From positions 1 through 38,664 of the forward strand of contig JAISQV010000206.1 of assembly GCA_031273985.1 (NCBI GenBank): a DNA stretch of 38,664 nt, read 5' to 3'. Shown in pieces: positions 1 through 38,664 of this stretch; positions within the stretch are counted from its first letter, which is position 1; the number at the start of each line of letters is the position of its first letter. The stretch comes from Spirochaetaceae bacterium (GTDB lineage: Bacteria > Spirochaetota > Spirochaetia > Treponematales > Breznakiellaceae). The notes below the pieces were generated by a model. It was not told the origin of the DNA, made no database searches, and was given only the letters and a program-made list of their open reading frames with translations. The translations under genes and the position numbers were made by a program.

Positions 1-99
1 TTGCTGCTGAAGCCGCAAGCGGCTTCAGCTTGGGAGTTTGCTTCACCGCCTATGGCGGTTCCGCAAACTCCAGCGAGGAATCACGGGGCGTTGCGGGGT

Positions 100-119
100 G
101 CCCCCGCATTGGGGGTAGC
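100..119. repeat. Putative attL core (GCCCCCGCATTGGGGGTAGC)
   Basis: 20/20 identical to 32725-32744. Contains an internal CCCCC-GCATT-GGGGG inverted repeat. An AT-rich arm and xis/int follow. Confidence 0.7.
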
Positions 120-228
120 GCTGACCGGTAAATGTTACTAAAAATACCCGCCTGAATAAATAATGGCCGAAAAGAAAAGATTTGTCAATAATTTTCTACC
201 AAAAAGCAAAAAAAAGTAAAAGAGTTTA

Positions 229-250
229 GTGACCCAAAATACTGACCCTG
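229..250 (+). promoter_or_regulatory. Putative arm-type recombinase/Xis binding motif (left arm), GTGACCCAAAATACTGACCCTG
   Basis: 18/22 identical, in the same orientation, to 32658-32679. Consists of two (G/C)TGACCC half-sites 14 bp apart. Confidence 0.5.
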
Positions 251-368
251 AAATTCACGCAGACGGCCTGCTCTTTTCATATTTTTCGTTGTTATCCACC
301 GTGCCGGGCACGGGGTGAAGCGCATTGCGAAGAAGCGAAGCGTGAAGAAATAATCCGGTAAAAACTTC

Positions 369-397
369 TTGACAAGCACTAGTAACAAGTGCATTAT
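369..397 (+). promoter_or_regulatory. Sigma70-like promoter with embedded operator-like inverted repeat
   Basis: TTGACA (369-374), 17-bp spacer, CATTAT (392-397). The inverted repeat GCACT-N7-AGTGC (376-392) fills the spacer. A GAGG RBS sits at 403-406 before ATG 414. Confidence 0.6.
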
Positions 398-413
398 AGG
401 GAAGAGGTAAATA

Positions 414-665
414 ATGGCAACAAGCAGTGCGGAGCGGCAACGGGCGTTTAAGCAGCGGATGTATGACGCAGGATACAAACAGACGATAGTGTGGGCGCTC
501 CGGGAGCCGGAGAAGAAGGGGCCGCGGATGGACAAGGGGGCGTTTCTCCGGAAGCTGGAACGGCTGACCGGGCAGTATACGGCAGAGGAGCAAGGGAGGC
601 TGTACGGCGAACTGATACGGTACATAGAGACGAAGAAGGGGGTAACGAAAGAAAAGAAAGCGTAG
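414..665 (+). CDS. Small basic protein, putative element regulator (DUF3018/RepB-regulator-like pattern)
   Basis: ATG with RBS and promoter upstream. The N-terminus SAERQRAFKQRMYDAGYKQTIVW matches, from memory, the Arg-rich helix plus G-x5-W pattern of small plasmid regulators/antitoxins. Not searched. Confidence 0.6.
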   Translation: MATSSAERQRAFKQRMYDAGYKQTIVWALREPEKKGPRMDKGAFLRKLERLTGQYTAEEQGRLYGELIRYIETKKGVTKEKKA

Positions 666-707
666 TTCACGGTATGGGAGGGGAAGAAAACAAACTGGAG
701 GAAAGCC

Positions 708-893
708 ATGACAATCAACTCTCAACCGCTGACGGCGGAAGCATTATCGCAGGTACTGGGAATCAGCGAGTTTACGATCAGGAAGCTGGCCCGTGAAGGG
801 CAGCTGCCGTGTATTTATGTGAAGCGGCAGCCGCGGTTCGAACTGGAAGCGCTTGTAGCGTACTTCAAGCGGCTCGAGGCGGCGGCGGCATGA
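708..893 (+). CDS. Excisionase-like helix-turn-helix protein (MerR/Xis-type HTH)
   Basis: 61 aa. LSQVLGISEFTIRKLAREGQLP is a typical excisionase-family HTH. Its stop overlaps the integrase ATG (ATGA at 890-893). Confidence 0.8.
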   Translation: MTINSQPLTAEALSQVLGISEFTIRKLAREGQLPCIYVKRQPRFELEALVAYFKRLEAAAA

Positions 894-2254
894 CTAACCT
901 GACGGAGGCGCTCTCGCGGTTGAGAAAGGAGCGGGAACAGTATTTTGAGGTGAAAGCGTATCTGGCGAGCGAGTTTCCGGACACGATGAAGGCGCTGCGG
1001 ATGGTGGACCTGGACTACACGGCGCCGAAACGGCGGAAAGGATTCAACCTGGTGAAACGCGAGAACCGGAAGCTGGGGTACGTTTATTACGTGCGGTATT
1101 CGCACGGCGGGAAGATGCTGCCGAGCAAATGGAACACGGGAACGAATGTACTTGAGGAGGCGGAGCGGTTTGCGGCGGAGCACCGGGAGCGGCTGGTGGC
1201 GGAATATATGGGGTCGCACGACACGAAGGCGTATGATCTTCTGGAGAAGTTCTACGGGGAGGGATCGGAATATCTGGCGTGCGAGGAGAAGCGGAACCGG
1301 CCGCTGTCGCCGCGGCGGCGGAAGAACTACTATTCGGTGATGACGCAGAAGTTCATACCATTTCTGAAGGAGAAGAAGGTAGCCGGGTTCGAGAAGATAA
1401 CGATACAGACGCTGAGTGATTTTCAGGACCGGCTTTTGGCGGGGGGGATCAAGCCGCAGACGGTGAACGACAATTTGAAGGCGGTAAAGAAGGTATTCGT
1501 GTACCTGGCACGGAAGGGGCTTGTCAAGGAGAATCCCTGCGATATGCTGCACGGGATACCGGTACACCATGAGGATCAGGAAGTGCGCGGGTGTTACGAG
1601 CTTGGGCGGCTGCGGGGAGTATTTAACGAGAGGTGGGAAGACCGGCTTTCGTATATGCTGTGCCTCCTGATCTATACGACGGGGATGAGGAACTGCGAGA
1701 TAGGGCGGATACGGAAGAGCGACATAATAGAGACAGAGGGGTGTCATTTCATAGACATAAAGGAGAGCAAGACGGCTAACGGGGTACGGCTGGTACCGCT
1801 GCACGAAAAGGTATACGGGGAACTCACGGAATACGCCTCGGGGAAGGGCCTTGAGGAGTATGTGTTTGGAGAGGCGGGGCAGCGGGACTACCAGGGTGCC
1901 AGCAGGGAACTGGACCGGCGGCTTAAGGCGGAGGAAGCGGAGCGGCAGCACATAACGTTTTACAGCGGGCGTCATTACTGGAAGACCCTTATGAGCAGCG
2001 GGGGATTGGGGGGGGATGCGGAGGAGCTGTTCATGGGGCACAAGGTATCCGGGGACGTGGCGAAGCGGTACAACCACCGGGACAAACAGGGGGAGCGGCA
2101 CATGGTAAAGAAGGCGAAACAAGTATTCGGGATACTGAACAACCGGCTATTCACAGAGAGCGCGACGGAGAGGGTAACGGGGAAACAAGCCCGTGAGGTT
2201 GCGCAGCAATCCACGGGTGCGGGGGTGTCGGGGGAGCAGCCCCTGACGAATTGA
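890..2254 (+). CDS. int: Tyrosine-type site-specific recombinase/integrase
   Basis: Motifs TGMRNCEIGRIRKSD (box I Arg), SGRHYWKT (H-x-x-R region) and GHKVSGDVAKRYNH (catalytic Tyr region). The ATG at 890 is translationally coupled to xis. The track start at 809 was rejected as an upstream extension. Confidence 0.9.
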   Translation: MTNLTEALSRLRKEREQYFEVKAYLASEFPDTMKALRMVDLDYTAPKRRKGFNLVKRENRKLGYVYYVRYSHGGKMLPSKWNTGTNVLEEAERFAAEHRERLVAEYMGSHDTKAYDLLEKFYGEGSEYLACEEKRNRPLSPRRRKNYYSVMTQKFIPFLKEKKVAGFEKITIQTLSDFQDRLLAGGIKPQTVNDNLKAVKKVFVYLARKGLVKENPCDMLHGIPVHHEDQEVRGCYELGRLRGVFNERWEDRLSYMLCLLIYTTGMRNCEIGRIRKSDIIETEGCHFIDIKESKTANGVRLVPLHEKVYGELTEYASGKGLEEYVFGEAGQRDYQGASRELDRRLKAEEAERQHITFYSGRHYWKTLMSSGGLGGDAEELFMGHKVSGDVAKRYNHRDKQGERHMVKKAKQVFGILNNRLFTESATERVTGKQAREVAQQSTGAGVSGEQPLTN

Positions 2255-2255
2255 G

Positions 2256-3074
2256 TTACCGGCGCCTCAGGGGAGGGGTTTGAGGCCGGAGAACAATTTC
2301 TTGGCTATCACGTGGCCTTCCCGTGCGTCTTGCCGCAAATATTTGATCTCTTGCGGCGTTAAGCGACGGGGTTTTGGCGAGGGCGTAAGCTTCGGGCTGG
2401 GTAAGACAGTTGAAGTTTCCTTCATACAAGTCAATCTCCTTCATAAAAGAGGATAACGGTTGTTCACCATGAGTGTCAAGCAATTTAACGCGCATGGCGG
2501 AGGATAGGGCAATCTCGCCTCCGTGGCCGCCGAGGGCCATAGCCGCGGTCTGAACGGCTTTTCCGCCGTTTTTTTCGATGTGCCGGCGCAGTTCGCTGAA
2601 TGAACCTCCGAAGGCGAAGACGTCATCGACCAGTATGTAGTTCCGGCGGTTCTGAACTTCGCCGTCAAATTCCGGGCGGAAGGCGAAACGGTGCCAGGGA
2701 TCGGAACCGGTACGGAATACCTGATTTGCTTGAATGATAGTAGTGTCAACCTGGAGGCCTGTTTTTTTTGAGATATATTCGGCAAGCATTTCGGGGATTC
2801 GGTTTTTACCGCCGGCCTCTACGGCACGGACCGGAACGACAATCGCGTCCGGGAAGGAAGTTTTGAGCGATTTCAACTGTTTGATATTATCCGGGGTATC
2901 CAGGAGGGATTTGACCAAGCGCGCCGCGGCCTGCCGGTCTTCATGGTTTTTGGCGGCGTCGTAATCGGGGTGGTTGAAGAGGAGCTTCCATGGTTTGGCG
3001 CATACGTTTTGGAGGTCTACGAAGCGCATGACCTTCGGGAAATTTTCATCCCAGCCCGGAGCTAGCGCGATCAT
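2256..3074 (-). CDS. Phosphoribosyltransferase-fold (PRTase/ComF-like) protein
   Basis: PRPP-binding signature NYILVDDVFAFGGSFSEL. Its ATG overlaps the topo III stop (3071-3074). Confidence 0.75.
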   Translation of the reverse strand: MIALAPGWDENFPKVMRFVDLQNVCAKPWKLLFNHPDYDAAKNHEDRQAAARLVKSLLDTPDNIKQLKSLKTSFPDAIVVPVRAVEAGGKNRIPEMLAEYISKKTGLQVDTTIIQANQVFRTGSDPWHRFAFRPEFDGEVQNRRNYILVDDVFAFGGSFSELRRHIEKNGGKAVQTAAMALGGHGGEIALSSAMRVKLLDTHGEQPLSSFMKEIDLYEGNFNCLTQPEAYALAKTPSLNAARDQIFAARRTGRPRDSQEIVLRPQTPPLRRR

Positions 3075-5113
3075 ATCTTTTTATCGTCGAAACGCATTTC
3101 AACTTTACCATTGGCCAGCTCGAAGGCGGCGCGGAATTCCTTACCGGCCTTGCTTTTGCACTTTTTAATTTTGGTTTTTTTACCCGCGAGCAGGGCCTGA
3201 ACATCGGTGAGGGAAATAGCCGCCTGGCATATTTCTTTCCAGATGGCGAATTGGCAGCCCTCTTTATAATTGGCGCAATAATAATTGCGCTTGCCGTCAT
3301 AAATGTCCCCGCCGCAGCGTGGGCATTTACCGAGGCTTTTTTTCCCCCAGGTTTCAACGGAGGTGTGTTCGACGGCGCTGCGCACAAAGGTTTTGATGTC
3401 GCGTAAAAACTGGGCGGTATTTTCGTGAAGGGATTGTTCCCACCTGGTAGTTTCGGGGATAGAAATAAAATTGGCGAGGAATTCATTTTTTTTGATATTT
3501 TCGATGAGGAATATGCCGTCGTCGGAGATGAGGATATTCTTGCCTTTTTGGAGGAGGTAACCGCGGCCTGTGAGTTTTTTGAGGATGGAGCCGCGGGTAG
3601 CCGGGGTACCGAGGCCCGCGAGATGTTTTCCATCATCGCCACGGGGATTTTCCATGAGGGCGAGGAGGGATGCGTAGGTGTAGTGTTTTTTGGGCTCGGT
3701 GAATTTCTCCGCCATGGTAATTGACGAAACAGGGTATACGCCCTGTTCCTCAAGGCCGGCGTAATTTTCTTCCTCGTCCTCGTCATCGTCTTTTTCCCGG
3801 CGCTGTTTCCAGCCGGCCTGGAGCACTTCGGCGCCGTTTCCGGCAAAGGGGAACCCTGAAATATCGACGGCGATTTTAATGGCGTTGTAAACAAAATCGG
3901 GCATGAGGATGGTGAAAAACTGATTGAGGACGAGGTTGAAGACATTAGCTTCCTCCGGGGAGGCGCCGTCCGGGAGGGGCGCCAGGGGGATGAGCGCGTG
4001 ATGGTCTTCGAGCTCTGCGGAATTGAAGATGCGTTTATTACCGGCGCTGATGAGGGCGGGGTCTGTCCCTTCCGACATTTCAGGATAAACGCCTTTCAGG
4101 TTTTCATAGATACCGCTGACCAGGCCGGCGTTCTCATCGCCCATGACACGGGAAGGCGTACGGGGATAGGAGAGGCACTTGTGCTTTTCGTAGAGGGCCT
4201 GTGCGATAGTCAGGGTCTGTTCCGGGGTATAAGAAAATTTTTTACTGGCCTCCTTTTGCAAAGCGGTGAGGTTGAATAGCTGCGGCGGACGGAGGGTTTT
4301 TTTCTCTTTTTTGAGTTCCGTGATTCTGCCTGATTTCAAGGAGTCTTTTTTTTCCTTGATTTCCGCAAGCAGCGGGGACTGATCCGGGAACCTGGAGGGG
4401 AATTCCTCGTTGGACTGATTGAGGAGCTTCACGGAAAAGGGGAAGCCCGCGTCGAGGAGGGCGGCGGCTTCGGCATATTTCTCCGGAGTAAATCCTTTGA
4501 CGGCCTGTTCCCGGTCATGGACGGCGGCGAGGACGGCGGTCTGTACGCGACCGAAGTGGAGGAGTTTTCCTGACTTGACGGACAAGAGTCGGGTAAGGTT
4601 CATGCCGGTAAGCCAGTCTGCTTCCTGCCGTGCGTAGCCCTGTTCTTTGTAGGGATCGTAATCAGACAAAGGCCGGGCGTTTTTAATGCCGGCAAGAATG
4701 ACATCGGGGGTAAGGGCAGCGGAAACCCAGAAGCGGCGGGCGGAGTCGTAGCCCCTGAATCCGACATAGCCGAGGATCTCCGCGCCGATAAGTTCCCCTT
4801 CGCGTTCCGCGTCGGTGGCCAGAAGGAGCACGTCATCCTTACGGGCGTCGAAACATTTTTTAACCAGGGCGAGCTGGGATTCGGCGCCCTGGACGGGTTT
4901 AAATTTAACCTGTTCGGGAATGACGGGAAGCGTCTGGAGGGACCATTTTTTGAGAGCGGGGTCGTAGTCTTCGGGGGCGAAATTTTCGAGGAGGTGGCCG
5001 AGGGCGTTGACGATGCAGTATTCGTCATTTTCGAAGAAGCCCGCTTTTTTGGGGACGCCGAGGGCGGCGGCGAAGGCTGAAGAAACAGAAGGTTTTTCGG
5101 TAAGGATGAGCAT
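3071..5113 (-). CDS. topB: DNA topoisomerase III (type IA), conjugative-element type
   Basis: TOPRIM motif LATDAEREGE, active-site Tyr context CLSYPRT, and C-terminal zinc ribbon CPRCGG...YYCANYKEGCQF. An AAGGAG RBS precedes the ATG. Confidence 0.93.
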   Translation of the reverse strand: MLILTEKPSVSSAFAAALGVPKKAGFFENDEYCIVNALGHLLENFAPEDYDPALKKWSLQTLPVIPEQVKFKPVQGAESQLALVKKCFDARKDDVLLLATDAEREGELIGAEILGYVGFRGYDSARRFWVSAALTPDVILAGIKNARPLSDYDPYKEQGYARQEADWLTGMNLTRLLSVKSGKLLHFGRVQTAVLAAVHDREQAVKGFTPEKYAEAAALLDAGFPFSVKLLNQSNEEFPSRFPDQSPLLAEIKEKKDSLKSGRITELKKEKKTLRPPQLFNLTALQKEASKKFSYTPEQTLTIAQALYEKHKCLSYPRTPSRVMGDENAGLVSGIYENLKGVYPEMSEGTDPALISAGNKRIFNSAELEDHHALIPLAPLPDGASPEEANVFNLVLNQFFTILMPDFVYNAIKIAVDISGFPFAGNGAEVLQAGWKQRREKDDDEDEEENYAGLEEQGVYPVSSITMAEKFTEPKKHYTYASLLALMENPRGDDGKHLAGLGTPATRGSILKKLTGRGYLLQKGKNILISDDGIFLIENIKKNEFLANFISIPETTRWEQSLHENTAQFLRDIKTFVRSAVEHTSVETWGKKSLGKCPRCGGDIYDGKRNYYCANYKEGCQFAIWKEICQAAISLTDVQALLAGKKTKIKKCKSKAGKEFRAAFELANGKVEMRFDDKKI

Positions 5114-5134
5114 GGTAACTCCTTAAGGGTATGC

Positions 5135-5578
5135 TCAGCGCCGGGCGAAGCGCGGGGAAGAATCCGCGAGCATACGGAGGGCCGGGTAATTGAGTTTGCC
5201 CCTCTGACAGAGGAGGAAGCGGAGCCTGATATAGAAACCGTCGCCGAAGGAATAGGCGCCGGAGGAATGAGTGTTGAGGAAGGAGACGGCGCGGCGGAGC
5301 TTATCGACGCGGGAGGCATGGACGGCAAAGAGCAGGGAGACCCGTTTTGAGAGGCCCGGAAGGAAGAGGGAGCGGGCGCCTGAAGTGGTGGAGTTTCTGA
5401 CGGCGCAGGCCTCACGGTGTGCCGGGTAGGTATAGTACAGAAAGATGAGCGCGTTCTCCGGGAAGGCGAGGATGGCGGCGTCCGACTCCGGAAGCAGGGT
5501 TTTACCCGAGAAGAGGCCGTCCGCGTAGAGGGAGTAGAATGAGGCTTCGCCTGGGATAATAATTTCGAGGGGAGTCAC
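5135..5578 (-). CDS. Hypothetical protein
   Basis: 147-aa ORF. The start overlaps the stop of the upstream rep-like gene by 4 nt. No motif recognised. Confidence 0.5.
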   Translation of the reverse strand: MTPLEIIIPGEASFYSLYADGLFSGKTLLPESDAAILAFPENALIFLYYTYPAHREACAVRNSTTSGARSLFLPGLSKRVSLLFAVHASRVDKLRRAVSFLNTHSSGAYSFGDGFYIRLRFLLCQRGKLNYPALRMLADSSPRFARR

Positions 5579-6792
5579 GGGAGGCCGTATTGTTCCCTGA
5601 GTTTCGCCACGGCTTTAAGTTTTTCCGGGAAGCTGAGGGAGCTGTCGTCGAGGATTCGCCGCGACTCACGGGAGAAGGCCGATTTCCGGTCCTGTGGGAG
5701 GAGCCAGAACTTTTTATGCCTTTCGGCGTCTTCCGCGGAGGCGAAACGGTCGAGGCCGCAGGAAGGGCAGCGGCCGGCGCCGTCGGGGAGGGAATCGCCG
5801 CAAACGGGGCAAAAGGCGGGGTTTTGCGGGGGCGGCGGGGCCCTGATTTCGGCGCTACGGCGGAAGAGCACGGCGGCCTGTTCGGTAAAGAAAAGGGTGT
5901 AGAAGAGGCCTGCGAGGCTGCGTGGATTTTTTTTGAGGCAGAAGGCGCAGAGCCAGGAGAGGAAAGCGTCAGGCAGGCCTGAAGAGGCGAGATAGGCCGA
6001 GGCTTTCGGGTAGAAGGCAGGGTCGAAGAAGAGTTCCTGGCTGACGGCAAGGAGGCGGGCTTTGAGGTCTCCGGCGTTGGGTGCGGTATCTTCCGCTGCT
6101 GCCGGGGGCGCCTGGGAGCAGCCCTCCCCGGAAGCGGGGTGCGGGGAAGCAGCAGAAGCTTTATTAATATTGTAATAATAGCTTTTAATATTCTCCCTGA
6201 AAAAATTTTCACCACCTTGCGAAGAATTTTTCACCACCTCCTGAAGATTTTTTCCATAGGTAGTGAAATTATTTTCACCACGTGGTGAAGAAATTTTCAC
6301 CGCCCCCCCCTCCGGGACGAGCGCTGGTTCCGGCTCTGCGGGGGCGTGAGGTTCCGGCGCCGCGGTTTCCCCCTCCGGCGGGGCGGGCGCCGGCACGGCT
6401 TCGGCGCCGGTTTCCGGACTCCCTGAGGCGGGGCTCTCCGGCAGGCCGGGATCGGGTTCCAGGGGCGGCGGCTCATAGGGGCTTGGCAGTCCGGGCTCCT
6501 TAAGCTTAATGTTACGGCTTTTGATCTCTTTTTTGCCCGGGACGTAGGTGAACGTGACGTCAATGACACCCGCGTTCTTGAGGGTATTGATCCAGTTGAT
6601 AACGCTTCGCTCGGTGGTTTTGTAGAGGTTGGCGAAGTAGGCGTTGCCGGCCCAGCAGTGGCCTTTGAGGTTACAGAGGGCGGAAATTTCGGCGTAGAGC
6701 AGCTTGGCGCTGGGCGGGATGGATTTGTTATAGCGGACGGTGGCCGGGATGACGGCCCAGAATGCCGGGGACGGCGGTTTTTCGTTATGCAA
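5575..6792 (-). CDS. HTH-domain replication-initiator-like protein (DnaD / phage O-type N-terminus) with C-terminal zinc ribbon
   Basis: The N-terminus FWAVIPATVRYNKSIPPSAKLLYAEISALCNLKGHCWAGNAYFANLYKTTERSVINWINTLKNAGVI matches the winged-HTH of plasmid/phage initiators. Also has CPVCGDSLPDGAGRCPSCG. TTG start preceded by GGAGG. Confidence 0.75.
   Translation of the reverse strand: MHNEKPPSPAFWAVIPATVRYNKSIPPSAKLLYAEISALCNLKGHCWAGNAYFANLYKTTERSVINWINTLKNAGVIDVTFTYVPGKKEIKSRNIKLKEPGLPSPYEPPPLEPDPGLPESPASGSPETGAEAVPAPAPPEGETAAPEPHAPAEPEPALVPEGGAVKISSPRGENNFTTYGKNLQEVVKNSSQGGENFFRENIKSYYYNINKASAASPHPASGEGCSQAPPAAAEDTAPNAGDLKARLLAVSQELFFDPAFYPKASAYLASSGLPDAFLSWLCAFCLKKNPRSLAGLFYTLFFTEQAAVLFRRSAEIRAPPPPQNPAFCPVCGDSLPDGAGRCPSCGLDRFASAEDAERHKKFWLLPQDRKSAFSRESRRILDDSSLSFPEKLKAVAKLREQYGLP
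6206..6304. repeat. Iteron-like repeats TTTTCACCRC(C) inside the rep-like gene
   Basis: Direct copies at 6206-6216, 6227-6238, 6272-6282 and 6294-6304. Also a 14-bp perfect palindrome TCACCACGTGGTGA (6276-6289) and a degenerate inverted copy at 6259-6268. The segment is a local AT-rich island. Confidence 0.55.
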
Positions 6793-6842
6793 GGTACCTC
6801 CGGATTGCGGTAATAGCTGCCGGGGCTCTCTCCGGGGTATGC

Positions 6843-6854
6843 GTTACTAGTAAC
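6843..6854. promoter_or_regulatory. Perfect 12-bp palindrome GTTACTAGTAAC upstream of the rep-like operon (operator candidate)
   Basis: Lies about 50 bp upstream of the TTG start at 6792. Shares the 10-mer ACTAGTAACA with the promoter spacer at 378-387. Confidence 0.45.
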
Positions 6855-6905
6855 ACTCACCCCCGGTAAAAAAAAGCCCCTCTGCCCTTAGGAGAATACG
6901 GGGAA

Positions 6906-6951
6906 GAAAAAAAAGGCCCTTCCCGGAGCCGCGGGGGCTCCGGGAAGGGCC
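6906..6951 (-). terminator. Rho-independent terminator of the T4SS/lipoprotein operon
   Basis: 16-bp GC-rich stem GGCCCTTCCCGGAGCC / GGCTCCGGGAAGGGCC (6915-6951), followed on the minus strand by a 9-nt T run (6906-6914). Confidence 0.75.
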
Positions 6952-6989
6952 GAAGAAGGGAGAACGGTATGAGATGCAGGGAGCGGGGT

Positions 6990-9900
6990 TTAGAAGACGC
7001 GGTGGACGGAGAGGGAGCCGTCTCCTCCTTTGGAGCCCGCTGAATCGGCGGTTGTAACGGTTCCAGCGCCGCCCGCGCCGCCCTGAGCTCCGCCGCCTCG
7101 GGCGGCGTTACGGTTATTGCCGCCGTCACCGCCGGCAGAGCCGTTGGCGAAGCGCGCGGCGGCGGCGCCCTGGCCGTTGGCGCCGTTGGTATTTTTCCAG
7201 TCGTCGGGGGAGAAATAGCTGCCGAAGGCGGCGGCGCCGGAAGAGCCGTAATCGGAAGAGGCGTCGTAACCCCAGGAATTGAAGCCGAGGGGGTTGCCGC
7301 CGTTATGTCCGGGAAAGGCAGAAGGATACGTGCCGCCGGCTCCGCCCTGGTAGCCGCCGCCGGCGCCGGCGTTGCCGAGGAATCCCGCGCCGCCGCCTCC
7401 TCCGGAACCGGCGCTGCCTCCGGCCCCGCCCGGCCCGGCATAGTCATTAGAAGCCAGATTGCCGGCCGAACCGCCGCCGCCGCCGCCAGCGCAGAGGAAG
7501 TAGCCGTTGGGGGACCAGGCGAAGGAGCCCGAGCCGCCGCCGCCGCCGCCCGCAGCTAGATCGTACATATCAGACATTGCACGGATACGCTCGGCGCCGT
7601 TGCCGCCCTGGCCGGCGAATACGGTGACGGTTTCGGGGGCGGAGAGGATCACGAGCTCCGAGACGGCGCCGCCTGAGCCGCCGTTTCCCCCGGCGCGCCT
7701 GGGACTGGAATTTGTATTCGCGGCGCCGCCTCCGCCTCCGCCGCCCGCGCCGCGGAGGGAGAAGAGGTAGGCTCCCGGTTCGAGGGTGACGGGCTGCGGA
7801 GCGGGGTTGCCGGAGCCTGAGAGGGAAAAGAAACTGCTGCTAGTGGCCTGGACCTGCCCGCTGTCCATGACGGGGTAGGAGCTGAAGTGGGGGAAGGTAT
7901 CGCTGACGAAGGTTTTTGCGGCGTAGATGTCTATAGAATCCATGACGTAGTAGAGTTTGTAGAGGGCGCGGGACTCGCCGTTGTACCAGGCGCCTTTTTC
8001 GGGGACATAGACGGGTTCAGCGGCGGAGTATTCGAAAGAGATACTTCCGGGAATCTGTACGGCGTAGACGTAGAGGAGCGCGGAGCGGCCCGGGGAGGCG
8101 GGGCTGACGGGAGTATCGCTGTTGATATTGAAGTAGCCGCCGTTCATTTCGAAGACGGTGCCTTTTTTGAAGACCGGCGGGGAAGTGTCGCCGGGGTTGA
8201 CGAGGCCGCCGGAGAAGTAACCGAAATCGCTGGCGAGGTCTATGAGGCCGGAGCCGTCGATGAAGCGGGCGGTGAAGATGTCGTCCTTAGTTTTAATGAT
8301 CTGGGTGTTGAAGTCGACGTTAACGGTGAAGGAGACGGTGAAGGCACCAGAGTCCCTGAAGTATTCTTTTGAGTCCGAATAATAGACGAGAGGGATGCTG
8401 GCGGAAGCGTAGCTGTCACTTTTGGTGATGGTGATGTCCTGGGTATTGGAGCATCTGGCGACGATACCGACGGCGTTGTAGAGGAACACGTCGGTGAAAT
8501 TATTCTTGGCGGTATTGAGGGGGAGGCCGGTGATGGTGAGACAGGGGACGGGGAGCGCCTGGGGGAGGAGGGAAGCGTCTACGGAGCCGCTGCCACCGGA
8601 GAAGTCGACGAGGACTCTTTCGGACTGGGTAATATTGATGCGGATCAGAGCGTCGATATTGAGGTCGAAGGTAACGTAGTAGCTGCCGGTTTCCCTGAAG
8701 ACCCGTTCGCCGGAGCTATAGCTGAGGGGGATTTTGAGGGTGGAAGAGAGGCCCCGCTGTTCGATGACGAGGAGGTTATAATTTTCGCATTTACCGATTT
8801 TACCGGCCTGGTTCCAGACAAAGACTTCGGCGACATTGAGAACCTGGATATGCGGGGGGAGGCCCGAGACGGTGAGGTAACTGTGGGGGGCCTGGGGTAT
8901 GGCGGAGAGATCGAGGAGGGCTGAGCCTGAGGAAAAGCTGACGACGCAGTGATTGTCGCCTGTGACGACGACGCCCTGGAGCGCGTCGGGGAAGAAGGAA
9001 AAGGTAACTATAAAGGAGCCTGAGTCTGAAAAGTCCTGACCGTTGAAGGAGCGGTTGTTGTCGTAGACGAGGGGGATGAGGGCGGCGCGTTTACCCGCGA
9101 GGGGAGTAACAATGATTTTGGTATAGTCCGGGCATTTGGCGACGACGCCTTCGGAGTTGAGAATGAGGACCTCCATGAAGTTGGCGGGGCTGGTGGTAAC
9201 GGGGAGGCCGGTAATGGTGAGGCAGTGAGGGGCCGCTGGGGGGATTTCCGGGGGCGGAGGGATGGCGGCGGCGTCAATTTCGGTGACGCCGTCAAGGTAC
9301 TCGAAGGAGAGGCCTGATTCTGAAGAGATTTGGGTGAAGGCGTCGACAGTGACGGTAAAGGCGGTGAAGAAGGAGCCTGATTCAGCGAAGGAGCCTGAGC
9401 GGGTGGAAGCGAGGGGGACGAAGGCTTCGCTGGTGACGGGGCCTTTTCTGACGGCGATGGCCTCGTAGTCGGAGCAGCGGGCGATGACGCTGTAGGAAGT
9501 GGACGCCGCGACACCCTGGAAGCTGTTTTTCGAGGCGTTGCGGGGGAGGTTAAAGAATCTGATATAGCCGCCTGAGCTGACGATGGTTTCGATCTGTTCT
9601 TCGGTTTCCGGGTCTTCTTCCTGTTCGAGAACGCCGTCAACAAAGAACAGAAGTTTTTCGATGTCGAGGACGCCGCGGCCCTCGGAGAACTGGACCATGA
9701 CCTCGTTGCCCGCGCGGACGGTAATGCTGGTACGGGCGTCGACACGGACGGAGAATTCGACGAAGAAGGAGCCGGTCCGGGTGAACTCGGCGCCGGTGGA
9801 AGAGCGGAGGGGGATGTATGCGTTGGCGTAGACGGGCTCGGATTCGATGACGATGGCGGCGTAGCTTTCGACCTGGGCTACGGAGCGCACCCCGTCGGTG

Positions 9901-10136
9901 ATACGGACCGCGGAGACGGATTCCCTCACGGTGTCCCTGGGGAGGTGGTAGAGGAGGAGGTAGCGGCCGTTACTGATGATCTCCTGGAGGGGGCCGTCTG
10001 ATGCGTTGAGGCCGGCGCCGGAGTTGCCGGGCCATGCGGGATCGCCCGGCCCGGTTATACTGTGCATATCGCAGGCTGAGAGGGAGAGGAGGAGGGCGGC
10101 GAGGGGGACGAGGAAGTTCTTAAAACTGGGTTTCAT
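6990..10136 (-). CDS. Large lipoprotein: five tandem ~115-aa repeats plus C-terminal glycine-rich domain
   Basis: ATG at 10136 with an AAGGAG RBS. Signal peptide plus lipobox MKPSFKNFLVPLAALLLSLSAC. Five repeats share the pattern (T/R)I(T/F)GLP...V..C.......IPL......F..(S/T)GS(F/Y).V.F. The C-terminus carries PGAYLFSLRGAGGGGGGG...GGNGGSGG...GGGGGGSG. Confidence 0.85.
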   Translation of the reverse strand: MKPSFKNFLVPLAALLLSLSACDMHSITGPGDPAWPGNSGAGLNASDGPLQEIISNGRYLLLYHLPRDTVRESVSAVRITDGVRSVAQVESYAAIVIESEPVYANAYIPLRSSTGAEFTRTGSFFVEFSVRVDARTSITVRAGNEVMVQFSEGRGVLDIEKLLFFVDGVLEQEEDPETEEQIETIVSSGGYIRFFNLPRNASKNSFQGVAASTSYSVIARCSDYEAIAVRKGPVTSEAFVPLASTRSGSFAESGSFFTAFTVTVDAFTQISSESGLSFEYLDGVTEIDAAAIPPPPEIPPAAPHCLTITGLPVTTSPANFMEVLILNSEGVVAKCPDYTKIIVTPLAGKRAALIPLVYDNNRSFNGQDFSDSGSFIVTFSFFPDALQGVVVTGDNHCVVSFSSGSALLDLSAIPQAPHSYLTVSGLPPHIQVLNVAEVFVWNQAGKIGKCENYNLLVIEQRGLSSTLKIPLSYSSGERVFRETGSYYVTFDLNIDALIRINITQSERVLVDFSGGSGSVDASLLPQALPVPCLTITGLPLNTAKNNFTDVFLYNAVGIVARCSNTQDITITKSDSYASASIPLVYYSDSKEYFRDSGAFTVSFTVNVDFNTQIIKTKDDIFTARFIDGSGLIDLASDFGYFSGGLVNPGDTSPPVFKKGTVFEMNGGYFNINSDTPVSPASPGRSALLYVYAVQIPGSISFEYSAAEPVYVPEKGAWYNGESRALYKLYYVMDSIDIYAAKTFVSDTFPHFSSYPVMDSGQVQATSSSFFSLSGSGNPAPQPVTLEPGAYLFSLRGAGGGGGGGAANTNSSPRRAGGNGGSGGAVSELVILSAPETVTVFAGQGGNGAERIRAMSDMYDLAAGGGGGGSGSFAWSPNGYFLCAGGGGGGSAGNLASNDYAGPGGAGGSAGSGGGGGAGFLGNAGAGGGYQGGAGGTYPSAFPGHNGGNPLGFNSWGYDASSDYGSSGAAAFGSYFSPDDWKNTNGANGQGAAAARFANGSAGGDGGNNRNAARGGGAQGGAGGAGTVTTADSAGSKGGDGSLSVHRVF

Positions 10137-10147
10137 GGGAAGCTCCT

Positions 10148-10663
10148 TCAATTGAGTTTTACGGAGAGGGCGACAACGACGCCCGCGAGCTGGAAGTCGG
10201 TTTCAAGGGAGAGGCAGAAGAATCTGCCGAAGCGGCGGCGGACGCCGGCGCGGAAGTCATAGAAACGGAGAGGCTGTTTTTCATCGCCGTAGGCCGCGAG
10301 GGTGTCGTTACGGAGGAAGCCGAGGTCGAAGACGTAGAGAAAGAAAAGGTCCGTAACATCATCGCGGAGGTCAATATGGTAAGCGGCGCGGAGGCCGAAG
10401 CTTGTAAGGTTGGGGTTGGGGGCCCTGAAGTAGAATCCGAGGGAGAGGGGCAGGAAGAGGGGCACGAGGTAGTCGAGGCGGAATTCGAGGGACCCCTTGC
10501 CGGTGGCGAAGCCGTTCTGGAAGGAGAGGGAGGCGAAGGCGCCGTCGAGGAAGAGGGCGTTGGGCCCTGCGGCTTCCGGGTTGCGCCAAAGGTCGAGGGC
10601 CGGGAGGGGCGCAGCGAGGGAGCAGAGGAGGAGCGCGAGGGATGGTATATGTTTTAGAGACAC
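10148..10663 (-). CDS. Secreted / outer-membrane-like protein
   Basis: GTG at 10663 preceded by AGGAAG. Signal-like SLKHIPSLALLLCSLAAPLPA, then alternating hydrophobic strands. The stop lies 12 nt upstream of the downstream lipoprotein ATG. The track start at 10720 has no RBS. Confidence 0.6.
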   Translation of the reverse strand: MSLKHIPSLALLLCSLAAPLPALDLWRNPEAAGPNALFLDGAFASLSFQNGFATGKGSLEFRLDYLVPLFLPLSLGFYFRAPNPNLTSFGLRAAYHIDLRDDVTDLFFLYVFDLGFLRNDTLAAYGDEKQPLRFYDFRAGVRRRFGRFFCLSLETDFQLAGVVVALSVKLN

Positions 10664-10739
10664 AAGGCTTCCTAAATATACAGAAATGTATGAAAAAGGG
10701 GCTGAAATGAAAAATGGCACAATAGCGTAGGCGCCAATT

Positions 10740-11171
10740 TCATTCGGTGACGCGCACCCGCGCTATGTCGCGGACGCCCTCCCCGGTGATGGCCTGCATA
10801 AGGGCCTCGCCGGGCTCCCGCGCGGTGATAATGACGCCGAAGCCTGACTCCCTGACCTCAATGACGGCGTGATCGTAGAGGGTGCTGACGAGCCAGTTGG
10901 CCTGGCGGTGTTCCAGAACGGAGGAGAACTGGAGGGCCGCGCTTTCGCCTTTGGGGAGGGTAATCTCCAGGGTGTTAAAGACGGCCTCTCCCGCGTTCCG
11001 GGGAAAGCTGACAAGGGCTGCGGCGGTAAGGAAGCTGCGGCCGTCACGGTCCATGTCGTAGAAGGAAAGGGAAGCGGTTTTCCGGGTGAGGGCAAAGAAG
11101 AGGAAGGCCAGGAAGACCGCGTTGAGGGCCGCCGAGAGGAGGAGGAGCGCGGTTTTGGTTTTAGGGTTCAC
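10740..11171 (-). CDS. Membrane-anchored hypothetical protein
   Basis: The GTG start overlaps the trbI stop. N-terminal TM helix ALLLLSAALNAVFLAFLFFAL followed by a beta-rich domain. Confidence 0.6.
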   Translation of the reverse strand: MNPKTKTALLLLSAALNAVFLAFLFFALTRKTASLSFYDMDRDGRSFLTAAALVSFPRNAGEAVFNTLEITLPKGESAALQFSSVLEHRQANWLVSTLYDHAVIEVRESGFGVIITAREPGEALMQAITGEGVRDIARVRVTE

Positions 11172-12508
11172 GGCTGCCTTCGTATATAGCGCTGCCTGAC
11201 GGGATAATCCGGCACGGGAGGGAGGGAGACGGTACGGCTCAGCATGACGTTGACCTGGGTGCCGTTTTCGACGGTGAGGGTGGGCTGTACGCCCATGGCG
11301 CGGGAAACGATGTTACCGCCCGCCTCGTTGACGAATTCACTGTTGGCCTGGGCGATAGCCGAGGCGGTGGTGTCGGAGGCGTATTTGGCGGCCTCTTCGG
11401 TCATCTTGGCGTTGGCTATGGAGAACATGGTAATGATGCCTGCGGCCTTGAGGTATTCGAACCAGTTTTCGTGGTATTCGGCTTCCTGCCCCGCCATGCC
11501 GCGGCGGTCGACGCCGTTCATGCCGCCGAGGTCCGCCTGGAGCCCGTCGGGGCGTATCAGGGTGTCCCAGACGATTTGCACCCGGTGCTGGGCGTAAGAG
11601 ACGGAGCTGTTGTAGCGCGCCACGAGGACTGAGCCCTGGGGGATGAGGAGGTTGCGCCCGGTCCGGGAGTCGTAGACGTTCCGGGTTACGCGGGCGATGA
11701 CGCCGCCGGGAAGGTCCGTGTTGATAGCGGTCTCGAGGACGGCGGGAATGACGGTGCCTGGCCAGAGGGAAAGGTCCCCGGTGTAACGCCCGCCCGGAAC
11801 GGTTTCTTCGCCCCGCAGTGAATCCTGCGGGCCCGGTGCGGAGGGGTACGGCTCCGCCGCACCGGCCTGGCCGCGCGCCTGGGCGAGGTACCCCGCGGCG
11901 GCGTTTTGCCCCTGGCTTACCGCGTAGGGATACTGTTCCGCGTAGGAGCCCGGCGCGGCCTGGCCCGCCGTGTTCCGGCCGCCGAAGAGGCTCCCCTCTA
12001 TGGTTCCGGGAACGAGGGGGGAGAAGTAGGCGGTGGGGACGGCGGGGCCCGCGGCGCGGCCCGGCGGGGGAGCAGCCGGGGGCGGCGGCGCGGTTTGGGC
12101 GTAAGGCCGGGGGAGGGATTGCGGCGTTTCATCGCGGTAGACCGCGGGGAGGGAGGAGGCTTCGGGGAGGCCCGCGCCGGGGTCTTCACCGGCGGCCTGC
12201 AGGGAAAGCGCCCGGTCCCGCTGGCTGCGCAGAAAATCCGCCGGCGCGCGGGAGGCCGGGGCAGCGGAAGAGCCGGCGGTGTTTCTTTTCCTGGTCCGGC
12301 TTAAAGAGAAGATAAAACCTCCTGCCACGAGGATCACGAAAACGACGCTCACTATCCTGAGGACCTTGCCCCGGTCGAAAAAAGGCAGCGCCGGGGAAGG
12401 CGGGCCGAAGGAAGTGGCCGCGTCCGGAGTTGTTTCGTAGGACTCCTCCCCTGGGGTTTCCGGCGCCGGTTCCGGCGGGTCCGGTTTTTTTTCATCATAT
12501 GCGGCCAT
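11168..12508 (-). CDS. trbI: T4SS protein TrbI / VirB10
   Basis: Pro-rich N-terminus plus a TM helix. Conserved core VTRNVYDSRTGRNLLIPQGSVLVARYNSSVSYAQHRVQIVWDTLIRPDG. Confidence 0.9.
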   Translation of the reverse strand: MAAYDEKKPDPPEPAPETPGEESYETTPDAATSFGPPSPALPFFDRGKVLRIVSVVFVILVAGGFIFSLSRTRKRNTAGSSAAPASRAPADFLRSQRDRALSLQAAGEDPGAGLPEASSLPAVYRDETPQSLPRPYAQTAPPPPAAPPPGRAAGPAVPTAYFSPLVPGTIEGSLFGGRNTAGQAAPGSYAEQYPYAVSQGQNAAAGYLAQARGQAGAAEPYPSAPGPQDSLRGEETVPGGRYTGDLSLWPGTVIPAVLETAINTDLPGGVIARVTRNVYDSRTGRNLLIPQGSVLVARYNSSVSYAQHRVQIVWDTLIRPDGLQADLGGMNGVDRRGMAGQEAEYHENWFEYLKAAGIITMFSIANAKMTEEAAKYASDTTASAIAQANSEFVNEAGGNIVSRAMGVQPTLTVENGTQVNVMLSRTVSLPPVPDYPVRQRYIRRQP

Positions 12509-12509
12509 G

Positions 12510-13501
12510 TCAGCCTCTCCTCTTTTCGATGACGATCTCGCGGCGGCCCATTTTGACGGTGACGCGCTCTATGAGTTTGTCGATGATGATGATGTTGCCG
12601 GCGACGCGGTAGTTAACGATGTCGGCCCTGTTTTCGAAGACGGCGGGAAGGTCCTGCTGCAGGACGCTTTCCGGGAAGGTGATGTAGGTTTTTTTGCCGT
12701 CGTCGTAGACCAGGCTGGGGAGCCAGGAAGGTTTTGCGAAGAGACCGTAGGTGACGCGGTAGTTGAAGGAGAGGAAGCGGGGGTCTATGCCCGGAATGCC
12801 GGAAGGCTCGCCGTCTCCGCTCGGGCCTTCCGCCGCGCCGCCCGCAGCATCCGTTACGGCGCCGTCTGAGAGGGGGATATACGTGTTGGGCATACCGGTA
12901 GACAGGTAGCGCCAGCGCACCATGGGCATAAACACGTCGCGGTAGCTTTTCAGAATGATGTGATAGACCCGCCGGTCAGTGTTGATGATGAGGGAGGCTT
13001 CCAGGGAAGCCTCGGTGGGTTTCACGTAGATGTGCTGCACCGCGACGCCGTTTTCGATGTTGTAGCCGGCGCCGAGCATCCAGCGCTCGCTGTCGGAGAT
13101 GAAGGGGGCTTCCACGGCCTTTTCACCGGGCTCGAGCCGTATGTCGCTGGCCCGCAACGGCCTGGTTAGACCTCGTAGACCCAATCGCTGTGGTAGTCGT
13201 AGATCATGGCAGCCCTTGAGTATTCGGAGGGCTGGAGAATACCGTCGCTGTTGGAGCGGGAAACAGCGCCCCTGCCCCGCTCCGGGGGCTGCGGGGCGGG
13301 GCTCTCCGCGTCCGGAGGGTAGACGGGGCGCTCTATTTCGATGACGAGGGGCGGCGGCATTTCGATGGGCACGGTGAGGATGGCGGGAGGCTCCCTGGGG
13401 ACGGTCCCCGCGGCGCTCTGGCGGACCCGTTTTTCCATATCCACGGAGGCGCAGGAGAGGAGCAGCAGGGCGAGGGCGAGGGCTGGCAGTATTCGTGTCA
13501 T
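12510..13501 (-). pseudogene. trbG: T4SS protein TrbG / VirB9, split by a single-nucleotide frameshift at ~13166
   Basis: The N-terminal ORF (13166-13501, lipoprotein-like signal, ends ...YDYHSDWVYEV-stop) and the C-terminal ORF (12510-13184, ...TRPLRASDIRLEPGEK...) join into one VirB9-like protein if one base is restored in GTCTAACC. Confidence 0.8.
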
Positions 13502-14181
13502 AGTTCGGTCATCTCGCAGTTTTCGATATAGACGCCCAGGGGGTTTTTCCTGATGGTGGCGTCGCTCACGGGCAGCAGCTTTACGGTAACGAGGGCGCGC
13601 ATACGGGTGTTGCGCCGGGTAGAAGAGCTGTCGACGACGGTTTCCACCCAGTCAACCTGGTAGGAGCTGCCCGTGATTTTGAGCACGCTTTCTATTTCGA
13701 CGGAGCGCCGTGATTTCCCCACGAGGTCGAAGGGGGAGGCTCCCCGCAGAAAACGTGTCATGACGGGTTCGTAGGAAGCGGTGATCATGGCGTAACATTC
13801 GTCGATGTTGTTGTAGAGCACCTGGGGGTCGGTGGAGACGGAGCGGAGATTAGTGATGAACTTACGGGCCTGGTACTGGATGGCCGGTTCGGGCACCTGG
13901 AAGGCGGCGTTCTGGCGCACTTCCCCCAGGTACTGGGCTTCCCCGGAGGGCATTACGTTGACCAGCACGGGGACGGTTTTCTGGGTTCTCACGGCGTAGA
14001 CATTGAAGGCGAGGCTGGCCGCGAAGAGGAGCAGGACGCCTATTCCTACGATACCCCGCCACCAGGCCATCTCCTTCTGTTTGTCGAGGAGTATGTCGGC
14101 GTAGGCCCTGTCCTGGCCCTCCCGGAAGGGGTTCGGCAGGTCAAGCGGTTTGTAGACGGTGGATTTGTGCTGCGCGGGCAT
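13498..14181 (-). CDS. trbF: T4SS protein TrbF / VirB8
   Basis: Single N-terminal TM (IVGIGVLLLFAASLAFNVYAV) plus a periplasmic NTF2-like domain pattern. Position in the operon and 4-nt overlap with trbG. Confidence 0.85.
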   Translation of the reverse strand: MPAQHKSTVYKPLDLPNPFREGQDRAYADILLDKQKEMAWWRGIVGIGVLLLFAASLAFNVYAVRTQKTVPVLVNVMPSGEAQYLGEVRQNAAFQVPEPAIQYQARKFITNLRSVSTDPQVLYNNIDECYAMITASYEPVMTRFLRGASPFDLVGKSRRSVEIESVLKITGSSYQVDWVETVVDSSSTRRNTRMRALVTVKLLPVSDATIRKNPLGVYIENCEMTEL

Positions 14182-14192
14182 GGGGTTCCTGC

Positions 14193-15695
14193 TCAGGCCC
14201 TGTCTTCAGGCCTGTCTTCGGTACCGGTACCGGCGGCGCGGTTCCGGCGCTGTTCGGCGCGGTACATATACTCTTCCCCGGCGGAGGTGCCGGCTTCGCG
14301 GCGGCTTTCGAGCTGTTCGCCGAAAGTTTTCTTGCTGCCGTCGGCGTTGGTTTCTGACAGGAAATGCTGCCGCTGGCTGTGGCGGTTTACGCCGCTGCCC
14401 GCTCCGGAGCTTCCGCCGCCGCTCCCCCCGCCGCCGCCGCCGAGGAGGCTCCGGGCGAGGTCGCCGCCTGAGGAGAGCAGGGCCTGCCCTGCGCTGCCGG
14501 CGAGGCTGCCCATGAAGGCTCCGGCCTTTTGGCCCTGGGTGCCGCCGAGGGTGCCCGCGGCTTTGGCCGCGGCCCCCGCCTGGGTGAGGGCGCCGACGCC
14601 GGCGAAGGCGGTTTGCGCCGCGCCCCCGGCTATCGCGCCCCCGGCCTGTTGCGCCAGGCGCATGGTCGCGCCGGCGGCGGCCAGGGCCCCGCCCGCCGCC
14701 GCTATGGCCCCGCCGGCGCTCAGGGACGGCGTGCCCGTCAGCAGCGACTGGGCCAGGGCCGGCGCGCTCTTGCAGAGAAAGAAGAAGAGCAGGCTTACGA
14801 AGAGCACGATGAGTATTTCGTCCGGGCGGCCCGTGAAGGGGGTCGCCGTGTAGCCTCTGGCCAGGGAGAGGAAACCGTAGAGCATGAGGAAAATACAGAT
14901 ATTGCAGAACAGCAGTTTTATGAAAAAGCCTATGACGGCGCCGACGAGCTTCTCGGCCATGAATTTGCTGCCCTCCCAGATGGAGAGGGGGAAGAGGATG
15001 ATCCCCACGCCGGTAACAAGCATATACTCCAGGAAGGCCATGAGGTATTCCAGCACGGCCAGAATCCCGGTGAGGATGACGAAGAAGCCGCACACCAGCC
15101 CGATGATGACCCGGCCAAAATCACTGGGAAGACCCCCAATACCTGTTGGCGCCTCCTCGGAATACCTGATGCACTCTCCCGCGATGAGGAGGACCACCTC
15201 CAGGGCCGCCGCGGGGGCGACGCAGGTGTAGGCCATGCCCCGGTGTTCCCGCGTTACCAGAAGGTTTGTGAAGTACATCAGGGGGTTCCGCTCTTCGGAA
15301 ACCTTGGCGGACCTCGTCGCGCGGGTGCCGTAGGTGCCCCTGACCGGGGAGTCATTCCGCTCCGCCTCTTCGGCTATGGCCTCCCGGGCCTGGTTCAGGT
15401 AGGCCTCGATGGAGAGGTAGGTGCTGGCCCGGGCCTTCTCGAAGGTCCAGGACGTTATGTGCCCAATGATCCGGGGGTAGGCCAGCATGATCACGATGAA
15501 GAAGATCACGGCCTTGCCTATCTTGATCAGGTTTTCCTTGAGCCCCTGGCCGGTGAGGGCGTAGTTGATCGCCGCGAGGGCCAGGGCTATGAAGAAGACT
15601 ATGCGCCCTATGGCCCAGGCTTCGCGGAGGAAGAAGGCCTGGAGGTCTATGAGTTTGTCGATGACATAGAAAAAGGCTTCGTTGAGGGTGTGCAT
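14193..15695 (-). CDS. trbL: T4SS protein TrbL / VirB6
   Basis: Polytopic membrane protein with a Gly/Ala-rich C-terminal tail. GGAGGAG RBS. Operon position between trbJ and trbF. Confidence 0.85.
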   Translation of the reverse strand: MHTLNEAFFYVIDKLIDLQAFFLREAWAIGRIVFFIALALAAINYALTGQGLKENLIKIGKAVIFFIVIMLAYPRIIGHITSWTFEKARASTYLSIEAYLNQAREAIAEEAERNDSPVRGTYGTRATRSAKVSEERNPLMYFTNLLVTREHRGMAYTCVAPAAALEVVLLIAGECIRYSEEAPTGIGGLPSDFGRVIIGLVCGFFVILTGILAVLEYLMAFLEYMLVTGVGIILFPLSIWEGSKFMAEKLVGAVIGFFIKLLFCNICIFLMLYGFLSLARGYTATPFTGRPDEILIVLFVSLLFFFLCKSAPALAQSLLTGTPSLSAGGAIAAAGGALAAAGATMRLAQQAGGAIAGGAAQTAFAGVGALTQAGAAAKAAGTLGGTQGQKAGAFMGSLAGSAGQALLSSGGDLARSLLGGGGGGSGGGSSGAGSGVNRHSQRQHFLSETNADGSKKTFGEQLESRREAGTSAGEEYMYRAEQRRNRAAGTGTEDRPEDRA

Positions 15696-15697
15696 AG

Positions 15698-16546
15698 TTA
15701 CTCCTCCGCTATGGGTTCAAAGAGGCTGCGGCCCCACATTTCGGAGAGGTCCGGGGGGTTGGGCGGGGTTCGGGATTGCCGGTCCCGGCTGAGCTGGTAC
15801 TCGTTGAATTCCGCGGTATCGTAGGAGATCTGGCGCAGGACGCGGTTGGTGTTGAGCGCCGCCTCCGCGAGGAGGGAGAGCAGGCCCTTCTCGCCCATGC
15901 GCTCGCTTTCGGGCAGGCTGCGGTCCTCTTCAAGCCGGGCGAGAGTCGCCTGGTCCTGTTCGGTGTCCCTCATGTGCTCCTCGTTCATGAGTTCCAGTTT
16001 GGTCATGATGTTACGCGCCAGGGTTTCCTCCCGCGCTTTCCAGGTCTGCACGTAGACATAGTTGGCCGGGGTGAGGCCCAGGTTAAGCCACATTTCCCGG
16101 CGCTGGCGCTCCGAAAATTCGTTATCCCAGTAATCCACGTAGGTTGATTCCATGGCGGCGGGGATCTCCGCCACGTCGGCCAGGCGGTAGGTGCGGCCTC
16201 CTATGCGGACGCCCATCCGGTTAAAGCGGGTTTCGGCCTGGCGCTCCAGGTAGAGCTGGCGGTTGTACCAGTCCATGAAGTCGTCCCAGCTGTTCACGCG
16301 GGTAACGTTCCTGAGGTTGTCCAGGGCCATTTGCTCCATGCGGAGCATATTCTGGAACTGGTTGTAGGTGTTCATGGCGTTTTCCACCATCTGGGCTATG
16401 GACTGGGCGTAGTAGGCCGCCTGGTCCAGGTGGGTGGCGCTCATGATGCCTTCCAGGATGGGGGCGGTAACGGCCATCTGCGCGCGGGCCCCCGGGGCCC
16501 CCCAAACGGAAAACAGAATCAGCGCGCTTAGCAACAGCTTTTTCAT
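15698..16546 (-). CDS. trbJ: T4SS protein TrbJ / VirB5
   Basis: Signal peptide MKKLLLSALILFSVWGAPGARA followed by a helical/coiled-coil protein. Position immediately upstream of trbL. Confidence 0.75.
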   Translation of the reverse strand: MKKLLLSALILFSVWGAPGARAQMAVTAPILEGIMSATHLDQAAYYAQSIAQMVENAMNTYNQFQNMLRMEQMALDNLRNVTRVNSWDDFMDWYNRQLYLERQAETRFNRMGVRIGGRTYRLADVAEIPAAMESTYVDYWDNEFSERQRREMWLNLGLTPANYVYVQTWKAREETLARNIMTKLELMNEEHMRDTEQDQATLARLEEDRSLPESERMGEKGLLSLLAEAALNTNRVLRQISYDTAEFNEYQLSRDRQSRTPPNPPDLSEMWGRSLFEPIAEE

Positions 16547-16734
16547 GGGGTTCTCCTCGTAGAACGGGTTATCGTTTCGGGCTACAACTGTTCACGCCGG
16601 GGGGAGTTTTGTTGTTACCGTCCGGCGGGGGATTTTAAGGGGGCGGAGCCCCCTTAGGAGAGGGGGGAGCGGAAGACCGCCGGTACTGCCGAAGGCAGGG
16701 ACGGCGGTCTGCAGCGGGGGGGAGGCTTCCCCCT

Positions 16735-17155
16735 CTAATATATAGTATTGGTTTTAACGCTTTGAGACCAAGCTTCAGCTATAGTGTAATCAGTAAAGGC
16801 ATGAGTAATTACGATACTTCCTTTTTCCGCAAAGCCAGCTACCGTAAAAGCATATTGCGAATCAGCAATGTTAATTTGAACACCGGAATATTGGGCGGAT
16901 ACATTCCAAGCTTGCAGGCTTGGCAGTAGAATTTCGTCTCCCGATACAAGGAAGCCGTTATTGGTTGCCAAACCAATGGTAATGAAATAAAGCCTGCCGT
17001 TCCTGACGTGCGGCATTATAACTTCAAGGGTAGTGCCGGTCTGCGAAAATTCATGCAGATAGTCCGCAATGATACCGGCTACATACACGGGCTCATTATC
17101 CTGCTGGGCAAAGAGGGCGGCGCCGCAGGGCTGACAAAAACAGTGTTTTTCTCAT
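16735..17155 (-). pseudogene. Small secreted-protein paralog P3, signal peptide disrupted by an 8-bp deletion
   Basis: ATG 17155 reads MRKTLFLSALRRRPLCPAG-stop. Relative to P2, the 8 nt CTGTGCTG are missing. The mature part is intact in another frame (track ORF 16735-17088). Confidence 0.7.
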
Positions 17156-17209
17156 TTGTTTCCCCTTTAGTAATGTGCAAGCCTGAGCGTTTGGGTCCAT
17201 CTATCCGCG

Positions 17210-17647
17210 CTAATAGTAATACGCAAGCCTGGCAGTTTGGACCCAATTCTCCAATGACTCATTATCAGGGAAAACATGGGTAACAATAATCCTTCCTGCC
17301 TCCGCAAAACCTGCGACGAATAAATGACCAGTATCGGAGCTGACATATTCAGTTTGACGGCCTTGGTATACGCCAAAAACAGTGTGTTCTGGCGATAGAA
17401 TAAATTGAACGCCGGGTCTTAAATTACCGTCTTCGGCAGGTAAGGCAGGGCTGAGAAAATACAATCGGCCATTTCGGATGAAAGGTTCAAGCTCTTTCAT
17501 CTCTTCATTTTCCATGCCGTTTTCTGCAAATTCACAAACGTAAGGACCGACAAGAAAATGATTCACATAGACGGGCTCATTATCCTGCTGGGCAAAGAGG
17601 GCGGCGCCGCAGCACAGCAGGGCTGACAGAAACAGTGCTTTTTTCAT
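17210..17647 (-). CDS. Small secreted/lipoprotein-like protein, paralog P2
   Basis: AAGGAG RBS. MKKALFLSALLCCGAALFAQQ signal. Paralogous to P1 and P3 (shared VAGFAE.G.I..TH.F). Confidence 0.75.
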   Translation of the reverse strand: MKKALFLSALLCCGAALFAQQDNEPVYVNHFLVGPYVCEFAENGMENEEMKELEPFIRNGRLYFLSPALPAEDGNLRPGVQFILSPEHTVFGVYQGRQTEYVSSDTGHLFVAGFAEAGRIIVTHVFPDNESLENWVQTARLAYYY

Positions 17648-17658
17648 TTGTTTCTCCT

Positions 17659-18078
17659 TTAGTAATGTACAAGCCTGAGCGTTTGGGTCCATCTATCCGC
17701 TGTTTCATAATCGGTAAAGATATGGGTAAGAACAATTTTTCCGGTTTCGGCGAACCCAGCGACAAAAAGAGGGGTTTCTGTGTCAATATTATTTATACGA
17801 TTACCTTGATACGTGGCGAAAACAGCCTGGGAACCCGGCAGCATAATAGAGTCTCCCGACACGAGGGAGCCGTTATGTATCGCCAAGCCAACAGAGGTGA
17901 AGTAAAGCCTGCCGTTTCTGACGTGCGGCATTATACTCTCAAGGGTAGTGCCGGTCTGCGAAAATTCATGCAGATAGTCCCCATAGGCACCGGCGACATA
18001 GACGGGCTCATTATTCTGCTGGGCGAAGAGGGCGGCGGCGCAGCACAGCAGGGCTGACAGAAACAGTGTTTTTTTCAT
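17659..18078 (-). CDS. Small secreted/lipoprotein-like protein, paralog P1
   Basis: MKKTLFLSALLCCAAALFAQQ signal. The ATG overlaps the stop of the upstream PLD-like fragment (ATGA). Confidence 0.75.
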   Translation of the reverse strand: MKKTLFLSALLCCAAALFAQQNNEPVYVAGAYGDYLHEFSQTGTTLESIMPHVRNGRLYFTSVGLAIHNGSLVSGDSIMLPGSQAVFATYQGNRINNIDTETPLFVAGFAETGKIVLTHIFTDYETADRWTQTLRLVHY

Positions 18079-18350
18079 TCTTTCATCCTTCTCAGAAAGC
18101 CGGCATAGATTTTTTCACCCAATTCGGCAAGGCCCCATTTACTGGAGTCATAGCTGTCGGTAACAAAGAGGCTGTTGAAGTAGCGAAGCAATTCATTGAC
18201 AACTTCCGGGTTCCTGAAGGTGAGGCATGATTCGGTATTGGTGTTCATACCGTATTCCGTAAAATTGAGGGAGCCCAGGTAAGCGCTTTCAATAAGGGCA
18301 TAGGGCATTTTACCGGAACGTTCAGGTTCCGTAAGGGGAGACTCGTCCAT
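18075..18350 (-). CDS. Degenerate PLD/Nuc-family C-terminal fragment
   Basis: GGAGGAAAG RBS before ATG 18350. GKMPYALIESAYLGSLNFTEYGMNTNTESCLTFRNPEVVNELLRYFNSLF matches the second half of an HKD motif (K...GS.N.T......N.E......P.......F). The catalytic His position is Ser and the N-terminal half of the fold is absent. Confidence 0.55.
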   Translation of the reverse strand: MDESPLTEPERSGKMPYALIESAYLGSLNFTEYGMNTNTESCLTFRNPEVVNELLRYFNSLFVTDSYDSSKWGLAELGEKIYAGFLRRMKE

Positions 18351-18416
18351 GCGGCTTTCCTCCTTCCGCGGGCGCATTGTAGCACGGGGGGAAGGGCGGC
18401 GCAAGGCGCCGGCGGG

Positions 18417-18650
18417 CTAGGTGGCGGTCTCTGTTACCCTGTAATCTTCGAGTTCTTTGAGGCGCCGGCGGGCGAGTTCCTCTACGATGTCCCCGGGAAG
18501 CATATCGAGGAATTCCTTATAAACGAGGCGCACTTTTCTCCCCGGTTTTGCCGGGGGGATGTCGGAGCAATCAACGGGGTGATTTTTTATTTCGTCAATT
18601 TCCCTGTCGAGGGCTGCCGGCTCATCGAAGGTATTGTCTGAACTGATCAT
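18417..18650 (-). CDS. brnA: BrnA-like antitoxin (DUF4415-like)
   Basis: GGAG RBS before ATG 18650. D-x-SDIPP motif (VDCSDIPPAKPG) and a C-terminal helical segment. Overlaps the brnT 3' end by 29 nt. Confidence 0.6.
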   Translation of the reverse strand: MISSDNTFDEPAALDREIDEIKNHPVDCSDIPPAKPGRKVRLVYKEFLDMLPGDIVEELARRRLKELEDYRVTETAT

Positions 18651-18942
18651 AATAATCTCCTGCTTCCACAGCCTCCGCGCGGCGGGCCGAAAAGACGCGT
18701 ATGAAACCGCCCCGGTAGGTAACGGAGACGGTAACGAGCACATGGCTGGCCAGGCCGGTGACGGAACCTGTAACATTGAAACGGTCTTCGGAGGTTGAAT
18801 TTTCACGGTCGTACTCTTCAATCAGAAAAGGATCGGAAAAGACCGCCGCGGCCGTTTCAAACCTGACGCGGTGTTTTTTCAGGTTTAGTTCCGCCTTTTG
18901 GGCGTCCCATATAAATTTATCTTTGTAGACAACATCGCCCAT
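18622..18942 (-). CDS. brnT: BrnT-family ribonuclease toxin (DUF497)
   Basis: FIWDAQKAELNLKKHRVRFETAAAVFSDP...EDRFNVTG...IRVFSARRA matches the BrnT pattern (F.WD..Ka..N..KHgv.FeeA..vF.Dp...E.R....G....iRiISAR). ATG 18942 was chosen over the track start. Confidence 0.8.
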   Translation of the reverse strand: MGDVVYKDKFIWDAQKAELNLKKHRVRFETAAAVFSDPFLIEEYDRENSTSEDRFNVTGSVTGLASHVLVTVSVTYRGGFIRVFSARRAEAVEAGDYYDQFRQYLR

Positions 18943-19000
18943 GAAAAGACACCATGTAAAACTATAGTATAGCGCCAGCCCTGCGTCAATCCGGCGCGCG

Positions 19001-21823
19001 TCACACAACCTGCGGCACGTTGCCTTCCCTGATGCGGGGGAGGGACTTACAGGCGGCGTAGAGGGTGATTTCGCCGCGTTTGACGGCCTCCACGAGGTCC
19101 GGTGTTCCGTTTTTGAGGAGGCTGCGGGCCTGGTAGACGGTGGAGGGGCTGACGCCTAAGCGTTCTGCGAGGCGCTCCGCGGCGCGCCCCGCGCCGTCTT
19201 TCCGCTTGCGCTGCGGGAGGGCGGCCACGGCGTCGAGGAGCTCCGCGGTTCCGGCATCGGGGATGGCCGCCGCGGTTTCGGGGCCGCGTTCCTCCCGCCC
19301 GGGTTCGGGTTGAGGCGCGGGCGCGGGAACGGCGGCGCGCTGCGGGGCCTCCCGGGGAGCGTCGGGCCCCCTGAGGGAGCGCCAGGGGACGCGGGCGTGG
19401 TCGAGTATATCGGCGCAGAGGGAGACGCCGCCGCCTTTTCCGGCGAGGAGTGCGTCGAGGAATGAGTGGTCGGCGCTCCCGATAAGGGCGAGGGTGAGGC
19501 GCCCGAGGTCGAGGCGGAAGAGGCGGCGCCCGAGGGGGCTGGTGTAGAAGTAATCCCGGCGCATTTCCGCGCCGGCAATGAGGGCTATTTCAGGGTCCGT
19601 GAGGCCGAAGGAACGGTAGACGGGCATCATGTTCTCGGTGAGGGCGGAGGGGTCCGCGAGGTAAATTTTGGTAAGGCACTGCTGGGTGATGGTGGTTTTG
19701 AGGGGCGATTTTTCGACGTCTGCGACGTCCTGGGTGGCGAAGACGACGAAGACATTTTTCTTGCGGAGCACCTTGAGCCATTCGGTAATTTTTTCGGCGA
19801 AGACGGGATTTTTGAGGAAGAGCCAGGCCTCGTCCAGGACGAGGAGTGTGAGGCGGCCGTCGAACAGTTTTTCTACCAGGTTGAAAAGGTAGACGAGGGC
19901 GGGGACGACGCAGCCTTCGCCGCGGTTCATGAGGGCCTCCATTTCAATGGCGAGAAAGGAGGTGTCCAGGGAGAGGGCTGAGGAACGGGCGTCGAAGATT
20001 TTGCCGTATTTGCCGCCGTCCCAGAGATAGTCGCCGAGCATTTCTTTGAAGACCGGGCGTTTTGAGACGGGGTCGAGGTAGTTGACGTACTGGAGGAAGC
20101 TGGTAATGGTGCGGGAAGCCGGGGGCTTTTCGCGGAGGAGTTCGAGGCTCTGCTTAATCTGGGCGCGCATGGGCGGGGAGACCTCGTAGCGGTTGACGGC
20201 GAAGCAGGCTTCGATGAAGTCGATGGCGTTCATGATGTCGCGGTCGGTTTCGAGGTCGCGGAGGGGCTGGAAGCTGACGGCTGCGGCGTTTTCGCCGGCG
20301 GGCTCGTAGAAGAGGCCTCCGGCGGCGAGGCAGGGCTGGCGGCAGGAGCGGCCCTTGTCGAAGACGATGACGCGGGAAGCGGGGTACTTGAAGAACTGCA
20401 TTTCCAGGAGGTTGAGGAAGGTGGACTTGCCCGCGCCGGTGGGGCCCCAGACGGCGGAGTGGCCGACGTCGGAGGGATTCATGTTAAAGAAGAAGGGTGT
20501 GCCTTCCTCGGTGGAGCAGATGAGGTGCGGGATGTCGACACCGGAGACGAGGCCGGCGTGTTCGTTACGGCGCATCCCGGCCCATACGGAGGAGAGGGGG
20601 AGGACGTGGGAGAGGGAGTAGGTCATGACGGGGAGGGAGCGGTAGTTGGCGTAGACCTGGCCCGGCATCATGGACTTCCATGCTTCGAGGGCGTTATAGG
20701 TTTCCTCCTTGCAGGTGAAGCCGGCGCTGTTGACGACAGCTTTTACTTTGTCTGCCTTTTTTTTGGCGGCTTTGAGGTCCCTGTCCCAGACCATGACGCA
20801 GCTCGTGTAGTAGCCGAGGGCGGCCTGGCCGGTTTCTATTTCTATCTGGGCGTCGATGGAGTCGTTTTCCTTGACTCCCGCGCCGTGGTTGACGGTTCTG
20901 GCGGGCTGCCCTGAGGTACTTTCAGCGAAGGTCTGCAGGAAGGTAGTTTTGCTGCCGCGGTGGGCCTTTTCTTTTTTGTGGGCCTCCTTTTTGCCGTCAT
21001 CCAGATCGAGGCAGATATAGCGGGAGACCCAGCGGTATTCGATACGGGAGCGGTTGAGTGTGTCGAGGATGGCGGGGTAGCTGTCTTCCGGGAAGTCGTT
21101 GACGCCGATGACAGGGATAAAGCAGTCGCCGAGCTTCATGGTGAGGGAGGTAACGAGCTCTGAATCCGGCAGGATGCGGTCGAGGAGTATCCTGGTTGCG
21201 GGGAAACGGATGGGGTGCCGGTTGAGGGAGACGCTGGAATGGAGGTAGGCGACGGTCTCCTCGTTGGAGAGGGGGGCGAGAAGCATATCGCGGGAAAGGA
21301 GCGCGGCAACGGCGTCTGTTTCGTTGACAAAGAAGTCTACGTTCTGCTTAATACCCTGGGCTCCTCCCGGAGCGTCCTGGTCCCTCCCGCTGCGGATGAA
21401 CATTTGGGTAAGCTTTTTCACGTTTTCCGAAGGGGGCTTCCAGATGAAGGTGAGGTAGTAACTGGACTCGAAGTGCTCGCCCGCGGCGCGGAAGGCGGCC
21501 TCCCGTTCGCGGTCTATGAGGTAGGGGGCGAGGGCGTCGAAGGAGCCCGGACGGCCGCCGAAGCCGGCCCTGGGGTATTCGGTGGTGTAGAAACGCTGGG
21601 CCTCCAGCTGGAAGGCCCAGCCTGAGCCGAGGCGTCTGGCGAAGTCGTTGACGCGGATGGCGAGGCTGTTGACCTCGAAGGCGCCTGAGGAGTCGATGTC
21701 CGGCGCGCGGTAGGCGAAGGAGCGCTGGAGGATTCCGTCTTTCTGGATGACGACACCTTCATGGAAACGGGTGATGAAGTTCCAAGGGAGGATTTGGTAG
21801 AAGAGGCCTGTAGATTCGCTCAT
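19001..21823 (-). CDS. trbE: T4SS ATPase TrbE / VirB4 with an extra C-terminal ParB-type HTH tail
   Basis: Walker A GPTGAGKST and Walker B LLVLDEAWLF. The N-terminus LPWNFITRFHEGVVIQKDGILQRSFAYRAPD is typical of TrbE. The last ~110 aa are a Pro/Ala linker plus an HTH paralogous to the ParB-like protein of this element. Confidence 0.9.
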   Translation of the reverse strand: MSESTGLFYQILPWNFITRFHEGVVIQKDGILQRSFAYRAPDIDSSGAFEVNSLAIRVNDFARRLGSGWAFQLEAQRFYTTEYPRAGFGGRPGSFDALAPYLIDREREAAFRAAGEHFESSYYLTFIWKPPSENVKKLTQMFIRSGRDQDAPGGAQGIKQNVDFFVNETDAVAALLSRDMLLAPLSNEETVAYLHSSVSLNRHPIRFPATRILLDRILPDSELVTSLTMKLGDCFIPVIGVNDFPEDSYPAILDTLNRSRIEYRWVSRYICLDLDDGKKEAHKKEKAHRGSKTTFLQTFAESTSGQPARTVNHGAGVKENDSIDAQIEIETGQAALGYYTSCVMVWDRDLKAAKKKADKVKAVVNSAGFTCKEETYNALEAWKSMMPGQVYANYRSLPVMTYSLSHVLPLSSVWAGMRRNEHAGLVSGVDIPHLICSTEEGTPFFFNMNPSDVGHSAVWGPTGAGKSTFLNLLEMQFFKYPASRVIVFDKGRSCRQPCLAAGGLFYEPAGENAAAVSFQPLRDLETDRDIMNAIDFIEACFAVNRYEVSPPMRAQIKQSLELLREKPPASRTITSFLQYVNYLDPVSKRPVFKEMLGDYLWDGGKYGKIFDARSSALSLDTSFLAIEMEALMNRGEGCVVPALVYLFNLVEKLFDGRLTLLVLDEAWLFLKNPVFAEKITEWLKVLRKKNVFVVFATQDVADVEKSPLKTTITQQCLTKIYLADPSALTENMMPVYRSFGLTDPEIALIAGAEMRRDYFYTSPLGRRLFRLDLGRLTLALIGSADHSFLDALLAGKGGGVSLCADILDHARVPWRSLRGPDAPREAPQRAAVPAPAPQPEPGREERGPETAAAIPDAGTAELLDAVAALPQRKRKDGAGRAAERLAERLGVSPSTVYQARSLLKNGTPDLVEAVKRGEITLYAACKSLPRIREGNVPQVV

Positions 21824-22077
21824 GGTAAGAAGACGTCCTTTTGGGAAATATTCTCGATGACGATGTCAATCATCCAGGGGTCCTTTCCGGTGAGGTAGCG
21901 CATGATGAGGTAGAGTATGACGATGGGGACGATGGTGAAGTAGAGTTCGAAGCCGTAGATGAAGATGACGGCGAGCATGAAGAGGAGGAGGAGGCCCGTT
22001 TGGGGGACACCTCCGGCGAGGTCCCTTGAGAGGAGGGAGCGGCGCACACGGCGTTTGTAGGGGGTCATATCAACCAT
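21820..22077 (-). CDS. trbD: T4SS protein TrbD / VirB3
   Basis: 85 aa with two hydrophobic segments. 4-nt overlap with trbE. Position after the pilin gene. Confidence 0.75.
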   Translation of the reverse strand: MVDMTPYKRRVRRSLLSRDLAGGVPQTGLLLLFMLAVIFIYGFELYFTIVPIVILYLIMRYLTGKDPWMIDIVIENISQKDVFLP

Positions 22078-22079
22078 GG

Positions 22080-22373
22080 TCAGCCCTGGGACGCGTTCCA
22101 GATGGCGTCGATGATGAGGGAAGCGCAGACGAGGATGGCCACGGCGATACCGATGGCGATAGCGTTACGCTTCATTTTTTCGTTGTCCTTGTTGAAGCCG
22201 TAGGCGACGGCGCAGCCGCAGAGGCAGATGATGAGGATGGTCTTTACGAAGGTGCCGGTAAAGACCGTCAGAATATCCTCCATGAGGCTGGTCATGCCTG
22301 AGGGGAGGATGTCCTGCGCGGAGAGCGGCAAGGAGCGCAGGGCGAAGAGAAGGAGAAGCAGCAGTAATTTCAT
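22080..22373 (-). CDS. trbC: T4SS pilin TrbC / VirB2
   Basis: 97 aa. Signal peptide (LLLLLLLFALRSLPLSA) followed by two hydrophobic helices. Sits directly upstream of trbD. Confidence 0.75.
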   Translation of the reverse strand: MKLLLLLLLFALRSLPLSAQDILPSGMTSLMEDILTVFTGTFVKTILIICLCGCAVAYGFNKDNEKMKRNAIAIGIAVAILVCASLIIDAIWNASQG

Positions 22374-22412
22374 AAGACACTCCTTAAAAAAGATGTGCGG
22401 GAAGGCGCGGCG

Positions 22413-23360
22413 TCAGCGGGCCGTTCCGCTTTCCCGTATTTCCTCTACCGTGAGGGCTTCGTCCACGACGGGCCCGAAACCCCTGCGGTAGGAAAGGTGC
22501 ACGACGATGTTGACAGCGTCGGCCAGGTCCGGAAGGGTACCGGCTATTTTCTGGCGGAGGAGGCCCTCGATGCGGGAGAGGGTGGAGGAGGCGCTGTCGG
22601 CATGGATGGTGGTGATGTTGCCGGGGTGGCCGGTGTTCCAGGCTTCGAGGAGTTCCACGGTAACATCGCCGGAACGCAGCTCGCCGAAGATGATGCGTTT
22701 CGGGGTCCAGCGGAGGGCGGTCTGGATGGCGGCGACGGCCTGCTCTTTTCTGATGTAGAGCTGGGTTTTGTTTTTGCCCCGGCACTGGAGTTCCGGGAGA
22801 TCCTCGATGAGGTAGAAGCGGTCGTCCGGCGAAAACTCCCGCATTTTTTCGATACAGGCGTTGGTGAAGGTGGTCTTGCCGGAACCTGTGGAGCCGGAAA
22901 TGACCATATTACTGCGGCGCTCTATATGGGCGACTATCTTGCGGTAGAGCTTTGCTGAAAGCCGCCCCTGCTCGCGGTATTGTTCGAGGGTGAAGACATC
23001 GCCCGCGGGGCGGCGGAAGGTTATTTCCGGGGACTCCACCCAGGGGGGCACGATGGCGGTAGTTCTGATCTTGTAGTCGGGGATGATGCTTTCCAGGGTG
23101 GGCCGCTCCCAGGTATCGATGGGGGTGTCGGAGACATTGGCCAGGCTGTTAATGATGCGCATACGCTCGGCGGGGGAGAGCCTGATTTCGGTGTCGTAAA
23201 GGCCTTTTAGAAAGTCATCGCACTGCACCGCGCCGTCTCCGTAGACATACACGTTGGTAACGGAGGCGGTCTCGAAGAAGGGGATGAGCGGGGCGAGATC
23301 GCCCATGAGGTTTTCCATCTCGCGCTCACGGCGCTCGAGCCCGTCCTCAATCCTGCCCAT
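22413..23360 (-). CDS. trbB: T4SS ATPase TrbB / VirB11
   Basis: Walker A SGSTGSGKTT, plus GELRSGD and GHPGNITTIHA motifs. ATG 23360 with a GGAGAA RBS was preferred to the TTG at 23399. Confidence 0.9.
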   Translation of the reverse strand: MGRIEDGLERREREMENLMGDLAPLIPFFETASVTNVYVYGDGAVQCDDFLKGLYDTEIRLSPAERMRIINSLANVSDTPIDTWERPTLESIIPDYKIRTTAIVPPWVESPEITFRRPAGDVFTLEQYREQGRLSAKLYRKIVAHIERRSNMVISGSTGSGKTTFTNACIEKMREFSPDDRFYLIEDLPELQCRGKNKTQLYIRKEQAVAAIQTALRWTPKRIIFGELRSGDVTVELLEAWNTGHPGNITTIHADSASSTLSRIEGLLRQKIAGTLPDLADAVNIVVHLSYRRGFGPVVDEALTVEEIRESGTAR

Positions 23361-23784
23361 CAGGTTCTCCGGAGAAATAGGTATGCAGGAGCCTTTCAAA
23401 GAAAGGGGGGTCGTTTTTAAGGCTTTCCTGGAAAGCCCTGAAGAAGGTGTCGTGCCGGGCGGAGGCCGATTTGAGGGCGGCGTCTGCCAGGTCCTGGTCT
23501 ATCTCCGCGTTATAGGCGAGCAGGTTGATGTGCATGAGGCGGAGGTAGCGGAAGGTGATGTCCAGCATATCCCCGAGCTCGTCCATTTTTTTCCGCATAT
23601 CGCCGAGGCCCTGGAGTTTGAGGGTTTCGTCCCGGTAATCGGCGTAGATGTACCTGGTTATGGCGTGGCGGATGAGCTCGGATTCGCTTTCGAGGCCCTT
23701 GTCCCTGCAATAGGTTTTGATGTCCGCCAGCATCTGCACGGGAAGGGAGCAGAGCTTTTTCTTCAGTTCCGGGCGTTTAGTCAT
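23347..23784 (-). CDS. Ribbon-helix-helix (CopG-like) protein
   Basis: KKLCSLPVQMLADIKTYCRDKGLESESELIRHAITRYI is an RHH pattern. ATG 23784 overlaps the traG stop. The upstream part of the track ORF was rejected. Confidence 0.7.
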   Translation of the reverse strand: MTKRPELKKKLCSLPVQMLADIKTYCRDKGLESESELIRHAITRYIYADYRDETLKLQGLGDMRKKMDELGDMLDITFRYLRLMHINLLAYNAEIDQDLADAALKSASARHDTFFRAFQESLKNDPPFFERLLHTYFSGEPDGQD

Positions 23785-25882
23785 ACGCGCCGGCCTTGAG
23801 GAAATTAGGGATTTCCCCGTCCTCCGGGAGGTCCTCCGCGTAGTCCCCGGCGGGGCCGTCTTCCGGGCCTGCTCCCTCTTCGGACTCGCCGCTGTAGCCG
23901 CCGTCATCGTAGAGCCCCCGGAGCTTTTCCTCCTGTTCCGCCAGGACCGCGGGGTCTTCGGCCTCGCCTTCCGGCGCGAACCAGCGGGGGCCCGAAAGCT
24001 TCGCTATGGCGGGCCGGGCTGCGCGCAGCGCGCCCTCCCGGTCGGTGAAGGCCGGCGGGAAGAGGCGCGCCTTGAAGACCGGGTCATCGTAGTACACGTT
24101 TTTTTTACCGATATAGGGCGGCTGCCCCTGGCAGATGAGAATGAACTCGTCCAGGGGGAGCTTCATCACCTCGTCGGCGTTGATAAGATTGCGCTCCTGG
24201 TCCTGGGCGCTGAGGCTCGCATTGTTGAAGCCCAGGGCCCCCCTTGCGCCCGAATAACTTATATTGGCCCGGCTTACGGATTCCCTGCCGCAAATCTTGC
24301 TTATGGTCTCGGCGTTATCATATTCCCCGGCGCCGGGGGCGTAGAAAATAGTGTTGCGGCAATGGGCCAGAAAGGAATGGTCTTTTCCGTAGATACTGTT
24401 GAGCTGGTTTATCGATTGGAAGATCAGGAAGTAGTGGATACCGAACCCGTTATGGATGCCCATGTTCATGTGCAGCTCCTCCATTTTGCCGAGCTTGTCG
24501 AACTCGTCGAGGATGAAGAGCAGGGGGATTTTGAATTTACGGTTTGTCGCCTGGGTTTCGCCGGAGGTGAAGCGGCGGGAGAAGAGCAGCACGAACATAC
24601 GGATCAGGGCGCTGATACGCTGGACGTCTGAGTACTGGATGGTGATGTACAGGCTTACGGGCACGGGGCTTTCCACAAATTCATCGATGTAGAATTCCGA
24701 GTTTTGGGTGTTGCGCTTGATTTTGGCGTCGGCGAAGACGGCCAGTGCGTTATTTACGGTGGAAAGCACGGAGCCGCCCTCGTCGCCGGGTCTTTTGCGC
24801 TGCGCGCCGGCGCCCTCCACGACGGACTGATGAATGGCGGGGTCCCCGTGGTCCGCGTTGATCATCAGATCGTAGATGTATTTGGTGTTTCCGGGGTCCG
24901 AGGGGTCCTGGAGTGCAAGGAATTCCCGGCATCCTGCCAGACTCTTGTTGGGCCAGTCGGAGCAGAGGCAGTGCAGGATCAGGGCTGTAAGGAAGTCGCG
25001 GGCCGCCGTGGTGAAGTGCTCGCTGGTGGCGTTGCCGGAGCCGGAGGCCGGCGTGGTGAGGATGTCGGCTTCGAGGTTGGCGTCGCTGAAGGCGTCCTCG
25101 CCCCCGCGGATCTCCATCATGGGGTTGAAGTGGTGCCCGGCGTTACCCACGGGCTCCCAGCGGTAGACCTTGCCGAATTTGGCGCGGAACCCCGAAGTCA
25201 GGTTGAAATTCTCTCCCTTGAAGTCCAGTACGATGACGCTGCCGGGATATGAGAGGAGGGTCGGTATGACGCTGGAGACGCCCTTGCCGCTCCGTGTGGG
25301 CGCGGAAAGGACGGTGTTATAGATGCCGGCCTGGATGATCTTCCGGGAAGGTTTGAGAAGATGCAGCACCACGGAATCCTTTTCCGTGTCGTAGACGGCG
25401 GAAAGCCGCGCCGCGCCGGTCTCTCCGAGGATCATGCCGCCCCGGAGCCCGAGGATGCCGGCCTTTTTCAGGTCCCGCACCGTGGCCCAGCGCGCCGTCC
25501 CGAAAATATTCTGTTTCCGGTTGCGCAGTATGATGAATTCGAGGAACAGGTAGAACACGATGGCGGAGACGGAGGTGTAGCCCGCTATTTTGACGGCCTC
25601 GTACAGGAAGGGATGTATGTCGAGGCGTTTGTAATAGACCAGGCACCAGTAGAAGATCAGGTAGGGCTTATACAGGGGGTAGGAGACGTTCCCGAAGCGG
25701 AGTACGGAGAAGGGAGCCCCCACCCAGCCGGGCTCGTAGTTCACGAGGGCGCAGAATCTCTGCGTACTGGCCCAGAAGCCGGCGATGATGATGAGGAAGG
25801 TTGTCAGTTTGAACAGCAGGCTGAGGAGCTGCTCTCCGGTGGTATCAACGGGCTTGCCCCGCAGGAATTCGTTCTTACTCAT
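23777..25882 (-). CDS. traG: Type IV coupling protein TraG / VirD4
   Basis: N-terminal TM segments, Walker A APTRSGKGVSSVIPTLL, Walker B LLFILDEFDKLG. Confidence 0.92.
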   Translation of the reverse strand: MSKNEFLRGKPVDTTGEQLLSLLFKLTTFLIIIAGFWASTQRFCALVNYEPGWVGAPFSVLRFGNVSYPLYKPYLIFYWCLVYYKRLDIHPFLYEAVKIAGYTSVSAIVFYLFLEFIILRNRKQNIFGTARWATVRDLKKAGILGLRGGMILGETGAARLSAVYDTEKDSVVLHLLKPSRKIIQAGIYNTVLSAPTRSGKGVSSVIPTLLSYPGSVIVLDFKGENFNLTSGFRAKFGKVYRWEPVGNAGHHFNPMMEIRGGEDAFSDANLEADILTTPASGSGNATSEHFTTAARDFLTALILHCLCSDWPNKSLAGCREFLALQDPSDPGNTKYIYDLMINADHGDPAIHQSVVEGAGAQRKRPGDEGGSVLSTVNNALAVFADAKIKRNTQNSEFYIDEFVESPVPVSLYITIQYSDVQRISALIRMFVLLFSRRFTSGETQATNRKFKIPLLFILDEFDKLGKMEELHMNMGIHNGFGIHYFLIFQSINQLNSIYGKDHSFLAHCRNTIFYAPGAGEYDNAETISKICGRESVSRANISYSGARGALGFNNASLSAQDQERNLINADEVMKLPLDEFILICQGQPPYIGKKNVYYDDPVFKARLFPPAFTDREGALRAARPAIAKLSGPRWFAPEGEAEDPAVLAEQEEKLRGLYDDGGYSGESEEGAGPEDGPAGDYAEDLPEDGEIPNFLKAGAYD

Positions 25883-25918
25883 CGCAGCCGGTTACCCGTT
25901 TCAGCGTTCTGATTGTCA

Positions 25919-26128
25919 TTACCATCCTCCTTTACTGCACGGAAGCAGGGCCTGAACCGTTTCATCAAAAGCCGTATCTTCTTTCGGGGCCCGGTCCGTT
26001 TCCGGCACACAGGCGGAACAGAGATACTTCTCGGCCCAGTAACAGGGAACGCCGGTCTTCTCAATACATTGGTGACAGTCGTCATCGGTACAGCCGCACA
26101 CCCGGCACCGGCGTTTTCCGGCGCTCAC
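25919..26128 (-). CDS. Small cysteine-rich (zinc-binding-like) protein
   Basis: 69 aa. RCRVCGCTDDDCHQCIEKTGVPCYWAEKYLCSAC. 4-nt overlap with the upstream gene. Confidence 0.6.
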   Translation of the reverse strand: MSAGKRRCRVCGCTDDDCHQCIEKTGVPCYWAEKYLCSACVPETDRAPKEDTAFDETVQALLPCSKGGW

Positions 26129-27045
26129 CGGCTCCGCCCCCGCGCCAGCTTTTGCTCCTGTTTCTGTTCCCGGACCGGCTGGGGATTCCGCCGCTGTTCA
26201 TCGCGGGCTTCCCGTATGATGTCCTTACATTCCGCCCCCGCGGCCTGGCAGATTTTTGAGAGCTTGTATGGATCGGTATGTTCCTTGCCTAACCGCTCGT
26301 CGAATGACTGTTTATAAACGGATTCCTGCAATTTGCCTGAAAATTCCTTCGCCTGTTCCGGGCTTACCTTGAACTTGCCCCCCATGGAGACCGCGGCCAG
26401 GTACTGGCCCAGGTATTTTTCCGGCTCGGTGGAGGTGCAGGCGATCTCCGGCCCCGGCCCCTTCTGTCCGGGTTCATAGGGCTTGTAATTATTCCCGTAT
26501 TGCTGCTTGAGGAATTCCGTCCTCTCCTGCTGCTGTTCCTGGACATGCTTTGCAGCCCAGTCCTTGAGGGCCCAGGGCTTGGTGGTCTGGGCCGCATTGT
26601 AGAGAAGCGCGTTCTTCTGTTCCCATTCCCCGCTTCCTTCATTTCTGACTTGGAAACTGACGGTTACCGGCTTCTCATCCTTGCGGATAAAAATCTGGTC
26701 TCCCGTTTCCGCCCTGGCTTTGTCGATCTGATTACGGGTAACGTACTCAGGCGTGGGGAACCCGTTTCGTTTCTGGAAGTCCTTGAGGTACAGGAGGCTT
26801 ACGCCGTGGTAGCGGGTATCGTTGGCGATATTGACCGCGGGGGCCGTATCGGCGTAGCCGTCCTTTCCGGAGAGGCAGGGCAGCGTTCCGTTCTCCAGGG
26901 ATTCTAAGATTACCTTTCTTTGATGGAGCGCGTTGAGGAACGCAACCTCCTCCGGGGTTTTGGGCTCCCCCCGGCCTTCGATGATTTCTTCCGACACATC
27001 CGCGGAAGCGGCAGTTTCGGCATTGCCTTCTAATTCGTCTGACAT
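26125..27045 (-). CDS. ArdC-N-like ssDNA-binding (antirestriction-type) domain protein
   Basis: AAGGAG RBS before ATG 27045. NIANDTRYHGVSLLYLKDFQKRNGFPTPEYVTRNQIDKARAETGDQIFIRKDEKPVTVSF resembles the ArdC N-terminal domain pattern (N..t...Y.G.N...L......g.....w.T..Q.....G..v.kge). No metalloprotease motif was seen. Confidence 0.65.
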   Translation of the reverse strand: MSDELEGNAETAASADVSEEIIEGRGEPKTPEEVAFLNALHQRKVILESLENGTLPCLSGKDGYADTAPAVNIANDTRYHGVSLLYLKDFQKRNGFPTPEYVTRNQIDKARAETGDQIFIRKDEKPVTVSFQVRNEGSGEWEQKNALLYNAAQTTKPWALKDWAAKHVQEQQQERTEFLKQQYGNNYKPYEPGQKGPGPEIACTSTEPEKYLGQYLAAVSMGGKFKVSPEQAKEFSGKLQESVYKQSFDERLGKEHTDPYKLSKICQAAGAECKDIIREARDEQRRNPQPVREQKQEQKLARGRSR

Positions 27046-27173
27046 GATTGACTCCTTTGCGTTTATTTTCACCGCCTCAAGAGAAGCGATTAAAAAACCC
27101 TCCAAGGCGTGTTATAACCAGCTTTATCTTTTTACTTTTTTTCATACCGTATCGGCATCCTTGCCCGGTATGG

Positions 27174-27848
27174 TCAAAACAGCTCCCCCTGCCGCAACGC
27201 GGGCGCGGGGAGCTCCGGGGGCTTCCCGTCATGGCCCGCCTGCCGGGCGAGGGATACTTCCCCGGCGGCCTCGAAGCCCGCGGCGAAGGCCCCGGTTTTT
27301 ACCTGTCTCCGGGGCGGATTCTCTTCTTCAAGCGGGACGGCGCTTCTCACGTAGTCCGCCGCTTCCATGATTTTAGAATTCCGCCGGTCCTTCCAGGCGC
27401 AGGCCCCGCCCAGGGCGTGTATCCTGTCGTGAAGCCCGGCGGCGATACCGGCCCGGAAGTCCTGCCGGTAAAAGTATTTTGCGTTCTTGCGGAGGGCCCT
27501 CCTGGAAATGCGCTCTGTGGTTTTGACAAGGTACTGGTACATCTCGGAGGCCATGAACACGTCCAGCGGTTCCCCGGTAAAGACAACCGCCCCCTCGGTT
27601 CTATCGTGGTAGTAAAAACACCCGTAAAGCCACGCAACGGCGTATGCGAGGCGAAGGCGCCAGTTCACGTAATACTTTGTCGCCCTTACGCTGACGCTCT
27701 CGAATTTGAGGCCCTCCCCGTCTATGCCGTATTCCTCCATCAGGTAGTTGGCTTTCTCTATCGCCGCCGCGGCCTCGTTCTCGTTGTCGCTTCTGGACAG
27801 TTCGAGGAGTTTCCGCACCCGGCCCTTGATGGTTTCAGGATCGTTCAT
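27174..27848 (-). CDS. DUF2786-like protein
   Basis: The N-terminus IKGRVRKLLELSRSDNENEAAAAIEKANYLMEEYGI is the characteristic DUF2786 helix pair. Confidence 0.7.
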   Translation of the reverse strand: MNDPETIKGRVRKLLELSRSDNENEAAAAIEKANYLMEEYGIDGEGLKFESVSVRATKYYVNWRLRLAYAVAWLYGCFYYHDRTEGAVVFTGEPLDVFMASEMYQYLVKTTERISRRALRKNAKYFYRQDFRAGIAAGLHDRIHALGGACAWKDRRNSKIMEAADYVRSAVPLEEENPPRRQVKTGAFAAGFEAAGEVSLARQAGHDGKPPELPAPALRQGELF

Positions 27849-28020
27849 TGATTTGGTTTTCCCTTTGCATTAACTTAATTTTTAACGGGCATTGGGGTTA
27901 TTCTCATATAAATAGTCCCAAAGTAAAAAGTTTTTTCAGCTCCGGTATTTTGTTTTCGGTAAGATCACTCATTGATTAACTCCTCAGAACTGCCCCCGGA
28001 TAAAAGTATGTTTCCAAAAT

Positions 28021-29280
28021 TCACAGCTTAATCCCTTCCCGCCCGGCTCCCGAGGCCAGTTCCCGCGCAAGGGGGCCGGTGAAACCGCCTTCCGCTATCT
28101 CCCTCCGCACCTCGCTCCCGGAGCGTTTTACCATTACCGGCGTCAGGCGGCCCTGCTGGTTCTCACGAGCCTTGAGCGAAATAACGTCCCCATCGCGCAG
28201 CCACTGCCGCTCAGACCCCTCGCCGGCGGAGGGCCTCCGGAGAAGGGGCACGAAGTGCGCTTTCCCGTTGAGCCCTTCCAGCACTACCGCGTGGTTGTCG
28301 CTCGCGTCCCCGTCGATGCGGTACACCTTCGTTATTTTCCCGGTGATCTCCCCCTGCTCCCCCGTGTAGAGGCCCAGGCGGAGGGGGGAGGTGTACCGCA
28401 GCGCCCCGCGGGCCTTCAGAAAGGCGTTGTACCTTCCGTTGGCCTTGAGGCTTTCTTCCCACCGGGGGGAGAGTTTGTAGCCGCCGTCACTGTACCCGCA
28501 GAGTTTCAGCCTTTGCAGGTTCTCCAGCCGCTTCAGCAGGCGCCCCCGCTCCCGCTCGTCCCGCGCCCCTTCAAGGTTCACCCGGTAGGTGCCCCCGCAC
28601 AACTCTTTGAGCCGCCCGTCCAGCCTCGTGTAACGCGGCGCGGCCAGCTCCCGTTCCCGCTCGGTTTCCAGGTCTCCCCGGCTCCTCGCCCCGAGCTGGG
28701 CCGTGCACAGGTCCCGCGCGTGTTCCCGCATAAAGGTGCGCACCAGGTCTCTGGGGAATTCGACCTCCTTCCCGTTCCGGTCCCTGCCGTTGATCAGGAG
28801 GTGGGCGTGGGGATGCGCCGTGTTGTAGTGATTGGCGGCCTGCCAGTAAAGACGCAGCCCGGTCTCCATCTCAAGACGCTTCACGAAACGCTCCGTCAGC
28901 GCTTTCAGGTCCGCCTTGTCAGACTGGGGGCTCAGGAATATCCTGAAGTTCTTTCCGGCCATGTTTTGCCGGTACTCCTCCAGGTCTGTCCCGTAGAGCC
29001 GGGCCCGGCTTCCGTCCCGGTCAGTCCCCTCCCGGATCAGGTATTTCTCCAACTGGACCCGGTGCGCCTCTATGCTCCGGGAATACTGCATCTTGACCGT
29101 GCACTTCTGGCGGGCGTCAACGCGCCGAAACCTTCCCCCCCGGAACCCGCCGCCCGACCCCCGCGCCTTCCGGGGGCGCAGGAGCCGGGCCAGGGCCTGC
29201 GCCGAGTCCTGCCCCTCCCGCCTCCGCCTGAAGCCGGGTTTGATCCGGTATTCCCGGCTTTCAAATAAAAAATGACGCAC
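28021..29280 (-). CDS. Relaxase (VirD2-like / MOB-P-type relaxase-mobilisation nuclease)
   Basis: Histidine-triad motif NHYNTAHPHAHLLINGRD. The N-terminal FRIKPG...VKMQYSR...AHRVQLEKYLIREG pattern is typical of DUF3363-type relaxases. GTG start. Confidence 0.8.
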   Translation of the reverse strand: MRHFLFESREYRIKPGFRRRREGQDSAQALARLLRPRKARGSGGGFRGGRFRRVDARQKCTVKMQYSRSIEAHRVQLEKYLIREGTDRDGSRARLYGTDLEEYRQNMAGKNFRIFLSPQSDKADLKALTERFVKRLEMETGLRLYWQAANHYNTAHPHAHLLINGRDRNGKEVEFPRDLVRTFMREHARDLCTAQLGARSRGDLETERERELAAPRYTRLDGRLKELCGGTYRVNLEGARDERERGRLLKRLENLQRLKLCGYSDGGYKLSPRWEESLKANGRYNAFLKARGALRYTSPLRLGLYTGEQGEITGKITKVYRIDGDASDNHAVVLEGLNGKAHFVPLLRRPSAGEGSERQWLRDGDVISLKARENQQGRLTPVMVKRSGSEVRREIAEGGFTGPLARELASGAGREGIKL

Positions 29281-29355
29281 GGTTCACACCCCTGCAAGCT
29301 CTGAAAATAGAGCTTTATTCGCCTTCAGGCCGCGCAAGGGATAGCAGCGGAAATC

Positions 29356-29382
29356 TTTTGTTGCCCCATACGGGCAACAAAA
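29356..29382. promoter_or_regulatory. 11-bp-stem inverted repeat in the ihf-relaxase spacer
   Basis: TTTTGTTGCCC-CATAC-GGGCAACAAAA. A second inverted repeat, TCCCCGG-TGAAG-CCGGGGA, follows at about 29402-29420. Confidence 0.4.
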
Positions 29383-29470
29383 ATTGGAGCGGATAGCCCG
29401 GTCCCCGGTGAAGCCGGGGATGCGCCCGTAGTCCGAATCGATGGTATGCGTAAGCTCTGATCGCATAGCT

Positions 29471-29758
29471 TTACTTTGCCTCCCGCTTCCATACCAAACG
29501 CCTGAGTTTTTGGGAAGGGCGGAAAATAATCTTGTCGTGCGCGGGGACTATGTTCTTTTGGGACCACAAGCTGGGATACTTTTTCTCTTGAATCTTCTTC
29601 ACCTCGAAGGTGCCCAGGCCCCGCAGCTCGATACGCTTGCCCTGGGCAAGGGTATCAGCCATCCAGTCAACCATGACGTTCACGCAGAGTGCCGCCTCGT
29701 GCATGGTGAGGCCCGTTCCCGCCCTCAGCGCCTGTATCAGGTCCCCGCGAGCCGCCAT
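29471..29758 (-). CDS. HU/IHF-family DNA-bending protein
   Basis: 95 aa. LTMHEAALCVNVMVDWMADTLAQGKRIELRGLGTFEVKK...IFRPSQKL matches the HU/IHF fold pattern. Confidence 0.85.
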   Translation of the reverse strand: MAARGDLIQALRAGTGLTMHEAALCVNVMVDWMADTLAQGKRIELRGLGTFEVKKIQEKKYPSLWSQKNIVPAHDKIIFRPSQKLRRLVWKREAK

Positions 29759-29777
29759 AGCCCCCCGCTTAAGCCCC

Positions 29778-29957
29778 TCATCCCTTCCGCTCCTTTTTAT
29801 AGCGCGTCCCGGAGCGGCGGCTATTCATTGCGGATATTTCCCGCACCGCATAGGACCTGGCAAATTTGCGCATGGCTTCCACGCATTGTTCTATGGGCAT
29901 TTCTTTGATGGAGTAGACAATCGGAATAATTTCGTTGTCTGTCATACTTTCAATCAT
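29778..29957 (-). CDS. Unannotated 59-aa ORF (below the track threshold), hypothetical
   Basis: Read by hand: MIESMTDNEIIPIVYSIKEMPIEQCVEAMRKFARSYAVREISAMNSRRSGTRYKKERKG. Protein-like composition, a G-rich stretch upstream, and it ends 19 nt before the IHF-like ATG. Confidence 0.35.
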   Translation of the reverse strand: MIESMTDNEIIPIVYSIKEMPIEQCVEAMRKFARSYAVREISAMNSRRSGTRYKKERKG

Positions 29958-30013
29958 TTATGACCCCCGCATCCGTTTGCTACAGGTCCTGGACCCGCAT
30001 AGCAAATGCCCCT

Positions 30014-30148
30014 GTTATTCGCTCGATTCGCAGAGCTTTGCCCGGTTATTCGCTTTACTAGCAGAGCATTGGCCCTGTTTTGGGCGGTTATTCGCTCTGT
30101 TCGCAGAGCTTTGCCCTTTTTATTCGCTTTACTAGCAGAGCAACGGGG
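30014..30148. repeat. Four ~30-bp direct repeats TTATTCGCT-N6/7-GCAGAGC (centromere/parS-like array)
   Basis: TTATTCGCT occurs at 30015, 30046, 30088 and 30120. Two alternating subtypes (..CGATTCGCAGAGCTTTGCCC and ..TTACTAGCAGAGCA). A related near-palindrome TGCTTTACTAGCAAAGCA (30333-30350) abuts the parB stop. Confidence 0.6.
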
Positions 30149-30162
30149 CGGAGAAGTACAGG

Positions 30163-30308
30163 CTAAGTACCGGGTGCACCCGTGGTATATACCGCTAAGT
30201 GCCGGGCAAACCCGTGAGTTAGCCGCTGCCGGTATATACCCAAAACCGGCTGGATATACCGCCAAGTGCCGGGTAAACCCGTGAGTTACAGCGGCCGGAT
30301 ATACACCC
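30163..30308. repeat. Second repeat family with GGTATATACC palindromes and GGC(T/C)GGATATAC border-like motifs (candidate oriT)
   Basis: Units at 30163-30193, 30194-30240 and 30261-30308 share (C)TAAGT(A/G)CCGGG-N4-CCCGTG. GGTATATACC occurs at 30184-30193 and 30231-30240. GGATATAC occurs at 30252-30259 and 30297-30304. Confidence 0.6.
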
Positions 30309-30350
30309 TTTATCTTGCCTCCATGGGCCATTTGCTTTACTAGCAAAGCA

Positions 30351-31178
30351 TTACACCTCATCAATCAGCGCTTTTCGCGTATTCCCGGGCAAAAGCGCGT
30401 AAAAAACCGCTTTTTCGCCCTTTTTCAGGAAATGATCGACCAATAACCGAGCCGGAGCCGCTTCGCTCATCGCAATCAAGTGAATAACCGCGCTCCGTAA
30501 AAATTTATTCCTGATGCCGGTCTGGTAATCAGCGGATTCCCGGCTTTCCTTTTCAGAAGCAGCAGCAGCCTCCGCCCCGGTGCCGGCGGAGGCTTTTCCC
30601 CTCCGGGGTTTGGTGATCTGCTTGTACACCGCCCCGATTGTCTTCTCCCCGCTCTGTACCGCTTTCAGCTCCTCTTCCGGCGCTTCCAGCAGAATCTTCC
30701 GTGCCTGGTATATCGTCGAGGGGCTCACCCCGATCCGCTCCGCAAGCTGCTCCGCGGCGCGCCCCGTCCCGTCCTTCTTCTTCCTCCCGTGAATCATCTG
30801 CGCCGCCTGCAGTATCTCCGAAGAAGTAAGATTGCGCCGTAATACCTGCCGCTCGAAGGTATAGAGCATCGCCTCTTCCATGTCGGCAAACTCCATCTCC
30901 GCCGCGGGTATCTCATCCAGCCCGAGCTCCTTCGCCGCGGCAAGCCGCGTGTGCCCGTCTACCAGAATATTCCGCCCTTTCCATATTACGACGGGCTGGC
31001 TCTTGTCGTAGCCGAATTTCTCGATCTTCTCTTTGATCTCAAGAAAGGTCTTGTTTTCGATCTTGAAAATCCGGGCTATCTCAGGCTCTATCACCACGTC
31101 AGCCACCCGCACGGGTTTCGCATAGTAGTTCCGCCCGGCGTTCCAGCCCGCCGTCTCAGGCGTCTCAAGCCGGGCCAT
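30351..31178 (-). CDS. parB: ParB-like nuclease/partition protein
   Basis: ParB N-domain ILVDGHTRLAAAKELGL and HTH GRAAEQLAERIGVSPSTIYQARKIL. ATG 31178 overlaps the parA stop (ATGA). The longer track ORF start was rejected. Confidence 0.85.
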   Translation of the reverse strand: MARLETPETAGWNAGRNYYAKPVRVADVVIEPEIARIFKIENKTFLEIKEKIEKFGYDKSQPVVIWKGRNILVDGHTRLAAAKELGLDEIPAAEMEFADMEEAMLYTFERQVLRRNLTSSEILQAAQMIHGRKKKDGTGRAAEQLAERIGVSPSTIYQARKILLEAPEEELKAVQSGEKTIGAVYKQITKPRRGKASAGTGAEAAAASEKESRESADYQTGIRNKFLRSAVIHLIAMSEAAPARLLVDHFLKKGEKAVFYALLPGNTRKALIDEV

Positions 31179-31993
31179 CAGAAGACCCCCGGCGCTTCCA
31201 GGGCGCCTTCGAAAAAGCAGCCGGCCAGCTCCGCTATCGCATGGTACAGGGCCGGGTTGTATACCGCCCCCGGCGCATCTTTCATGCAGGTAAGACGTTT
31301 GTGGTAATCCACCACCAGGTGTATCTGCGCCGTCCAGGGCAGCCATGTCTCCACCGGCGTCAGGGGAAACCCTCCCTTCCGGTACAAATCGATAAAATCA
31401 CTCTGCCGCCCGGAACGGGCCTCCTCGTAGCGCCGGTTGTAGCCGTTGATCAGGACGTACCAGCTTTTCAGGTCTTCCACATCCCTCGGCAGCACCTCGC
31501 TCATGAACATCGCCGCGTTGTAACTGAATAAATCCTTCAGTACCGGCGTTATGATGTAGTCCGCCGCGTGAAACGTGTTGAGCACAATGTTGTCGTAGGT
31601 CGGGTGGCAGTCGATGATCAGAATGTCGTACTTCCCGTAGAGGCCCGGAACCAGGCGCTTGAGCCGTTTCTCGCTCAGGGTCCTCATGTCGGCAAGGTAG
31701 GGCGTGGACGCTATCAGGTCCACCCCCGGCGTGTCGGTCGGCACGGCGAAGGAGCTCAGATCGTTGCCCTCATCGCTCAGCGCCGCCGCCAGATTCAGCT
31801 TCCGGGTCCGTTCCATCATCTCTTTGTTCAGAAAGTAAAAAGAGAGGCTGTTGTTCAGGTCGCTGTCGGCAAGCACTACCCGCTTGCCCGCGGCCGCGCA
31901 ATACTTGGCCAGCAGGATGGCTATGTTCGTTTTTCCCACCCCGCCCTTGATGAATCCCAACGACACTACCGTCGTCTTCGCTTCCTTTTCCAT
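31178..31993 (-). CDS. parA: ParA/Soj-family partition ATPase
   Basis: Deviant Walker A FIKGGVGKTN. GGAGGA RBS before ATG 31993. Confidence 0.9.
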   Translation of the reverse strand: MEKEAKTTVVSLGFIKGGVGKTNIAILLAKYCAAAGKRVVLADSDLNNSLSFYFLNKEMMERTRKLNLAAALSDEGNDLSSFAVPTDTPGVDLIASTPYLADMRTLSEKRLKRLVPGLYGKYDILIIDCHPTYDNIVLNTFHAADYIITPVLKDLFSYNAAMFMSEVLPRDVEDLKSWYVLINGYNRRYEEARSGRQSDFIDLYRKGGFPLTPVETWLPWTAQIHLVVDYHKRLTCMKDAPGAVYNPALYHAIAELAGCFFEGALEAPGVF

Positions 31994-32048
31994 TTGGCTT
32001 TCCTCCCACAAATGGCTTGTTTTCGGGAGAGCGGCCCTCTCCCGCCTC

Positions 32049-32354
32049 TTAGCGCTTGCTCACGAGCCTTCGCCGCGGCAGGCAGGCCTTTTCCCCGGCA
32101 AAACGCCGCTCGTTGTACCGCCTCACCCCGGCCAGATACTCCTCGTAGTCCCGCTGGTACGCCAGGGACTCATAGCCGGAGCGGTCTACCGGGCGCCGCT
32201 TCGCGTCTTCCAGCAGTTCCGTGTAGAACCGCCATTTCTCATCGTCACCGGCGCCGGAGAGCTTCTCGTCCAGATAGCGCTCCAACCGTTCCCGGGCCAT
32301 GGCCGCTGCCGTCTTCACGGGGGGCTCCCCCCGGTTTGCAATGTGTTCGTTCAT
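32049..32354 (-). CDS. Hypothetical small protein (first gene of the parAB-side operon)
   Basis: GGAGGAAAG RBS before ATG 32354 (MNEHIANRGEPP...). Helical, charged composition. No motif recognised. Confidence 0.5.
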   Translation of the reverse strand: MNEHIANRGEPPVKTAAAMARERLERYLDEKLSGAGDDEKWRFYTELLEDAKRRPVDRSGYESLAYQRDYEEYLAGVRRYNERRFAGEKACLPRRRLVSKR

Positions 32355-32657
32355 TGGGCTTTCCTCCGTAGGTTTGCCGGGGCAAGGCCCGGCCATAGAC
32401 GCTAAAGGGATCGAACCTTTCCAGAGGGGCCGGTGGAGGAAAGCCACACGTGTGGTATGCCCCCGGCGCGCTGTGTCCTAGGCGGGCATTGCTGCACGCC
32501 GGGGAGGACATACCGACACCAAACCCCTCTAGCACTCCAGTGCTAGCGCCTGAATACTGGACTTTACAGTCTTTCCCGCCGCCGGGCCGGAACACCGTGC
32601 AAAGGGGCCGGTTACTTTTCCGGCGCCAGAGGCAGAACGGGTATGTTTGGTGGTTTG

Positions 32658-32679
32658 GTGACCCAGGTTACTGACCCAG
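32658..32679 (+). promoter_or_regulatory. Putative arm-type recombinase/Xis binding motif (right arm), GTGACCCAGGTTACTGACCCAG
   Basis: 18/22 identical to 229-250 with the same half-site spacing. Lies 45 bp inside the right direct repeat. Confidence 0.5.
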
Positions 32680-32724
32680 GCTCACCCTAAGTGCTTGTCT
32701 GGTAACGACTTAGCGGTTAGCGTC

Positions 32725-32744
32725 GCCCCCGCATTGGGGGTAGC
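32725..32744. repeat. Putative attR core (GCCCCCGCATTGGGGGTAGC)
   Basis: 20/20 identical to 100-119. Confidence 0.7.
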
Positions 32745-32892
32745 CGGAGACCCCGGACCCGGCAAGGCCGCAGGGCTTGACGGGGAGGAGGCTCCGGCGC
32801 AGGGGGCTTGGCCCCCTCCTCACTTATCCTTTATTCTTGTAGCCCTTATCCTTTTCCGCGTATGCGGGCAGGTGAGAGGTGAGGAGGGCTTT

Positions 32893-34329
32893 GTGAATCA
32901 GTCGGCGCTGTTTACCGATTTTTATTCCCTGACCATGGCCCACGGGTACTGGAAGACGGGGATGGACCGCCGGGCGGTGTTTGAGGTTTTTTTCCGCCGC
33001 AATCCTTTTGACGGGGGCTTTTCGATTTTTGCCGGGCTGGAACCGCTTTTGGCGCGGATCGGGGCCTTCGCTTTTTCCCCGGAGGACATTGCCTTTCTTG
33101 CGGGCCGGGGGATTTTCGAGGCGGGCTTTCTGGATTATCTGCGGGATTTCCGTTTCCGGGGCTCGCTCTGGGCCATGGACGAGGGGCGGGTGGTGTTTCC
33201 GCAGGAGCCGCTGATCCGTATGGACGGGGGGCTTATCGAGTGCCAGATTCTGGAGGGCTTGATTCTCAATCAGATCAACTTTTCCAGCCTTATCGCCACA
33301 AAGACGGCCCGGGTCTGGCTGGCTTCGGGGAAGGGCTCGGTGATGGAGTTCGGGCTGCGCCGGGCCCAGGGGCTGGACGGGGCCATGAGCGCCTCCCGCG
33401 CTGCCTATATAGGCGGGGCCTTCGGTACGAGTAATGTGCTGGCCGGGAAGGAGTACGGTATCCCCGTGCTGGGCACCATGGCCCATTCCTGGGTGATGTC
33501 CTTTCCCCGGGAAGAAGACGCCTTCAGGACCTACGCGGATATTTTTCCCGGCAATCCGGTTTTTCTGATCGATACGGTGGATACGCTGAAGAGCGGGGTT
33601 CCCAGCGCGGTAAAGGTGGGGAAGGAGCTGGCCGAGCGGGGGATCAATTTCGGGGTGCGCCTGGATTCAGGGGATATAGACTATCTTTCCCGTGAGGTGA
33701 GGCGGCGGCTGGACGAAGCGGGGCTTCCCAGGGCTACGATTTCCGTGTCCAACGATCTGGACGAGAACATTATCCACACGCTGCACGAGGCGGGGGCGCC
33801 GATCAATTCCTGGGGGGTGGGGACCCGCATGGTTACCGGCGGGAACGACGCCGCCTTTACGGGGGTCTACAAGCTTACCGCCAAGGAGGCGGAGGACGGG
33901 ACGCTGGTCCCTACCATCAAGTTTTCCGACAATCCCGAAAAGACCACCACGCCGGGGGTGAAGCAGGTGTGGCGGATCAGGGACGGGGAGGGCATGACCG
34001 TGGCGGATCTGCTGACTCTGGACGAGGAGGAGGAGCCGGCGAAGGGGCGGGCCTACACGCTGTGGCATACGTCGGCGGATTACCGGCATTTTTACCACAC
34101 CCTGGAGGCCGGCGCGGAGGCGCTGCTCAAGCCCCGGATCAGGGGCGGGGAACCGGCGGGGGAAGCGCCTGATCTGGAGAAGATCCGCGCCGTTACGCAG
34201 GCCGATCTTGAGATTTTCGACGGGAGCTACAAGCGGATCATGAATCCCCACACCTACAAGGTGTCCATTACGCCGAAGCTCCGCGACCTGAAGCTCGGTC
34301 TTATCAAGCGCTTCCTGGGGGACCTTTAA
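32893..34329 (+). CDS. pncB: Nicotinate phosphoribosyltransferase
   Basis: GTG 32893 after a GAGGAGG RBS. N-terminus NQSALFTDFYSLTMAHGYW and the GTMAHSWVMSF motif. The upstream in-frame extension to 32695 was rejected. Confidence 0.9.
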   Translation: MNQSALFTDFYSLTMAHGYWKTGMDRRAVFEVFFRRNPFDGGFSIFAGLEPLLARIGAFAFSPEDIAFLAGRGIFEAGFLDYLRDFRFRGSLWAMDEGRVVFPQEPLIRMDGGLIECQILEGLILNQINFSSLIATKTARVWLASGKGSVMEFGLRRAQGLDGAMSASRAAYIGGAFGTSNVLAGKEYGIPVLGTMAHSWVMSFPREEDAFRTYADIFPGNPVFLIDTVDTLKSGVPSAVKVGKELAERGINFGVRLDSGDIDYLSREVRRRLDEAGLPRATISVSNDLDENIIHTLHEAGAPINSWGVGTRMVTGGNDAAFTGVYKLTAKEAEDGTLVPTIKFSDNPEKTTTPGVKQVWRIRDGEGMTVADLLTLDEEEEPAKGRAYTLWHTSADYRHFYHTLEAGAEALLKPRIRGGEPAGEAPDLEKIRAVTQADLEIFDGSYKRIMNPHTYKVSITPKLRDLKLGLIKRFLGDL

Positions 34330-34448
34330 CCATGAGATAAATAAGAAATAATAAATAAGAGATAATAGATAAGAAGGAGGAGTTATAAGAGAGAGAAGAT
34401 CAACCACGGACGGCACTGACCTCACGGACTTTTTGTTCGACATTCTTC

Positions 34449-34477
34449 CCTTTGTGTTCTTCGTGTCCTTTGTGGTT
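34449..34477 (+). repeat. Intergenic repeat CCTTTGTGTTCTTCGTGTCCTTTGTGGTT, copy A
   Basis: 29/29 identical to 37460-37488. Followed by (C)(T)AAAT(T)C in all copies. Confidence 0.8.
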
Positions 34478-34516
34478 AAATTCTTTATCCGAACCGGAAT
34501 GGAGCAAGGAGTTGTT

Positions 34517-36247
34517 ATGGAGGCTGAGGGGATGGACGCTGCGGTATGGGTTAGTTTTCCTTCCGGCGAAAGGCGGCGGGCGGCCCTGGGGACGGTGATT
34601 GAGAGTCTCGCTGACGGGATGGGGCCCCTGGAAGGCCCGCTGGTGGCGGTGAAGGTCAGCAACGAGCTGCTCCCCCTCTCCGCCCGGATCGAGATAGACG
34701 CGGCGCTGGAGCCGGTAACGATAGCGCAGAGCGAGGGGGTGATGATCTACCGCCGCTCCCTGGCCTTCCTCCTGGCCATGGCCGCCCGGGATGTGTTTCC
34801 CGGCAAAAACCTCGTGGTGGGGCACTCCCTGGGCAACAGCTACTACTACACCCTCGGGCGGGGGGAGGACAGCGGGCCGGAGCAGACGCCGGAAGCGGAA
34901 ACGGCATGGGAGGCGGAGCGGGAACCGGCGCTGGGGGAGGCCGACGTGGGGCGCCTTGAGCGGCGTATGCGGGAAATTGCCGCCGAAGACAGGCCGATCA
35001 GCGCCGGCTACCTGGCCTACGCGGAGGCGGCGGGCATCTTTGAGCGGAGCGGCCAGCGGGACACGCTGCTCCTGCTGGAACGGCGCAACGGGGCCAAGGT
35101 GCGGGTGAACCGCTGCGGGGACTACGTGAATCTCTACGTGGAGCCCCTGGCGCCCCGCACGGGGATTCTTGCGGCCTTCGCCCTCATGCCCTACCGGGAG
35201 GGCTTCCTGCTGCGCTTCCCCGGCCGGGGGCTGGAGATGGAGCCCTTTACGGACAGCCCCCGGATCTTCGAGGTCTACCGGGAGTACAAGAAGTGGGGCC
35301 GCATCGTGGGCGTGCACTCGGCGGGGGACCTCAACCGGCTCGTGGCGGAGCGCAAGATCCGGGACTTTATCCGCATGGCCGAAGCTTTTCAGGCGCGGAA
35401 ACTCTCCGATGTGGCGGCGCGGATCTACGAAAAGCGGCGCGACGTGAAGGCGGTGCTCATCGCCGGCCCCTCAAGCTCCGGGAAGACCACCACCGCCAAA
35501 CGCCTCGCCGTGGAACTCATGGTCATGGGCATGGAGCCCATAGCGATCAGCCTGGACGACTACTATGTGGGCACGGCGCTCACCCCCCTGGACGAGGAGG
35601 GAAAGCCGGACTACGAGGCCCTGGAGGCCCTGGACATACCCTTTCTGAACGGCCAGCTGCTGGACCTCTTCCGGGGCCGGGAAGTTACCCTGCCGGCCTA
35701 CGACTTCAAGACCGGGACGCGGCGCGAAGGCGGGGGCAGGACCCTCAGAATGGGGCGGCGCTCCGTACTGATCCTCGAAGGCATCCACGGCCTCAACGAC
35801 AATCTGACGCCCGAAATCGAGCGGGCACTCAAGTTCAAACTCTACGTCTCCGCCCTGACCCAGCTCAACCTGGACGATCACAACCGCATCCCCACCAGCG
35901 ACAACAGGCTGCTCCGCCGCATGGTCCGGGACTACCAGTTCCGGGGCGCGGGCGCGGTAAAAACCATACAGATGTGGCCCAACGTCCAGCGCGGCGAGTG
36001 GAAACATATCTTCACCCACCAGGACAGCGCGGACGCGGCCTTCAATTCGGCCCTGGACTACGAGCTGTCCGTGCTCAAATTCTACGCGGAGCCGCTGCTC
36101 CACACGGTCAAGCCCAACCAGAGCGAGTACACCGAGGCGTCCCGGCTCCTGGCCTTCCTGGAAAATTTCGCCCCCATCCCGCCCCAGTACGTCCCCGGCC
36201 AGAGCATACTGCGGGAATTTATCGGCGACAGCGATTTCAAATACTGA
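34517..36247 (+). CDS. Uridine-kinase/phosphoribulokinase-family nucleoside kinase with N-terminal TGS-like extension
   Basis: AAGGAG RBS before ATG 34517. P-loop LIAGPSSSGKTTTAKRL and ISLDDYYV. Confidence 0.85.
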   Translation: MEAEGMDAAVWVSFPSGERRRAALGTVIESLADGMGPLEGPLVAVKVSNELLPLSARIEIDAALEPVTIAQSEGVMIYRRSLAFLLAMAARDVFPGKNLVVGHSLGNSYYYTLGRGEDSGPEQTPEAETAWEAEREPALGEADVGRLERRMREIAAEDRPISAGYLAYAEAAGIFERSGQRDTLLLLERRNGAKVRVNRCGDYVNLYVEPLAPRTGILAAFALMPYREGFLLRFPGRGLEMEPFTDSPRIFEVYREYKKWGRIVGVHSAGDLNRLVAERKIRDFIRMAEAFQARKLSDVAARIYEKRRDVKAVLIAGPSSSGKTTTAKRLAVELMVMGMEPIAISLDDYYVGTALTPLDEEGKPDYEALEALDIPFLNGQLLDLFRGREVTLPAYDFKTGTRREGGGRTLRMGRRSVLILEGIHGLNDNLTPEIERALKFKLYVSALTQLNLDDHNRIPTSDNRLLRRMVRDYQFRGAGAVKTIQMWPNVQRGEWKHIFTHQDSADAAFNSALDYELSVLKFYAEPLLHTVKPNQSEYTEASRLLAFLENFAPIPPQYVPGQSILREFIGDSDFKY

Positions 36248-36455
36248 GGAAAATTAGGAATAGGGGCGCATCCCCGCTGCAAAAACCCGTGCCGGAAGAA
36301 CCGGCTTGCGCGGGGAAAGCAGCGGGGACCGGGCTATCCGGGGCTCCGCTACCGCTCCGGACCCAGCGCGAAACGCCGGGTCTGCCCTTCGGGCACCCCT
36401 CCTATCAGCCCCTTCGGGTCTGGCAATTATAGGAAAACGGTATCAGGTACGGTTT

Positions 36456-36923
36456 CTACCAGTCTTCGAGCAGGTCGGAGTCTATAAACCTGTCGAACCC
36501 AATCGTTGAGGCGGCTTCCTCAATGGAAAACTTTGGCAGTTTGGAAATATCTGATTCTCCTGAAATGCCAAGCGCTTCAAATGTTAGACCGTTTGAATAC
36601 CAATAAAAAGAATCGACTTCCATCATCAAATAATAGGAACCGGTTCCTGTCCAAACATTGCCACTGCCATAAGGCAGTTCTACTAACGCAATAGTAACTG
36701 AATTATTGTTAATTGTTCCAACACCAGCGGCAACCGCATCAACATCGTCAGGCGTACTGGAGACGATAAACTCAACTTCACCTGTCTTGCCAGTAAGACC
36801 GGTAATGGTTATCGTTTTCGGATCCGTGTTACTTGTTGTGCCGTTATCACAACCAACAGCCATCATGCCGACTACCAGCGTTAATGCCAGCACTCCCCCA
36901 AGTAAAAGCTTGCTTTTCTTCAT
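36456..36923 (-). CDS. Lipoprotein with a TITITGL-type beta domain
   Basis: AAGGAG RBS before ATG 36923. MKKSKLLLGGVLALTLVVGMMAVGC lipobox. PKTITITGLTGKTGE...WTGTGSYYLMMEV resembles the repeat unit of the ICE lipoprotein. Confidence 0.8.
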   Translation of the reverse strand: MKKSKLLLGGVLALTLVVGMMAVGCDNGTTSNTDPKTITITGLTGKTGEVEFIVSSTPDDVDAVAAGVGTINNNSVTIALVELPYGSGNVWTGTGSYYLMMEVDSFYWYSNGLTFEALGISGESDISKLPKFSIEEAASTIGFDRFIDSDLLEDW

Positions 36924-37278
36924 GTCCAAAAACTCCTTGCGGTTTTTATGTCCCGCCGACAATTTTTTATGTTTAACCGCATAAGCGGGTAACACCATTT
37001 TTACGGTATCAGTGCCGATACCAACGGCCCCCATGAGCCCTTCTTACCTTCGTTCTCGATTTGCAGGCAAAGTACGCCGTCTTCCCGCTGTCCCCGAAGT
37101 TAAATTCGATGGGTCTTTTTTCCGTATGGTGAAGAAAGACTTGCGGAAGTCGCAGGGGTTTGCGGGAGGCGTTTCACCGGGGGCGGCTACCGGCGGCCTG
37201 TTTTTGCCCCCGAAGGGGGCGGTTTTGCCTAAGAATGAGAAAAACAGGGAAAAAAGCGGGAATTTACCTATTGGGTGC

Positions 37279-37309
37279 TTGACACGCCGTCTTTTACCTA
37301 AAGTATAAT
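37279..37309 (+). promoter_or_regulatory. Candidate sigma70 promoter (TTGACA-19 bp-TATAAT)
   Basis: Consensus hexamers at 37279-37284 and 37304-37309. The spacer is 19 bp, which is long. Lies about 330 nt upstream of the fumarate hydratase start. Confidence 0.35.
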
Positions 37310-37459
37310 GTGAGCCGTGAGCCGTGGCGGGAAGTCTGCGTTTATGCCTGTTCTTGTCCTAAGCATGAGAATATAGTAGCAATTACGGAAAATTAGTCAA
37401 TAGCCTGTGAAAAAACGAAACAAAGGCGCTCTTGGGGAGGGTTGCCCGCTAACCCTCTT

Positions 37460-37488
37460 CCTTTGTGTTCTTCGTGTCCTTTGTGGTT
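37460..37488 (+). repeat. Intergenic repeat, copy B
   Basis: Identical 29-mer to copy A. Confidence 0.8.
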
Positions 37489-37528
37489 CTAAATCCTTAT
37501 TCGTATTTGGCGGGCGCAGCCCGGCTTT

Positions 37529-37557
37529 CCCTTCGTGCGCCTTCGTGGTTAAATTCC
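37529..37557 (+). repeat. Intergenic repeat, degenerate copy C (CCCTTCGTGCGCCTTCGTGGTTAAATTCC)
   Basis: Shares the CTTCGTG-N-CCTT(C/T)GTGGTTAAATTC core with copy A. Confidence 0.6.
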
Positions 37558-37637
37558 CCGTTATTTTTGTGATAAGGTATCTGTTAATGAATTTGGACCT
37601 TTTTACGCTGCCGGCGACTGCGGGACGGAGGTAAGAC

Positions 37638-38477
37638 GTGAGGACAGTTGATGCCGGGGCCATAAGCTCCGCCGTGGAGCGGGCCTGCGTTGAGGCGAAC
37701 CGGCGGCTTCCCCCGGATGTGGAGGCGGCGCTGCGGAAATTCCGGGACGCTGAGCCCTGGCCCCCGGCCCGGGACGCGCTGGAGCGGATCATCGCCAACT
37801 TCGAGACCGCCGGGGAGCGGGCCCTGCCCATCTGCCAGGATACGGGGATGGCCTGCGTGTTTCTCGAAGTGGGCCGGGAGGTCCATATCGCGGGGGACCC
37901 CTACGCGGCGGTAAACGAGGGGGTGCGCCGGGGCTACACCGGGGGCTTTCTCCGGAGTTCCGTGGTGCTGGACCCCCTGGAACGGCGCAATTCCGGGGAC
38001 AATACCCCGGCGCTGATCTACACGGACCTTGTGGAAGGCGACCGGATCAGGATCACCGTGGCCCCCAAGGGCTTCGGCAGCGAAAACAAGAGCCGCATAG
38101 CCATGCTGAAACCGGAGGAGGGCCTTGCCGGGGTGATTGACTTTGTGGTCTCCGTTGTGGAGGCGGCGGGGGCGGATCCCTGCCCGCCTATCGTGGCGGG
38201 GGTGGGCCTGGGGGGCAGCTTCGACCGGGCGGCGCTTCTGGCCAAACGGGCCCTGCTCCGCCCCCTGGGAAAACCCAACGCCGACCCCCGCTATGCCCGG
38301 CTCGAGGCGGAGCTGCTGGAGCGGATCAATGCGTTGGGCATAGGACCCCAGGGCTTCGGGGGCATGACCACCTGTCTGGGCGTGGCCGTGGAGACTTACG
38401 CCACCCACATTGCCGGCCTCCCCTGCGCGGTGAACATCAACTGCCACGCAAGCCGCCACGCCGGAGAGCTGATCTGA
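37638..38477 (+). CDS. Class I (Fe-S) fumarate hydratase / tartrate dehydratase, alpha subunit
   Basis: GGAGG RBS before GTG 37638. LPICQDTGM signature. 279 aa. Confidence 0.9.
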   Translation: MRTVDAGAISSAVERACVEANRRLPPDVEAALRKFRDAEPWPPARDALERIIANFETAGERALPICQDTGMACVFLEVGREVHIAGDPYAAVNEGVRRGYTGGFLRSSVVLDPLERRNSGDNTPALIYTDLVEGDRIRITVAPKGFGSENKSRIAMLKPEEGLAGVIDFVVSVVEAAGADPCPPIVAGVGLGGSFDRAALLAKRALLRPLGKPNADPRYARLEAELLERINALGIGPQGFGGMTTCLGVAVETYATHIAGLPCAVNINCHASRHAGELI

Positions 38478-38664
38478 TGCCCCCCGCCGCCGATCCGCGC
38501 CGCATAAGCCTGCCCCTGAGCCGGGAGGACGCCGCCTCCCTCAGCGCGGGCGACCGGGTCTATCTCAGCGGCGTGGTCTACACCGCCCGGGACGCCGCCC
38601 ACCGGCGCTTCATGGAACTGCTCGACGCGGGGGCCGCCCTCCCCTTCCCCGTACAGGGCGCGTG
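38477..38664 (+). CDS. Class I fumarate hydratase, beta subunit (5' part; runs off the window)
   Basis: ATG 38477 overlaps the alpha stop (TGATG). MPPAADPRRISLPLSREDAASLSAGDRVYLSGVVYTARDAAHRRF matches the beta-subunit N-terminus (GD.v.lsG.iytaRDaAH). Confidence 0.8.
   Translation, partial: MPPAADPRRISLPLSREDAASLSAGDRVYLSGVVYTARDAAHRRFMELLDAGAALPFPVQGA

Follow-up and report, generated by a model that had tools for sequence, protein, structure and literature searches.

Gene content of the element

The analysed window is the whole 38.6-kb metagenomic contig. Between two 20-bp direct repeats it carries a 32.6-kb block (100-32744) with a tyrosine integrase module at the left end, conjugation genes in the interior and partition genes towards the right end. 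The genes pncB, a PRK-family kinase and fumarase follow outside. The division into conjugation and partition genes inside and housekeeping genes to the right, as read in the first-pass annotation, was recovered. The conjugation region comprises the following features:

11168-12508, minus strand: trbI
12510-13501, minus strand: trbG, frameshifted near 13166-13172
13498-14181, minus strand: trbF/VirB8
14193-15695, minus strand: trbL/VirB6
15698-16546, minus strand: 282-aa ORF in the trbJ position
16735-19008, minus strand: lower-GC cargo with three lipoprotein-like paralogues, part of a PLD-like gene, and a BrnT toxin gene whose partner lies upstream
19001-21823, minus strand: trbE/VirB4
21820-22077, minus strand: trbD/VirB3
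22080-22373, minus strand: trbC pilin
22413-23399, minus strand: trbB/VirB11
between trbB and traG in the 19001-25882 block, minus strand: orf186
23777-25882, minus strand: traG/VirD4 coupling protein
26125-27105, minus strand: ArdC-like gene
27174-27848, minus strand: DUF2786/DUF7168 gene
28021-29280, minus strand: relaxase (Relaxase and DUF3363 domains, RlxS-like)
29324-29407, plus strand: hairpin that matches the Rfam family Flavo-1 and lies 44 bp upstream of where the relaxase gene starts

A relaxase, a coupling protein and all T4SS components were found, with trbJ assigned by position alone. All these genes are full length except trbG. The frameshift reported for trbG is real: a 316-aa homologue aligns across two frames, with the break after DWVYEV. 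The break is consistent with a 1-nt deletion and does not lie within a homopolymer run. Because of this deletion in a VirB9-like gene, self-transfer has probably been lost in this copy. Excision is plausible, since both att sites and the integrase gene look intact. Of the earlier description of the element as complete and possibly still excisable, the second part is plausible, and 'complete' has to be qualified by the broken trbG.

The relaxase scored 133 bits with the RlxS model NF041267 (NCBIfam), below the curated cut-off of 850, and is a distant relative only. The annotated proteins nearest to the relaxase, at 36-37% identity, are encoded on Treponema plasmids. The hairpin upstream of the relaxase gene reached 58.2 bits against a gathering score of 42 and is a candidate for the oriT region.

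The interior also holds these features:

3071-5113, minus strand: topoisomerase III-like gene (Toprim and Topoisom_bac), also present in L006 and L008
5575-6792, minus strand: HTH_36 / zinc-ribbon protein
29995-30352, no strand: five ATTCGCTTTACTAGCAGAGC-like repeats directly downstream of parB
30351 to about 31180 (listed ORF to 31346), minus strand: parB-like gene
31178-31993, minus strand: parA
32049-32460, minus strand: orf101 (32049-32354) and its leader, conserved in L010 and L011

The HTH_36 protein is possibly Rep-like; five 22-bp tandem repeats (6198-6307) lie inside the linker region of its gene. The repeats beside parB are a candidate centromere-like site. In the orf101 leader, GGCTTTCCTCC is able to pair with the ribosome-binding site GGAGGAAAGCC.

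Recombination module

An AT-rich stretch, an excisionase-like gene and a tyrosine integrase had been described just inside the left repeat, and all three were found there.

369-400, plus strand: promoter-like TTGACA (369-374) and CATTAT (392-397) flanking the palindrome GCACTagtaacaAGTGC (376-392)
414-665, plus strand: orf83, a small conserved gene, first in the module, with a blastn match to L006
708-893, plus strand: xis-like gene (HTH_17, 61 aa), its stop overlapping the int start (ATGA)
890-2254, plus strand: tyrosine integrase (454 aa) in which a conserved N-terminal region of about 130 aa accompanies the SAM_5-like and catalytic domains

The region 369-400 is a probable operator of the orf83-xis-int operon; its cTTGACAattACTAGTAA is conserved in L005, L006 and L008. 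The orf83 product has no Pfam match, and genes of 78-84 aa take its position in L005-L009. The HTH_17 gene is conserved in the relatives as well and most likely encodes the excisionase. The distance from the left repeat inward to the integrase gene (Phage_integrase, E=1e-12) is 770 bp. Its product keeps every residue invariant in 14 family members, including R267, K294, R361, H384 and Y394. Residues ~45-100 are highly conserved, with a predicted strand-strand-helix. The N-terminal region has no Pfam arm-binding domain, and its predicted fold (pLDDT 79) gave no significant match among solved structures in the PDB (best E=0.95). No close relative of the integrase was found on PLSDB plasmids.

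Direct repeats, boundaries and arm-type motifs

The two ends of the element are arranged as follows:

100-119, plus strand: attL core, left copy of the 20-bp repeat
120-228, plus strand: AT-rich arm from the core to the left arm motif
229-250, plus strand: left arm-type motif GTGACCCAAAATACTGACCCTG, made of two TGACCC half-sites in direct orientation at 13-bp spacing; L005, L006/L007 and L008/L009 carry it at the corresponding position
32571-32657, plus strand: conserved right-end block GGCCGGTTACT..CCGGCGCC..GGCAGAACGGGTAT, recognised by comparison with relatives
32658-32679, plus strand: right arm-type motif GTGACCCAGGTTACTGACCCAG, at the same place as GTGACCCGGATTTGTGACCCAGG in L010 and GTGACCCGGCAAAAATGCCGGGT in L011
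32689-32715, no strand: 6-bp inverted repeat CTAAGT-N15-ACTTAG between right arm motif and core
32725-32744, plus strand: attR core, right copy of the 20-bp repeat
32893-34329, plus strand: pncB (nicotinate phosphoribosyltransferase), the first host gene outside the element

The 20-mer GCCCCCGCATTGGGGGTAGC is identical in both copies (20/20), as first noticed, and no third match occurs in the window with up to three mismatches. By chance, 0.02 matches are expected, and none of 100 shuffles had two or more. The window has no further long direct repeat bracketing the conjugation block. The right boundary is narrowed from both sides: nucleotide homology with L010, the closest relative, runs as far as 32681, 43 bp short of the right repeat, and homology with host DNA starts at 32886, which brackets the repeat within 205 bp. 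The host genes pncB, PRK and fumarase are those of a termite-gut Treponema. The left flank measures 99 bp in all; because it is so short, its assignment to host DNA was made by comparison of the hairpin unit alone (see below). A same-species empty site was not among the retrieved sequences: the nearest relatives of pncB (79-80% aa) are preceded by unrelated sequence, and no record of the window's own proteins was found elsewhere.

Inside the repeats, the pattern GTGACCCANNNTACTGACCCNG matches at 229-250 and 32658-32679 alone, both on the same strand. Orientation, distances to the repeats (109 bp on the left, 45 bp on the right) and identity (18/22) of this 22-bp motif agree with the first description. 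The half-sites had been placed 14 bp apart; measured between their first bases (230/243 and 32659/32672), the spacing is 13 bp. Since the two copies in the window were themselves the source of the pattern, the chance expectation of 0.02 is weaker support than the hexamer count: TGACCC occurs nine times in 38.6 kb, and four of these occurrences make up the two motif pairs. TGACCC pairs are present on both window ends and at equivalent positions in six related ends; the 13-bp spacing is shared by L006, L008 and L010. This positional conservation in the relatives marks the GTGACCC motif as a real protein-binding site of the element family. The paired (G/C)TGACCC sequences are most likely arm-type sites, and the conserved N-terminal region of the integrase would be the binding protein. 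The left arm also contains AAAATACCC (~141-150) and TGTCAA with an A/T tract (~183-200), both seen again in relatives. L010 and L011 have a like inverted repeat, of other sequence, at the position equivalent to 32689-32715.

Five related elements (L005, L006/7, L008/9, L010 and L011) have integrases 55-59% and ParA proteins 68-78% identical to those of the window. They adjoin unrelated host genes and keep an orf80-xis-int left end and a ParA-side right end. The relatives were read one end per contig, none with both ends on one contig, and their cores are candidates; the GTGACCC motif lies ~110-135 bp and ~45-65 bp from these candidate cores.

A hairpin unit as insertion target

The 20-mer forms module B of a GC-rich intergenic unit with three hairpins that is widespread and unnamed. 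The order in the unit is GGGGCGTT, hairpin H1 (3' half of GGGGCGTTGCGGGG, loop, CCCCCGC), spacer, GGGG-TAGC, a variable hairpin H2 and hairpin H3 (GGGGGG/CCCCCC). Parts of one such unit lie at each end of the element:

1-84, plus strand: left flank outside the element, hairpins 8-29 and 35-71, preceding the unit
85-98, plus strand: module A (GGGGCGTTGCGGGG), beside the left copy only, its 3' half pairing with CCCCCGC of the 20-mer as hairpin H1
32744-32822, plus strand: remainder of the interrupted unit, variable H2 (32744-32797) and module C / H3 GCAGGGGGCTTGGCCCCCTC (32799-32818), 19/20 identical to L002 3607-3626

The unit is split into A and B at 85-118 and B and C at 32726-32818. The left copy keeps the head and has no H2/H3 tail; the right copy keeps the tail and has no module A upstream. 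In intact units, module A and the upstream hairpin go with B, L027 excepted. A comparable upstream hairpin (GTTTGC..GCAAAC or AATTGC..GCAATT) precedes the units in L003, L013, L016 and L017. At 84-120 the left end matches hairpin units that belong to no ICE; all 37 nt agree with L001 4847-4883. A contiguous arrangement of A, B, hairpin and C was found in L001, L002, L003 and at least 13 viral contigs, and L001 and L002 contain the exact 20-bp core with nothing inserted. Joining the two flanks rebuilds one whole unit as a virtual empty site. A profile of 89 positions built from 12 intact units aligned over 1-83 to the joined flanks alone, compared with 1-51 on attL and 18-83 on attR; the bit score of the joined site (19.3) was not above that of attL alone (20.0).

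Three-hairpin units are intergenic in L001-L003, L006 and L012-L025, and the related ICE L006 holds one internally (6568-6605). The unit is shared across at least two phyla of gut bacteria, represented by Treponema and a Fibrobacterota MAG, and occurs in many phage contigs, including a Microviridae-sized one. Covariance models of Rfam 15 gave no credible match for the unit at either window end, in L001, L002/L003 or L017. The first-pass annotation had named a dispersed repeat at many unrelated loci as the finding that would speak against an attachment site. As an exact sequence, the 20-mer is very rare and in none of the sampled collections a high-copy repeat: the set of 185,579 species genomes, the metagenome collection and IMG/VR each gave a single match. 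It is nonetheless part of the dispersed hairpin-unit family.

The family is dispersed, but the two ends carry complementary halves of one unit, and this split argues for insertion over coincidence. Judged from sequence comparison, the target is a GC-rich intergenic three-hairpin unit and not a gene. The target of this ICE is unusual; the element itself is of an ordinary kind. Whether the attachment site lies in an undescribed, strongly conserved, cross-phylum three-hairpin element is a tentative and rather doubtful proposition. If the unit were a functional, horizontally spreading small RNA or DNA signal, it would offer this ICE a portable landing pad across phyla. For other integrative elements, tRNA genes serve as landing sites.

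Integration and alternative explanations

The first reading of the block as an ICE is supported by orf83-xis-int on the left, the Trb/VirB-type T4SS, coupling protein and RlxS-like relaxase, and the ParA/ParB-like genes on the right. With high probability, 100-32744 is an ICE in a termite-gut Treponema chromosome, inserted into the hairpin unit by its own integrase. A circular form with attP would recombine with the chromosomal site through the tyrosine integrase. Strand exchange inside the 20-bp identity segment would leave one copy per junction, so that attL retains the head of the hairpin unit and attR its tail. At the crossover, inverted CCCCC/GGGGG arms probably flank GCATT. In the reconstructed attP, GGTTAGCG (32715-32722) and CGCTGACC (119-126) are 7/8 complementary and extend the dyad past the 20-mer. 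After excision, the relaxase would nick oriT, probably within the 29281-29440 intergenic region, and the TraG coupling protein and the Trb-type T4SS would move one strand.

The 20-mer belongs to a dispersed family and a unit lies inside a related ICE, so two independent copies of a REP-like hairpin repeat are conceivable, with the true att sites elsewhere, for example beyond the left contig end. Members of the repeat family to which module B belongs turn up at numerous unrelated loci, on phage contigs and within L006; with a left flank of just 99 bp, the contig may have broken at a repeat. Coincidence of this kind is very improbable: the right copy has neither module A nor an upstream hairpin (B alone is otherwise seen in L027), the left copy has no H2/H3 tail, and the two halves together make exactly one unit. 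The distances to the GTGACCC motifs match the candidate junctions in relatives, homology to relatives and host brackets the right copy, and the 38.6 kb hold no further 20-mer. The window being a whole metagenomic contig whose left end is close to the left repeat, the ParA/ParB-like genes and a possible Rep with iterons would also suit an assembly artefact. In that case a circular plasmid or excised element would have been linearised so that its ends overlap, or a plasmid and a chromosome fragment would have been joined as a chimera at a repeat common to both. The repeats lie inside the contig (100 and 32725), away from its ends, and are therefore no k-mer overlap. Complementary half-units are unexpected from a chimera at a shared 20-mer, unless the plasmid had the same half-unit. 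The relatives adjoin chromosomal genes (gyrA/B, fusA, histidine kinases and a YARHG-domain gene), and int and xis are terminal in all of them. An artefact is hence extremely improbable.

A different question is whether the inserted ICE is now a decayed, immobile remnant, with true former att sites and both excision and transfer lost. The trbG frameshift outside a homopolymer run and the PLD-like gene fragment in the cargo fit such decay, which is nevertheless unlikely. The cores are identical, the integrase has its family-invariant residues, xis and orf83 are intact, and the remaining T4SS genes, coupling protein and relaxase are full length. This points to one recent lesion in trbG rather than general decay of the ICE.

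Comparison with known systems

Examples of proteobacterial ICEs that combine a Trb-type (MPF-T) T4SS with a VirD2/RlxS-like relaxase are the Tn4371 family and ICEMlSymR7A. The element shares with them the gene order trbB-C-D-E-(J)-L-F-G-I, TraG, a DUF3363-tailed relaxase, ParA near one end with a tyrosine integrase at the other, and short flanking direct repeats. It differs by the low relaxase score against the RlxS cut-off, by an integrase with a SAM_5-type domain and no close PLSDB plasmid relative, by the spirochaete host and by a hairpin unit as target instead of a gene end or short AT-rich site.

Lambda-type heterobivalent systems comprise lambda Int/Xis and those of the Bacteroides elements CTnDOT (IntDOT) and NBU1, whose integrases carry the SAM_5-like domain. 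Common features are a tyrosine recombinase extended by an additional N-terminal region, a gene for a small HTH excisionase directly upstream of it, AT-rich arms and repeated arm motifs on either side of the core that are unlike the core sequence. In contrast to these systems, the N-terminal fold predicted here matched no solved arm-binding domain, and the identity segment is 20 bp long and itself a hairpin.

IS1397 and IS621, insertion sequences of the DDE or DEDD type, insert into REP/BIME clusters. Their targets resemble the one described here: a short GC-rich intergenic palindrome cluster in many genomes, not a protein or tRNA gene. The agent differs, being the tyrosine integrase of a 32.6-kb ICE. 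The hairpin unit itself is similar to REP/BIME in its clustered, short GC-rich intergenic palindromes. REPs are defined by high copy number, tens to hundreds within one genome, and are associated with a RAYT transposase; single contigs examined here had up to two hairpin units each, with L015 and L024 originating from one contig.

Ends and gene content of the element

The 20-mer GCCCCCGCATTGGGGGTAGC has exactly two copies in the window, at 100-119 and 32725-32744, where the first-pass annotation had placed a perfect repeat. The chance expectation is 0.02. Allowing up to three mismatches gave no further near-matches in the window, and the search there for other long direct repeats around the element region found none. 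Since the window is the entire 38,664-bp contig, the flank left of the first repeat is limited to 99 bp. The 22-bp candidate arm motif was likewise present at both claimed positions, in the same strand orientation at 229-250 and 32658-32679. Its half-sites are 13 bp apart from start to start in both pairs, which corrects the annotated 14 bp. Four of the nine TGACCC hexamers in the 38.6 kb make up the two pairs, and GTGACCC had no match in the window outside the arm motifs.

Gene calls between and beside the repeats were scanned with Pfam and NCBIfam. The scans bore out the earlier description of conjugation and partition genes in the interior, an integrase and an excisionase-like gene at the left and housekeeping genes at the right.

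Features of the element and its host flank, in rightward order
414-665: orf83, at the left end
708-893: HTH_17 excisionase-like gene (Pfam/NCBIfam)
890-2254: tyrosine integrase (Pfam/NCBIfam)
Rightward from the integrase: topoisomerase III-like gene, then HTH_36/zinc-ribbon protein, then 1053-aa protein without assigned function
Rightward from the 1053-aa protein gene: trbI, trbG, trbF, trbL, trbJ-position ORF
Right of the trbJ-position ORF: cargo of lower GC, holding three paralogous lipoprotein-like genes and a BrnT toxin gene
Right of the cargo: trbE, trbD, trbC, trbB, traG coupling protein
Right of traG: ArdC-like gene, DUF2786 gene, then relaxase with DUF3363 tail
Right end of the element: ParB-like gene, ParA gene, orf101
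Right of the element: host pncB, PRK-family kinase, class I fumarase

MPF-T ICEs are known from Proteobacteria, e.g., Tn4371-like and ICEMlSymR7A-like elements. The element resembles them in gene content and order. Its relaxase is only distantly related to the RlxS relaxases (133 bits versus a family cut-off of 850), and the nearest annotated relaxase relatives are from Treponema plasmids, with 36-37% identity. The integrase carries a SAM_5-type domain; a close plasmid-borne relative of it was not found.

The trbG frameshift noted earlier is real. The alignment of a 316-aa homologue follows frame -1 as far as DWVYEV and resumes in frame -3 at RPLRASD. The break is consistent with the loss of one base from a Tyr codon, at a site that is not a homopolymer run.

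The cargo between trbE and the trbJ-position gene includes, at 16735-18078, the lipoprotein-like paralogues with the signal peptide MKK.LFLSALLC... Adjoining are a PLD-like fragment (18075-18404) and the BrnT toxin gene (18622-19008). The search of the cargo for defence systems yielded only a weak DrmC-like fragment.

Host-flank proteins have their best relatives, at 70-80% amino acid identity, in termite-gut Treponema including T. primitia. The order pncB-PRK-fumarase is kept in L003, a contig with a pncB relative. PRK-family gene and fumarase are directly adjacent there, unlike in the window, where a 192-aa ORF of lower GC and without family match lies between them (36456-37034, minus strand).

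Related elements and their ends

Integrase homologues at E<=1e-20 numbered 816, the best being 64% identical. Nearly all were metagenomic; the named ones belonged to Treponema or Spirochaetia MAGs. The analysis documents a Trb-type ICE family in termite-gut Treponema, of which no published description was found in the literature. With 816 homologues, many of them metagenomic, the family may be a major gene-flow route in the termite-gut community.

Left ends were compared for three integrase homologues on longer contigs, two of them present in two assemblies (L005, L006/L007, L008/L009). The left module is alike, with an ~80-aa gene, an HTH_17 gene and int, and the host genes before it are unrelated among the three. 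Upstream of the ~80-aa gene, every left end has a GTGACCCAAA motif, in the form of GTGACCCAAAAAACTGACCC in L006, GTGACCCAAAGAAGTGACCT in L008 and a single half-site in L005. TGTCAA and an A/T tract farther upstream, and a promoter-like cTTGACAattACTAGTAA downstream, accompany the motif in every left end examined.

Two right ends, L010 and L011, were found via ParA homologues with 78% and 68% identity. Both have the leader structure of the window and a GGCCGGTTACT...GGCAGAACGGGTAT block. This block is followed by GTGACCCGGATTTGTGACCCAGG in L010, with the 13-bp spacing kept, and by GTGACCCGGCAAAAATGCCGGGT in L011. After the motif come a short inverted repeat and then unrelated DNA.

The arm motif is thus located at fixed places near both family ends, and the paired TGACCC motif is a putative binding site conserved in the family. 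Between the window and L010, blastn homology reaches as far as 32681. From 32886 on, the window matches the host genes of L003 and of L004, a second pncB relative. The right repeat falls inside this 205-bp gap between ICE and host homology. By these alignments, the window repeats sit at the positions where the ends of the family are expected. No integrase-bearing contig among the relatives was also a ParA-bearing one, and with flanks of up to 10 kb both ends were seen for no single relative. Base-pair-defined ends and a conserved candidate arm motif provide concrete substrates for excision and integration tests.

CGCATAAC occurs near the junctions, at the expected distance, in the left ends L006 and L008 and in the right end L011. 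The positions of CGCATAAC(AGGCG) are L006 2914-2926, L008 81-93 and L011 (reverse complement) ~9505-9513, in differing host contexts. This hints that these elements may use an att core or target different from that of the window.

Several further sites are shared. A palindrome, GCACTagtaacaAGTGC with the core ACTAGTAA, lies at 376-392, in the spacer that separates -35 and -10 in the promoter-like site of orf83-xis-int. It is kept in L005 (~9490-9510), L006 (~3110-3125) and L008 (~268-280) and is a probable operator of these genes. In the orf101 leader (32355-32460, minus-strand RNA), GGCTTTCCTCC is able to base-pair with GGAGGAAAGCC, the ribosome-binding site of orf101 itself. L010 (~8080-8240) and L011 (~9760-9860) keep this arrangement, which suggests a translational control structure. 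A 6-bp inverted repeat at 32689-32715 separates arm motif and presumed core. Repeats of the same size and placement and of unrelated sequence are present in L010 (reverse complement, ~7810-7830) and L011 (reverse complement, ~9525-9550). All three are without a T-run, hence none is an obvious terminator.

A hairpin unit as probable integration target

Scans for the exact 20-mer gave a single match in each of three collections: L001, a Fibrimonadaceae MAG, among 185,579 species genomes, L002 in the metagenome collection and L027 in IMG/VR. None of the sampled material thus has it in high copy, and in that sense it is not the dispersed repeat considered in the first-pass annotation; it does belong to a dispersed family of hairpin units. 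Two other organisms (L001, L002) carry the exact core unoccupied. Both matches run on leftward through GGGGCGTTGCGGGG (module A), as beside the left copy in the window, and window and L001 share 37 identical bases. This 14-mer recurs in L003 and within the related ICE of L006, each time with a CCCCCGC...GGGGGTAG module after it. A gapped pattern gave 15 more instances of the unit on viral contigs of 40-67% GC.

In these units, GGGGCGTT comes first, together with hairpin H1, which consists of GCGGGGG, a loop of 1-22 nt and CCCCCGC. After H1, a 3-6-nt spacer, GGGG(G) and (T/G)AGC lead to a variable hairpin H2. Hairpin H3, GGGGGGA..TCCCCCC, is often followed by T-rich sequence.

Occurrences of the hairpin unit
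Window 85-119 and 32744-32822
L001 4848-4881
L002 3514-3626
L003 38-132
L006 6568-6605
L012-L025, viral contigs

In the window, this unit is split. Its head (module A, H1, spacer, GGGGG, TAGC) is located at 85-119, and its tail follows the right copy with H2 at 32744-32797 and H3 at 32799-32818. Module A is absent upstream of the right copy, as are H2 and H3 downstream of the left copy. Joining 1-119 to 32745 onward restores one complete unit, and the window H3 is identical to that of L002 at 19/20 positions. A profile of 89 positions, built from 12 other units, was run with nhmmer on attL, attR, the joined attB and the reconstructed attP. It covered positions 1-83 of 89 in the joined attB, 1-51 in attL and 18-83 in attR. 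Coverage, not score, favours a split unit: the bit scores (joined 19.3, attL 20.0, attR 8.3) cannot tell the cases apart, as the long H2 insert and the composition correction affect them. A repeat pair of coincidental origin is thus opposed by the split unit, which argues for an insertion. Beyond the 20-mer, element-specific bases on either side continue the dyad in the reconstructed attP, with GGTTAGCG (32715-32722) opposite CGCTGACC (119-126), 7/8 complementary. Such an extension is expected for inverted core-type sites and gives insertion weak support, since the rebuilt attB is also fairly symmetric (11/16). Neither the PncB nor the Int of the window had an exact match on record; contigs of the same species, whether carrying or lacking the element, were therefore not found. 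L003 (80% amino acid identity) and L004 (79%) keep the pncB-PRK(-fumarase) synteny. Upstream of pncB, their DNA is unrelated, with a cNMP-binding gene and a tRNA, or a methyltransferase, and these closest pncB relatives gave no direct example of an empty site.

The predicted target is the unusual feature, a conserved, widespread and unnamed unit of three hairpins, GC-rich and intergenic, that is common to bacteria, phages and ICEs. Genes neighbouring the L001 match encode type IX secretion (T9SS) sorting domains. This fits a Fibrobacterota origin and places the unit in at least two phyla. RNAalifold recovered H1 and H3 with little covariation, H1 having been fixed beforehand by the search pattern. 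The unit may be a REP-like repeat, a small RNA gene or a terminator cluster. The literature search on the motif found nothing. Small and highly conserved, the unit is worth study for its own sake.

Other identities of the target were rejected. ARAGORN detected no tRNA or tmRNA. The Rfam 15 families, as a source of known ncRNAs, gave no credible match to the window ends or the intact units. A role of the viral-contig units as phage att sites was not supported either, with just two distant integrase matches, 8-10 kb from the units.

The L027 match (9819-9838) lies on a GC-rich contig and is without module A. It is flanked by ORFs without family match on one side and by an HTH gene and a UDP-galactopyranose mutase gene on the other. 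A chance match, a solitary hairpin and the junction of another element are possible explanations. L006 has a 370-bp array of G-run/C-run hairpins (6280-6650) within the related ICE. The array includes one unit head; such units therefore also travel on ICEs.

Recombination and transfer

The integrase keeps R267, K294, R361, H384 and Y394 and every other position invariant in 14 relatives. Residues ~45-100 are conserved, with a predicted strand-strand-helix. The predicted structure of the N-terminal 135 aa had no significant match to PDB folds, and Pfam found no arm-binding domain. The recombination module with its arm sites resembles lambda/CTnDOT-type Int/Xis systems, but Int is without a recognised arm-binding domain. 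Int would exchange strands within the 20-bp segment and bind the TGACCC pairs with its conserved N-terminal region. Given the missing fold match and Pfam domain, Xis or orf83 could be the TGACCC binder instead. The HTH_17 protein would direct excision. The relaxase would nick within the 29281-29440 intergenic region, and TraG and the Trb T4SS would carry out transfer. Once excised, the element may be stabilised or replicated by the ParA/ParB-like proteins, the 29995-30352 repeats and the HTH_36 protein together with its own repeats. Because of the trbG lesion, the copy in the window is probably excision-competent but transfer-defective.

Rfam matched Flavo-1 at 29324-29407 (plus strand) with 58.2 bits versus a gathering score of 42. 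This family is described solely from Bacteroidetes; here, it occurs in a spirochaete ICE. The hairpin lies 44 bp upstream of the relaxase gene and antisense to it, and may instead be a DNA hairpin of oriT type. Flavo-1 had no match at the gathering score in the L008, L010 and L011 relaxase regions.

Five tandem 22-bp repeats (TGAAnAAnTTTTCACCACC...) are located at 6198-6307 within the HTH_36/zinc-ribbon coding region. The ORF is real, as the L006 homologue aligns across the repeats. They resemble replication-origin iterons situated within a rep-like gene. Next to the parB-like gene, on its downstream side, 29995-30352 has five ATTCGCTTTACTAGCAGAGC-like repeats and a second repeat pair of 44 nt (30178-30288), a possible centromere-like site.

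Follow-up and report, generated by a model that had tools for sequence, protein, structure and literature searches.

The AT-richer block between trbE and trbJ of this Spirochaetaceae bacterium is very probably the local form of an accessory slot that is a permanent feature of a Treponema-type spirochaete ICE family. Our best reading, which is unproven, is that the block combines an addiction module with a TrbK-like exclusion function. The two parts differ in strength. We are confident of the anatomy of the slot, while the proposal that its three paralogs are a functional analogue of TrbK/Eex is tentative, with somewhat less than an even chance of being right. Taking anatomy and function jointly, as a compromise, we would put the reading at about even. 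The window referred to below is the whole stretch of DNA analysed, 38,664 nucleotides in length, and its features are listed in Table 1.

Table 1. Features of the trb operon and of the trbE-trbJ block, in order of transcription (positions in the window)
Feature	Position	Strand	Basis or remark
TraG/VirD4 coupling protein gene	23777-25882	minus	Pfam
trbB	22413-23399	minus	Pfam
trbC	22080-22373	minus	Pfam
trbD	21820-22077	minus	Pfam
trbE/virB4	19001-21823	minus	Pfam P-loop_TraG, CagE_TrbE_VirB; HTH_23 at residues 882-910
Sigma-70-like promoter match, TTGACG-17-TATAGT	18961-18989	minus	just upstream of brnT; overlaps trbE 3' end region
Accessory block (slot)	16735-18942	minus	about 2.2 kb, six ORFs
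brnT, toxin of type II toxin-antitoxin pair, 106 aa	18622-18942	minus	PF04365
brnA-like gene, putative antitoxin, 77 aa	18417-18650	minus	overlaps brnT by 29 nt
Remnant of single-HKD PLD (DrmC/NucT-like) nuclease gene	18075-18404	minus	C-terminal third only
Paralog 1 (par1), exported OB-like protein, 139 aa	17659-18078	minus	unannotated T4SS-linked family
Paralog 2 (par2), widespread subtype, 145 aa	17210-17647	minus	54-59% identical to L010, L011 and L012 members
Paralog 3 (par3), par1-like (63% aa)	16735-17155	minus	frameshifted; DNA alignment, ORF list
GC-rich spacer, 188 nt, three hairpins	16547-16734	minus	folding, terminator scan
trbJ-like gene, VirB5 position	15698-16546	minus	first gene past the slot, its right boundary
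trbL	14193-15695	minus	Pfam
trbF	13498-14181	minus	Pfam
trbG, split	12510-13501	minus	Pfam
trbI	11168-12508	minus	Pfam

The trb operon and the composition of the block

Pfam searches identified a Trb-type (MPF-T) T4SS with the Ti-like gene order B-C-D-E-J-L-F-G-I, as the earlier note on this DNA had proposed. The operon matched T2SSE, TrbC, VirB3, CagE_TrbE_VirB/P-loop_TraG, TrbL, VirB8, CagX and TrbI, and T4SS-DNA_transf and Relaxase were also matched in the window. All trb names were thereby supported except trbJ, whose product had no Pfam match and matched the NCBIfam VirB5 model faintly (E 0.023, residues 3-55 only). Its position, size and signal peptide all fit TrbJ/VirB5. The gene has 186 homologs and precedes trbL in all loci; the window TrbJ itself has no exact protein match on record. 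Its AlphaFold2 model was all-helical and of low confidence (pLDDT 55), too poor for a fold search. The stop codon of trbE forms the left edge of the slot, and TrbE ends in a GC-rich C-terminal extension of about 130 aa with an HTH-like segment, which is common to a fragment in the related locus L012 (52% identity). TrbG is a lipoprotein (LLLLSC lipobox). Its gene is split by a frameshift at about 13166-13184 in the window, so the transfer apparatus may be inactive, unless the frameshift is an assembly error.

The block has a GC content of 0.491, the lowest value in the whole window. In 642 windows of the same length taken elsewhere, GC averaged 0.600 (sd 0.030, minimum 0.529), which places the block at z = -3.6 and bears out the earlier description of it as AT-richer than its T4SS flanks. 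GC3 values follow the same pattern: 0.40 to 0.62 for the block genes, 0.73 to 0.85 for the T4SS genes and 0.77 to 0.86 for chromosomal housekeeping genes. The gene content was also as previously listed (brnT-brnA, a degenerate PLD gene and three tandem paralogs), with the brnA-like gene lacking HMM support.

Such contrasts, in GC (0.49 against 0.60) and in GC3 (0.40 to 0.62 against about 0.8), would be expected if the block were recently acquired foreign cargo inside the trb operon of this element, riding on T4SS transcription. The comparison with relatives described below speaks against this view. An equivalent slot is present in all relatives, divergence of the par2-type orthologs and of the PLD is as large as that of trbJ, and the GC3 of the paralog family follows that of the backbone with a large negative offset. 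Furthermore, one relative (L014) shares the BrnT/BrnA/family architecture at 42 to 46% protein identity, and brnT has a promoter-like site of its own. Recent acquisition thus appears largely refuted by the comparative data, and we regard it as very improbable. Low GC need not mean recent import: the slot genes have diverged along with the backbone, and their GC3 follows that of the backbone at a level about 0.3 lower. We conclude that slot genes are persistently low in GC and that this is no sign of recent import.

The slot in related loci and its right edge

We compared the window with 13 distinct related loci, mostly Treponema/Spirochaetaceae metagenome contigs, many of them short. Metagenome scanning with a 10-sequence family alignment gave two loci; L009, with a 42-residue match at chance level, was left out. 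A scan of a genome collection with TrbJ yielded one contig, from a Treponema MAG, on which just 676 nt lie upstream, and a literature search on Treponema or termite conjugative elements returned nothing relevant.

All 13 related loci carry an AT-richer, variable gene set at the slot position. Measured in 11 loci, slot GC was 5 to 19 points under that of the trb genes on either side; in nine of them the difference was 10 to 19 points. The earlier note had suggested a comparison with related ICEs lacking the insert; each of these 13 loci has accessory genes at this junction. It had also named, as the outcome that would count against it, an absent GC difference combined with universal presence of these genes. 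The GC difference is real. The slot is universal but these genes are not, and the paralog family is found again in 7 of the 13 loci.

Across the 13 loci and the TrbJ tree, the same backbone position thus holds differing accessory genes, as in an ICE hotspot. The hotspots of SXT/R391 elements are fixed intergenic positions in the transfer backbone at which accessory genes (toxin-antitoxin, defence) vary and whose composition is unlike that of the backbone. The slot resembles them in its fixed position, varying accessory genes and non-backbone composition. It differs in belonging to a spirochaete Trb/MPF-T-like system, in having on one side a boundary formed by an intrinsic terminator and leader of conserved sequence, and in the great age of part of its content, namely the exported family and the PLD.

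The two sides of the slot hold different kinds of genes. Toxin-antitoxin genes are found repeatedly on the trbE side: the window and L014 have BrnT, L015 has a BrnA remnant, L006 has PemK and L016 has HipA. In L014 BrnT, BrnA and the family follow the same architecture, and at 42 to 46% protein identity this arrangement must be old. Several loci (L001/L006, L003, L005, L015 and L016) have unrelated exported proteins or lipoproteins in the same position as the paralogs. Profile comparison of the family with the 123-aa and 157-aa proteins of L003, the 190-aa protein of L005 and the 162-aa protein of L006 revealed no homology (probabilities below 8%), and the unrelated exported proteins are distributed patchily on the TrbJ tree.

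At its right edge, the slot of the relatives ends in one conserved intrinsic terminator, GCCG[CT]CC-loop-GGGGCGG followed by a T-run. In most relatives this is followed by a conserved AAGGGTAGAAAC box and then an RBS, which form a leader before trbJ; in some, the terminator/leader unit precedes trbL instead of trbJ. The spacer of the window folds with an MFE of -79.4 kcal/mol (z = -4.6 against dinucleotide shuffles), with hairpins at 16718-16733, 16674-16710 and 16636-16656, essentially where three strong hairpins had been placed before. No spacer hairpin precedes a U-tract, and a minus-strand terminator scan of the spacer found no terminator. At the place of the relatives' conserved terminator, the middle hairpin has GCCGTCCC...GGCGGTC but no T-run. 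Given that the window is without the conserved terminator, the block may be read through into trbJ there, an arrangement that would also suit recently acquired cargo. There is one conserved hairpin/terminator per locus, except for two in L015. We also considered an integron-like cassette array and rejected it, as the hairpin is not repeated after each gene and there is no integrase at the slot.

Since all relatives have the slot and it ends at the terminator/leader, we interpret it as the tail of the trbB-E unit, a lineage-wide feature. The view that the block interrupts an otherwise contiguous operon, held by the earlier note, is not supported by these data. Its claim that cargo placed here is guaranteed to be co-expressed with the mating apparatus is likewise unsupported, with brnT having a promoter-like site and the relatives terminating after the slot. 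According to our model, the slot would extend from the trbE stop codon to the terminator/leader unit before trbJ, at the 3' end of the trbB-E transcription unit. Its trbE side would collect self-contained persistence modules (brnT-brnA here, PemK or HipA in relatives) and its trbJ side exported envelope proteins, here probably two old subtypes and one recently frameshifted duplicate. The DrmC/NucT-like PLD gene would also be part of the slot content. The structure of the transcription units in the window is proposed by analogy with these loci.

The predicted toxin-antitoxin pair and the PLD remnant

BrnT matched PF04365 over its full length (E 1.3e-21; 77 bits against a cut-off of 34.5) and was 42% identical to BrnT of L014. 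The 77-aa product encoded downstream had no match in Pfam (BrnA model included), NCBIfam or PDB. Homologs were seen in two relatives: in L014 the product of the gene that lies downstream of BrnT (44% over 36 aa), and in L015 a 56-aa ORF standing alone (46% over 46 aa). This conservation and the position of the gene suggest that it encodes an antitoxin. The promoter-like site upstream of brnT matches at 10 of 12 positions and is a consensus match only. The pair resembles the Brucella abortus prototype BrnT/BrnA in the BrnT domain (PF04365), in the toxin-first order with a small overlapping downstream gene, and in having its own promoter-like site. It differs from the prototype in that the downstream gene matches neither the BrnA Pfam model nor any solved structure.

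The PLD ORF matched positions 92-131 only of PLDc_2, below the Pfam cut-off, and DrmC in PADLOC. It aligned to residues 151-214 of the intact 246-aa PLD of L008 (36% identity, E 1e-14) and to the PLD of L011 (45% over 42 aa). What is left is the C-terminal 70 residues or so; the region of the catalytic His is lost, the alignment with L008 beginning after the His-x-Lys position. The full HxK(x)4D(x)6GSxN motif and the domain of about 130 residues, both intact in L008 and L011, are absent. The window copy is thus predicted to be a catalytically dead remnant. The ORF retains a strong RBS and an ATG at 18350, and its stop overlaps the par1 start (ATGA), so that its translation probably still feeds the coupled start of par1.

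The intact PLDs of L008 and L011 carry one HxK(x)4D/G(x)6GSxN motif and best matched the single-HKD nucleases NucT, Zucchini, DrmC and DpdK; the L011 protein has an inserted pair of hydrophobic helices. These proteins had no signal peptide, as judged by eye, and no recognisable secretion domain. Nuc is likewise carried by conjugative IncN plasmids. The known single-HKD nucleases (Nuc of IncN, Helicobacter pylori NucT, DISARM DrmC and DpdK) are the closest likeness of the L008 and L011 proteins, although Nuc has a signal peptide, which both lack, and the window copy comprises only the C-terminal part without the catalytic His. A PLD gene adjoins a family gene in three of the seven family-bearing arrangements; the two genes overlap at an ATGA in the window and L008 and are 10 nt apart in L011. 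In the other four (L002, L010, L012 and L014) we found no PLD.

The exported paralog family and its possible role

The three paralogs of the window are mutually 49 to 63% identical. In par3, 8 bp are missing between 17129 and 17128, which puts the signal peptide out of frame and leaves a 117-aa ORF without an export signal; the gene is probably a pseudogene of recent origin. The 3' end of par1 is present as a copy at 17168-17206. An exhaustive profile search of 1.84 billion proteins yielded 45 cluster representatives of the family, and the relatives came from this search; a word-index search with paralog 1 returned only the window's own copies. The family had no match in Pfam or NCBIfam (E <= 0.05-0.1) or in PADLOC, and tblastn of a plasmid collection with paralog 2 gave no match. 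[quoted passage not shown] A lipobox-like Cys was present in 8 of 32 aligned members, and the others read xFA|QQ, of the signal-peptidase-I type. The signal region of the window copies reads LLCC, which is ambiguous for a lipobox.

AlphaFold2 gave a confident globular fold for paralog 1 (pLDDT 92.4). Fold searches of PDB and BFVD with this model found nothing at E <= 1e-3, and the best matches, the RPA14/32 and CusF OB folds, were weak (TM about 0.42); we use "OB-like" as a description of shape only. It is a long shot that the 140-aa family is a new T4SS-linked periplasmic OB-fold class. Such proteins might, with the PLD nuclease, capture or hand over incoming ssDNA in exclusion, or be immunity partners of a conjugation-delivered PLD effector, and the two ancient subtypes could form an RPA14/32-like heterodimer.

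The family is under purifying selection, with dN/dS values of 0.18 to 0.34 (0.18 to 0.21 for par2 against its orthologs). The dN values of the family and of trbJ are similar, with par2-type orthologs and the PLD as diverged as trbJ, and the divergences of PLD and family are alike. Family GC3 tracks backbone GC3 (rho 0.96, p 5e-4) at a large negative offset, about 0.3 lower. Both subtypes occur in the window and in L010, and L010 and L014 each have two family copies. Because the divergence equals that of trbJ and GC3 tracks the backbone with this offset, the family and the PLD are, as judged from sequence, old residents of the slot and not recent cargo. The truncated PLD gene, the frameshifted par3 and the split trbG would agree with a block of decaying junk, without current function, in a degenerating element. 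We give this little credence: brnT, brnA, par1 and par2 are intact and have good ribosome-binding sites, the family has dN/dS values of 0.2 to 0.3, and the frameshifts could be recent or assembly errors.

The family adjoins trbJ in every locus with readable flanks (the window, L002, L008, L010, L011, L012 and L014). L008 has the order trbJ, intact PLD, family gene, terminator, leader, trbL, which places the PLD and family module in the classical trbK position and upholds the trbK precedent that the earlier note had invoked for accessory genes. A gene between trbJ and trbL was also seen in L015, where it encodes an unrelated lipoprotein; in the window and most relatives the genes lie directly upstream of trbJ instead. 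Known entry-exclusion genes have trbJ/virB5 on one side and trbL/virB6 on the other; one validated product, TrbK of pKPC_UVA01, is a lipoprotein of 151 aa, in the size class of the family (PMC8923210). The family resembles TrbK (IncP RP4/R751, Ti, pKPC_UVA01) and Eex (IncN pKM101/R46) in that all are small proteins, exported by prediction in the case of the family, encoded within a mating-pair-formation operon by genes adjoining trbJ/virB5 and trbL/virB6, and TrbK/Eex proteins are themselves non-homologous between plasmid groups. It differs from them in its two or three diverged tandem copies, among other points.

Several differences weigh against an exclusion role. The TrbK/Eex models in Pfam and NCBIfam do not match the family, which has no sequence similarity to these proteins. 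TrbK/Eex are lipoproteins, whereas most family members have signal-peptidase-I-type signals without a lipobox, and the window genes precede trbJ. Finally, the linkage of the family to a PLD gene in three loci, two with an ATGA overlap, is not explained by exclusion.

This linkage could instead mean that the paralogs act in the periplasm to inhibit the neighbouring PLD or to confer immunity to it, the toxin having decayed here to leave an orphan immunity array that protects against PLD-armed relatives. Adjacency in the three loci, the similar divergence of PLD and family, and predicted export of the family would fit, as would the tandem diverged copies with the toxin lost; orphan immunity genes, as in T6SS Tle/Tli and similar loci, usually look like this. 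Nevertheless, the intact PLDs, which have neither a signal peptide nor a recognisable secretion domain, are closer to single-HKD nucleases (NucT, Zucchini, DrmC, DpdK) than to phospholipase toxins, so a periplasmic partner would have no obvious access to them, and the four family-bearing loci without a PLD also argue against a dedicated immunity role. We consider this explanation unlikely.

Constant adjacency to trbJ, predicted export, a confident globular fold and purifying selection would equally suit donor-side parts of the mating apparatus. The paralogs would then determine recipient specificity, as an adhesin associated with TrbJ/VirB5 or as a mating-pair stabiliser, with the unrelated lipoproteins in the same role elsewhere. 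In-frame copies of the TrbJ C-terminal tail on some slot proteins seemed to favour this idea. We rejected these tails as a shared targeting motif: at the DNA level they are copied from the 3' end of the element's own trbJ (about 85% identity in L003) and for that reason look like recombination footprints. Non-homologous replacement of such a part would also be unexpected among elements whose TrbJ proteins are 52 to 57% identical to that of the window. Moreover, with TrbG being a lipoprotein, the apparatus does not lack a VirB7/TrbH-like anchor. A donor-side role is rather unlikely in our judgement.

We tentatively favour exclusion. In this model, the envelope proteins, made in the element-carrying cell, would act in the periplasm or membrane and stop a related donor at the entry step that depends on TrbJ/TrbL. 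With two diverged subtypes, a wider range of relatives would be excluded.

These results extend known ideas (ICE hotspots, TrbK/Eex and addiction modules) to a new clade and do not overturn current understanding. They suggest that the accessory genes of these little-studied spirochaete conjugative elements are gathered in a single fixed slot where the first trb transcription unit ends, and they make an unannotated, confidently folded family tied to trbJ a concrete candidate for the expected entry-exclusion function.

Composition and genes of the block

The minus strand is the coding strand for all genes surrounding the block between trbE and trbJ. T4SS and relaxase genes, a tyrosine integrase and housekeeping genes together identify the region as an integrative conjugative element (ICE) within a chromosome, with its nearest relatives in Treponema/Spirochaetaceae metagenome bins (related loci are denoted L001 to L016). 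The protein at the trbJ position, which has 186 homologues, carries a signal peptide and, by prediction, consists almost wholly of helices; its sole sequence match was a faint N-terminal one to VirB5 (E 0.023), and its structure model was unreliable (pLDDT 55).

Positions of features in the window and basis of assignment
Feature	Position	Strand	Basis or remark
Tyrosine integrase	809-2254		
TrbI/VirB10	11168-12508	-	Pfam
GC-rich patches in trbI, trbL	11800-12200, 14400-14800		GC 0.76-0.79
TrbG/VirB9	12510-13184	-	Pfam
trbG/virB9, both pieces	12510-13501	-	junction about 13166-13184
TrbF/VirB8	13498-14181	-	Pfam
TrbL/VirB6	14193-15695	-	Pfam; downstream of block
trbJ-position gene, 282 aa	15698-16546	-	position
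Spacer	16547-16734		
Block	16735-18942	-	
par3	16735-17155	-	
par2	17210-17647	-	
par1	17659-18078	-	
PLD remnant	18075-18404		
17-nt direct repeat	18404-18420, 18460-18476		one mismatch
brnA-like ORF, 77 aa	18417-18650		
TrbE/VirB4	19001-21823	-	Pfam
TrbE C-terminal extension	19001-19400	-	GC 0.74
TrbD/VirB3	21820-22077	-	Pfam
TrbC/VirB2	22080-22373	-	Pfam
TrbB/VirB11	22413-23399	-	Pfam
TraG/VirD4	23777-25882	-	Pfam
ArdC-like gene	26125-27105	-	Pfam
Relaxase	28021-29280	-	Pfam
NAPRTase, PRK/uridine-kinase-like gene	beyond 32.7 kb		housekeeping
192-aa ORF	36456-37034	-	past housekeeping genes

Several backbone genes showed peculiarities of their own. trbG is broken by a frameshift into ORFs of 111 and 224 aa with a 19-nt overlap. 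In L003, where the CagX-domain protein is intact (317 aa), they correspond to residues 1-110 and 112-314; either the gene is a pseudogene or the assembly is wrong at this point. A lipobox (LLLLSC) in the N-terminal piece marks TrbG as a lipoprotein. In L002, trbE was called as two genes (3273-6107; 446 and 493 aa) and may be a further case of a frameshifted transfer gene among these elements. The TrbE extension (about 130 aa, Pro/Ala-rich), with an HTH-like segment at its end (HTH_23, residues 882-910), is kept in relatives (TrbE of 930-945 aa in L003, L006, L015 and L016; a fragment 52% identical in L012). A DNA-binding tail, which this profile match would suggest, is unusual on a VirB4 ATPase. 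The GC-rich patches of trbI and trbL presumably encode low-complexity Ala/Gly/Pro linkers (compare TrbL of L001). The 192-aa ORF is AT-rich like the block (GC and GC3 both 0.45), and no family was found for it in Pfam.

No stretch of equal length elsewhere in the window is as AT-rich as the block, whose GC content is 0.491 compared to a mean of 0.600 (sd 0.030, minimum 0.529) for windows of the same length (z = -3.6). GC3 is 0.40-0.62 in the block, against 0.73-0.85 in T4SS genes and 0.77-0.86 in chromosomal genes. These values bear out the earlier note's statement that the block is AT-richer than its T4SS flanks, and the gene content it listed (BrnT, a PLD fragment and three paralogs) was likewise recovered. 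BrnT is certain (PF04365, E 1.3e-21), and a promoter match (TTGACG-17-TATAGT) lies upstream of brnT. The brnA-like ORF overlapping brnT had no family or structure match in Pfam, NCBIfam or PDB; a homologue adjoins BrnT in L014, and another stands alone in L015.

In the PLD remnant the PLDc_2 profile was matched at its end only, and the ORF aligned to residues 151-214 of the intact 246-aa PLD of L008. A strong ribosome-binding site (AAGGAGG) and an ATG (18350) survive in this ORF, whose stop codon overlaps the start of par1. Intact forms are nearest to the nucleases NucT, Zucchini, DrmC and DpdK. PLD is an old companion of the paralog family and is dead in the window. The two units of the 17-nt repeat stand on either side of the brnA-like gene's 3' end, where it meets the PLD remnant, and may have been left by the truncation of the PLD gene. 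The intact PLD of L011 has a hydrophobic insertion of about 45 residues (two predicted membrane helices) within its domain, and Gly replaces Asp in its motif (HxK(x)4G).

The trbE-trbJ slot and its paralog family

Neighborhoods were recovered for 13 distinct related loci, and trbE abutted trbJ in none of them. The earlier note had described an interruption of the trb operon; among these loci no element without genes at this position was found, and the genes there vary among loci. Measured in 11 loci, slot GC was 5-19 points (in nine of them, 10-19 points) below that of the trb genes of the same element. We are confident that the trbE-trbJ region is a slot, a kind of ICE hotspot.

Contents of the slot in related elements
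Locus	Slot contents
L001	lipoprotein gene homologous to that for the 162-aa protein of L006 (3' end only; contig ends there)
L002	PD-(D/E)XK protein, family member
L003 (duplicate: L004)	two unrelated lipoproteins
L005	190-aa lipoprotein
L006	antitoxin-like gene, PemK toxin, BspA-type LRR protein, 162-aa lipoprotein
L008	PLD, family member, downstream of trbJ
L010	72-aa gene, two family members
L011	family member, intact PLD (4914-5681)
L012	family member, CsgG-like lipoprotein
L014	BrnT, BrnA, 100-aa lipoprotein, family member, N-terminally truncated second copy
L015	BrnA remnant and 98-aa lipoprotein upstream of trbJ; 199-aa lipoprotein downstream
L016	aspartic-protease-like gene, HipA kinase, exported 200-aa repeat protein (7290-7892)

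The L016 repeat protein, encoded before trbJ, is built from a 33-residue unit (HSLETYKNRVEEILNDTTLGKKQMNFLWGSYAASE) that occurs about five times in tandem.

The three paralogs of the window are 49-63% identical. A word-index search returned only these copies; an exhaustive profile search yielded 45 cluster representatives, mostly of 138-190 aa. There was no model for the family in Pfam, NCBIfam or PADLOC and no match in 72,556 plasmids, and it is an uncharacterised protein family. Most members carry the signal xFA|QQ and some a lipobox Cys. AlphaFold2 gave a confident model (pLDDT 92.4) in which a signal helix is joined to a small beta-barrel with flanking helices; its neighbors were weak OB-fold matches only (TM about 0.42, E > 1e-3). 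trbJ adjoins every member with readable flanks. Two old subtypes exist, one formed by par2, the second copy of L010 and the members of L011 and L012 (54-59%), the other by par1 and the first copy of L010 (41%). par3 arose later as a mosaic duplicate resembling par1; 39 nt of the par1 3' end are repeated before it, and an 8-bp deletion in its signal-peptide region shifts its frame. Signal-peptide DNA is nearly identical among the copies (92% over 95 nt between par1 and par2), and the mature parts have diverged.

dN/dS in the family was 0.18-0.34, and its dN did not exceed the trbJ value for the same pairs of elements, indicating that these genes are under constraint and match the backbone in age. 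Plain decay of the block is very unlikely as an explanation. Across seven elements (the window, L002, L008, L010, L011, L012 and L014), family GC3 followed that of the neighboring trbJ (Spearman 0.96, p 5e-4), lying below it by about 0.3 in six and by 0.18 in L008. We take this tracking at a persistent offset, despite equal divergence, as evidence that low GC is a maintained property of slot genes and no sign of recent transfer. Recent foreign cargo, the reading taken from the earlier note, is largely excluded by the comparative data and is most improbable. As to the cause, we can only speculate that less homologous exchange entails less GC-biased conversion or, alternatively, that selection acts on expression.

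Slot edges and possible recombination

In the relatives, a single sequence-conserved intrinsic terminator (GCCG[CT]CC-loop-GGGGCGG, then a T-run) marks where the slot ends on the right. It was found in L003 (7486-7556), L005, L006, L008, L010, L012, L014, L015 and L016 (a variant), and also in L001, L002 (both with extra sequence 3' of it) and L011. In most loci it is followed by a conserved AAGGGTAGAAAC box, the RBS and the trbJ start. The box precedes the RBS of trbJ (in L008, of trbL) by about 20 nt and is a candidate promoter element, operator or processing site. The terminator implies that in the relatives the slot closes the trbB-E unit and that trbJ-I restarts or depends on regulated read-through. 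The exact motif was not found in the window. Folding confirmed the three strong spacer hairpins described previously (z = -4.6 against shuffles); none has a U-tract, and a terminator scan found none there. The middle hairpin, at the equivalent place, reads GACCGCCGTCCC[...]GGCGGTC without a T-run. Judging from these motifs, read-through into trbJ would be the more plausible course in the window.

Several slot proteins (P0129, P0131, P0145 and an unrelated 157-aa lipoprotein of L003) end in in-frame copies of the TrbJ C-terminus (LSExWG..F.PI..E), fused to genes of two unrelated families (L003 7387-7461; L014 1647-1736). The L003 tail DNA is about 85% identical to its own trbJ 3' end, from which such DNA is copied. 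In L008 and L015, slot genes and a terminator copy lie downstream of trbJ. Together, these arrangements suggest that slot and trbJ swapped relative order through recombination. trbJ-derived DNA was not found in the window's block.

Possible roles of the slot genes

At the trbE side, toxin-antitoxin genes recur (three toxin families in five elements), which fits addiction or defence modules stabilising the element; the module of the window has its own promoter-like site. Next to trbJ, an exported protein is always present. It belongs to at least six unrelated families with a patchy distribution on the TrbJ tree, and sometimes lies between trbJ and trbL. In L008, trbJ is followed by an intact PLD gene, the family gene that overlaps it (ATGA), the terminator, the leader and then trbL, which places the family gene at the classical trbK position. 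Published entry-exclusion genes share this pattern (PMC8923210; PMC4027160). By this analogy we tentatively propose, as a possibility short of an even chance, that the exported proteins would act in the recipient, excluding entry like TrbK, and that the two family subtypes would broaden exclusion specificity.

Family-PLD linkage was seen threefold, as expected if the paralogs were an immunity or inhibitor partner of PLD; however, the nuclease looks cytoplasmic and four loci have no PLD, and we consider such a partnership unlikely. A donor-side adhesin or structural accessory is quite unlikely, given replacement by non-homologous proteins and a TrbG that is already a lipoprotein. Overall, what the earlier note observed held, and its interpretation was partly supported. 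With recipient-side exclusion as the favored reading, the locus joins known kinds, namely an ICE hotspot, an addiction module and a putative exclusion locus, and holds a protein family not previously characterised.

Follow-up and report, generated by a model that had tools for sequence, protein, structure and literature searches.

Exclusion lipoproteins of conjugative elements are 69–151 aa long and dispensable for transfer, and in IncP elements one of them is encoded by trbK, which lies beside the VirB5 and VirB6 genes (PMC8923210). On the map of R46, the EexN gene also lies beside the VirB5/VirB6 genes, and Nuc is encoded by the last gene, after virB11. Nuc and NucT (Helicobacter pylori) are exported enzymes. 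VirB7-like lipoproteins measure ~40–60 aa, carry a lipobox and are conserved, single-copy partners of VirB9. In the Xanthomonas X-Tfe/X-Tfi pairs, a toxin without a Sec signal is combined with a periplasmic immunity protein. To our knowledge, conjugation and the biology of integrative conjugative elements (ICEs) have hardly been studied in spirochaetes.

The locus described here shares traits with several of these systems. As with TrbK (IncP/Ti) and EexN (IncN), small exported proteins are encoded in a mating-pair-formation operon beside VirB5/VirB6 genes; a further point of likeness is that TrbK and EexN show little conservation, are not needed for transfer and are exchanged among related elements (PMC8923210). 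In contrast to trbK, the gene lies before trbJ and not between trbJ and trbL, and its products have no sequence similarity to TrbK or EexN; they are larger (~118-aa mature domain), have a predicted OB-fold and mostly a signal peptidase I-type leader, and are encoded in arrays of one to three diverged copies linked to a PLD gene. The intact homologues of that PLD are, like Nuc of the IncN plasmids pKM101/R46, single-HKD PLDs encoded within a T4SS operon. Unlike Nuc and NucT, they have no Sec signal or have a single N-terminal membrane helix, and they are encoded between trbE and trbJ; the copy analysed here comprises the last ~78 residues, without the catalytic His. With the Tle5–Tli5 arrays of T6SS and the X-Tfe/X-Tfi pairs of X-T4SS, the locus has in common an enzyme gene followed by one or more genes for small, putatively periplasmic proteins, the enzyme being lost and the small genes retained. 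It differs from them in that the PLDs are small and nuclease-like and have no PAAR, VgrG or XVIPCD-type delivery domain, and in that the family of the small protein does not change in step with the enzyme.

A variable slot between trbE and trbJ

The window (the whole stretch of 38,664 nucleotides analysed here) is a spirochaete-type ICE with a Ti-type trb operon (trbB..E-J-L-F-G-I), in which a slot of variable cargo separates trbE from trbJ. It encodes an integrase, a topoisomerase, TrbB, TrbE, TrbJ, TrbL, VirB8, VirB9, TrbI, a coupling protein, a relaxase and ArdC. The ORFs described in an earlier, sequence-only reading of this DNA all lie on the minus strand, at the coordinates given there; Table 1 lists the features of the slot. 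The GC content of the slot is 47–55%, versus ~60% in its flanks; the related locus L002 has the slot without cargo, and L001 has it with different cargo. The trbE product at the upstream boundary is 67% identical to its homologue in a Spirochaetaceae MAG. Homologues of the trbJ product at the downstream boundary are 49–57% identical to the window protein (51–58% in local tblastn alignments), and TrbL has a Pfam match. The trbJ gene runs into trbL, its stop overlapping the start of the latter, and so leaves no room for a trbK gene between the two. The trbG gene of this element is frameshifted by 1 nt (at ~13166–13169), so its T4SS may be non-functional.

Table 1. Features of the slot and its boundaries, with positions in the window.
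Feature	Positions	Strand	Remarks
trbE/virB4-like ATPase gene with C-terminal HTH extension	19001..21823	-	Upstream boundary of the slot; Pfam P-loop_TraG 4.4e-14, CagE_TrbE_VirB
BrnT-family toxin gene	18622..19008	-	Pfam BrnT_toxin 2.2e-21
BrnA-like antitoxin candidate, 77 aa from ATG at 18650	18417..18650	-	Homology to partner genes
Promoter-like extended -10 box and RBS of the former PLD gene	18356..18384	-	Alignment with relatives
PLD remnant, 91 aa	18075..18350	-	First ~12 residues native, joined to the C-terminal ~78 of a Nuc/NucT-like single-HKD PLD
Paralog 1, 139 aa, A-type	17659..18078	-	Sec leader and ~118-aa predicted OB-fold domain
Paralog 2, 145 aa from ATG at 17647, B-type	17210..17647	-	Sec leader and predicted OB-fold domain
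Scar: last ~14 codons of an A-type copy, 3' of the paralog 2 stop	17168..17209	-	Direct repeat D3
Paralog 3, A-type, frameshifted	16735..17155	-	DNA alignment with copies 1 and 2
Spacer from paralog 3 to trbJ, GC-rich, with three stable stem-loops	16547..16734	-	Folding
trbJ (VirB5-like)	15698..16546	-	Downstream boundary of the slot; C-terminal motif PPNPPxLSEMWGKxLFxPI conserved

At its trbE end, the slot encodes a BrnT ribonuclease domain followed by a small putative antitoxin gene, which is the arrangement of a BrnT/BrnA type II toxin–antitoxin module. The true start of the BrnT gene is probably an internal Met (MGDVVYKDKF...). Pfam gave no match for the 77-aa product of the second gene, BrnA included; it is homologous to the small gene 3' of BrnT in L008 and L011 (tblastn 2e-5), where homologous BrnT/BrnA pairs occupy the same slot. 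At the trbJ end, the spacer folds with an MFE of -79.4 kcal/mol (z = -4.98 versus shuffles) and contains inverted repeat I1; an Rfam search of the region returned no RNA family.

The PLD remnant and its intact relatives

By its sequence, the 91-aa ORF does descend from a single-HKD PLD gene of the Nuc/NucT-like type, of which it is a remnant, much as the sequence-only reading had it. It matched Pfam PLDc_2 at profile positions 92–131 of 132 only (E 1.1e-5; 25.7 bits, just below the 27-bit cut-off), the intact PLDs of related loci in tblastn (L006, 1.6e-14; L013, 9.6e-13; L033, 6e-18) and DrmC in PADLOC (8.5e-5); a PDB sequence search with the stub gave no match. The full ~130-residue PLD fold is not present, residues ~12–190 of the 203–279-aa homologues being gone, and the complete HxKx4Dx6GSxN motif is absent. 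Where the intact PLD of L006 reads H-A-K-LYII-D-DTIAFA-GSIN (the catalytic motif of the intact homologues is HAKLYIIDDTIAFAGSIN), the stub reads S-G-K-MPYA-L-IESAYL-GSLN. The Ser noted earlier at the position of the catalytic His is thus real, the motif Asp is lost as well (to Leu), and the spacing given as K-x12-GSLN is in fact x11.

The stub begins with MDESPLTEPE, which resembles the native starts of intact homologues (MEESLEEAND in L033, MADTSQTAD in L013). Farther 5' lie an RBS (AAGGAGGAAA, 18356–18365) and a promoter-like box (TGCTACAAT, 18376–18384); this block can be aligned to TGGTATAGT...GGAGGAAAGCC ahead of the intact PLD gene of L006 and to TGAGATAAT in L031, the TGnTAnAAT box and the GGAGG RBS both corresponding to those of L006. 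By its resemblance to an extended -10 element, the box may serve as a promoter. As the native N-terminal codons and the aligned box and RBS are retained, the stub is the product of an internal deletion. The earlier view that only the distal half of the gene remains therefore stands for the part matching PLDc_2, but not for the first ~12 residues and the signals preceding them, which are native. The stop of the stub overlaps the ATG of paralog 1 (ATGA, 18078), as had been noticed.

In related elements from metagenomes, intact homologues of 203–279 aa are encoded at the corresponding place in the operon. The sequence-only reading had proposed to look in other genomes for full-length PLD genes followed by one such paralog, and an intact PLD indeed adjoins a member of the paralog family in five related loci (L006/7, L013, L033, L034 and L035). 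In four of these (L006/7, L013, L033 and L034) the PLD gene comes first and its stop overlaps the family start; in one locus the order is reversed. PLD remnants were found in five further loci, so that 10 of the 13 family loci contain an intact or remnant PLD. Truncation of the PLD occurred in at least four or five independent events, in which the family gene was retained, and L008 has two family copies and no PLD trace.

This pattern is what had suggested an orphan immunity island, in which the PLD would be an antibacterial effector delivered into the periplasm of a neighbour in the manner of an X-T4SS and the exported OB-fold proteins would be periplasmic immunity proteins that multiplied after decay of the toxin. 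The five adjacent pairs, the four overlaps, the five additional remnants and the repeated loss of the putative toxin beside a neighbour kept in one to three copies all speak for it, as does the X-Tfe/X-Tfi precedent of a toxin without a Sec signal. The PLDs themselves argue against it. The intact proteins matched PLDc_2 at 1.7e-20 and 2.7e-14, and Pfam found nothing but PLD domains in them, with no secretion, delivery or recognition domain. Their N-termini are hydrophilic (L013, L033 and L031) or form a single TM helix (L006 and L034), and a Sec signal was not seen, whereas the paralogs are exported. They resemble the nuclease branch by their matches to NucT (4.3e-5), DrmC (1.8e-11), Zucchini and Nuc. 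Two solved structures stand closest to them in sequence; NucT (6ehi) is one of the two and, of the structures that can be aligned along the entire domain, the closest. Nuc (1byr) matches only weakly (E 0.65). A nuclease would act in the cytoplasm, beyond the protection of an exported protein. In L031, moreover, the orthologous PLD (45% identity) is paired with a small exported protein unrelated to the OB-fold family, and L008 carries its two family copies with no PLD beside them. Together with the fixed position of the family gene beside trbJ (see below), this makes an orphan immunity island unlikely.

The proteins of the enzyme position have a common N-terminus (M..SQNAxEGD / MQELS), which was considered as a secretion signal and rejected, as it is also found on a Sec-exported CsgG-like lipoprotein. 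Since the DNA upstream of it is conserved as well, a recombination junction is the best reading.

A family of small exported proteins with a predicted OB-fold

The three tandem paralogs matched each other at E 1e-34 to 1e-36 (49–63% identity; 49% between paralogs 1 and 2). The sequence-only reading described three ~120-aa proteins, each with a near-identical signal/lipoprotein-like leader. The paralogy is real, but two copies are intact and the third is frameshifted. Compared with copies 1 and 2, paralog 3 is missing 8 nt in its signal-peptide codons (at ~17125, between two CTGC repeats), so its ATG at 17155 meets a stop after 19 codons and the leader is broken. Its intact 117-aa body (16735–17088) is out of frame with that ATG; adding back 8 nt restores the full frame, and dN/dS between this body and paralog 1 is 0.33. 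Between paralogs 2 and 3 lies the 39–42-nt remnant of another A-type copy: the scar at 17168–17206 is 97% identical to 17660–17698, and residues 126–139 of paralog 1 match the scar DNA at 17170–17211 (tblastn). The leaders look rather like signal peptidase I sites (..LFA/QQ) than canonical lipoboxes, as judged by a heuristic only.

Profile and leader comparisons indicate that the window paralogs define a small exported-protein family, previously undescribed. A HMMER profile built from them retrieved 43 representatives at E<=0.001 among 1.84 billion sequences, of which ~37 are single-domain proteins of 89–190 aa; the others comprise one fragment, four long proteins with repeats and the products of the window itself. 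The four repeat proteins (P0035, P0039, P0043 and P0044) were set aside, as only a stretch of ~30 residues was matched repeatedly, that is, at the level of a motif. An N-terminal leader was present in 40 of the 48 sequences of an extended set, the other 8 being mostly partial gene calls; by the heuristic, nearly all full-length members carry a Sec leader, and those lacking a lipobox look to be the majority and lipid-anchored ones the minority. In agreement with the statement that no family could be recognised, neither the window paralogs nor the 37 family members had a match in Pfam, NCBIfam or PADLOC, and a PDB sequence search with the family profile gave none. In a word-indexed search of 5.8 billion proteins, single paralog sequences returned the window's own proteins only, a first metagenome scan by family peptide patterns returned no relatives, and neither a family member nor an intact PLD matched any of 72,556 plasmids in tblastn. 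Relatives surfaced only with the full HMMER profile search.

The mature domain is predicted, from a model of high confidence, to be an OB-fold. The AF2 model of paralog 1, built on a 19-sequence alignment, reached a pLDDT of 94.2 and a pTM of 0.86; an earlier model from three sequences (pLDDT 66) gave Foldseek matches that were not meaningful and was discarded. Foldseek against the PDB returned OB-folds as the top 20 or more matches (RPA32/14, CcmE and Stn1/Ten1, with RPA32/RPA14 first), at probabilities up to 1.0 but with E only 4e-3, TM ~0.5 and identity of ~15%. Against a viral library, nothing significant was found. With the OB-folds of RPA32/RPA14 and with periplasmic CcmE, the predicted model shares a beta-barrel between N- and C-terminal helices; the likeness is one of fold only, and the paralog family is bacterial and Sec-exported. 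Remote homology to the 'PDPENPFQGTW' family was rejected (hhalign probability 2.6%).

A fold closest to ssDNA-binding RPA subunits, a PLD closest to NucT and the adjacency of the two genes within a T4SS operon would suit a DNA-handling module, in which a periplasmic OB-fold nucleic-acid binder and a PLD nuclease take part in transfer or uptake through the T4SS, like NucT with the ComB T4SS of Helicobacter pylori. Against it, TM is only ~0.5 and identity ~15%, and OB-folds also bind sugars, haem (CcmE is among the matches) and proteins. The PLD is not exported, which places the two proteins in different compartments, and it is dispensable and often deleted. We regard such a module as very improbable.

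A-type and B-type proteins are old subclades: in an NJ tree, paralog 2 groups with L005 copy 2, L009 and L012. The order A-B is common to the window and L005, and the number of family copies per locus ranges from 1 to 3. A TrbJ-like C-terminal tail is present on three family members. Of the codon changes that separate the L008 tail from that of its cognate TrbJ, 8 are synonymous and 3 non-synonymous, a bias implying that the peptide is under selection.

Position beside trbJ and possible roles

Counted where the downstream gene was visible, trbJ lies directly 3' of the family gene in seven loci (the window, L005, L008, L011, L012, L013 and L034); in L009 one lipoprotein gene intervenes, and in L032 the family gene is directly 5' of trbL. 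In more distant TrbJ loci with upstream sequence, 12 of 13 also encode a small signal-peptide protein just 5' of trbJ, in a sample that is small and biased, all context loci having been found via the family or TrbJ. At least four unrelated families are represented among these proteins; the gene farther upstream encodes a PLD, a NERD nuclease, an SF1 helicase-DUF2726 nuclease, a CsgG-like lipoprotein, or nothing recognised. The locus defines a variable two-gene slot in a spirochaete-type ICE lineage, its first position holding a nuclease-type enzyme and its second a small exported protein; the second position is filled in nearly all examined relatives, by unrelated families.

The best-supported reading, which we hold tentatively, is that the OB-fold paralogs are candidate entry-exclusion-like or T4SS-accessory periplasmic proteins. 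Exported to the periplasm, they would most likely act on the conjugation machinery, as an entry-exclusion-like factor that blocks re-entry of related elements and is a functional counterpart of TrbK/EexN; diverged paralogs would then widen the range of relatives excluded. For exclusion speak an exported small-protein gene in the Mpf operon beside the VirB5/VirB6 genes, here before trbJ, and its independence from the PLD, evident from the 12 of 13 distant loci and from repeated PLD deletion with the family gene retained. Further points in favour are the lack of trbK between trbJ and trbL, the TrbJ-like tails, the old A-type and B-type subclades and the dN/dS of 0.33 between paralogs 1 and 3. 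Against exclusion count the place of the gene before trbJ instead of between trbJ and trbL, the majority of members that look soluble where TrbK and EexN are lipid-anchored, the frameshifted trbG and the small, biased sample of loci. The tight adjacency of PLD and family genes (10 of 13 loci, with stop/start overlap and, in one locus, reversed order) is not predicted by exclusion alone. In addition, no sequence or profile similarity to known exclusion proteins was detected in NCBIfam or Pfam, and a full-text literature search combining entry exclusion, OB-fold and conjugation found no OB-fold precedent among exclusion proteins. Homology to EexN of R46 was considered and rejected (hhalign probability 25%, with the signal peptide alone aligned).

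A structural or assembly accessory of the donor T4SS is a rather doubtful alternative. The proteins might, for instance, assist TrbJ (VirB5) in the periplasm as its partner or chaperone, sit at the pilus tip or bind the recipient, or act as stabilisers in a VirB7-like way. The family gene is co-oriented with trbJ and directly 5' of it, some members bear a TrbJ-like tail under purifying selection, and two elements have kept the order A-B; the predicted OB-fold, with N- and C-terminal helices closest to RPA32/RPA14, might even allow an A-type and a B-type protein to form a hetero-oligomer via their terminal helices, as RPA14/RPA32 do. Against this, the empty slot of L002 and the unrelated families in relatives argue that no single family is essential, the copy number varies from 1 to 3, and the paralogs have no similarity to known T4SS components in Pfam or NCBIfam. 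A separate VirB7 is not obviously needed either, as TrbG (VirB9) of the window has its own lipobox (LLSC). A VirB7-like lipoprotein proper was rejected on account of the ~118-aa mature domain, the lack of a lipobox in most members, the one to three copies and the absence from L001/L002. The sequence-only reading had itself asked whether the stub resembles PLD domains and whether the paralogs are VirB7-like; the former is the case and the latter is not.

The orphan immunity island, which that reading had put first, gives way at this point to the exclusion or surface-protein role that it had named second. The latter appears to fit position and locus pattern better: the PLDs lack a Sec signal, the L031 PLD has an unrelated partner, and the place before trbJ is also occupied where the preceding gene encodes a NERD nuclease, an SF1 helicase-DUF2726 protein or a lipoprotein. 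That PLD and OB-fold protein form a contact-dependent toxin/immunity pair on the conjugative T4SS, with the PLD injected into the periplasm of neighbours as by the Xanthomonas X-T4SS and the window array comprising orphan immunities against PLD-armed relatives, seems quite improbable. If PLD immunity were nevertheless true, bacterial killing would be built into a conjugative element and the OB-fold proteins would be a new immunity family. If exclusion is true, the way in which its specificity is encoded outside the proteobacterial models could be tested through two features, the TrbJ-like tail of some members and the arrays of anciently diverged copies of A-type and B-type. The compact, confidently modelled OB-fold, which is unannotated in the searched libraries, marks the family out as a concrete candidate for a new type of exclusion protein or T4SS-interacting factor.

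In the history that we propose, the ancestral slot would have encoded a Nuc/NucT-like PLD, cytoplasmic or anchored in the membrane, and after it a small Sec-exported OB-fold protein. In the element of the window, a BrnTA module would have been inserted upstream, and the OB-fold gene would be represented by an old A-type/B-type pair and a more recent A-type duplicate, later frameshifted. The internal deletion would have spared the promoter-like box, the RBS, the first codons and the 3' end of the PLD gene, the 3' end being translationally coupled to the next gene. Under either reading, exclusion or immunity, repeated PLD deletions that spare the 3' end would show how the expression signals of a downstream gene constrain the decay of the gene upstream.

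Gene order and the PLD remnant

The window is an integrative conjugative element. Besides T4SS genes, among them those for TrbB and homologues of VirB8, VirB9 and VirB10, it has genes for ArdC, a relaxase, a coupling protein, a topoisomerase and a tyrosine integrase. The nearest relatives of its TrbE are found in Spirochaetaceae and Spirochaetales MAGs. All relevant genes of the trbE–trbJ region, the variable cargo slot of the trb operon, lie on the minus strand (see table), and GC content is 47–55% across 16500–19000 vs ∼60% in the flanks. The window element lacks a trbK between trbJ and trbL.

Features of the window in and around the trbE–trbJ slot
Feature	Positions	Strand	Remark
trbE/virB4	19001–21823	-	high-coordinate end of the region
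TrbE C-terminal extension	19001–19400	-	∼130 residues
BrnTA module	18417–19008	-	type II toxin-antitoxin
BrnT toxin gene	18622–19008	-	Pfam 2.2e-21
small BrnA-like gene	18417–18650	-	between BrnT gene and 91-aa ORF
91-aa ORF (PLD stub)	18075–18350	-	PLDc_2 C-terminal end
paralog 1	17659–18078	-	start overlaps stub stop
paralog 2	17210–17647	-	family copy after paralog 1
paralog 3	16735–17155	-	third family copy, leader frameshifted
hairpin-rich spacer	∼16547–16740	-	188 nt, between paralog 3 and trbJ
trbJ	15698–16546	-	stop overlaps trbL start
TrbJ C-terminal motif	15698–15760
trbG (VirB9/CagX-like)	12510–13501	-	two frames
TrbG N-terminus	13169–13501	-	lipobox (LLLLSC)
second HTH segment	30609–30836	-	inside ORF 30351–31346

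Of the Pfam PLDc_2 profile, the 91-aa ORF covers just the final 40 positions (E 1.1e-5, slightly under the gathering score), and it aligns to the C-termini of intact PLDs from related loci (1.6e-14 to 6e-18), which bears out the sequence-only reading of it as a degraded PLD. That reading was also correct as to the serine at the catalytic histidine position, beside which the motif aspartate is replaced by leucine, and as to the overlap of the stub stop with the paralog 1 start (ATGA). It had, furthermore, taken the stub for a plain truncation without the N-terminal half. However, the first residues (MDESPLTEPE) resemble the native N-termini of intact PLDs, and an upstream TGCTACAAT box and GGAGG ribosome-binding site align with the DNA upstream of the intact PLD gene in the related locus L006. 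The stub therefore arose by internal deletion, not by 5′ truncation: the signals for its expression were preserved, and so was the 3′ end, which is coupled in translation to the next gene. The promoter is putative, as deduced from the alignment.

Looking up members of the paralog family led to intact PLD genes (203–279 aa) at the same operon position in metagenome assemblies. The HxKx4Dx6GSxN motif is perfect in every one, and those scanned match PLDc_2. A full-length PLD gene followed by one paralog, which the sequence-only reading had suggested searching for, is present in L006/L007, L013, L033 and L034, the start of the second gene overlapping the PLD stop; in L035 the order is reversed. 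Remnants consist of the last 32 codons (L009), the last ∼52 codons (L012), the C-terminal third, upstream of BrnTA (L011), and probably the last ∼15 codons, preceded by a HicAB module (L005); L008 contains no PLD remnant. As the remnants differ among these loci, independent loss of the PLD has occurred at least four or five times, every loss sparing the family-gene junction. Type II toxin-antitoxin modules occupy the slot in the window, L008 (88–550) and L011 (412–901; all BrnTA) and in L005 (HicAB, 2520–2908), and their position relative to the PLD remnant differs between loci.

By sequence, the PLD belongs to the nuclease branch; it matches DrmC (1.8e-11) and NucT (4.3e-5), and also Zucchini/MitoPLD and Nuc. 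No Sec signal was found in the PLDs of L013, L033 and L031; those of L006 and L034 carry a single N-terminal membrane helix. Orphan immunity to a PLD toxin, previously the main interpretation of the array, accounts for the adjacency of the PLD and the family gene and for small genes being kept and multiplied once the PLD was lost, but it needs an exported protein to neutralise a nuclease-like, non-exported PLD.

The family with export leaders and a predicted OB-fold

The three paralogs are homologous (49–63% identity, E ∼1e-35). Their leaders were rightly described as near-identical (codons 1–25 and ∼25 nt upstream are 92–96% identical between copies, the bodies being far more diverged), except that the leader of paralog 3 has an 8-nt deletion, which lies between two CTGC repeats. 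Because of this deletion the ATG (17155) meets a stop after 19 codons, and the 117-aa body, itself intact, lies in another frame. Synonymous sites are saturated between copy 2 and copies 1 and 3; dN/dS of copy 1 vs copy 3 is 0.33. In a neighbour-joining tree, family sequences fall into two old subclades, A-type (window copies 1 and 3, L005 copy 1, L008 copy 2) and B-type (window copy 2, L005 copy 2, L006, L009, L011, L012). Of a further A-type copy, 39–42 nt from the 3′ end survive after the paralog 2 stop. Given the age of the subclades and the A–B order common to the window and L005, the array is therefore not merely a recent local amplification.

Single-sequence searches with the paralogs gave no match beyond the window's own proteins. 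At E ≤ 0.001, a HMMER profile built from the three mature domains retrieved 43 of 1.84 billion representatives, and 35 of them reach E ≤ 1e-10. Single-domain proteins of 89–190 aa make up about 37 of the 43; the others comprise proteins of the window itself, a fragment and four long proteins with repeats. Within these four, P0035 (4333 aa), P0039, P0043 and P0044, a ∼30-residue stretch of the profile (around PxxxNGRLYF) is matched 4–11 times each, probably by an unrelated beta-repeat motif. No member matches Pfam, in agreement with the initial impression of an unrecognised family. A hydrophobic leader is present at the N-terminus of nearly all full-length members; a simple heuristic assigned a signal peptidase I-like site (..[FAW][AS]|QQ) to ∼27 and a lipobox cysteine followed by a linker to ∼9. 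The AlphaFold2 model of the domain (19-sequence alignment; pLDDT 94.2, pTM 0.86) predicts an OB-fold: the top PDB matches are all OB-folds, RPA32/RPA14 first (probability up to 1.0, E 4e-3, TM ∼0.5), then CcmE, Stn1/Ten1 and N-terminal domains of tRNA synthetases, a likeness at the fold level only.

Three family members (P0009, P0011, P0023) end in a tail (e.g., GLSERWGKELFSPIVGE) copying the TrbJ C-terminal motif PPNPPxLSEMWGKELFxPI. The tail of an L008 family member (1233–1736) differs from that of its cognate TrbJ by eight synonymous and three non-synonymous codon changes. As these differences are mainly synonymous, selection seems to act on the peptide in both proteins, which suggests that an interaction with some T4SS partner is under selection.

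The position before trbJ

Among the context loci, which are few, short, from a handful of metagenomes and partly chosen through the family itself, those with a visible downstream gene have the family gene abutting trbJ (window, L005, L008, L011, L012, L013, L034), abutting trbL (L032), or separated from trbJ by one lipoprotein gene (L009). The slot contains no cargo in L002 and a BspA-type LRR lipoprotein in L001. A second, family-independent sample comprised 17 loci retrieved via more distant TrbJ homologues (34–42% identity). The family was absent from all 17; 12 of the 13 with upstream DNA encode a 105–135-aa signal-peptide/lipobox protein just 5′ of trbJ, and these proteins form at least four unrelated families. 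The gene further 5′, which follows trbE, differs among these loci and encodes a PLD, a NERD nuclease, an SF1 helicase carrying DUF2726, or a CsgG-like lipoprotein. The PLDs of L031 and L006 are orthologues (45% identity over 174 residues). In L031, the protein that follows shows no detectable relationship with the OB family (hhalign probability 2.6%).

Orphan immunity leaves unexplained both the unrelated exported proteins behind an orthologous PLD and the fixed position beside trbJ; nor does it account for the occupation of that position behind a NERD nuclease or a helicase, for which periplasmic immunity would hardly be meaningful. In IncP, Ti and IncN systems, entry-exclusion genes adjoin the genes for VirB5/VirB6 (R46 map; PMC8923210). 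The location, small size and export seen here, together with dispensability and fast replacement by non-homologous genes, are hallmarks of such genes. On these grounds we tentatively favor, somewhat short of even chances, an exclusion-like periplasmic factor, which had been offered only as an alternative (entry-exclusion or surface protein). In approximate order, a donor-side T4SS accessory appears unlikely, orphan immunity slightly more so, and a DNA-handling partner of the PLD quite improbable; some of the probability is given to none of the four.

Enzyme-slot proteins, whatever their domain, have their first 5–10 codons (M..SQNAxEGD / MQELS in L015–L031; e.g., L031 3583–4431, L029 175–855, L028 1710–4397, L018 3182–4522) and upstream DNA in common. 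As this includes an exported lipoprotein, a secretion signal was rejected as the meaning of the common N-terminus, which looks like a recombination junction, with cassettes exchanged within the first codons of the gene.

State of the element and its T4SS genes

The two frames of trbG reflect an apparent 1-nt deletion near 13166–13169 (..WVYEV|TA-ACC..); in L005 and L001 the homologous gene is one uninterrupted ORF (∼323 aa). The frameshift means either that the window element has an inactivated T4SS or that the assembly carries an indel error. Taken with the truncated PLD and the 8-nt deletion of paralog 3, it may indicate a decaying copy of the element, or assembly indel errors. The TrbG N-terminus bears a lipobox, as in L001 and L002, which makes the VirB9 homologue of these spirochaete systems a likely lipoprotein in its own right; between trbG and trbI, no gene for a separate VirB7/TrbH was seen.

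Folding of the GC-rich spacer before trbJ gives three strong stem-loops (MFE -79.4 kcal/mol, z = -4.98). The spacer has neither a T-run nor an Rfam match and could serve to stabilise the transcript, in attenuation or in recombination; that of L005 is much shorter. The C-terminal extension of TrbE contains a helix-turn-helix (HTH) motif (Pfam HTH_23/HTH_28, weak) and is present also in L001 and L005 and absent from L002. The second copy of the HTH segment in the window is 43% identical to the L005 TrbE tail.

Follow-up and report, generated by a model that had tools for sequence, protein, structure and literature searches.

A ParB-type helix-turn-helix domain at the C-terminus of TrbE/VirB4 in spirochaete conjugative elements

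Contig JAISQV010000206.1 of a Spirochaetaceae bacterium (GCA_031273985.1), analysed here as a window of 38,664 nt, encodes a type IV secretion system (T4SS) of the Trb type. The trbE/virB4 gene occupies positions 19001..21823 of the minus strand and encodes 940 amino acids followed by a stop codon. TrbC- and VirB3-type genes lie immediately 5' of trbE, as expected of the VirB4/TrbE operon context: a trbD/virB3-like gene (21820-22077) precedes it, and a trbC/virB2-like gene (22080-22373) belongs to the group directly upstream. Genes for trbB, virD4, trbL, virB8, virB9 (CagX) and trbI are found nearby. The TrbE profile PRK13873 of NCBIfam aligns residues 10-814 of the protein with profile positions 16-796 of 815 (E 1.5e-214), and the VirB4_CagE profile TIGR00929 matches with E 1.3e-115. 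Both scores fall below the curated cut-offs (714 against 1020 bits and 387.5 against 643.1 bits), yet the E-values of about 1e-214 and 1e-115 make membership in the VirB4/TrbE superfamily secure. The product represents a divergent spirochaete branch of the superfamily and is no equivalog of proteobacterial TrbE.

The TrbE/VirB4 core, residues 1-814 (19382..21823, minus strand), ends where the TrbE profile ends. It contains the Pfam domains CagE_TrbE_VirB (residues 321-395) and P-loop_TraG (residues 458-752, E 4.4e-14), a Walker A motif GPTGAGKST and a Walker B motif LLVLDEAW, of which G460-P461-T462-G463, G465-K466-S467-T468 and D664-E665 are invariant in the homologue alignment (A1). Mean pairwise identity of the core is 70.6% among 121 homologues, and the full-length AF2 model is confident over the core up to about residue 829. 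Since the PRK13873 alignment stops at residue 814, residues 815-940 lie outside the TrbE family. They are left unannotated by current domain libraries: no Pfam or NCBIfam family covers the tail, which receives only sub-threshold hits to HTH_23 and HTH_28, and the domain merits a family model of its own. PF27097 (VirB4_TrbE_N), present in precomputed annotation on every listed homologue including the protein of the window itself, was considered as the tail family and rejected, as it represents the N-terminal VirB4 domain.

The original prediction, made from the sequence alone, held that VirB4 homology gives way in the same frame to a Pro/Ala-rich linker and a helix-turn-helix (HTH), and this architecture is borne out by the profile boundary and by the continuous reading frame, the C-terminus of which is identical to the sequence quoted there. 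Residues 815-857 (19253..19381, minus strand) form a flexible linker rich in Pro, Ala and Glu, recognised by its composition, low pLDDT and variable length. Among homologues the linker has a mean pairwise identity of 23%, a length of 36-77 amino acids, a composition of 18% Pro, 13% Ala and 10% Glu, and a calculated pI of 4.8. The AF2 model assigns pLDDT below 50 to residues 830-857, depicting a disordered linker followed by a separately folded tail. The tail itself, residues 858-932 (19028..19252, minus strand), is delimited by its similarity to the HTH of a ParB-like protein and by the AF2 model, which shows five helices and no wing strands (pLDDT 82.7). Its mean identity among homologues is 47.8%, with constant length and almost no indels, and it is basic, with a median pI of 10.1 and a median net charge of +7.

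Comparisons of profile and fold point to the ParB family. The tail domain profile matches the HTH of Spo0J (residues 134-177) with E 0.007. A Foldseek search of PDB with the modelled tail (87 amino acids) is dominated by ParB-family DNA-binding domains, namely those of Spo0J, KorB, Noc, ParB and SopB, at TM scores of 0.37-0.49, none of them individually significant (all E >1). Superposition gives TM 0.47 with Noc (7ng0; rmsd 3.0 over 73 columns) and TM 0.48 with KorB (1r71, E >1). The N-terminal domain of ParB accompanies the tail-type HTH in 71 of the 265 retrieved proteins bearing this HTH; in the window, no second copy of that domain (ParB/Srx CTPase with the GxxR box) was found, and the tail is preceded by the TrbE core and the linker. 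The tail is therefore best described, as far as sequence can tell, as a ParB-family DNA-binding domain lacking the CTPase domain.

The tail is retained in frame in 118 of the 120 nearest protein clusters (62-75% identity), which come from independent metagenomes of Spirochaetaceae, Treponema and Termitinemataceae. The in-frame fusion is consequently real and no assembly artefact, and C-terminal HTH domains sought among VirB4/TrbE homologues are the rule in this group. The fusion is old, and purifying selection has maintained the tail as an HTH of five helices that folds independently and is strongly basic. The sister TrbE of locus L005, 53% identical and 810 amino acids long, ends at the junction (equivalent to about residue 816) and has no tail; the TrbE proteins of L007 and L009 are tail-less as well. 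The tail is thus likely to be the derived state. On plasmids, about 3000 TrbE/VirB4 genes match the query, and among the 15 matches listed none reaches past query residue 817; a tblastn search with the tail alone against 72,556 plasmid records returned no match. When public contigs were scanned with the protein and with patterns from alignment A1, usable loci were few, at least four from genomes and at least nine from metagenomes, the A1 patterns being too generic (Walker A). Our literature search found no VirB4-HTH fusion, no earlier description of a ParB-type DNA-binding domain on TrbE/VirB4 and no account of these spirochaete elements, in keeping with the remark in the original prediction that no such VirB4 was known.

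The ParB-like protein of the window is encoded at 30351..31178 of the minus strand and comprises 275 amino acids, counted from Met57 of a 331-residue open reading frame, as its homologues start at residue 57 of the frame. It matches Spo0J (1vz0) across the N-terminal domain and the HTH (E 4.7e-6), and TIGR00180 (parB_part) with E 4.6e-9, under the family cut-off. Its start overlaps the stop of a gene for a ParA-type ATPase (31178..32011, minus strand; Pfam AAA_31, CbiA, MipZ and ParA). BLASTP aligns the tail with residues 175-251 only of the translated frame (30351..31346, minus strand), giving 37 identities over 77 positions (48%), 69% positives, no gaps and E 3e-20. Within the 57 residues quoted by the original prediction our own count from the alignment is 32 identities (56%), mostly in the first half (RK.KDG.GRAAE.LAER.GVSPST.YQAR). 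BLASTP and the domain HMM place the paralogous HTH at 30594..30824 (minus strand), and over all six translated frames of the window the HMM detects the domain exactly twice (19037-19249 and 30603-30842). The tail is, by these alignments, a paralogue of the HTH of the ParB-like protein encoded beside ParA in the same elements, as the original prediction had proposed.

The further claim that the tail is an intra-element duplication of the resident ParB gene is not supported. The 18-nt exact match on which it drew exists (19174-19191 and 30749-30766), but the codon-aligned DNA of the two domains is only 55% identical over 231 nt. Identical residues share the same codon at 13 of 37 positions against 16.2 expected for independent draws from the codon usage of the element, so synonymous sites are saturated. 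An 18-nt run appears in about 1% of simulations with this codon usage, making the match a mild outlier and no mark of recent copying; recent gene conversion was considered as its source and finds no support in the overall codon identity. Between elements, tails are 59-61% identical to tails and ParBs 75% to ParBs, and every tail-to-ParB pair is lower, at 30-47%. The ParBs closest to the tail of the window show 49, 47, 47, 47 and 45% identity, the resident ParB being only one among these near-equals. Since orthologues are closer than paralogues, several ParBs are equally close and synonymous sites are saturated, the tail must have been captured before these elements diverged. The 18-nt run could be invoked for a recent origin of the tail, whether by copying of the element's own ParB HTH or by joining of a small gene to trbE through faulty sequencing or assembly or a stop codon lost recently. 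Such an origin is scarcely credible, being already refuted by the tail's presence across independent clusters, the codon saturation and the order of identities.

An ancient loss of the stop codon separating trbE from a small HTH gene is a possible origin of the fusion. The tail-less sister L005 carries no separate HTH gene behind trbE, and this, together with the affinities of the known stand-alone HTH genes, argues against it. Stand-alone genes and other fusions of the tail-type HTH are 68-89% identical to particular tails, and the stand-alone genes consequently look tail-derived. Their products are 81-154 amino acids long. These genes and fusions indicate that the domain works on its own elsewhere. 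The ParB HTH circulates as an independent module, in ParB-like proteins, TrbE tails, small solo genes and other fusions. A neighbour-joining tree of 268 HTH domains has the shape of a star, its terminal branches measuring about 0.2 and its internal ones only 0.006-0.016, and leaves strict monophyly of the tails unsettled. One clade of 114 domains includes 99 tails without a single ParB, and a loose clade containing 12 ParBs takes in 129 of the 130 tails.

Toxin-antitoxin genes abound in the region directly behind the tail, which is a hotspot for cargo. A BrnT gene overlaps the trbE stop in the window, HicA follows the tail in L003 and RelB/YoeB in L019; in L023 a gene for a HipA-like kinase starts 77 nt past the tail with no HipB gene between, and a HipA-N-like frame in L020 is preceded, at a distance of 13 nt, by a stand-alone HTH of the tail type. 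Such neighbours would fit a tail that does not act chiefly on the origin of the element and serves as a module for protein interaction, either partnering toxins in the manner of a HipB-like antitoxin or regulator, or docking ParA, ParB or the relaxosome. We regard this role as quite improbable: the downstream cargo differs in every element while the tail is constant, pairs such as BrnT/BrnA and RelB/YoeB are self-contained, and the pattern of conservation fits an HTH that reads DNA, in a strongly basic domain.

Candidate binding sites for a ParB-type HTH are found next to the ParB-like gene. Four parS-like imperfect palindromes (repeat families D1 and D2) lie at 30017..30144, and a fifth, detected by repeat and palindrome searches, overlaps the stop codon of the ParB-like gene at 30330..30352. 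The palindromes of the window are of the type GCTCTG-N4-CAGAGC / GCTTTACTAGCAGAGC, followed by GAATAA on the gene strand. Where the window has its array, the related loci L003 and L021 contain six near-perfect palindromes each (for example, TGCTCTACCAGTAGAGCA in L003). The fifth palindrome has counterparts in position at 1115-1132 in L003 and 1082-1097 in L021. The palindromes enclose a second repeat block at 30160..30310, a candidate oriT, composed of the motifs GGTATATACC / GGATATAC (repeat families D3-D5, D7 and D9) and the inverted repeats I6, I9 and I10; it presumably resembles the nick cores of MOBP systems and T-DNA borders. Equivalent blocks are present in L003 and L021. Downstream of the array lie the genes for an HU/IHF-like DNA-binding protein (29471..29758, minus strand; Pfam Bac_DNA_binding, E 2e-15) and for a MobA/VirD2-type relaxase (DUF3363, recognised by domain match; 28021..29280, minus strand), and the order of array, HU and relaxase is the same in L003 and L021. 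In all three elements, an oriT-like block flanked by conserved palindromes of 16-18 bp thus lies immediately ahead of the genes for HU and relaxase. Elsewhere in the window no copy of the palindrome with up to three mismatches was found (0 expected by chance), the only extra near-matches being at 29298 and 29454, in the intergenic region between HU and relaxase. No palindrome occupies the matching positions in the spacer of L003, and in L021 the two genes abut with no spacer.

In the window, in L003 and in L021 alike, the tail and the ParB-like protein have near-identical recognition helices (S.[SA]T[VI]Y[QL]A[RQ]), within an invariant signature common to both HTH domains (DG.GRAA...A...GVS..T[VI]Y.AR). 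The helices beyond the recognition helix differ systematically, reading G.PEL in tails and A.EED in ParBs. The tail and ParB of the same element show no sign of co-evolution, the three pairs available (window, L003 and L021) being too few to decide. With these differing helices and only 30-47% identity, the two proteins need not bind the same target sequence.

We propose that the tail tethers the palindromes and the oriT-like region to the base of the T4SS, a reading to which we give a probability a little short of even. A lineage of Trb-type integrative conjugative elements in spirochaetes has added to the C-terminus of TrbE/VirB4 a ParB-family HTH that is devoid of the CTPase and dimerisation domains and is joined to the core by about 45 disordered residues rich in Pro and Ala. 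At the channel base, VirB4 would expose its C-terminal ATPase domain to the cytoplasm, and each machine would hold many copies of the protein; the tails would therefore make up a ring of flexible, sequence-specific DNA-binding arms beneath the T4SS. Their target would be DNA of the element itself, most likely the parS-like palindromes bracketing the oriT-like block, and the transfer origin and the relaxosome would in this way be held at the channel entrance. Binding of the tail to the repeat array near oriT, suggested by the original prediction, has gained circumstantial support and is plausible. A stronger version of the tethering proposal, doubtful in our view, would make VirB4 a sequence-specific DNA receptor whose HTH arms capture the palindromes, so that the partition site doubles as an address tag delivering the transfer origin to the channel; this docking route would supplement or partly replace recruitment by VirD4 and would shift the element between segregation by ParB and transfer. 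One argument against tethering is that ParB proteins normally need their dimerisation domain to grip a palindrome, and the tail has none. In known systems relaxosome recruitment falls to VirD4, not VirB4, and the base of the central VirB4 hexamer is where VirB11 docks (PMC12857230). Such docking could obstruct the access of the tail.

The main rival to tethering is feedback regulation, in which the tail of TrbE, either free in the cytoplasm or assembled, would act as a KorB-like operator-binding module at the palindrome array ahead of the HU-relaxase-virD4-trb gene string, repressing or derepressing transfer genes and coupling their expression to the amount or assembly of the T4SS. The array lies directly upstream of the HU, relaxase and tra genes in the window, L003 and L021 (ending about 13 nt before HU in L021), and any local promoter must consequently overlap it. 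The stand-alone versions of the domain resemble small regulators. However, no palindrome was found near the trb/virB4 genes in the window or six related loci, L001, L003 and L017-L019 among them, a full ParB-like protein that could do the same job is already encoded, and we know of no T4SS precedent for a regulator tied to a membrane-associated ATPase of 940 residues. ParB-family proteins of conjugative elements do regulate the transcription of transfer genes, as in KorB/TrbA on RK2 (PMC11790492, PMC13584720) and BisD on ICEclc (PMC12409273). Weighing both sides, we consider feedback regulation unlikely.

VirB4, the most conserved component of T4SSs and a marker for classifying conjugation systems, is seen as an ATPase that supplies energy and has no part in reading DNA sequence. 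Its conserved ParB-type DNA-binding domain throughout a whole clade suggests that the transfer machine is in direct physical contact with one particular site of the element, possibly the partition site. The clade offers a simple natural system for studying how a transfer origin finds its channel and what coordinates partition and regulation with transfer.

The spirochaete protein shares with TrbE/VirB4 of P-type (Trb) T4SSs the N-terminal VirB4/TrbE domain, the P-loop ATPase and the position behind trbC and trbD, and differs by the 126 extra C-terminal residues of the linker and HTH. The tail, in turn, shares with the ParB/Spo0J/KorB/Noc family the HTH signature, and its profile matches the HTH of Spo0J; its five-helix model superposes best on ParB-family DNA-binding domains, at E >1. 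Unlike these ParB proteins, it is attached to a secretion ATPase and is devoid of the CTPase domain, the ParA-interaction peptide and the C-terminal dimerisation domain; as the CTPase and dimerisation domains are absent, it cannot form a CTP-gated sliding clamp. KorB of RK2 and BisD of ICEclc likewise are element-encoded proteins with a ParB-family HTH acting near tra genes, a role for which the tail is a candidate, and the KorB DNA-binding domain is among the best Foldseek fold matches of the tail (E >1); they are free CTP-dependent clamps, whereas the tail is without a CTPase and tethered to TrbE.

The motors FtsK, HerA, VirB4 and VirD4 belong to one assemblage of P-loop ATPases. The gamma domain of FtsK binds KOPS, and the C-terminal winged HTH of Streptomyces TraB binds clt repeats. 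The tailed TrbE may, by analogy only, follow the same logic as FtsK/SpoIIIE and TraB, with a hexameric P-loop ATPase, a long flexible linker and a small C-terminal HTH that recognises short repeats on the DNA being moved. The tailed motor here is VirB4/TrbE, however, and its C-terminal domain, an HTH of the ParB type, is all-helical and has no winged-helix fold. VirB4 is not known to pump DNA itself, and transfer of the spirochaete elements would be relaxase-dependent and single-stranded. Besides FtsK gamma and TraB, the closest functional analogies are F-plasmid TraM, which recruits TraD, and VirC1/VirC2 of the Ti plasmid, which recruit the T-complex to VirD4: there, as might be the case here, a T4SS ATPase is physically connected with a nucleoprotein complex near oriT. 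As a protein of the ParA type, VirC1 provides a precedent for partition-type parts in substrate recruitment. In those systems separate DNA-binding proteins contact VirD4 or TraD, whereas in the spirochaete elements the domain is covalently part of VirB4.

The window is an integrative conjugative element in which trbE/virB4 is a single uninterrupted ORF of 940 aa (19001..21823, minus strand). The NCBIfam TrbE profile PRK13873 (positions 16-796 of 815) matches residues 10-814 at E 1.5e-214, the NCBIfam VirB4_CagE model covers residues 21-790, and Pfam recognises P-loop_TraG and CagE_TrbE_VirB domains. Since these alignments stop short, no curated VirB4 model extends into residues 815-940. Nor is the tail (residues 858-932) covered by any curated domain model; the HTH_23/HTH_28 Pfam matches at residues 880-910 are sub-threshold only. 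The extension aligns without gaps to the ORF at 30351..31346 on the minus strand (BLASTP, 37 of 77 identities, E 3e-20), and the 18 nt at 19174-19191 are identical to those at 30749-30766, bearing out both the in-frame HTH extension and the shared run of DNA that had been proposed. Across the six frames of the window, the domain HMM recovers two copies only, in the TrbE extension and in the ParB-like ORF.

Homologues of the ParB-like protein start at Met57 of the long ORF, so the gene is placed at 30351-31178 (275 aa), its start overlapping the stop of ParA (31178-32011). Both its N-terminal domain and its HTH align with Spo0J (E 4.7e-6), and it matches TIGR00180 at E 4.6e-9. The genes past ParA, such as NAPRTase, are apparently chromosomal. 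At the other end of the element lie a tyrosine integrase (809-2254) and topoisomerase III, followed by a Trb-type T4SS with TrbI (11168-12508), CagX/VirB9, VirB8, TrbL (14193-15695) and a VirB5-position gene (15698-16546). On the far side of trbE come genes for VirB3-like (21820-22077), TrbC-like (22080-22373), TrbB (22413-23399), VirD4 (23777-25882), ArdC-like, a MobA/VirD2-type relaxase (28021-29280) and HU-like (29471-29758) proteins. The transfer region also holds a 1053-aa ORF without a Pfam match (6990-10151, minus strand), and large orphan genes occupy the equivalent slot after trbI in the related loci L003 (1306 aa), L018 (1881 aa) and L022 (669 aa). Larger relatives carry giant MuF_C / N6-methylase / SNF2-helicase fusions of 1780-2577 aa upstream of virD4 (L001 1-4172, L018 1-4360, L023 1-5275), which may be anti-restriction or DNA-modification cargo.

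Among 5.8 billion proteins searched with TrbE, 1316 relatives were found, and the best 120 were examined. These are 869-989 aa long, 62-75% identical to the query at 93-100% coverage, and come from many independent JGI, ENA and NCBI assemblies; the named hosts are Spirochaetaceae, Treponema or Termitinemataceae. The C-terminal HTH is present in 118 of these 120 (phmmer, tail alone as query), and in the alignment of 121 full-length proteins most of it is missing only from the truncated P0111. Mean pairwise identity in this alignment is 70.6% in the TrbE core, 23% in the linker and 47.8% in the HTH. The linker varies from 36 to 77 residues and is composed of 18% Pro, 13% Ala and 10% Glu, while the HTH has a median length of 75 residues and is nearly free of indels. 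AlphaFold2 models the core confidently, gives residues 830-857 pLDDT <50 and folds the helical tail separately. A conserved HTH on a variable disordered linker is the wrong pattern for a read-through artefact, which we reject. The pattern of conservation and the model indicate a functional domain on a flexible tether, and the alignments a fusion that is real, old and selected.

With the tail as query, exhaustive phmmer gave 193 matches at E up to 0.001. Sorted by the other domains they carry, the 265 domain-bearing proteins retrieved comprise 130 VirB4 tails or fragments, 71 ParB-like proteins and 64 that are neither. The ParB-like proteins are 250-330 aa long, and their match, at about residues 120-190, comes straight after the ParB N-terminal domain. 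A profile built from 58 HTH sequences of tails and ParBs matches the Thermus Spo0J HTH (1vz0 residues 134-177) at E 0.007. The AF2 model of the tail has five helices (pLDDT 82.7) and matches the DNA-binding domains of Spo0J, KorB, Noc, Caulobacter ParB, P1 ParB and SopB, individually weakly (E >1, TM up to 0.49). The signature DG.GRAA...A...GVS..T[VI]Y.AR is common to tails and ParB HTHs and runs from helix 2 through the turn to the recognition helix. Basicity is strong in the tails (median pI 10.1, net +7) and lower in the ParB HTHs (net +3). Taken together, the ParB-like relatives, profile match, model, signature and basicity identify the tail as a predicted ParB-family DNA-binding domain lacking the CTPase and dimerisation domains.

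The original prediction saw the tail as an intra-element copy of the element's own ParB, but the data do not support such a copy as recent. Codon-aligned DNA identity between the two HTHs is 55%, and 13 of 37 identical residues share a codon against 16.2 expected for independent draws from element usage; synonymous sites are thus saturated. The 18-nt run arises in about 1% of codon-usage simulations. In the three elements having both genes (window, L003 and L021), identities are 43-61% among tails, 47-75% among ParBs and 30-47% for every tail-ParB pair, with no meaningful excess within elements (0.47, 0.43 and 0.34) over cross-element pairs (0.30-0.43). In the full data set, the window tail shows 47% identity with its own ParB and 49, 47, 47 and 45% with those of other elements. 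These identities place the HTH capture before the radiation of the elements and point to a ParB-like HTH of the same family, not the present-day ParB neighbour, as its donor.

The TrbE of the sister element L005 (Spirochaetales MAG) is 53% identical and 810 aa long; its C-terminus, ...CAEILIEKGVAFKRYL, coincides exactly with the end of VirB4 homology as first placed, and the VirB5-position gene starts 25 nt after its trbE. No tail is present either on the TrbE proteins of L007 and L009 (54% and 42% identity). About 3000 plasmid records have a TrbE/VirB4 homologue; none of the 15 matches listed aligns past query residue 817, the best being a Treponema succinifaciens plasmid (residues 11-817), and tblastn of the tail alone against 72,556 plasmids gave no matches. 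In a 50%-identity representative library, P0135 (946 aa) is the sole full-length VirB4 with the tail, accompanied by about 11 C-terminal VirB4 fragments, so the tail-bearing proteins form essentially one clade. By these comparisons the tail is a derived addition to TrbE. In L005 (1-5136), an SSB, a staphylococcal-nuclease homologue and a 445-aa orphan lie upstream of the same relaxase type and replace the ParA-ParB-HU module; this one element hints that tail and ParB-like module co-occur.

Copies of the domain also occur outside TrbE. In L001/L002 a 154-aa gene 6 nt past the trbE stop begins with a second copy, 68% identical to the same element's tail; L019 has a 135-aa solo HTH gene within its cargo region; the 81-aa stand-alone P0125, on contig L020, is 89% identical to tail P0035 and 76% to tail P0029; and in P0123 and P0160 the domain is joined to an unrelated N-terminal region. 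All nest among tails, not ParBs, and look like tail spin-offs; their occurrence shows that the domain can work autonomously. Independent genes of this kind in related elements had been named as counting against the fusion. They exist, but because they adjoin a TrbE with its own tail, or lie elsewhere, they count against it only weakly; the tail-less L005 has no separate HTH gene at the junction position.

The interval from the trbE stop to the VirB5-position gene (16547-19000) is a cargo hotspot. BrnT (18622-19008), whose ORF overlaps the trbE stop, lies here with its probable partner (18417-18821) and the truncated remnant of a PLD-like gene (18075-18404). Three small ORFs, paralogous to one another and with N-termini resembling signal peptides, are also present (17659-18078, 17210-17692 and 16735-17088). 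Relatives carry HicA, ArdC-N, PLD nucleases, RelB/YoeB, a HipA-like kinase or an extra solo HTH in this slot. In L023 a HipA_C kinase gene (12873-14066) starts 77 nt past the TrbE tail, and the gap contains no HipB-like gene. On L020, an 807-nt contig from the same ENA sample, the stand-alone HTH shares 76% identity with the L023 tail and is followed after 13 nt by ORF 297-806, a homologue of the N-terminal part of that kinase (E 1e-5). A tail-type HTH may be a HipB-like partner, and this arrangement suggests a minor rival explanation, a cargo-linked or antitoxin-like role of the tail.

A candidate DNA target lies next to the ParB-like gene. One imperfect parS-like palindrome (30330-30352) immediately follows its stop codon, and four more (30017-30144) lie beyond a block of GGTATATACC-type and GGATATAC motifs and 20-25 nt inverted repeats (about 30160-30310). 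The layout recurs in L003 and L021, where the palindromes are near-perfect and number six per element (TGCTCTACCAGTAGAGCA and GCTCTACCGGTAGAGC) and the inner blocks are equivalent (1160-1310 and 1120-1280). The array is directly upstream of the HU-like and relaxase genes in all three. Inner repeats such as GGCGGTATATCCAGCC resemble the nick cores known from MOBP and T-DNA borders (TATATCCTG); given this likeness and the adjoining MobA/VirD2-type relaxase gene, oriT is probably enclosed by parS-like sites in a centromere-like array. The palindrome is conserved across the three elements, as are the recognition helices of the ParBs (SPSTIYQARKIL, SPATIYQARKIM and SAATIYQAQKIA) and tails (SPSTVYQARSLL, SQATVYQARRLL and SEATVYLARKII). 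Between its HU and relaxase genes, 18 nt before the relaxase start, the window has two further palindrome-like sites at 29298-29313 and 29454-29469 (GCTCTGAAAATAGAGC and GCTCTGATCGCATAGC); there is none at the matching position in L003 or L021, and in L021 the two genes abut without a spacer. In the main rival explanation, the tra operon would be under KorB- or BisD-like feedback control via the same array; near the trb genes, the palindrome has no copies in the window or six related loci.

The architecture of the tail is solid and unexpected for TrbE/VirB4; its function we infer. At the channel entrance, VirB4 assembles as a hexamer of dimers (PMC12857230). In the best-supported reading, the tails would be flexible DNA-binding arms on the cytoplasmic face of this assembly, binding DNA of the element itself, most plausibly at the palindromes that flank oriT, and so holding the origin at the channel. 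As the original prediction had it, no prior report of a VirB4 with such a tail was found: literature text searches, a 2025 T4SS review and a 2025 survey of ParB-fold fusions yielded no VirB4/TrbE with a sequence-reading DNA-binding domain. What is new is the addition of a conserved ParB-type DNA-binding domain to an otherwise standard T4SS ATPase, confined to one spirochaete element lineage. The proposed action parallels the logic of FtsK gamma with KOPS, Streptomyces TraB with clt, TraM with TraD, and VirC1/VirC2 with VirD4, although the tail belongs to none of these families.
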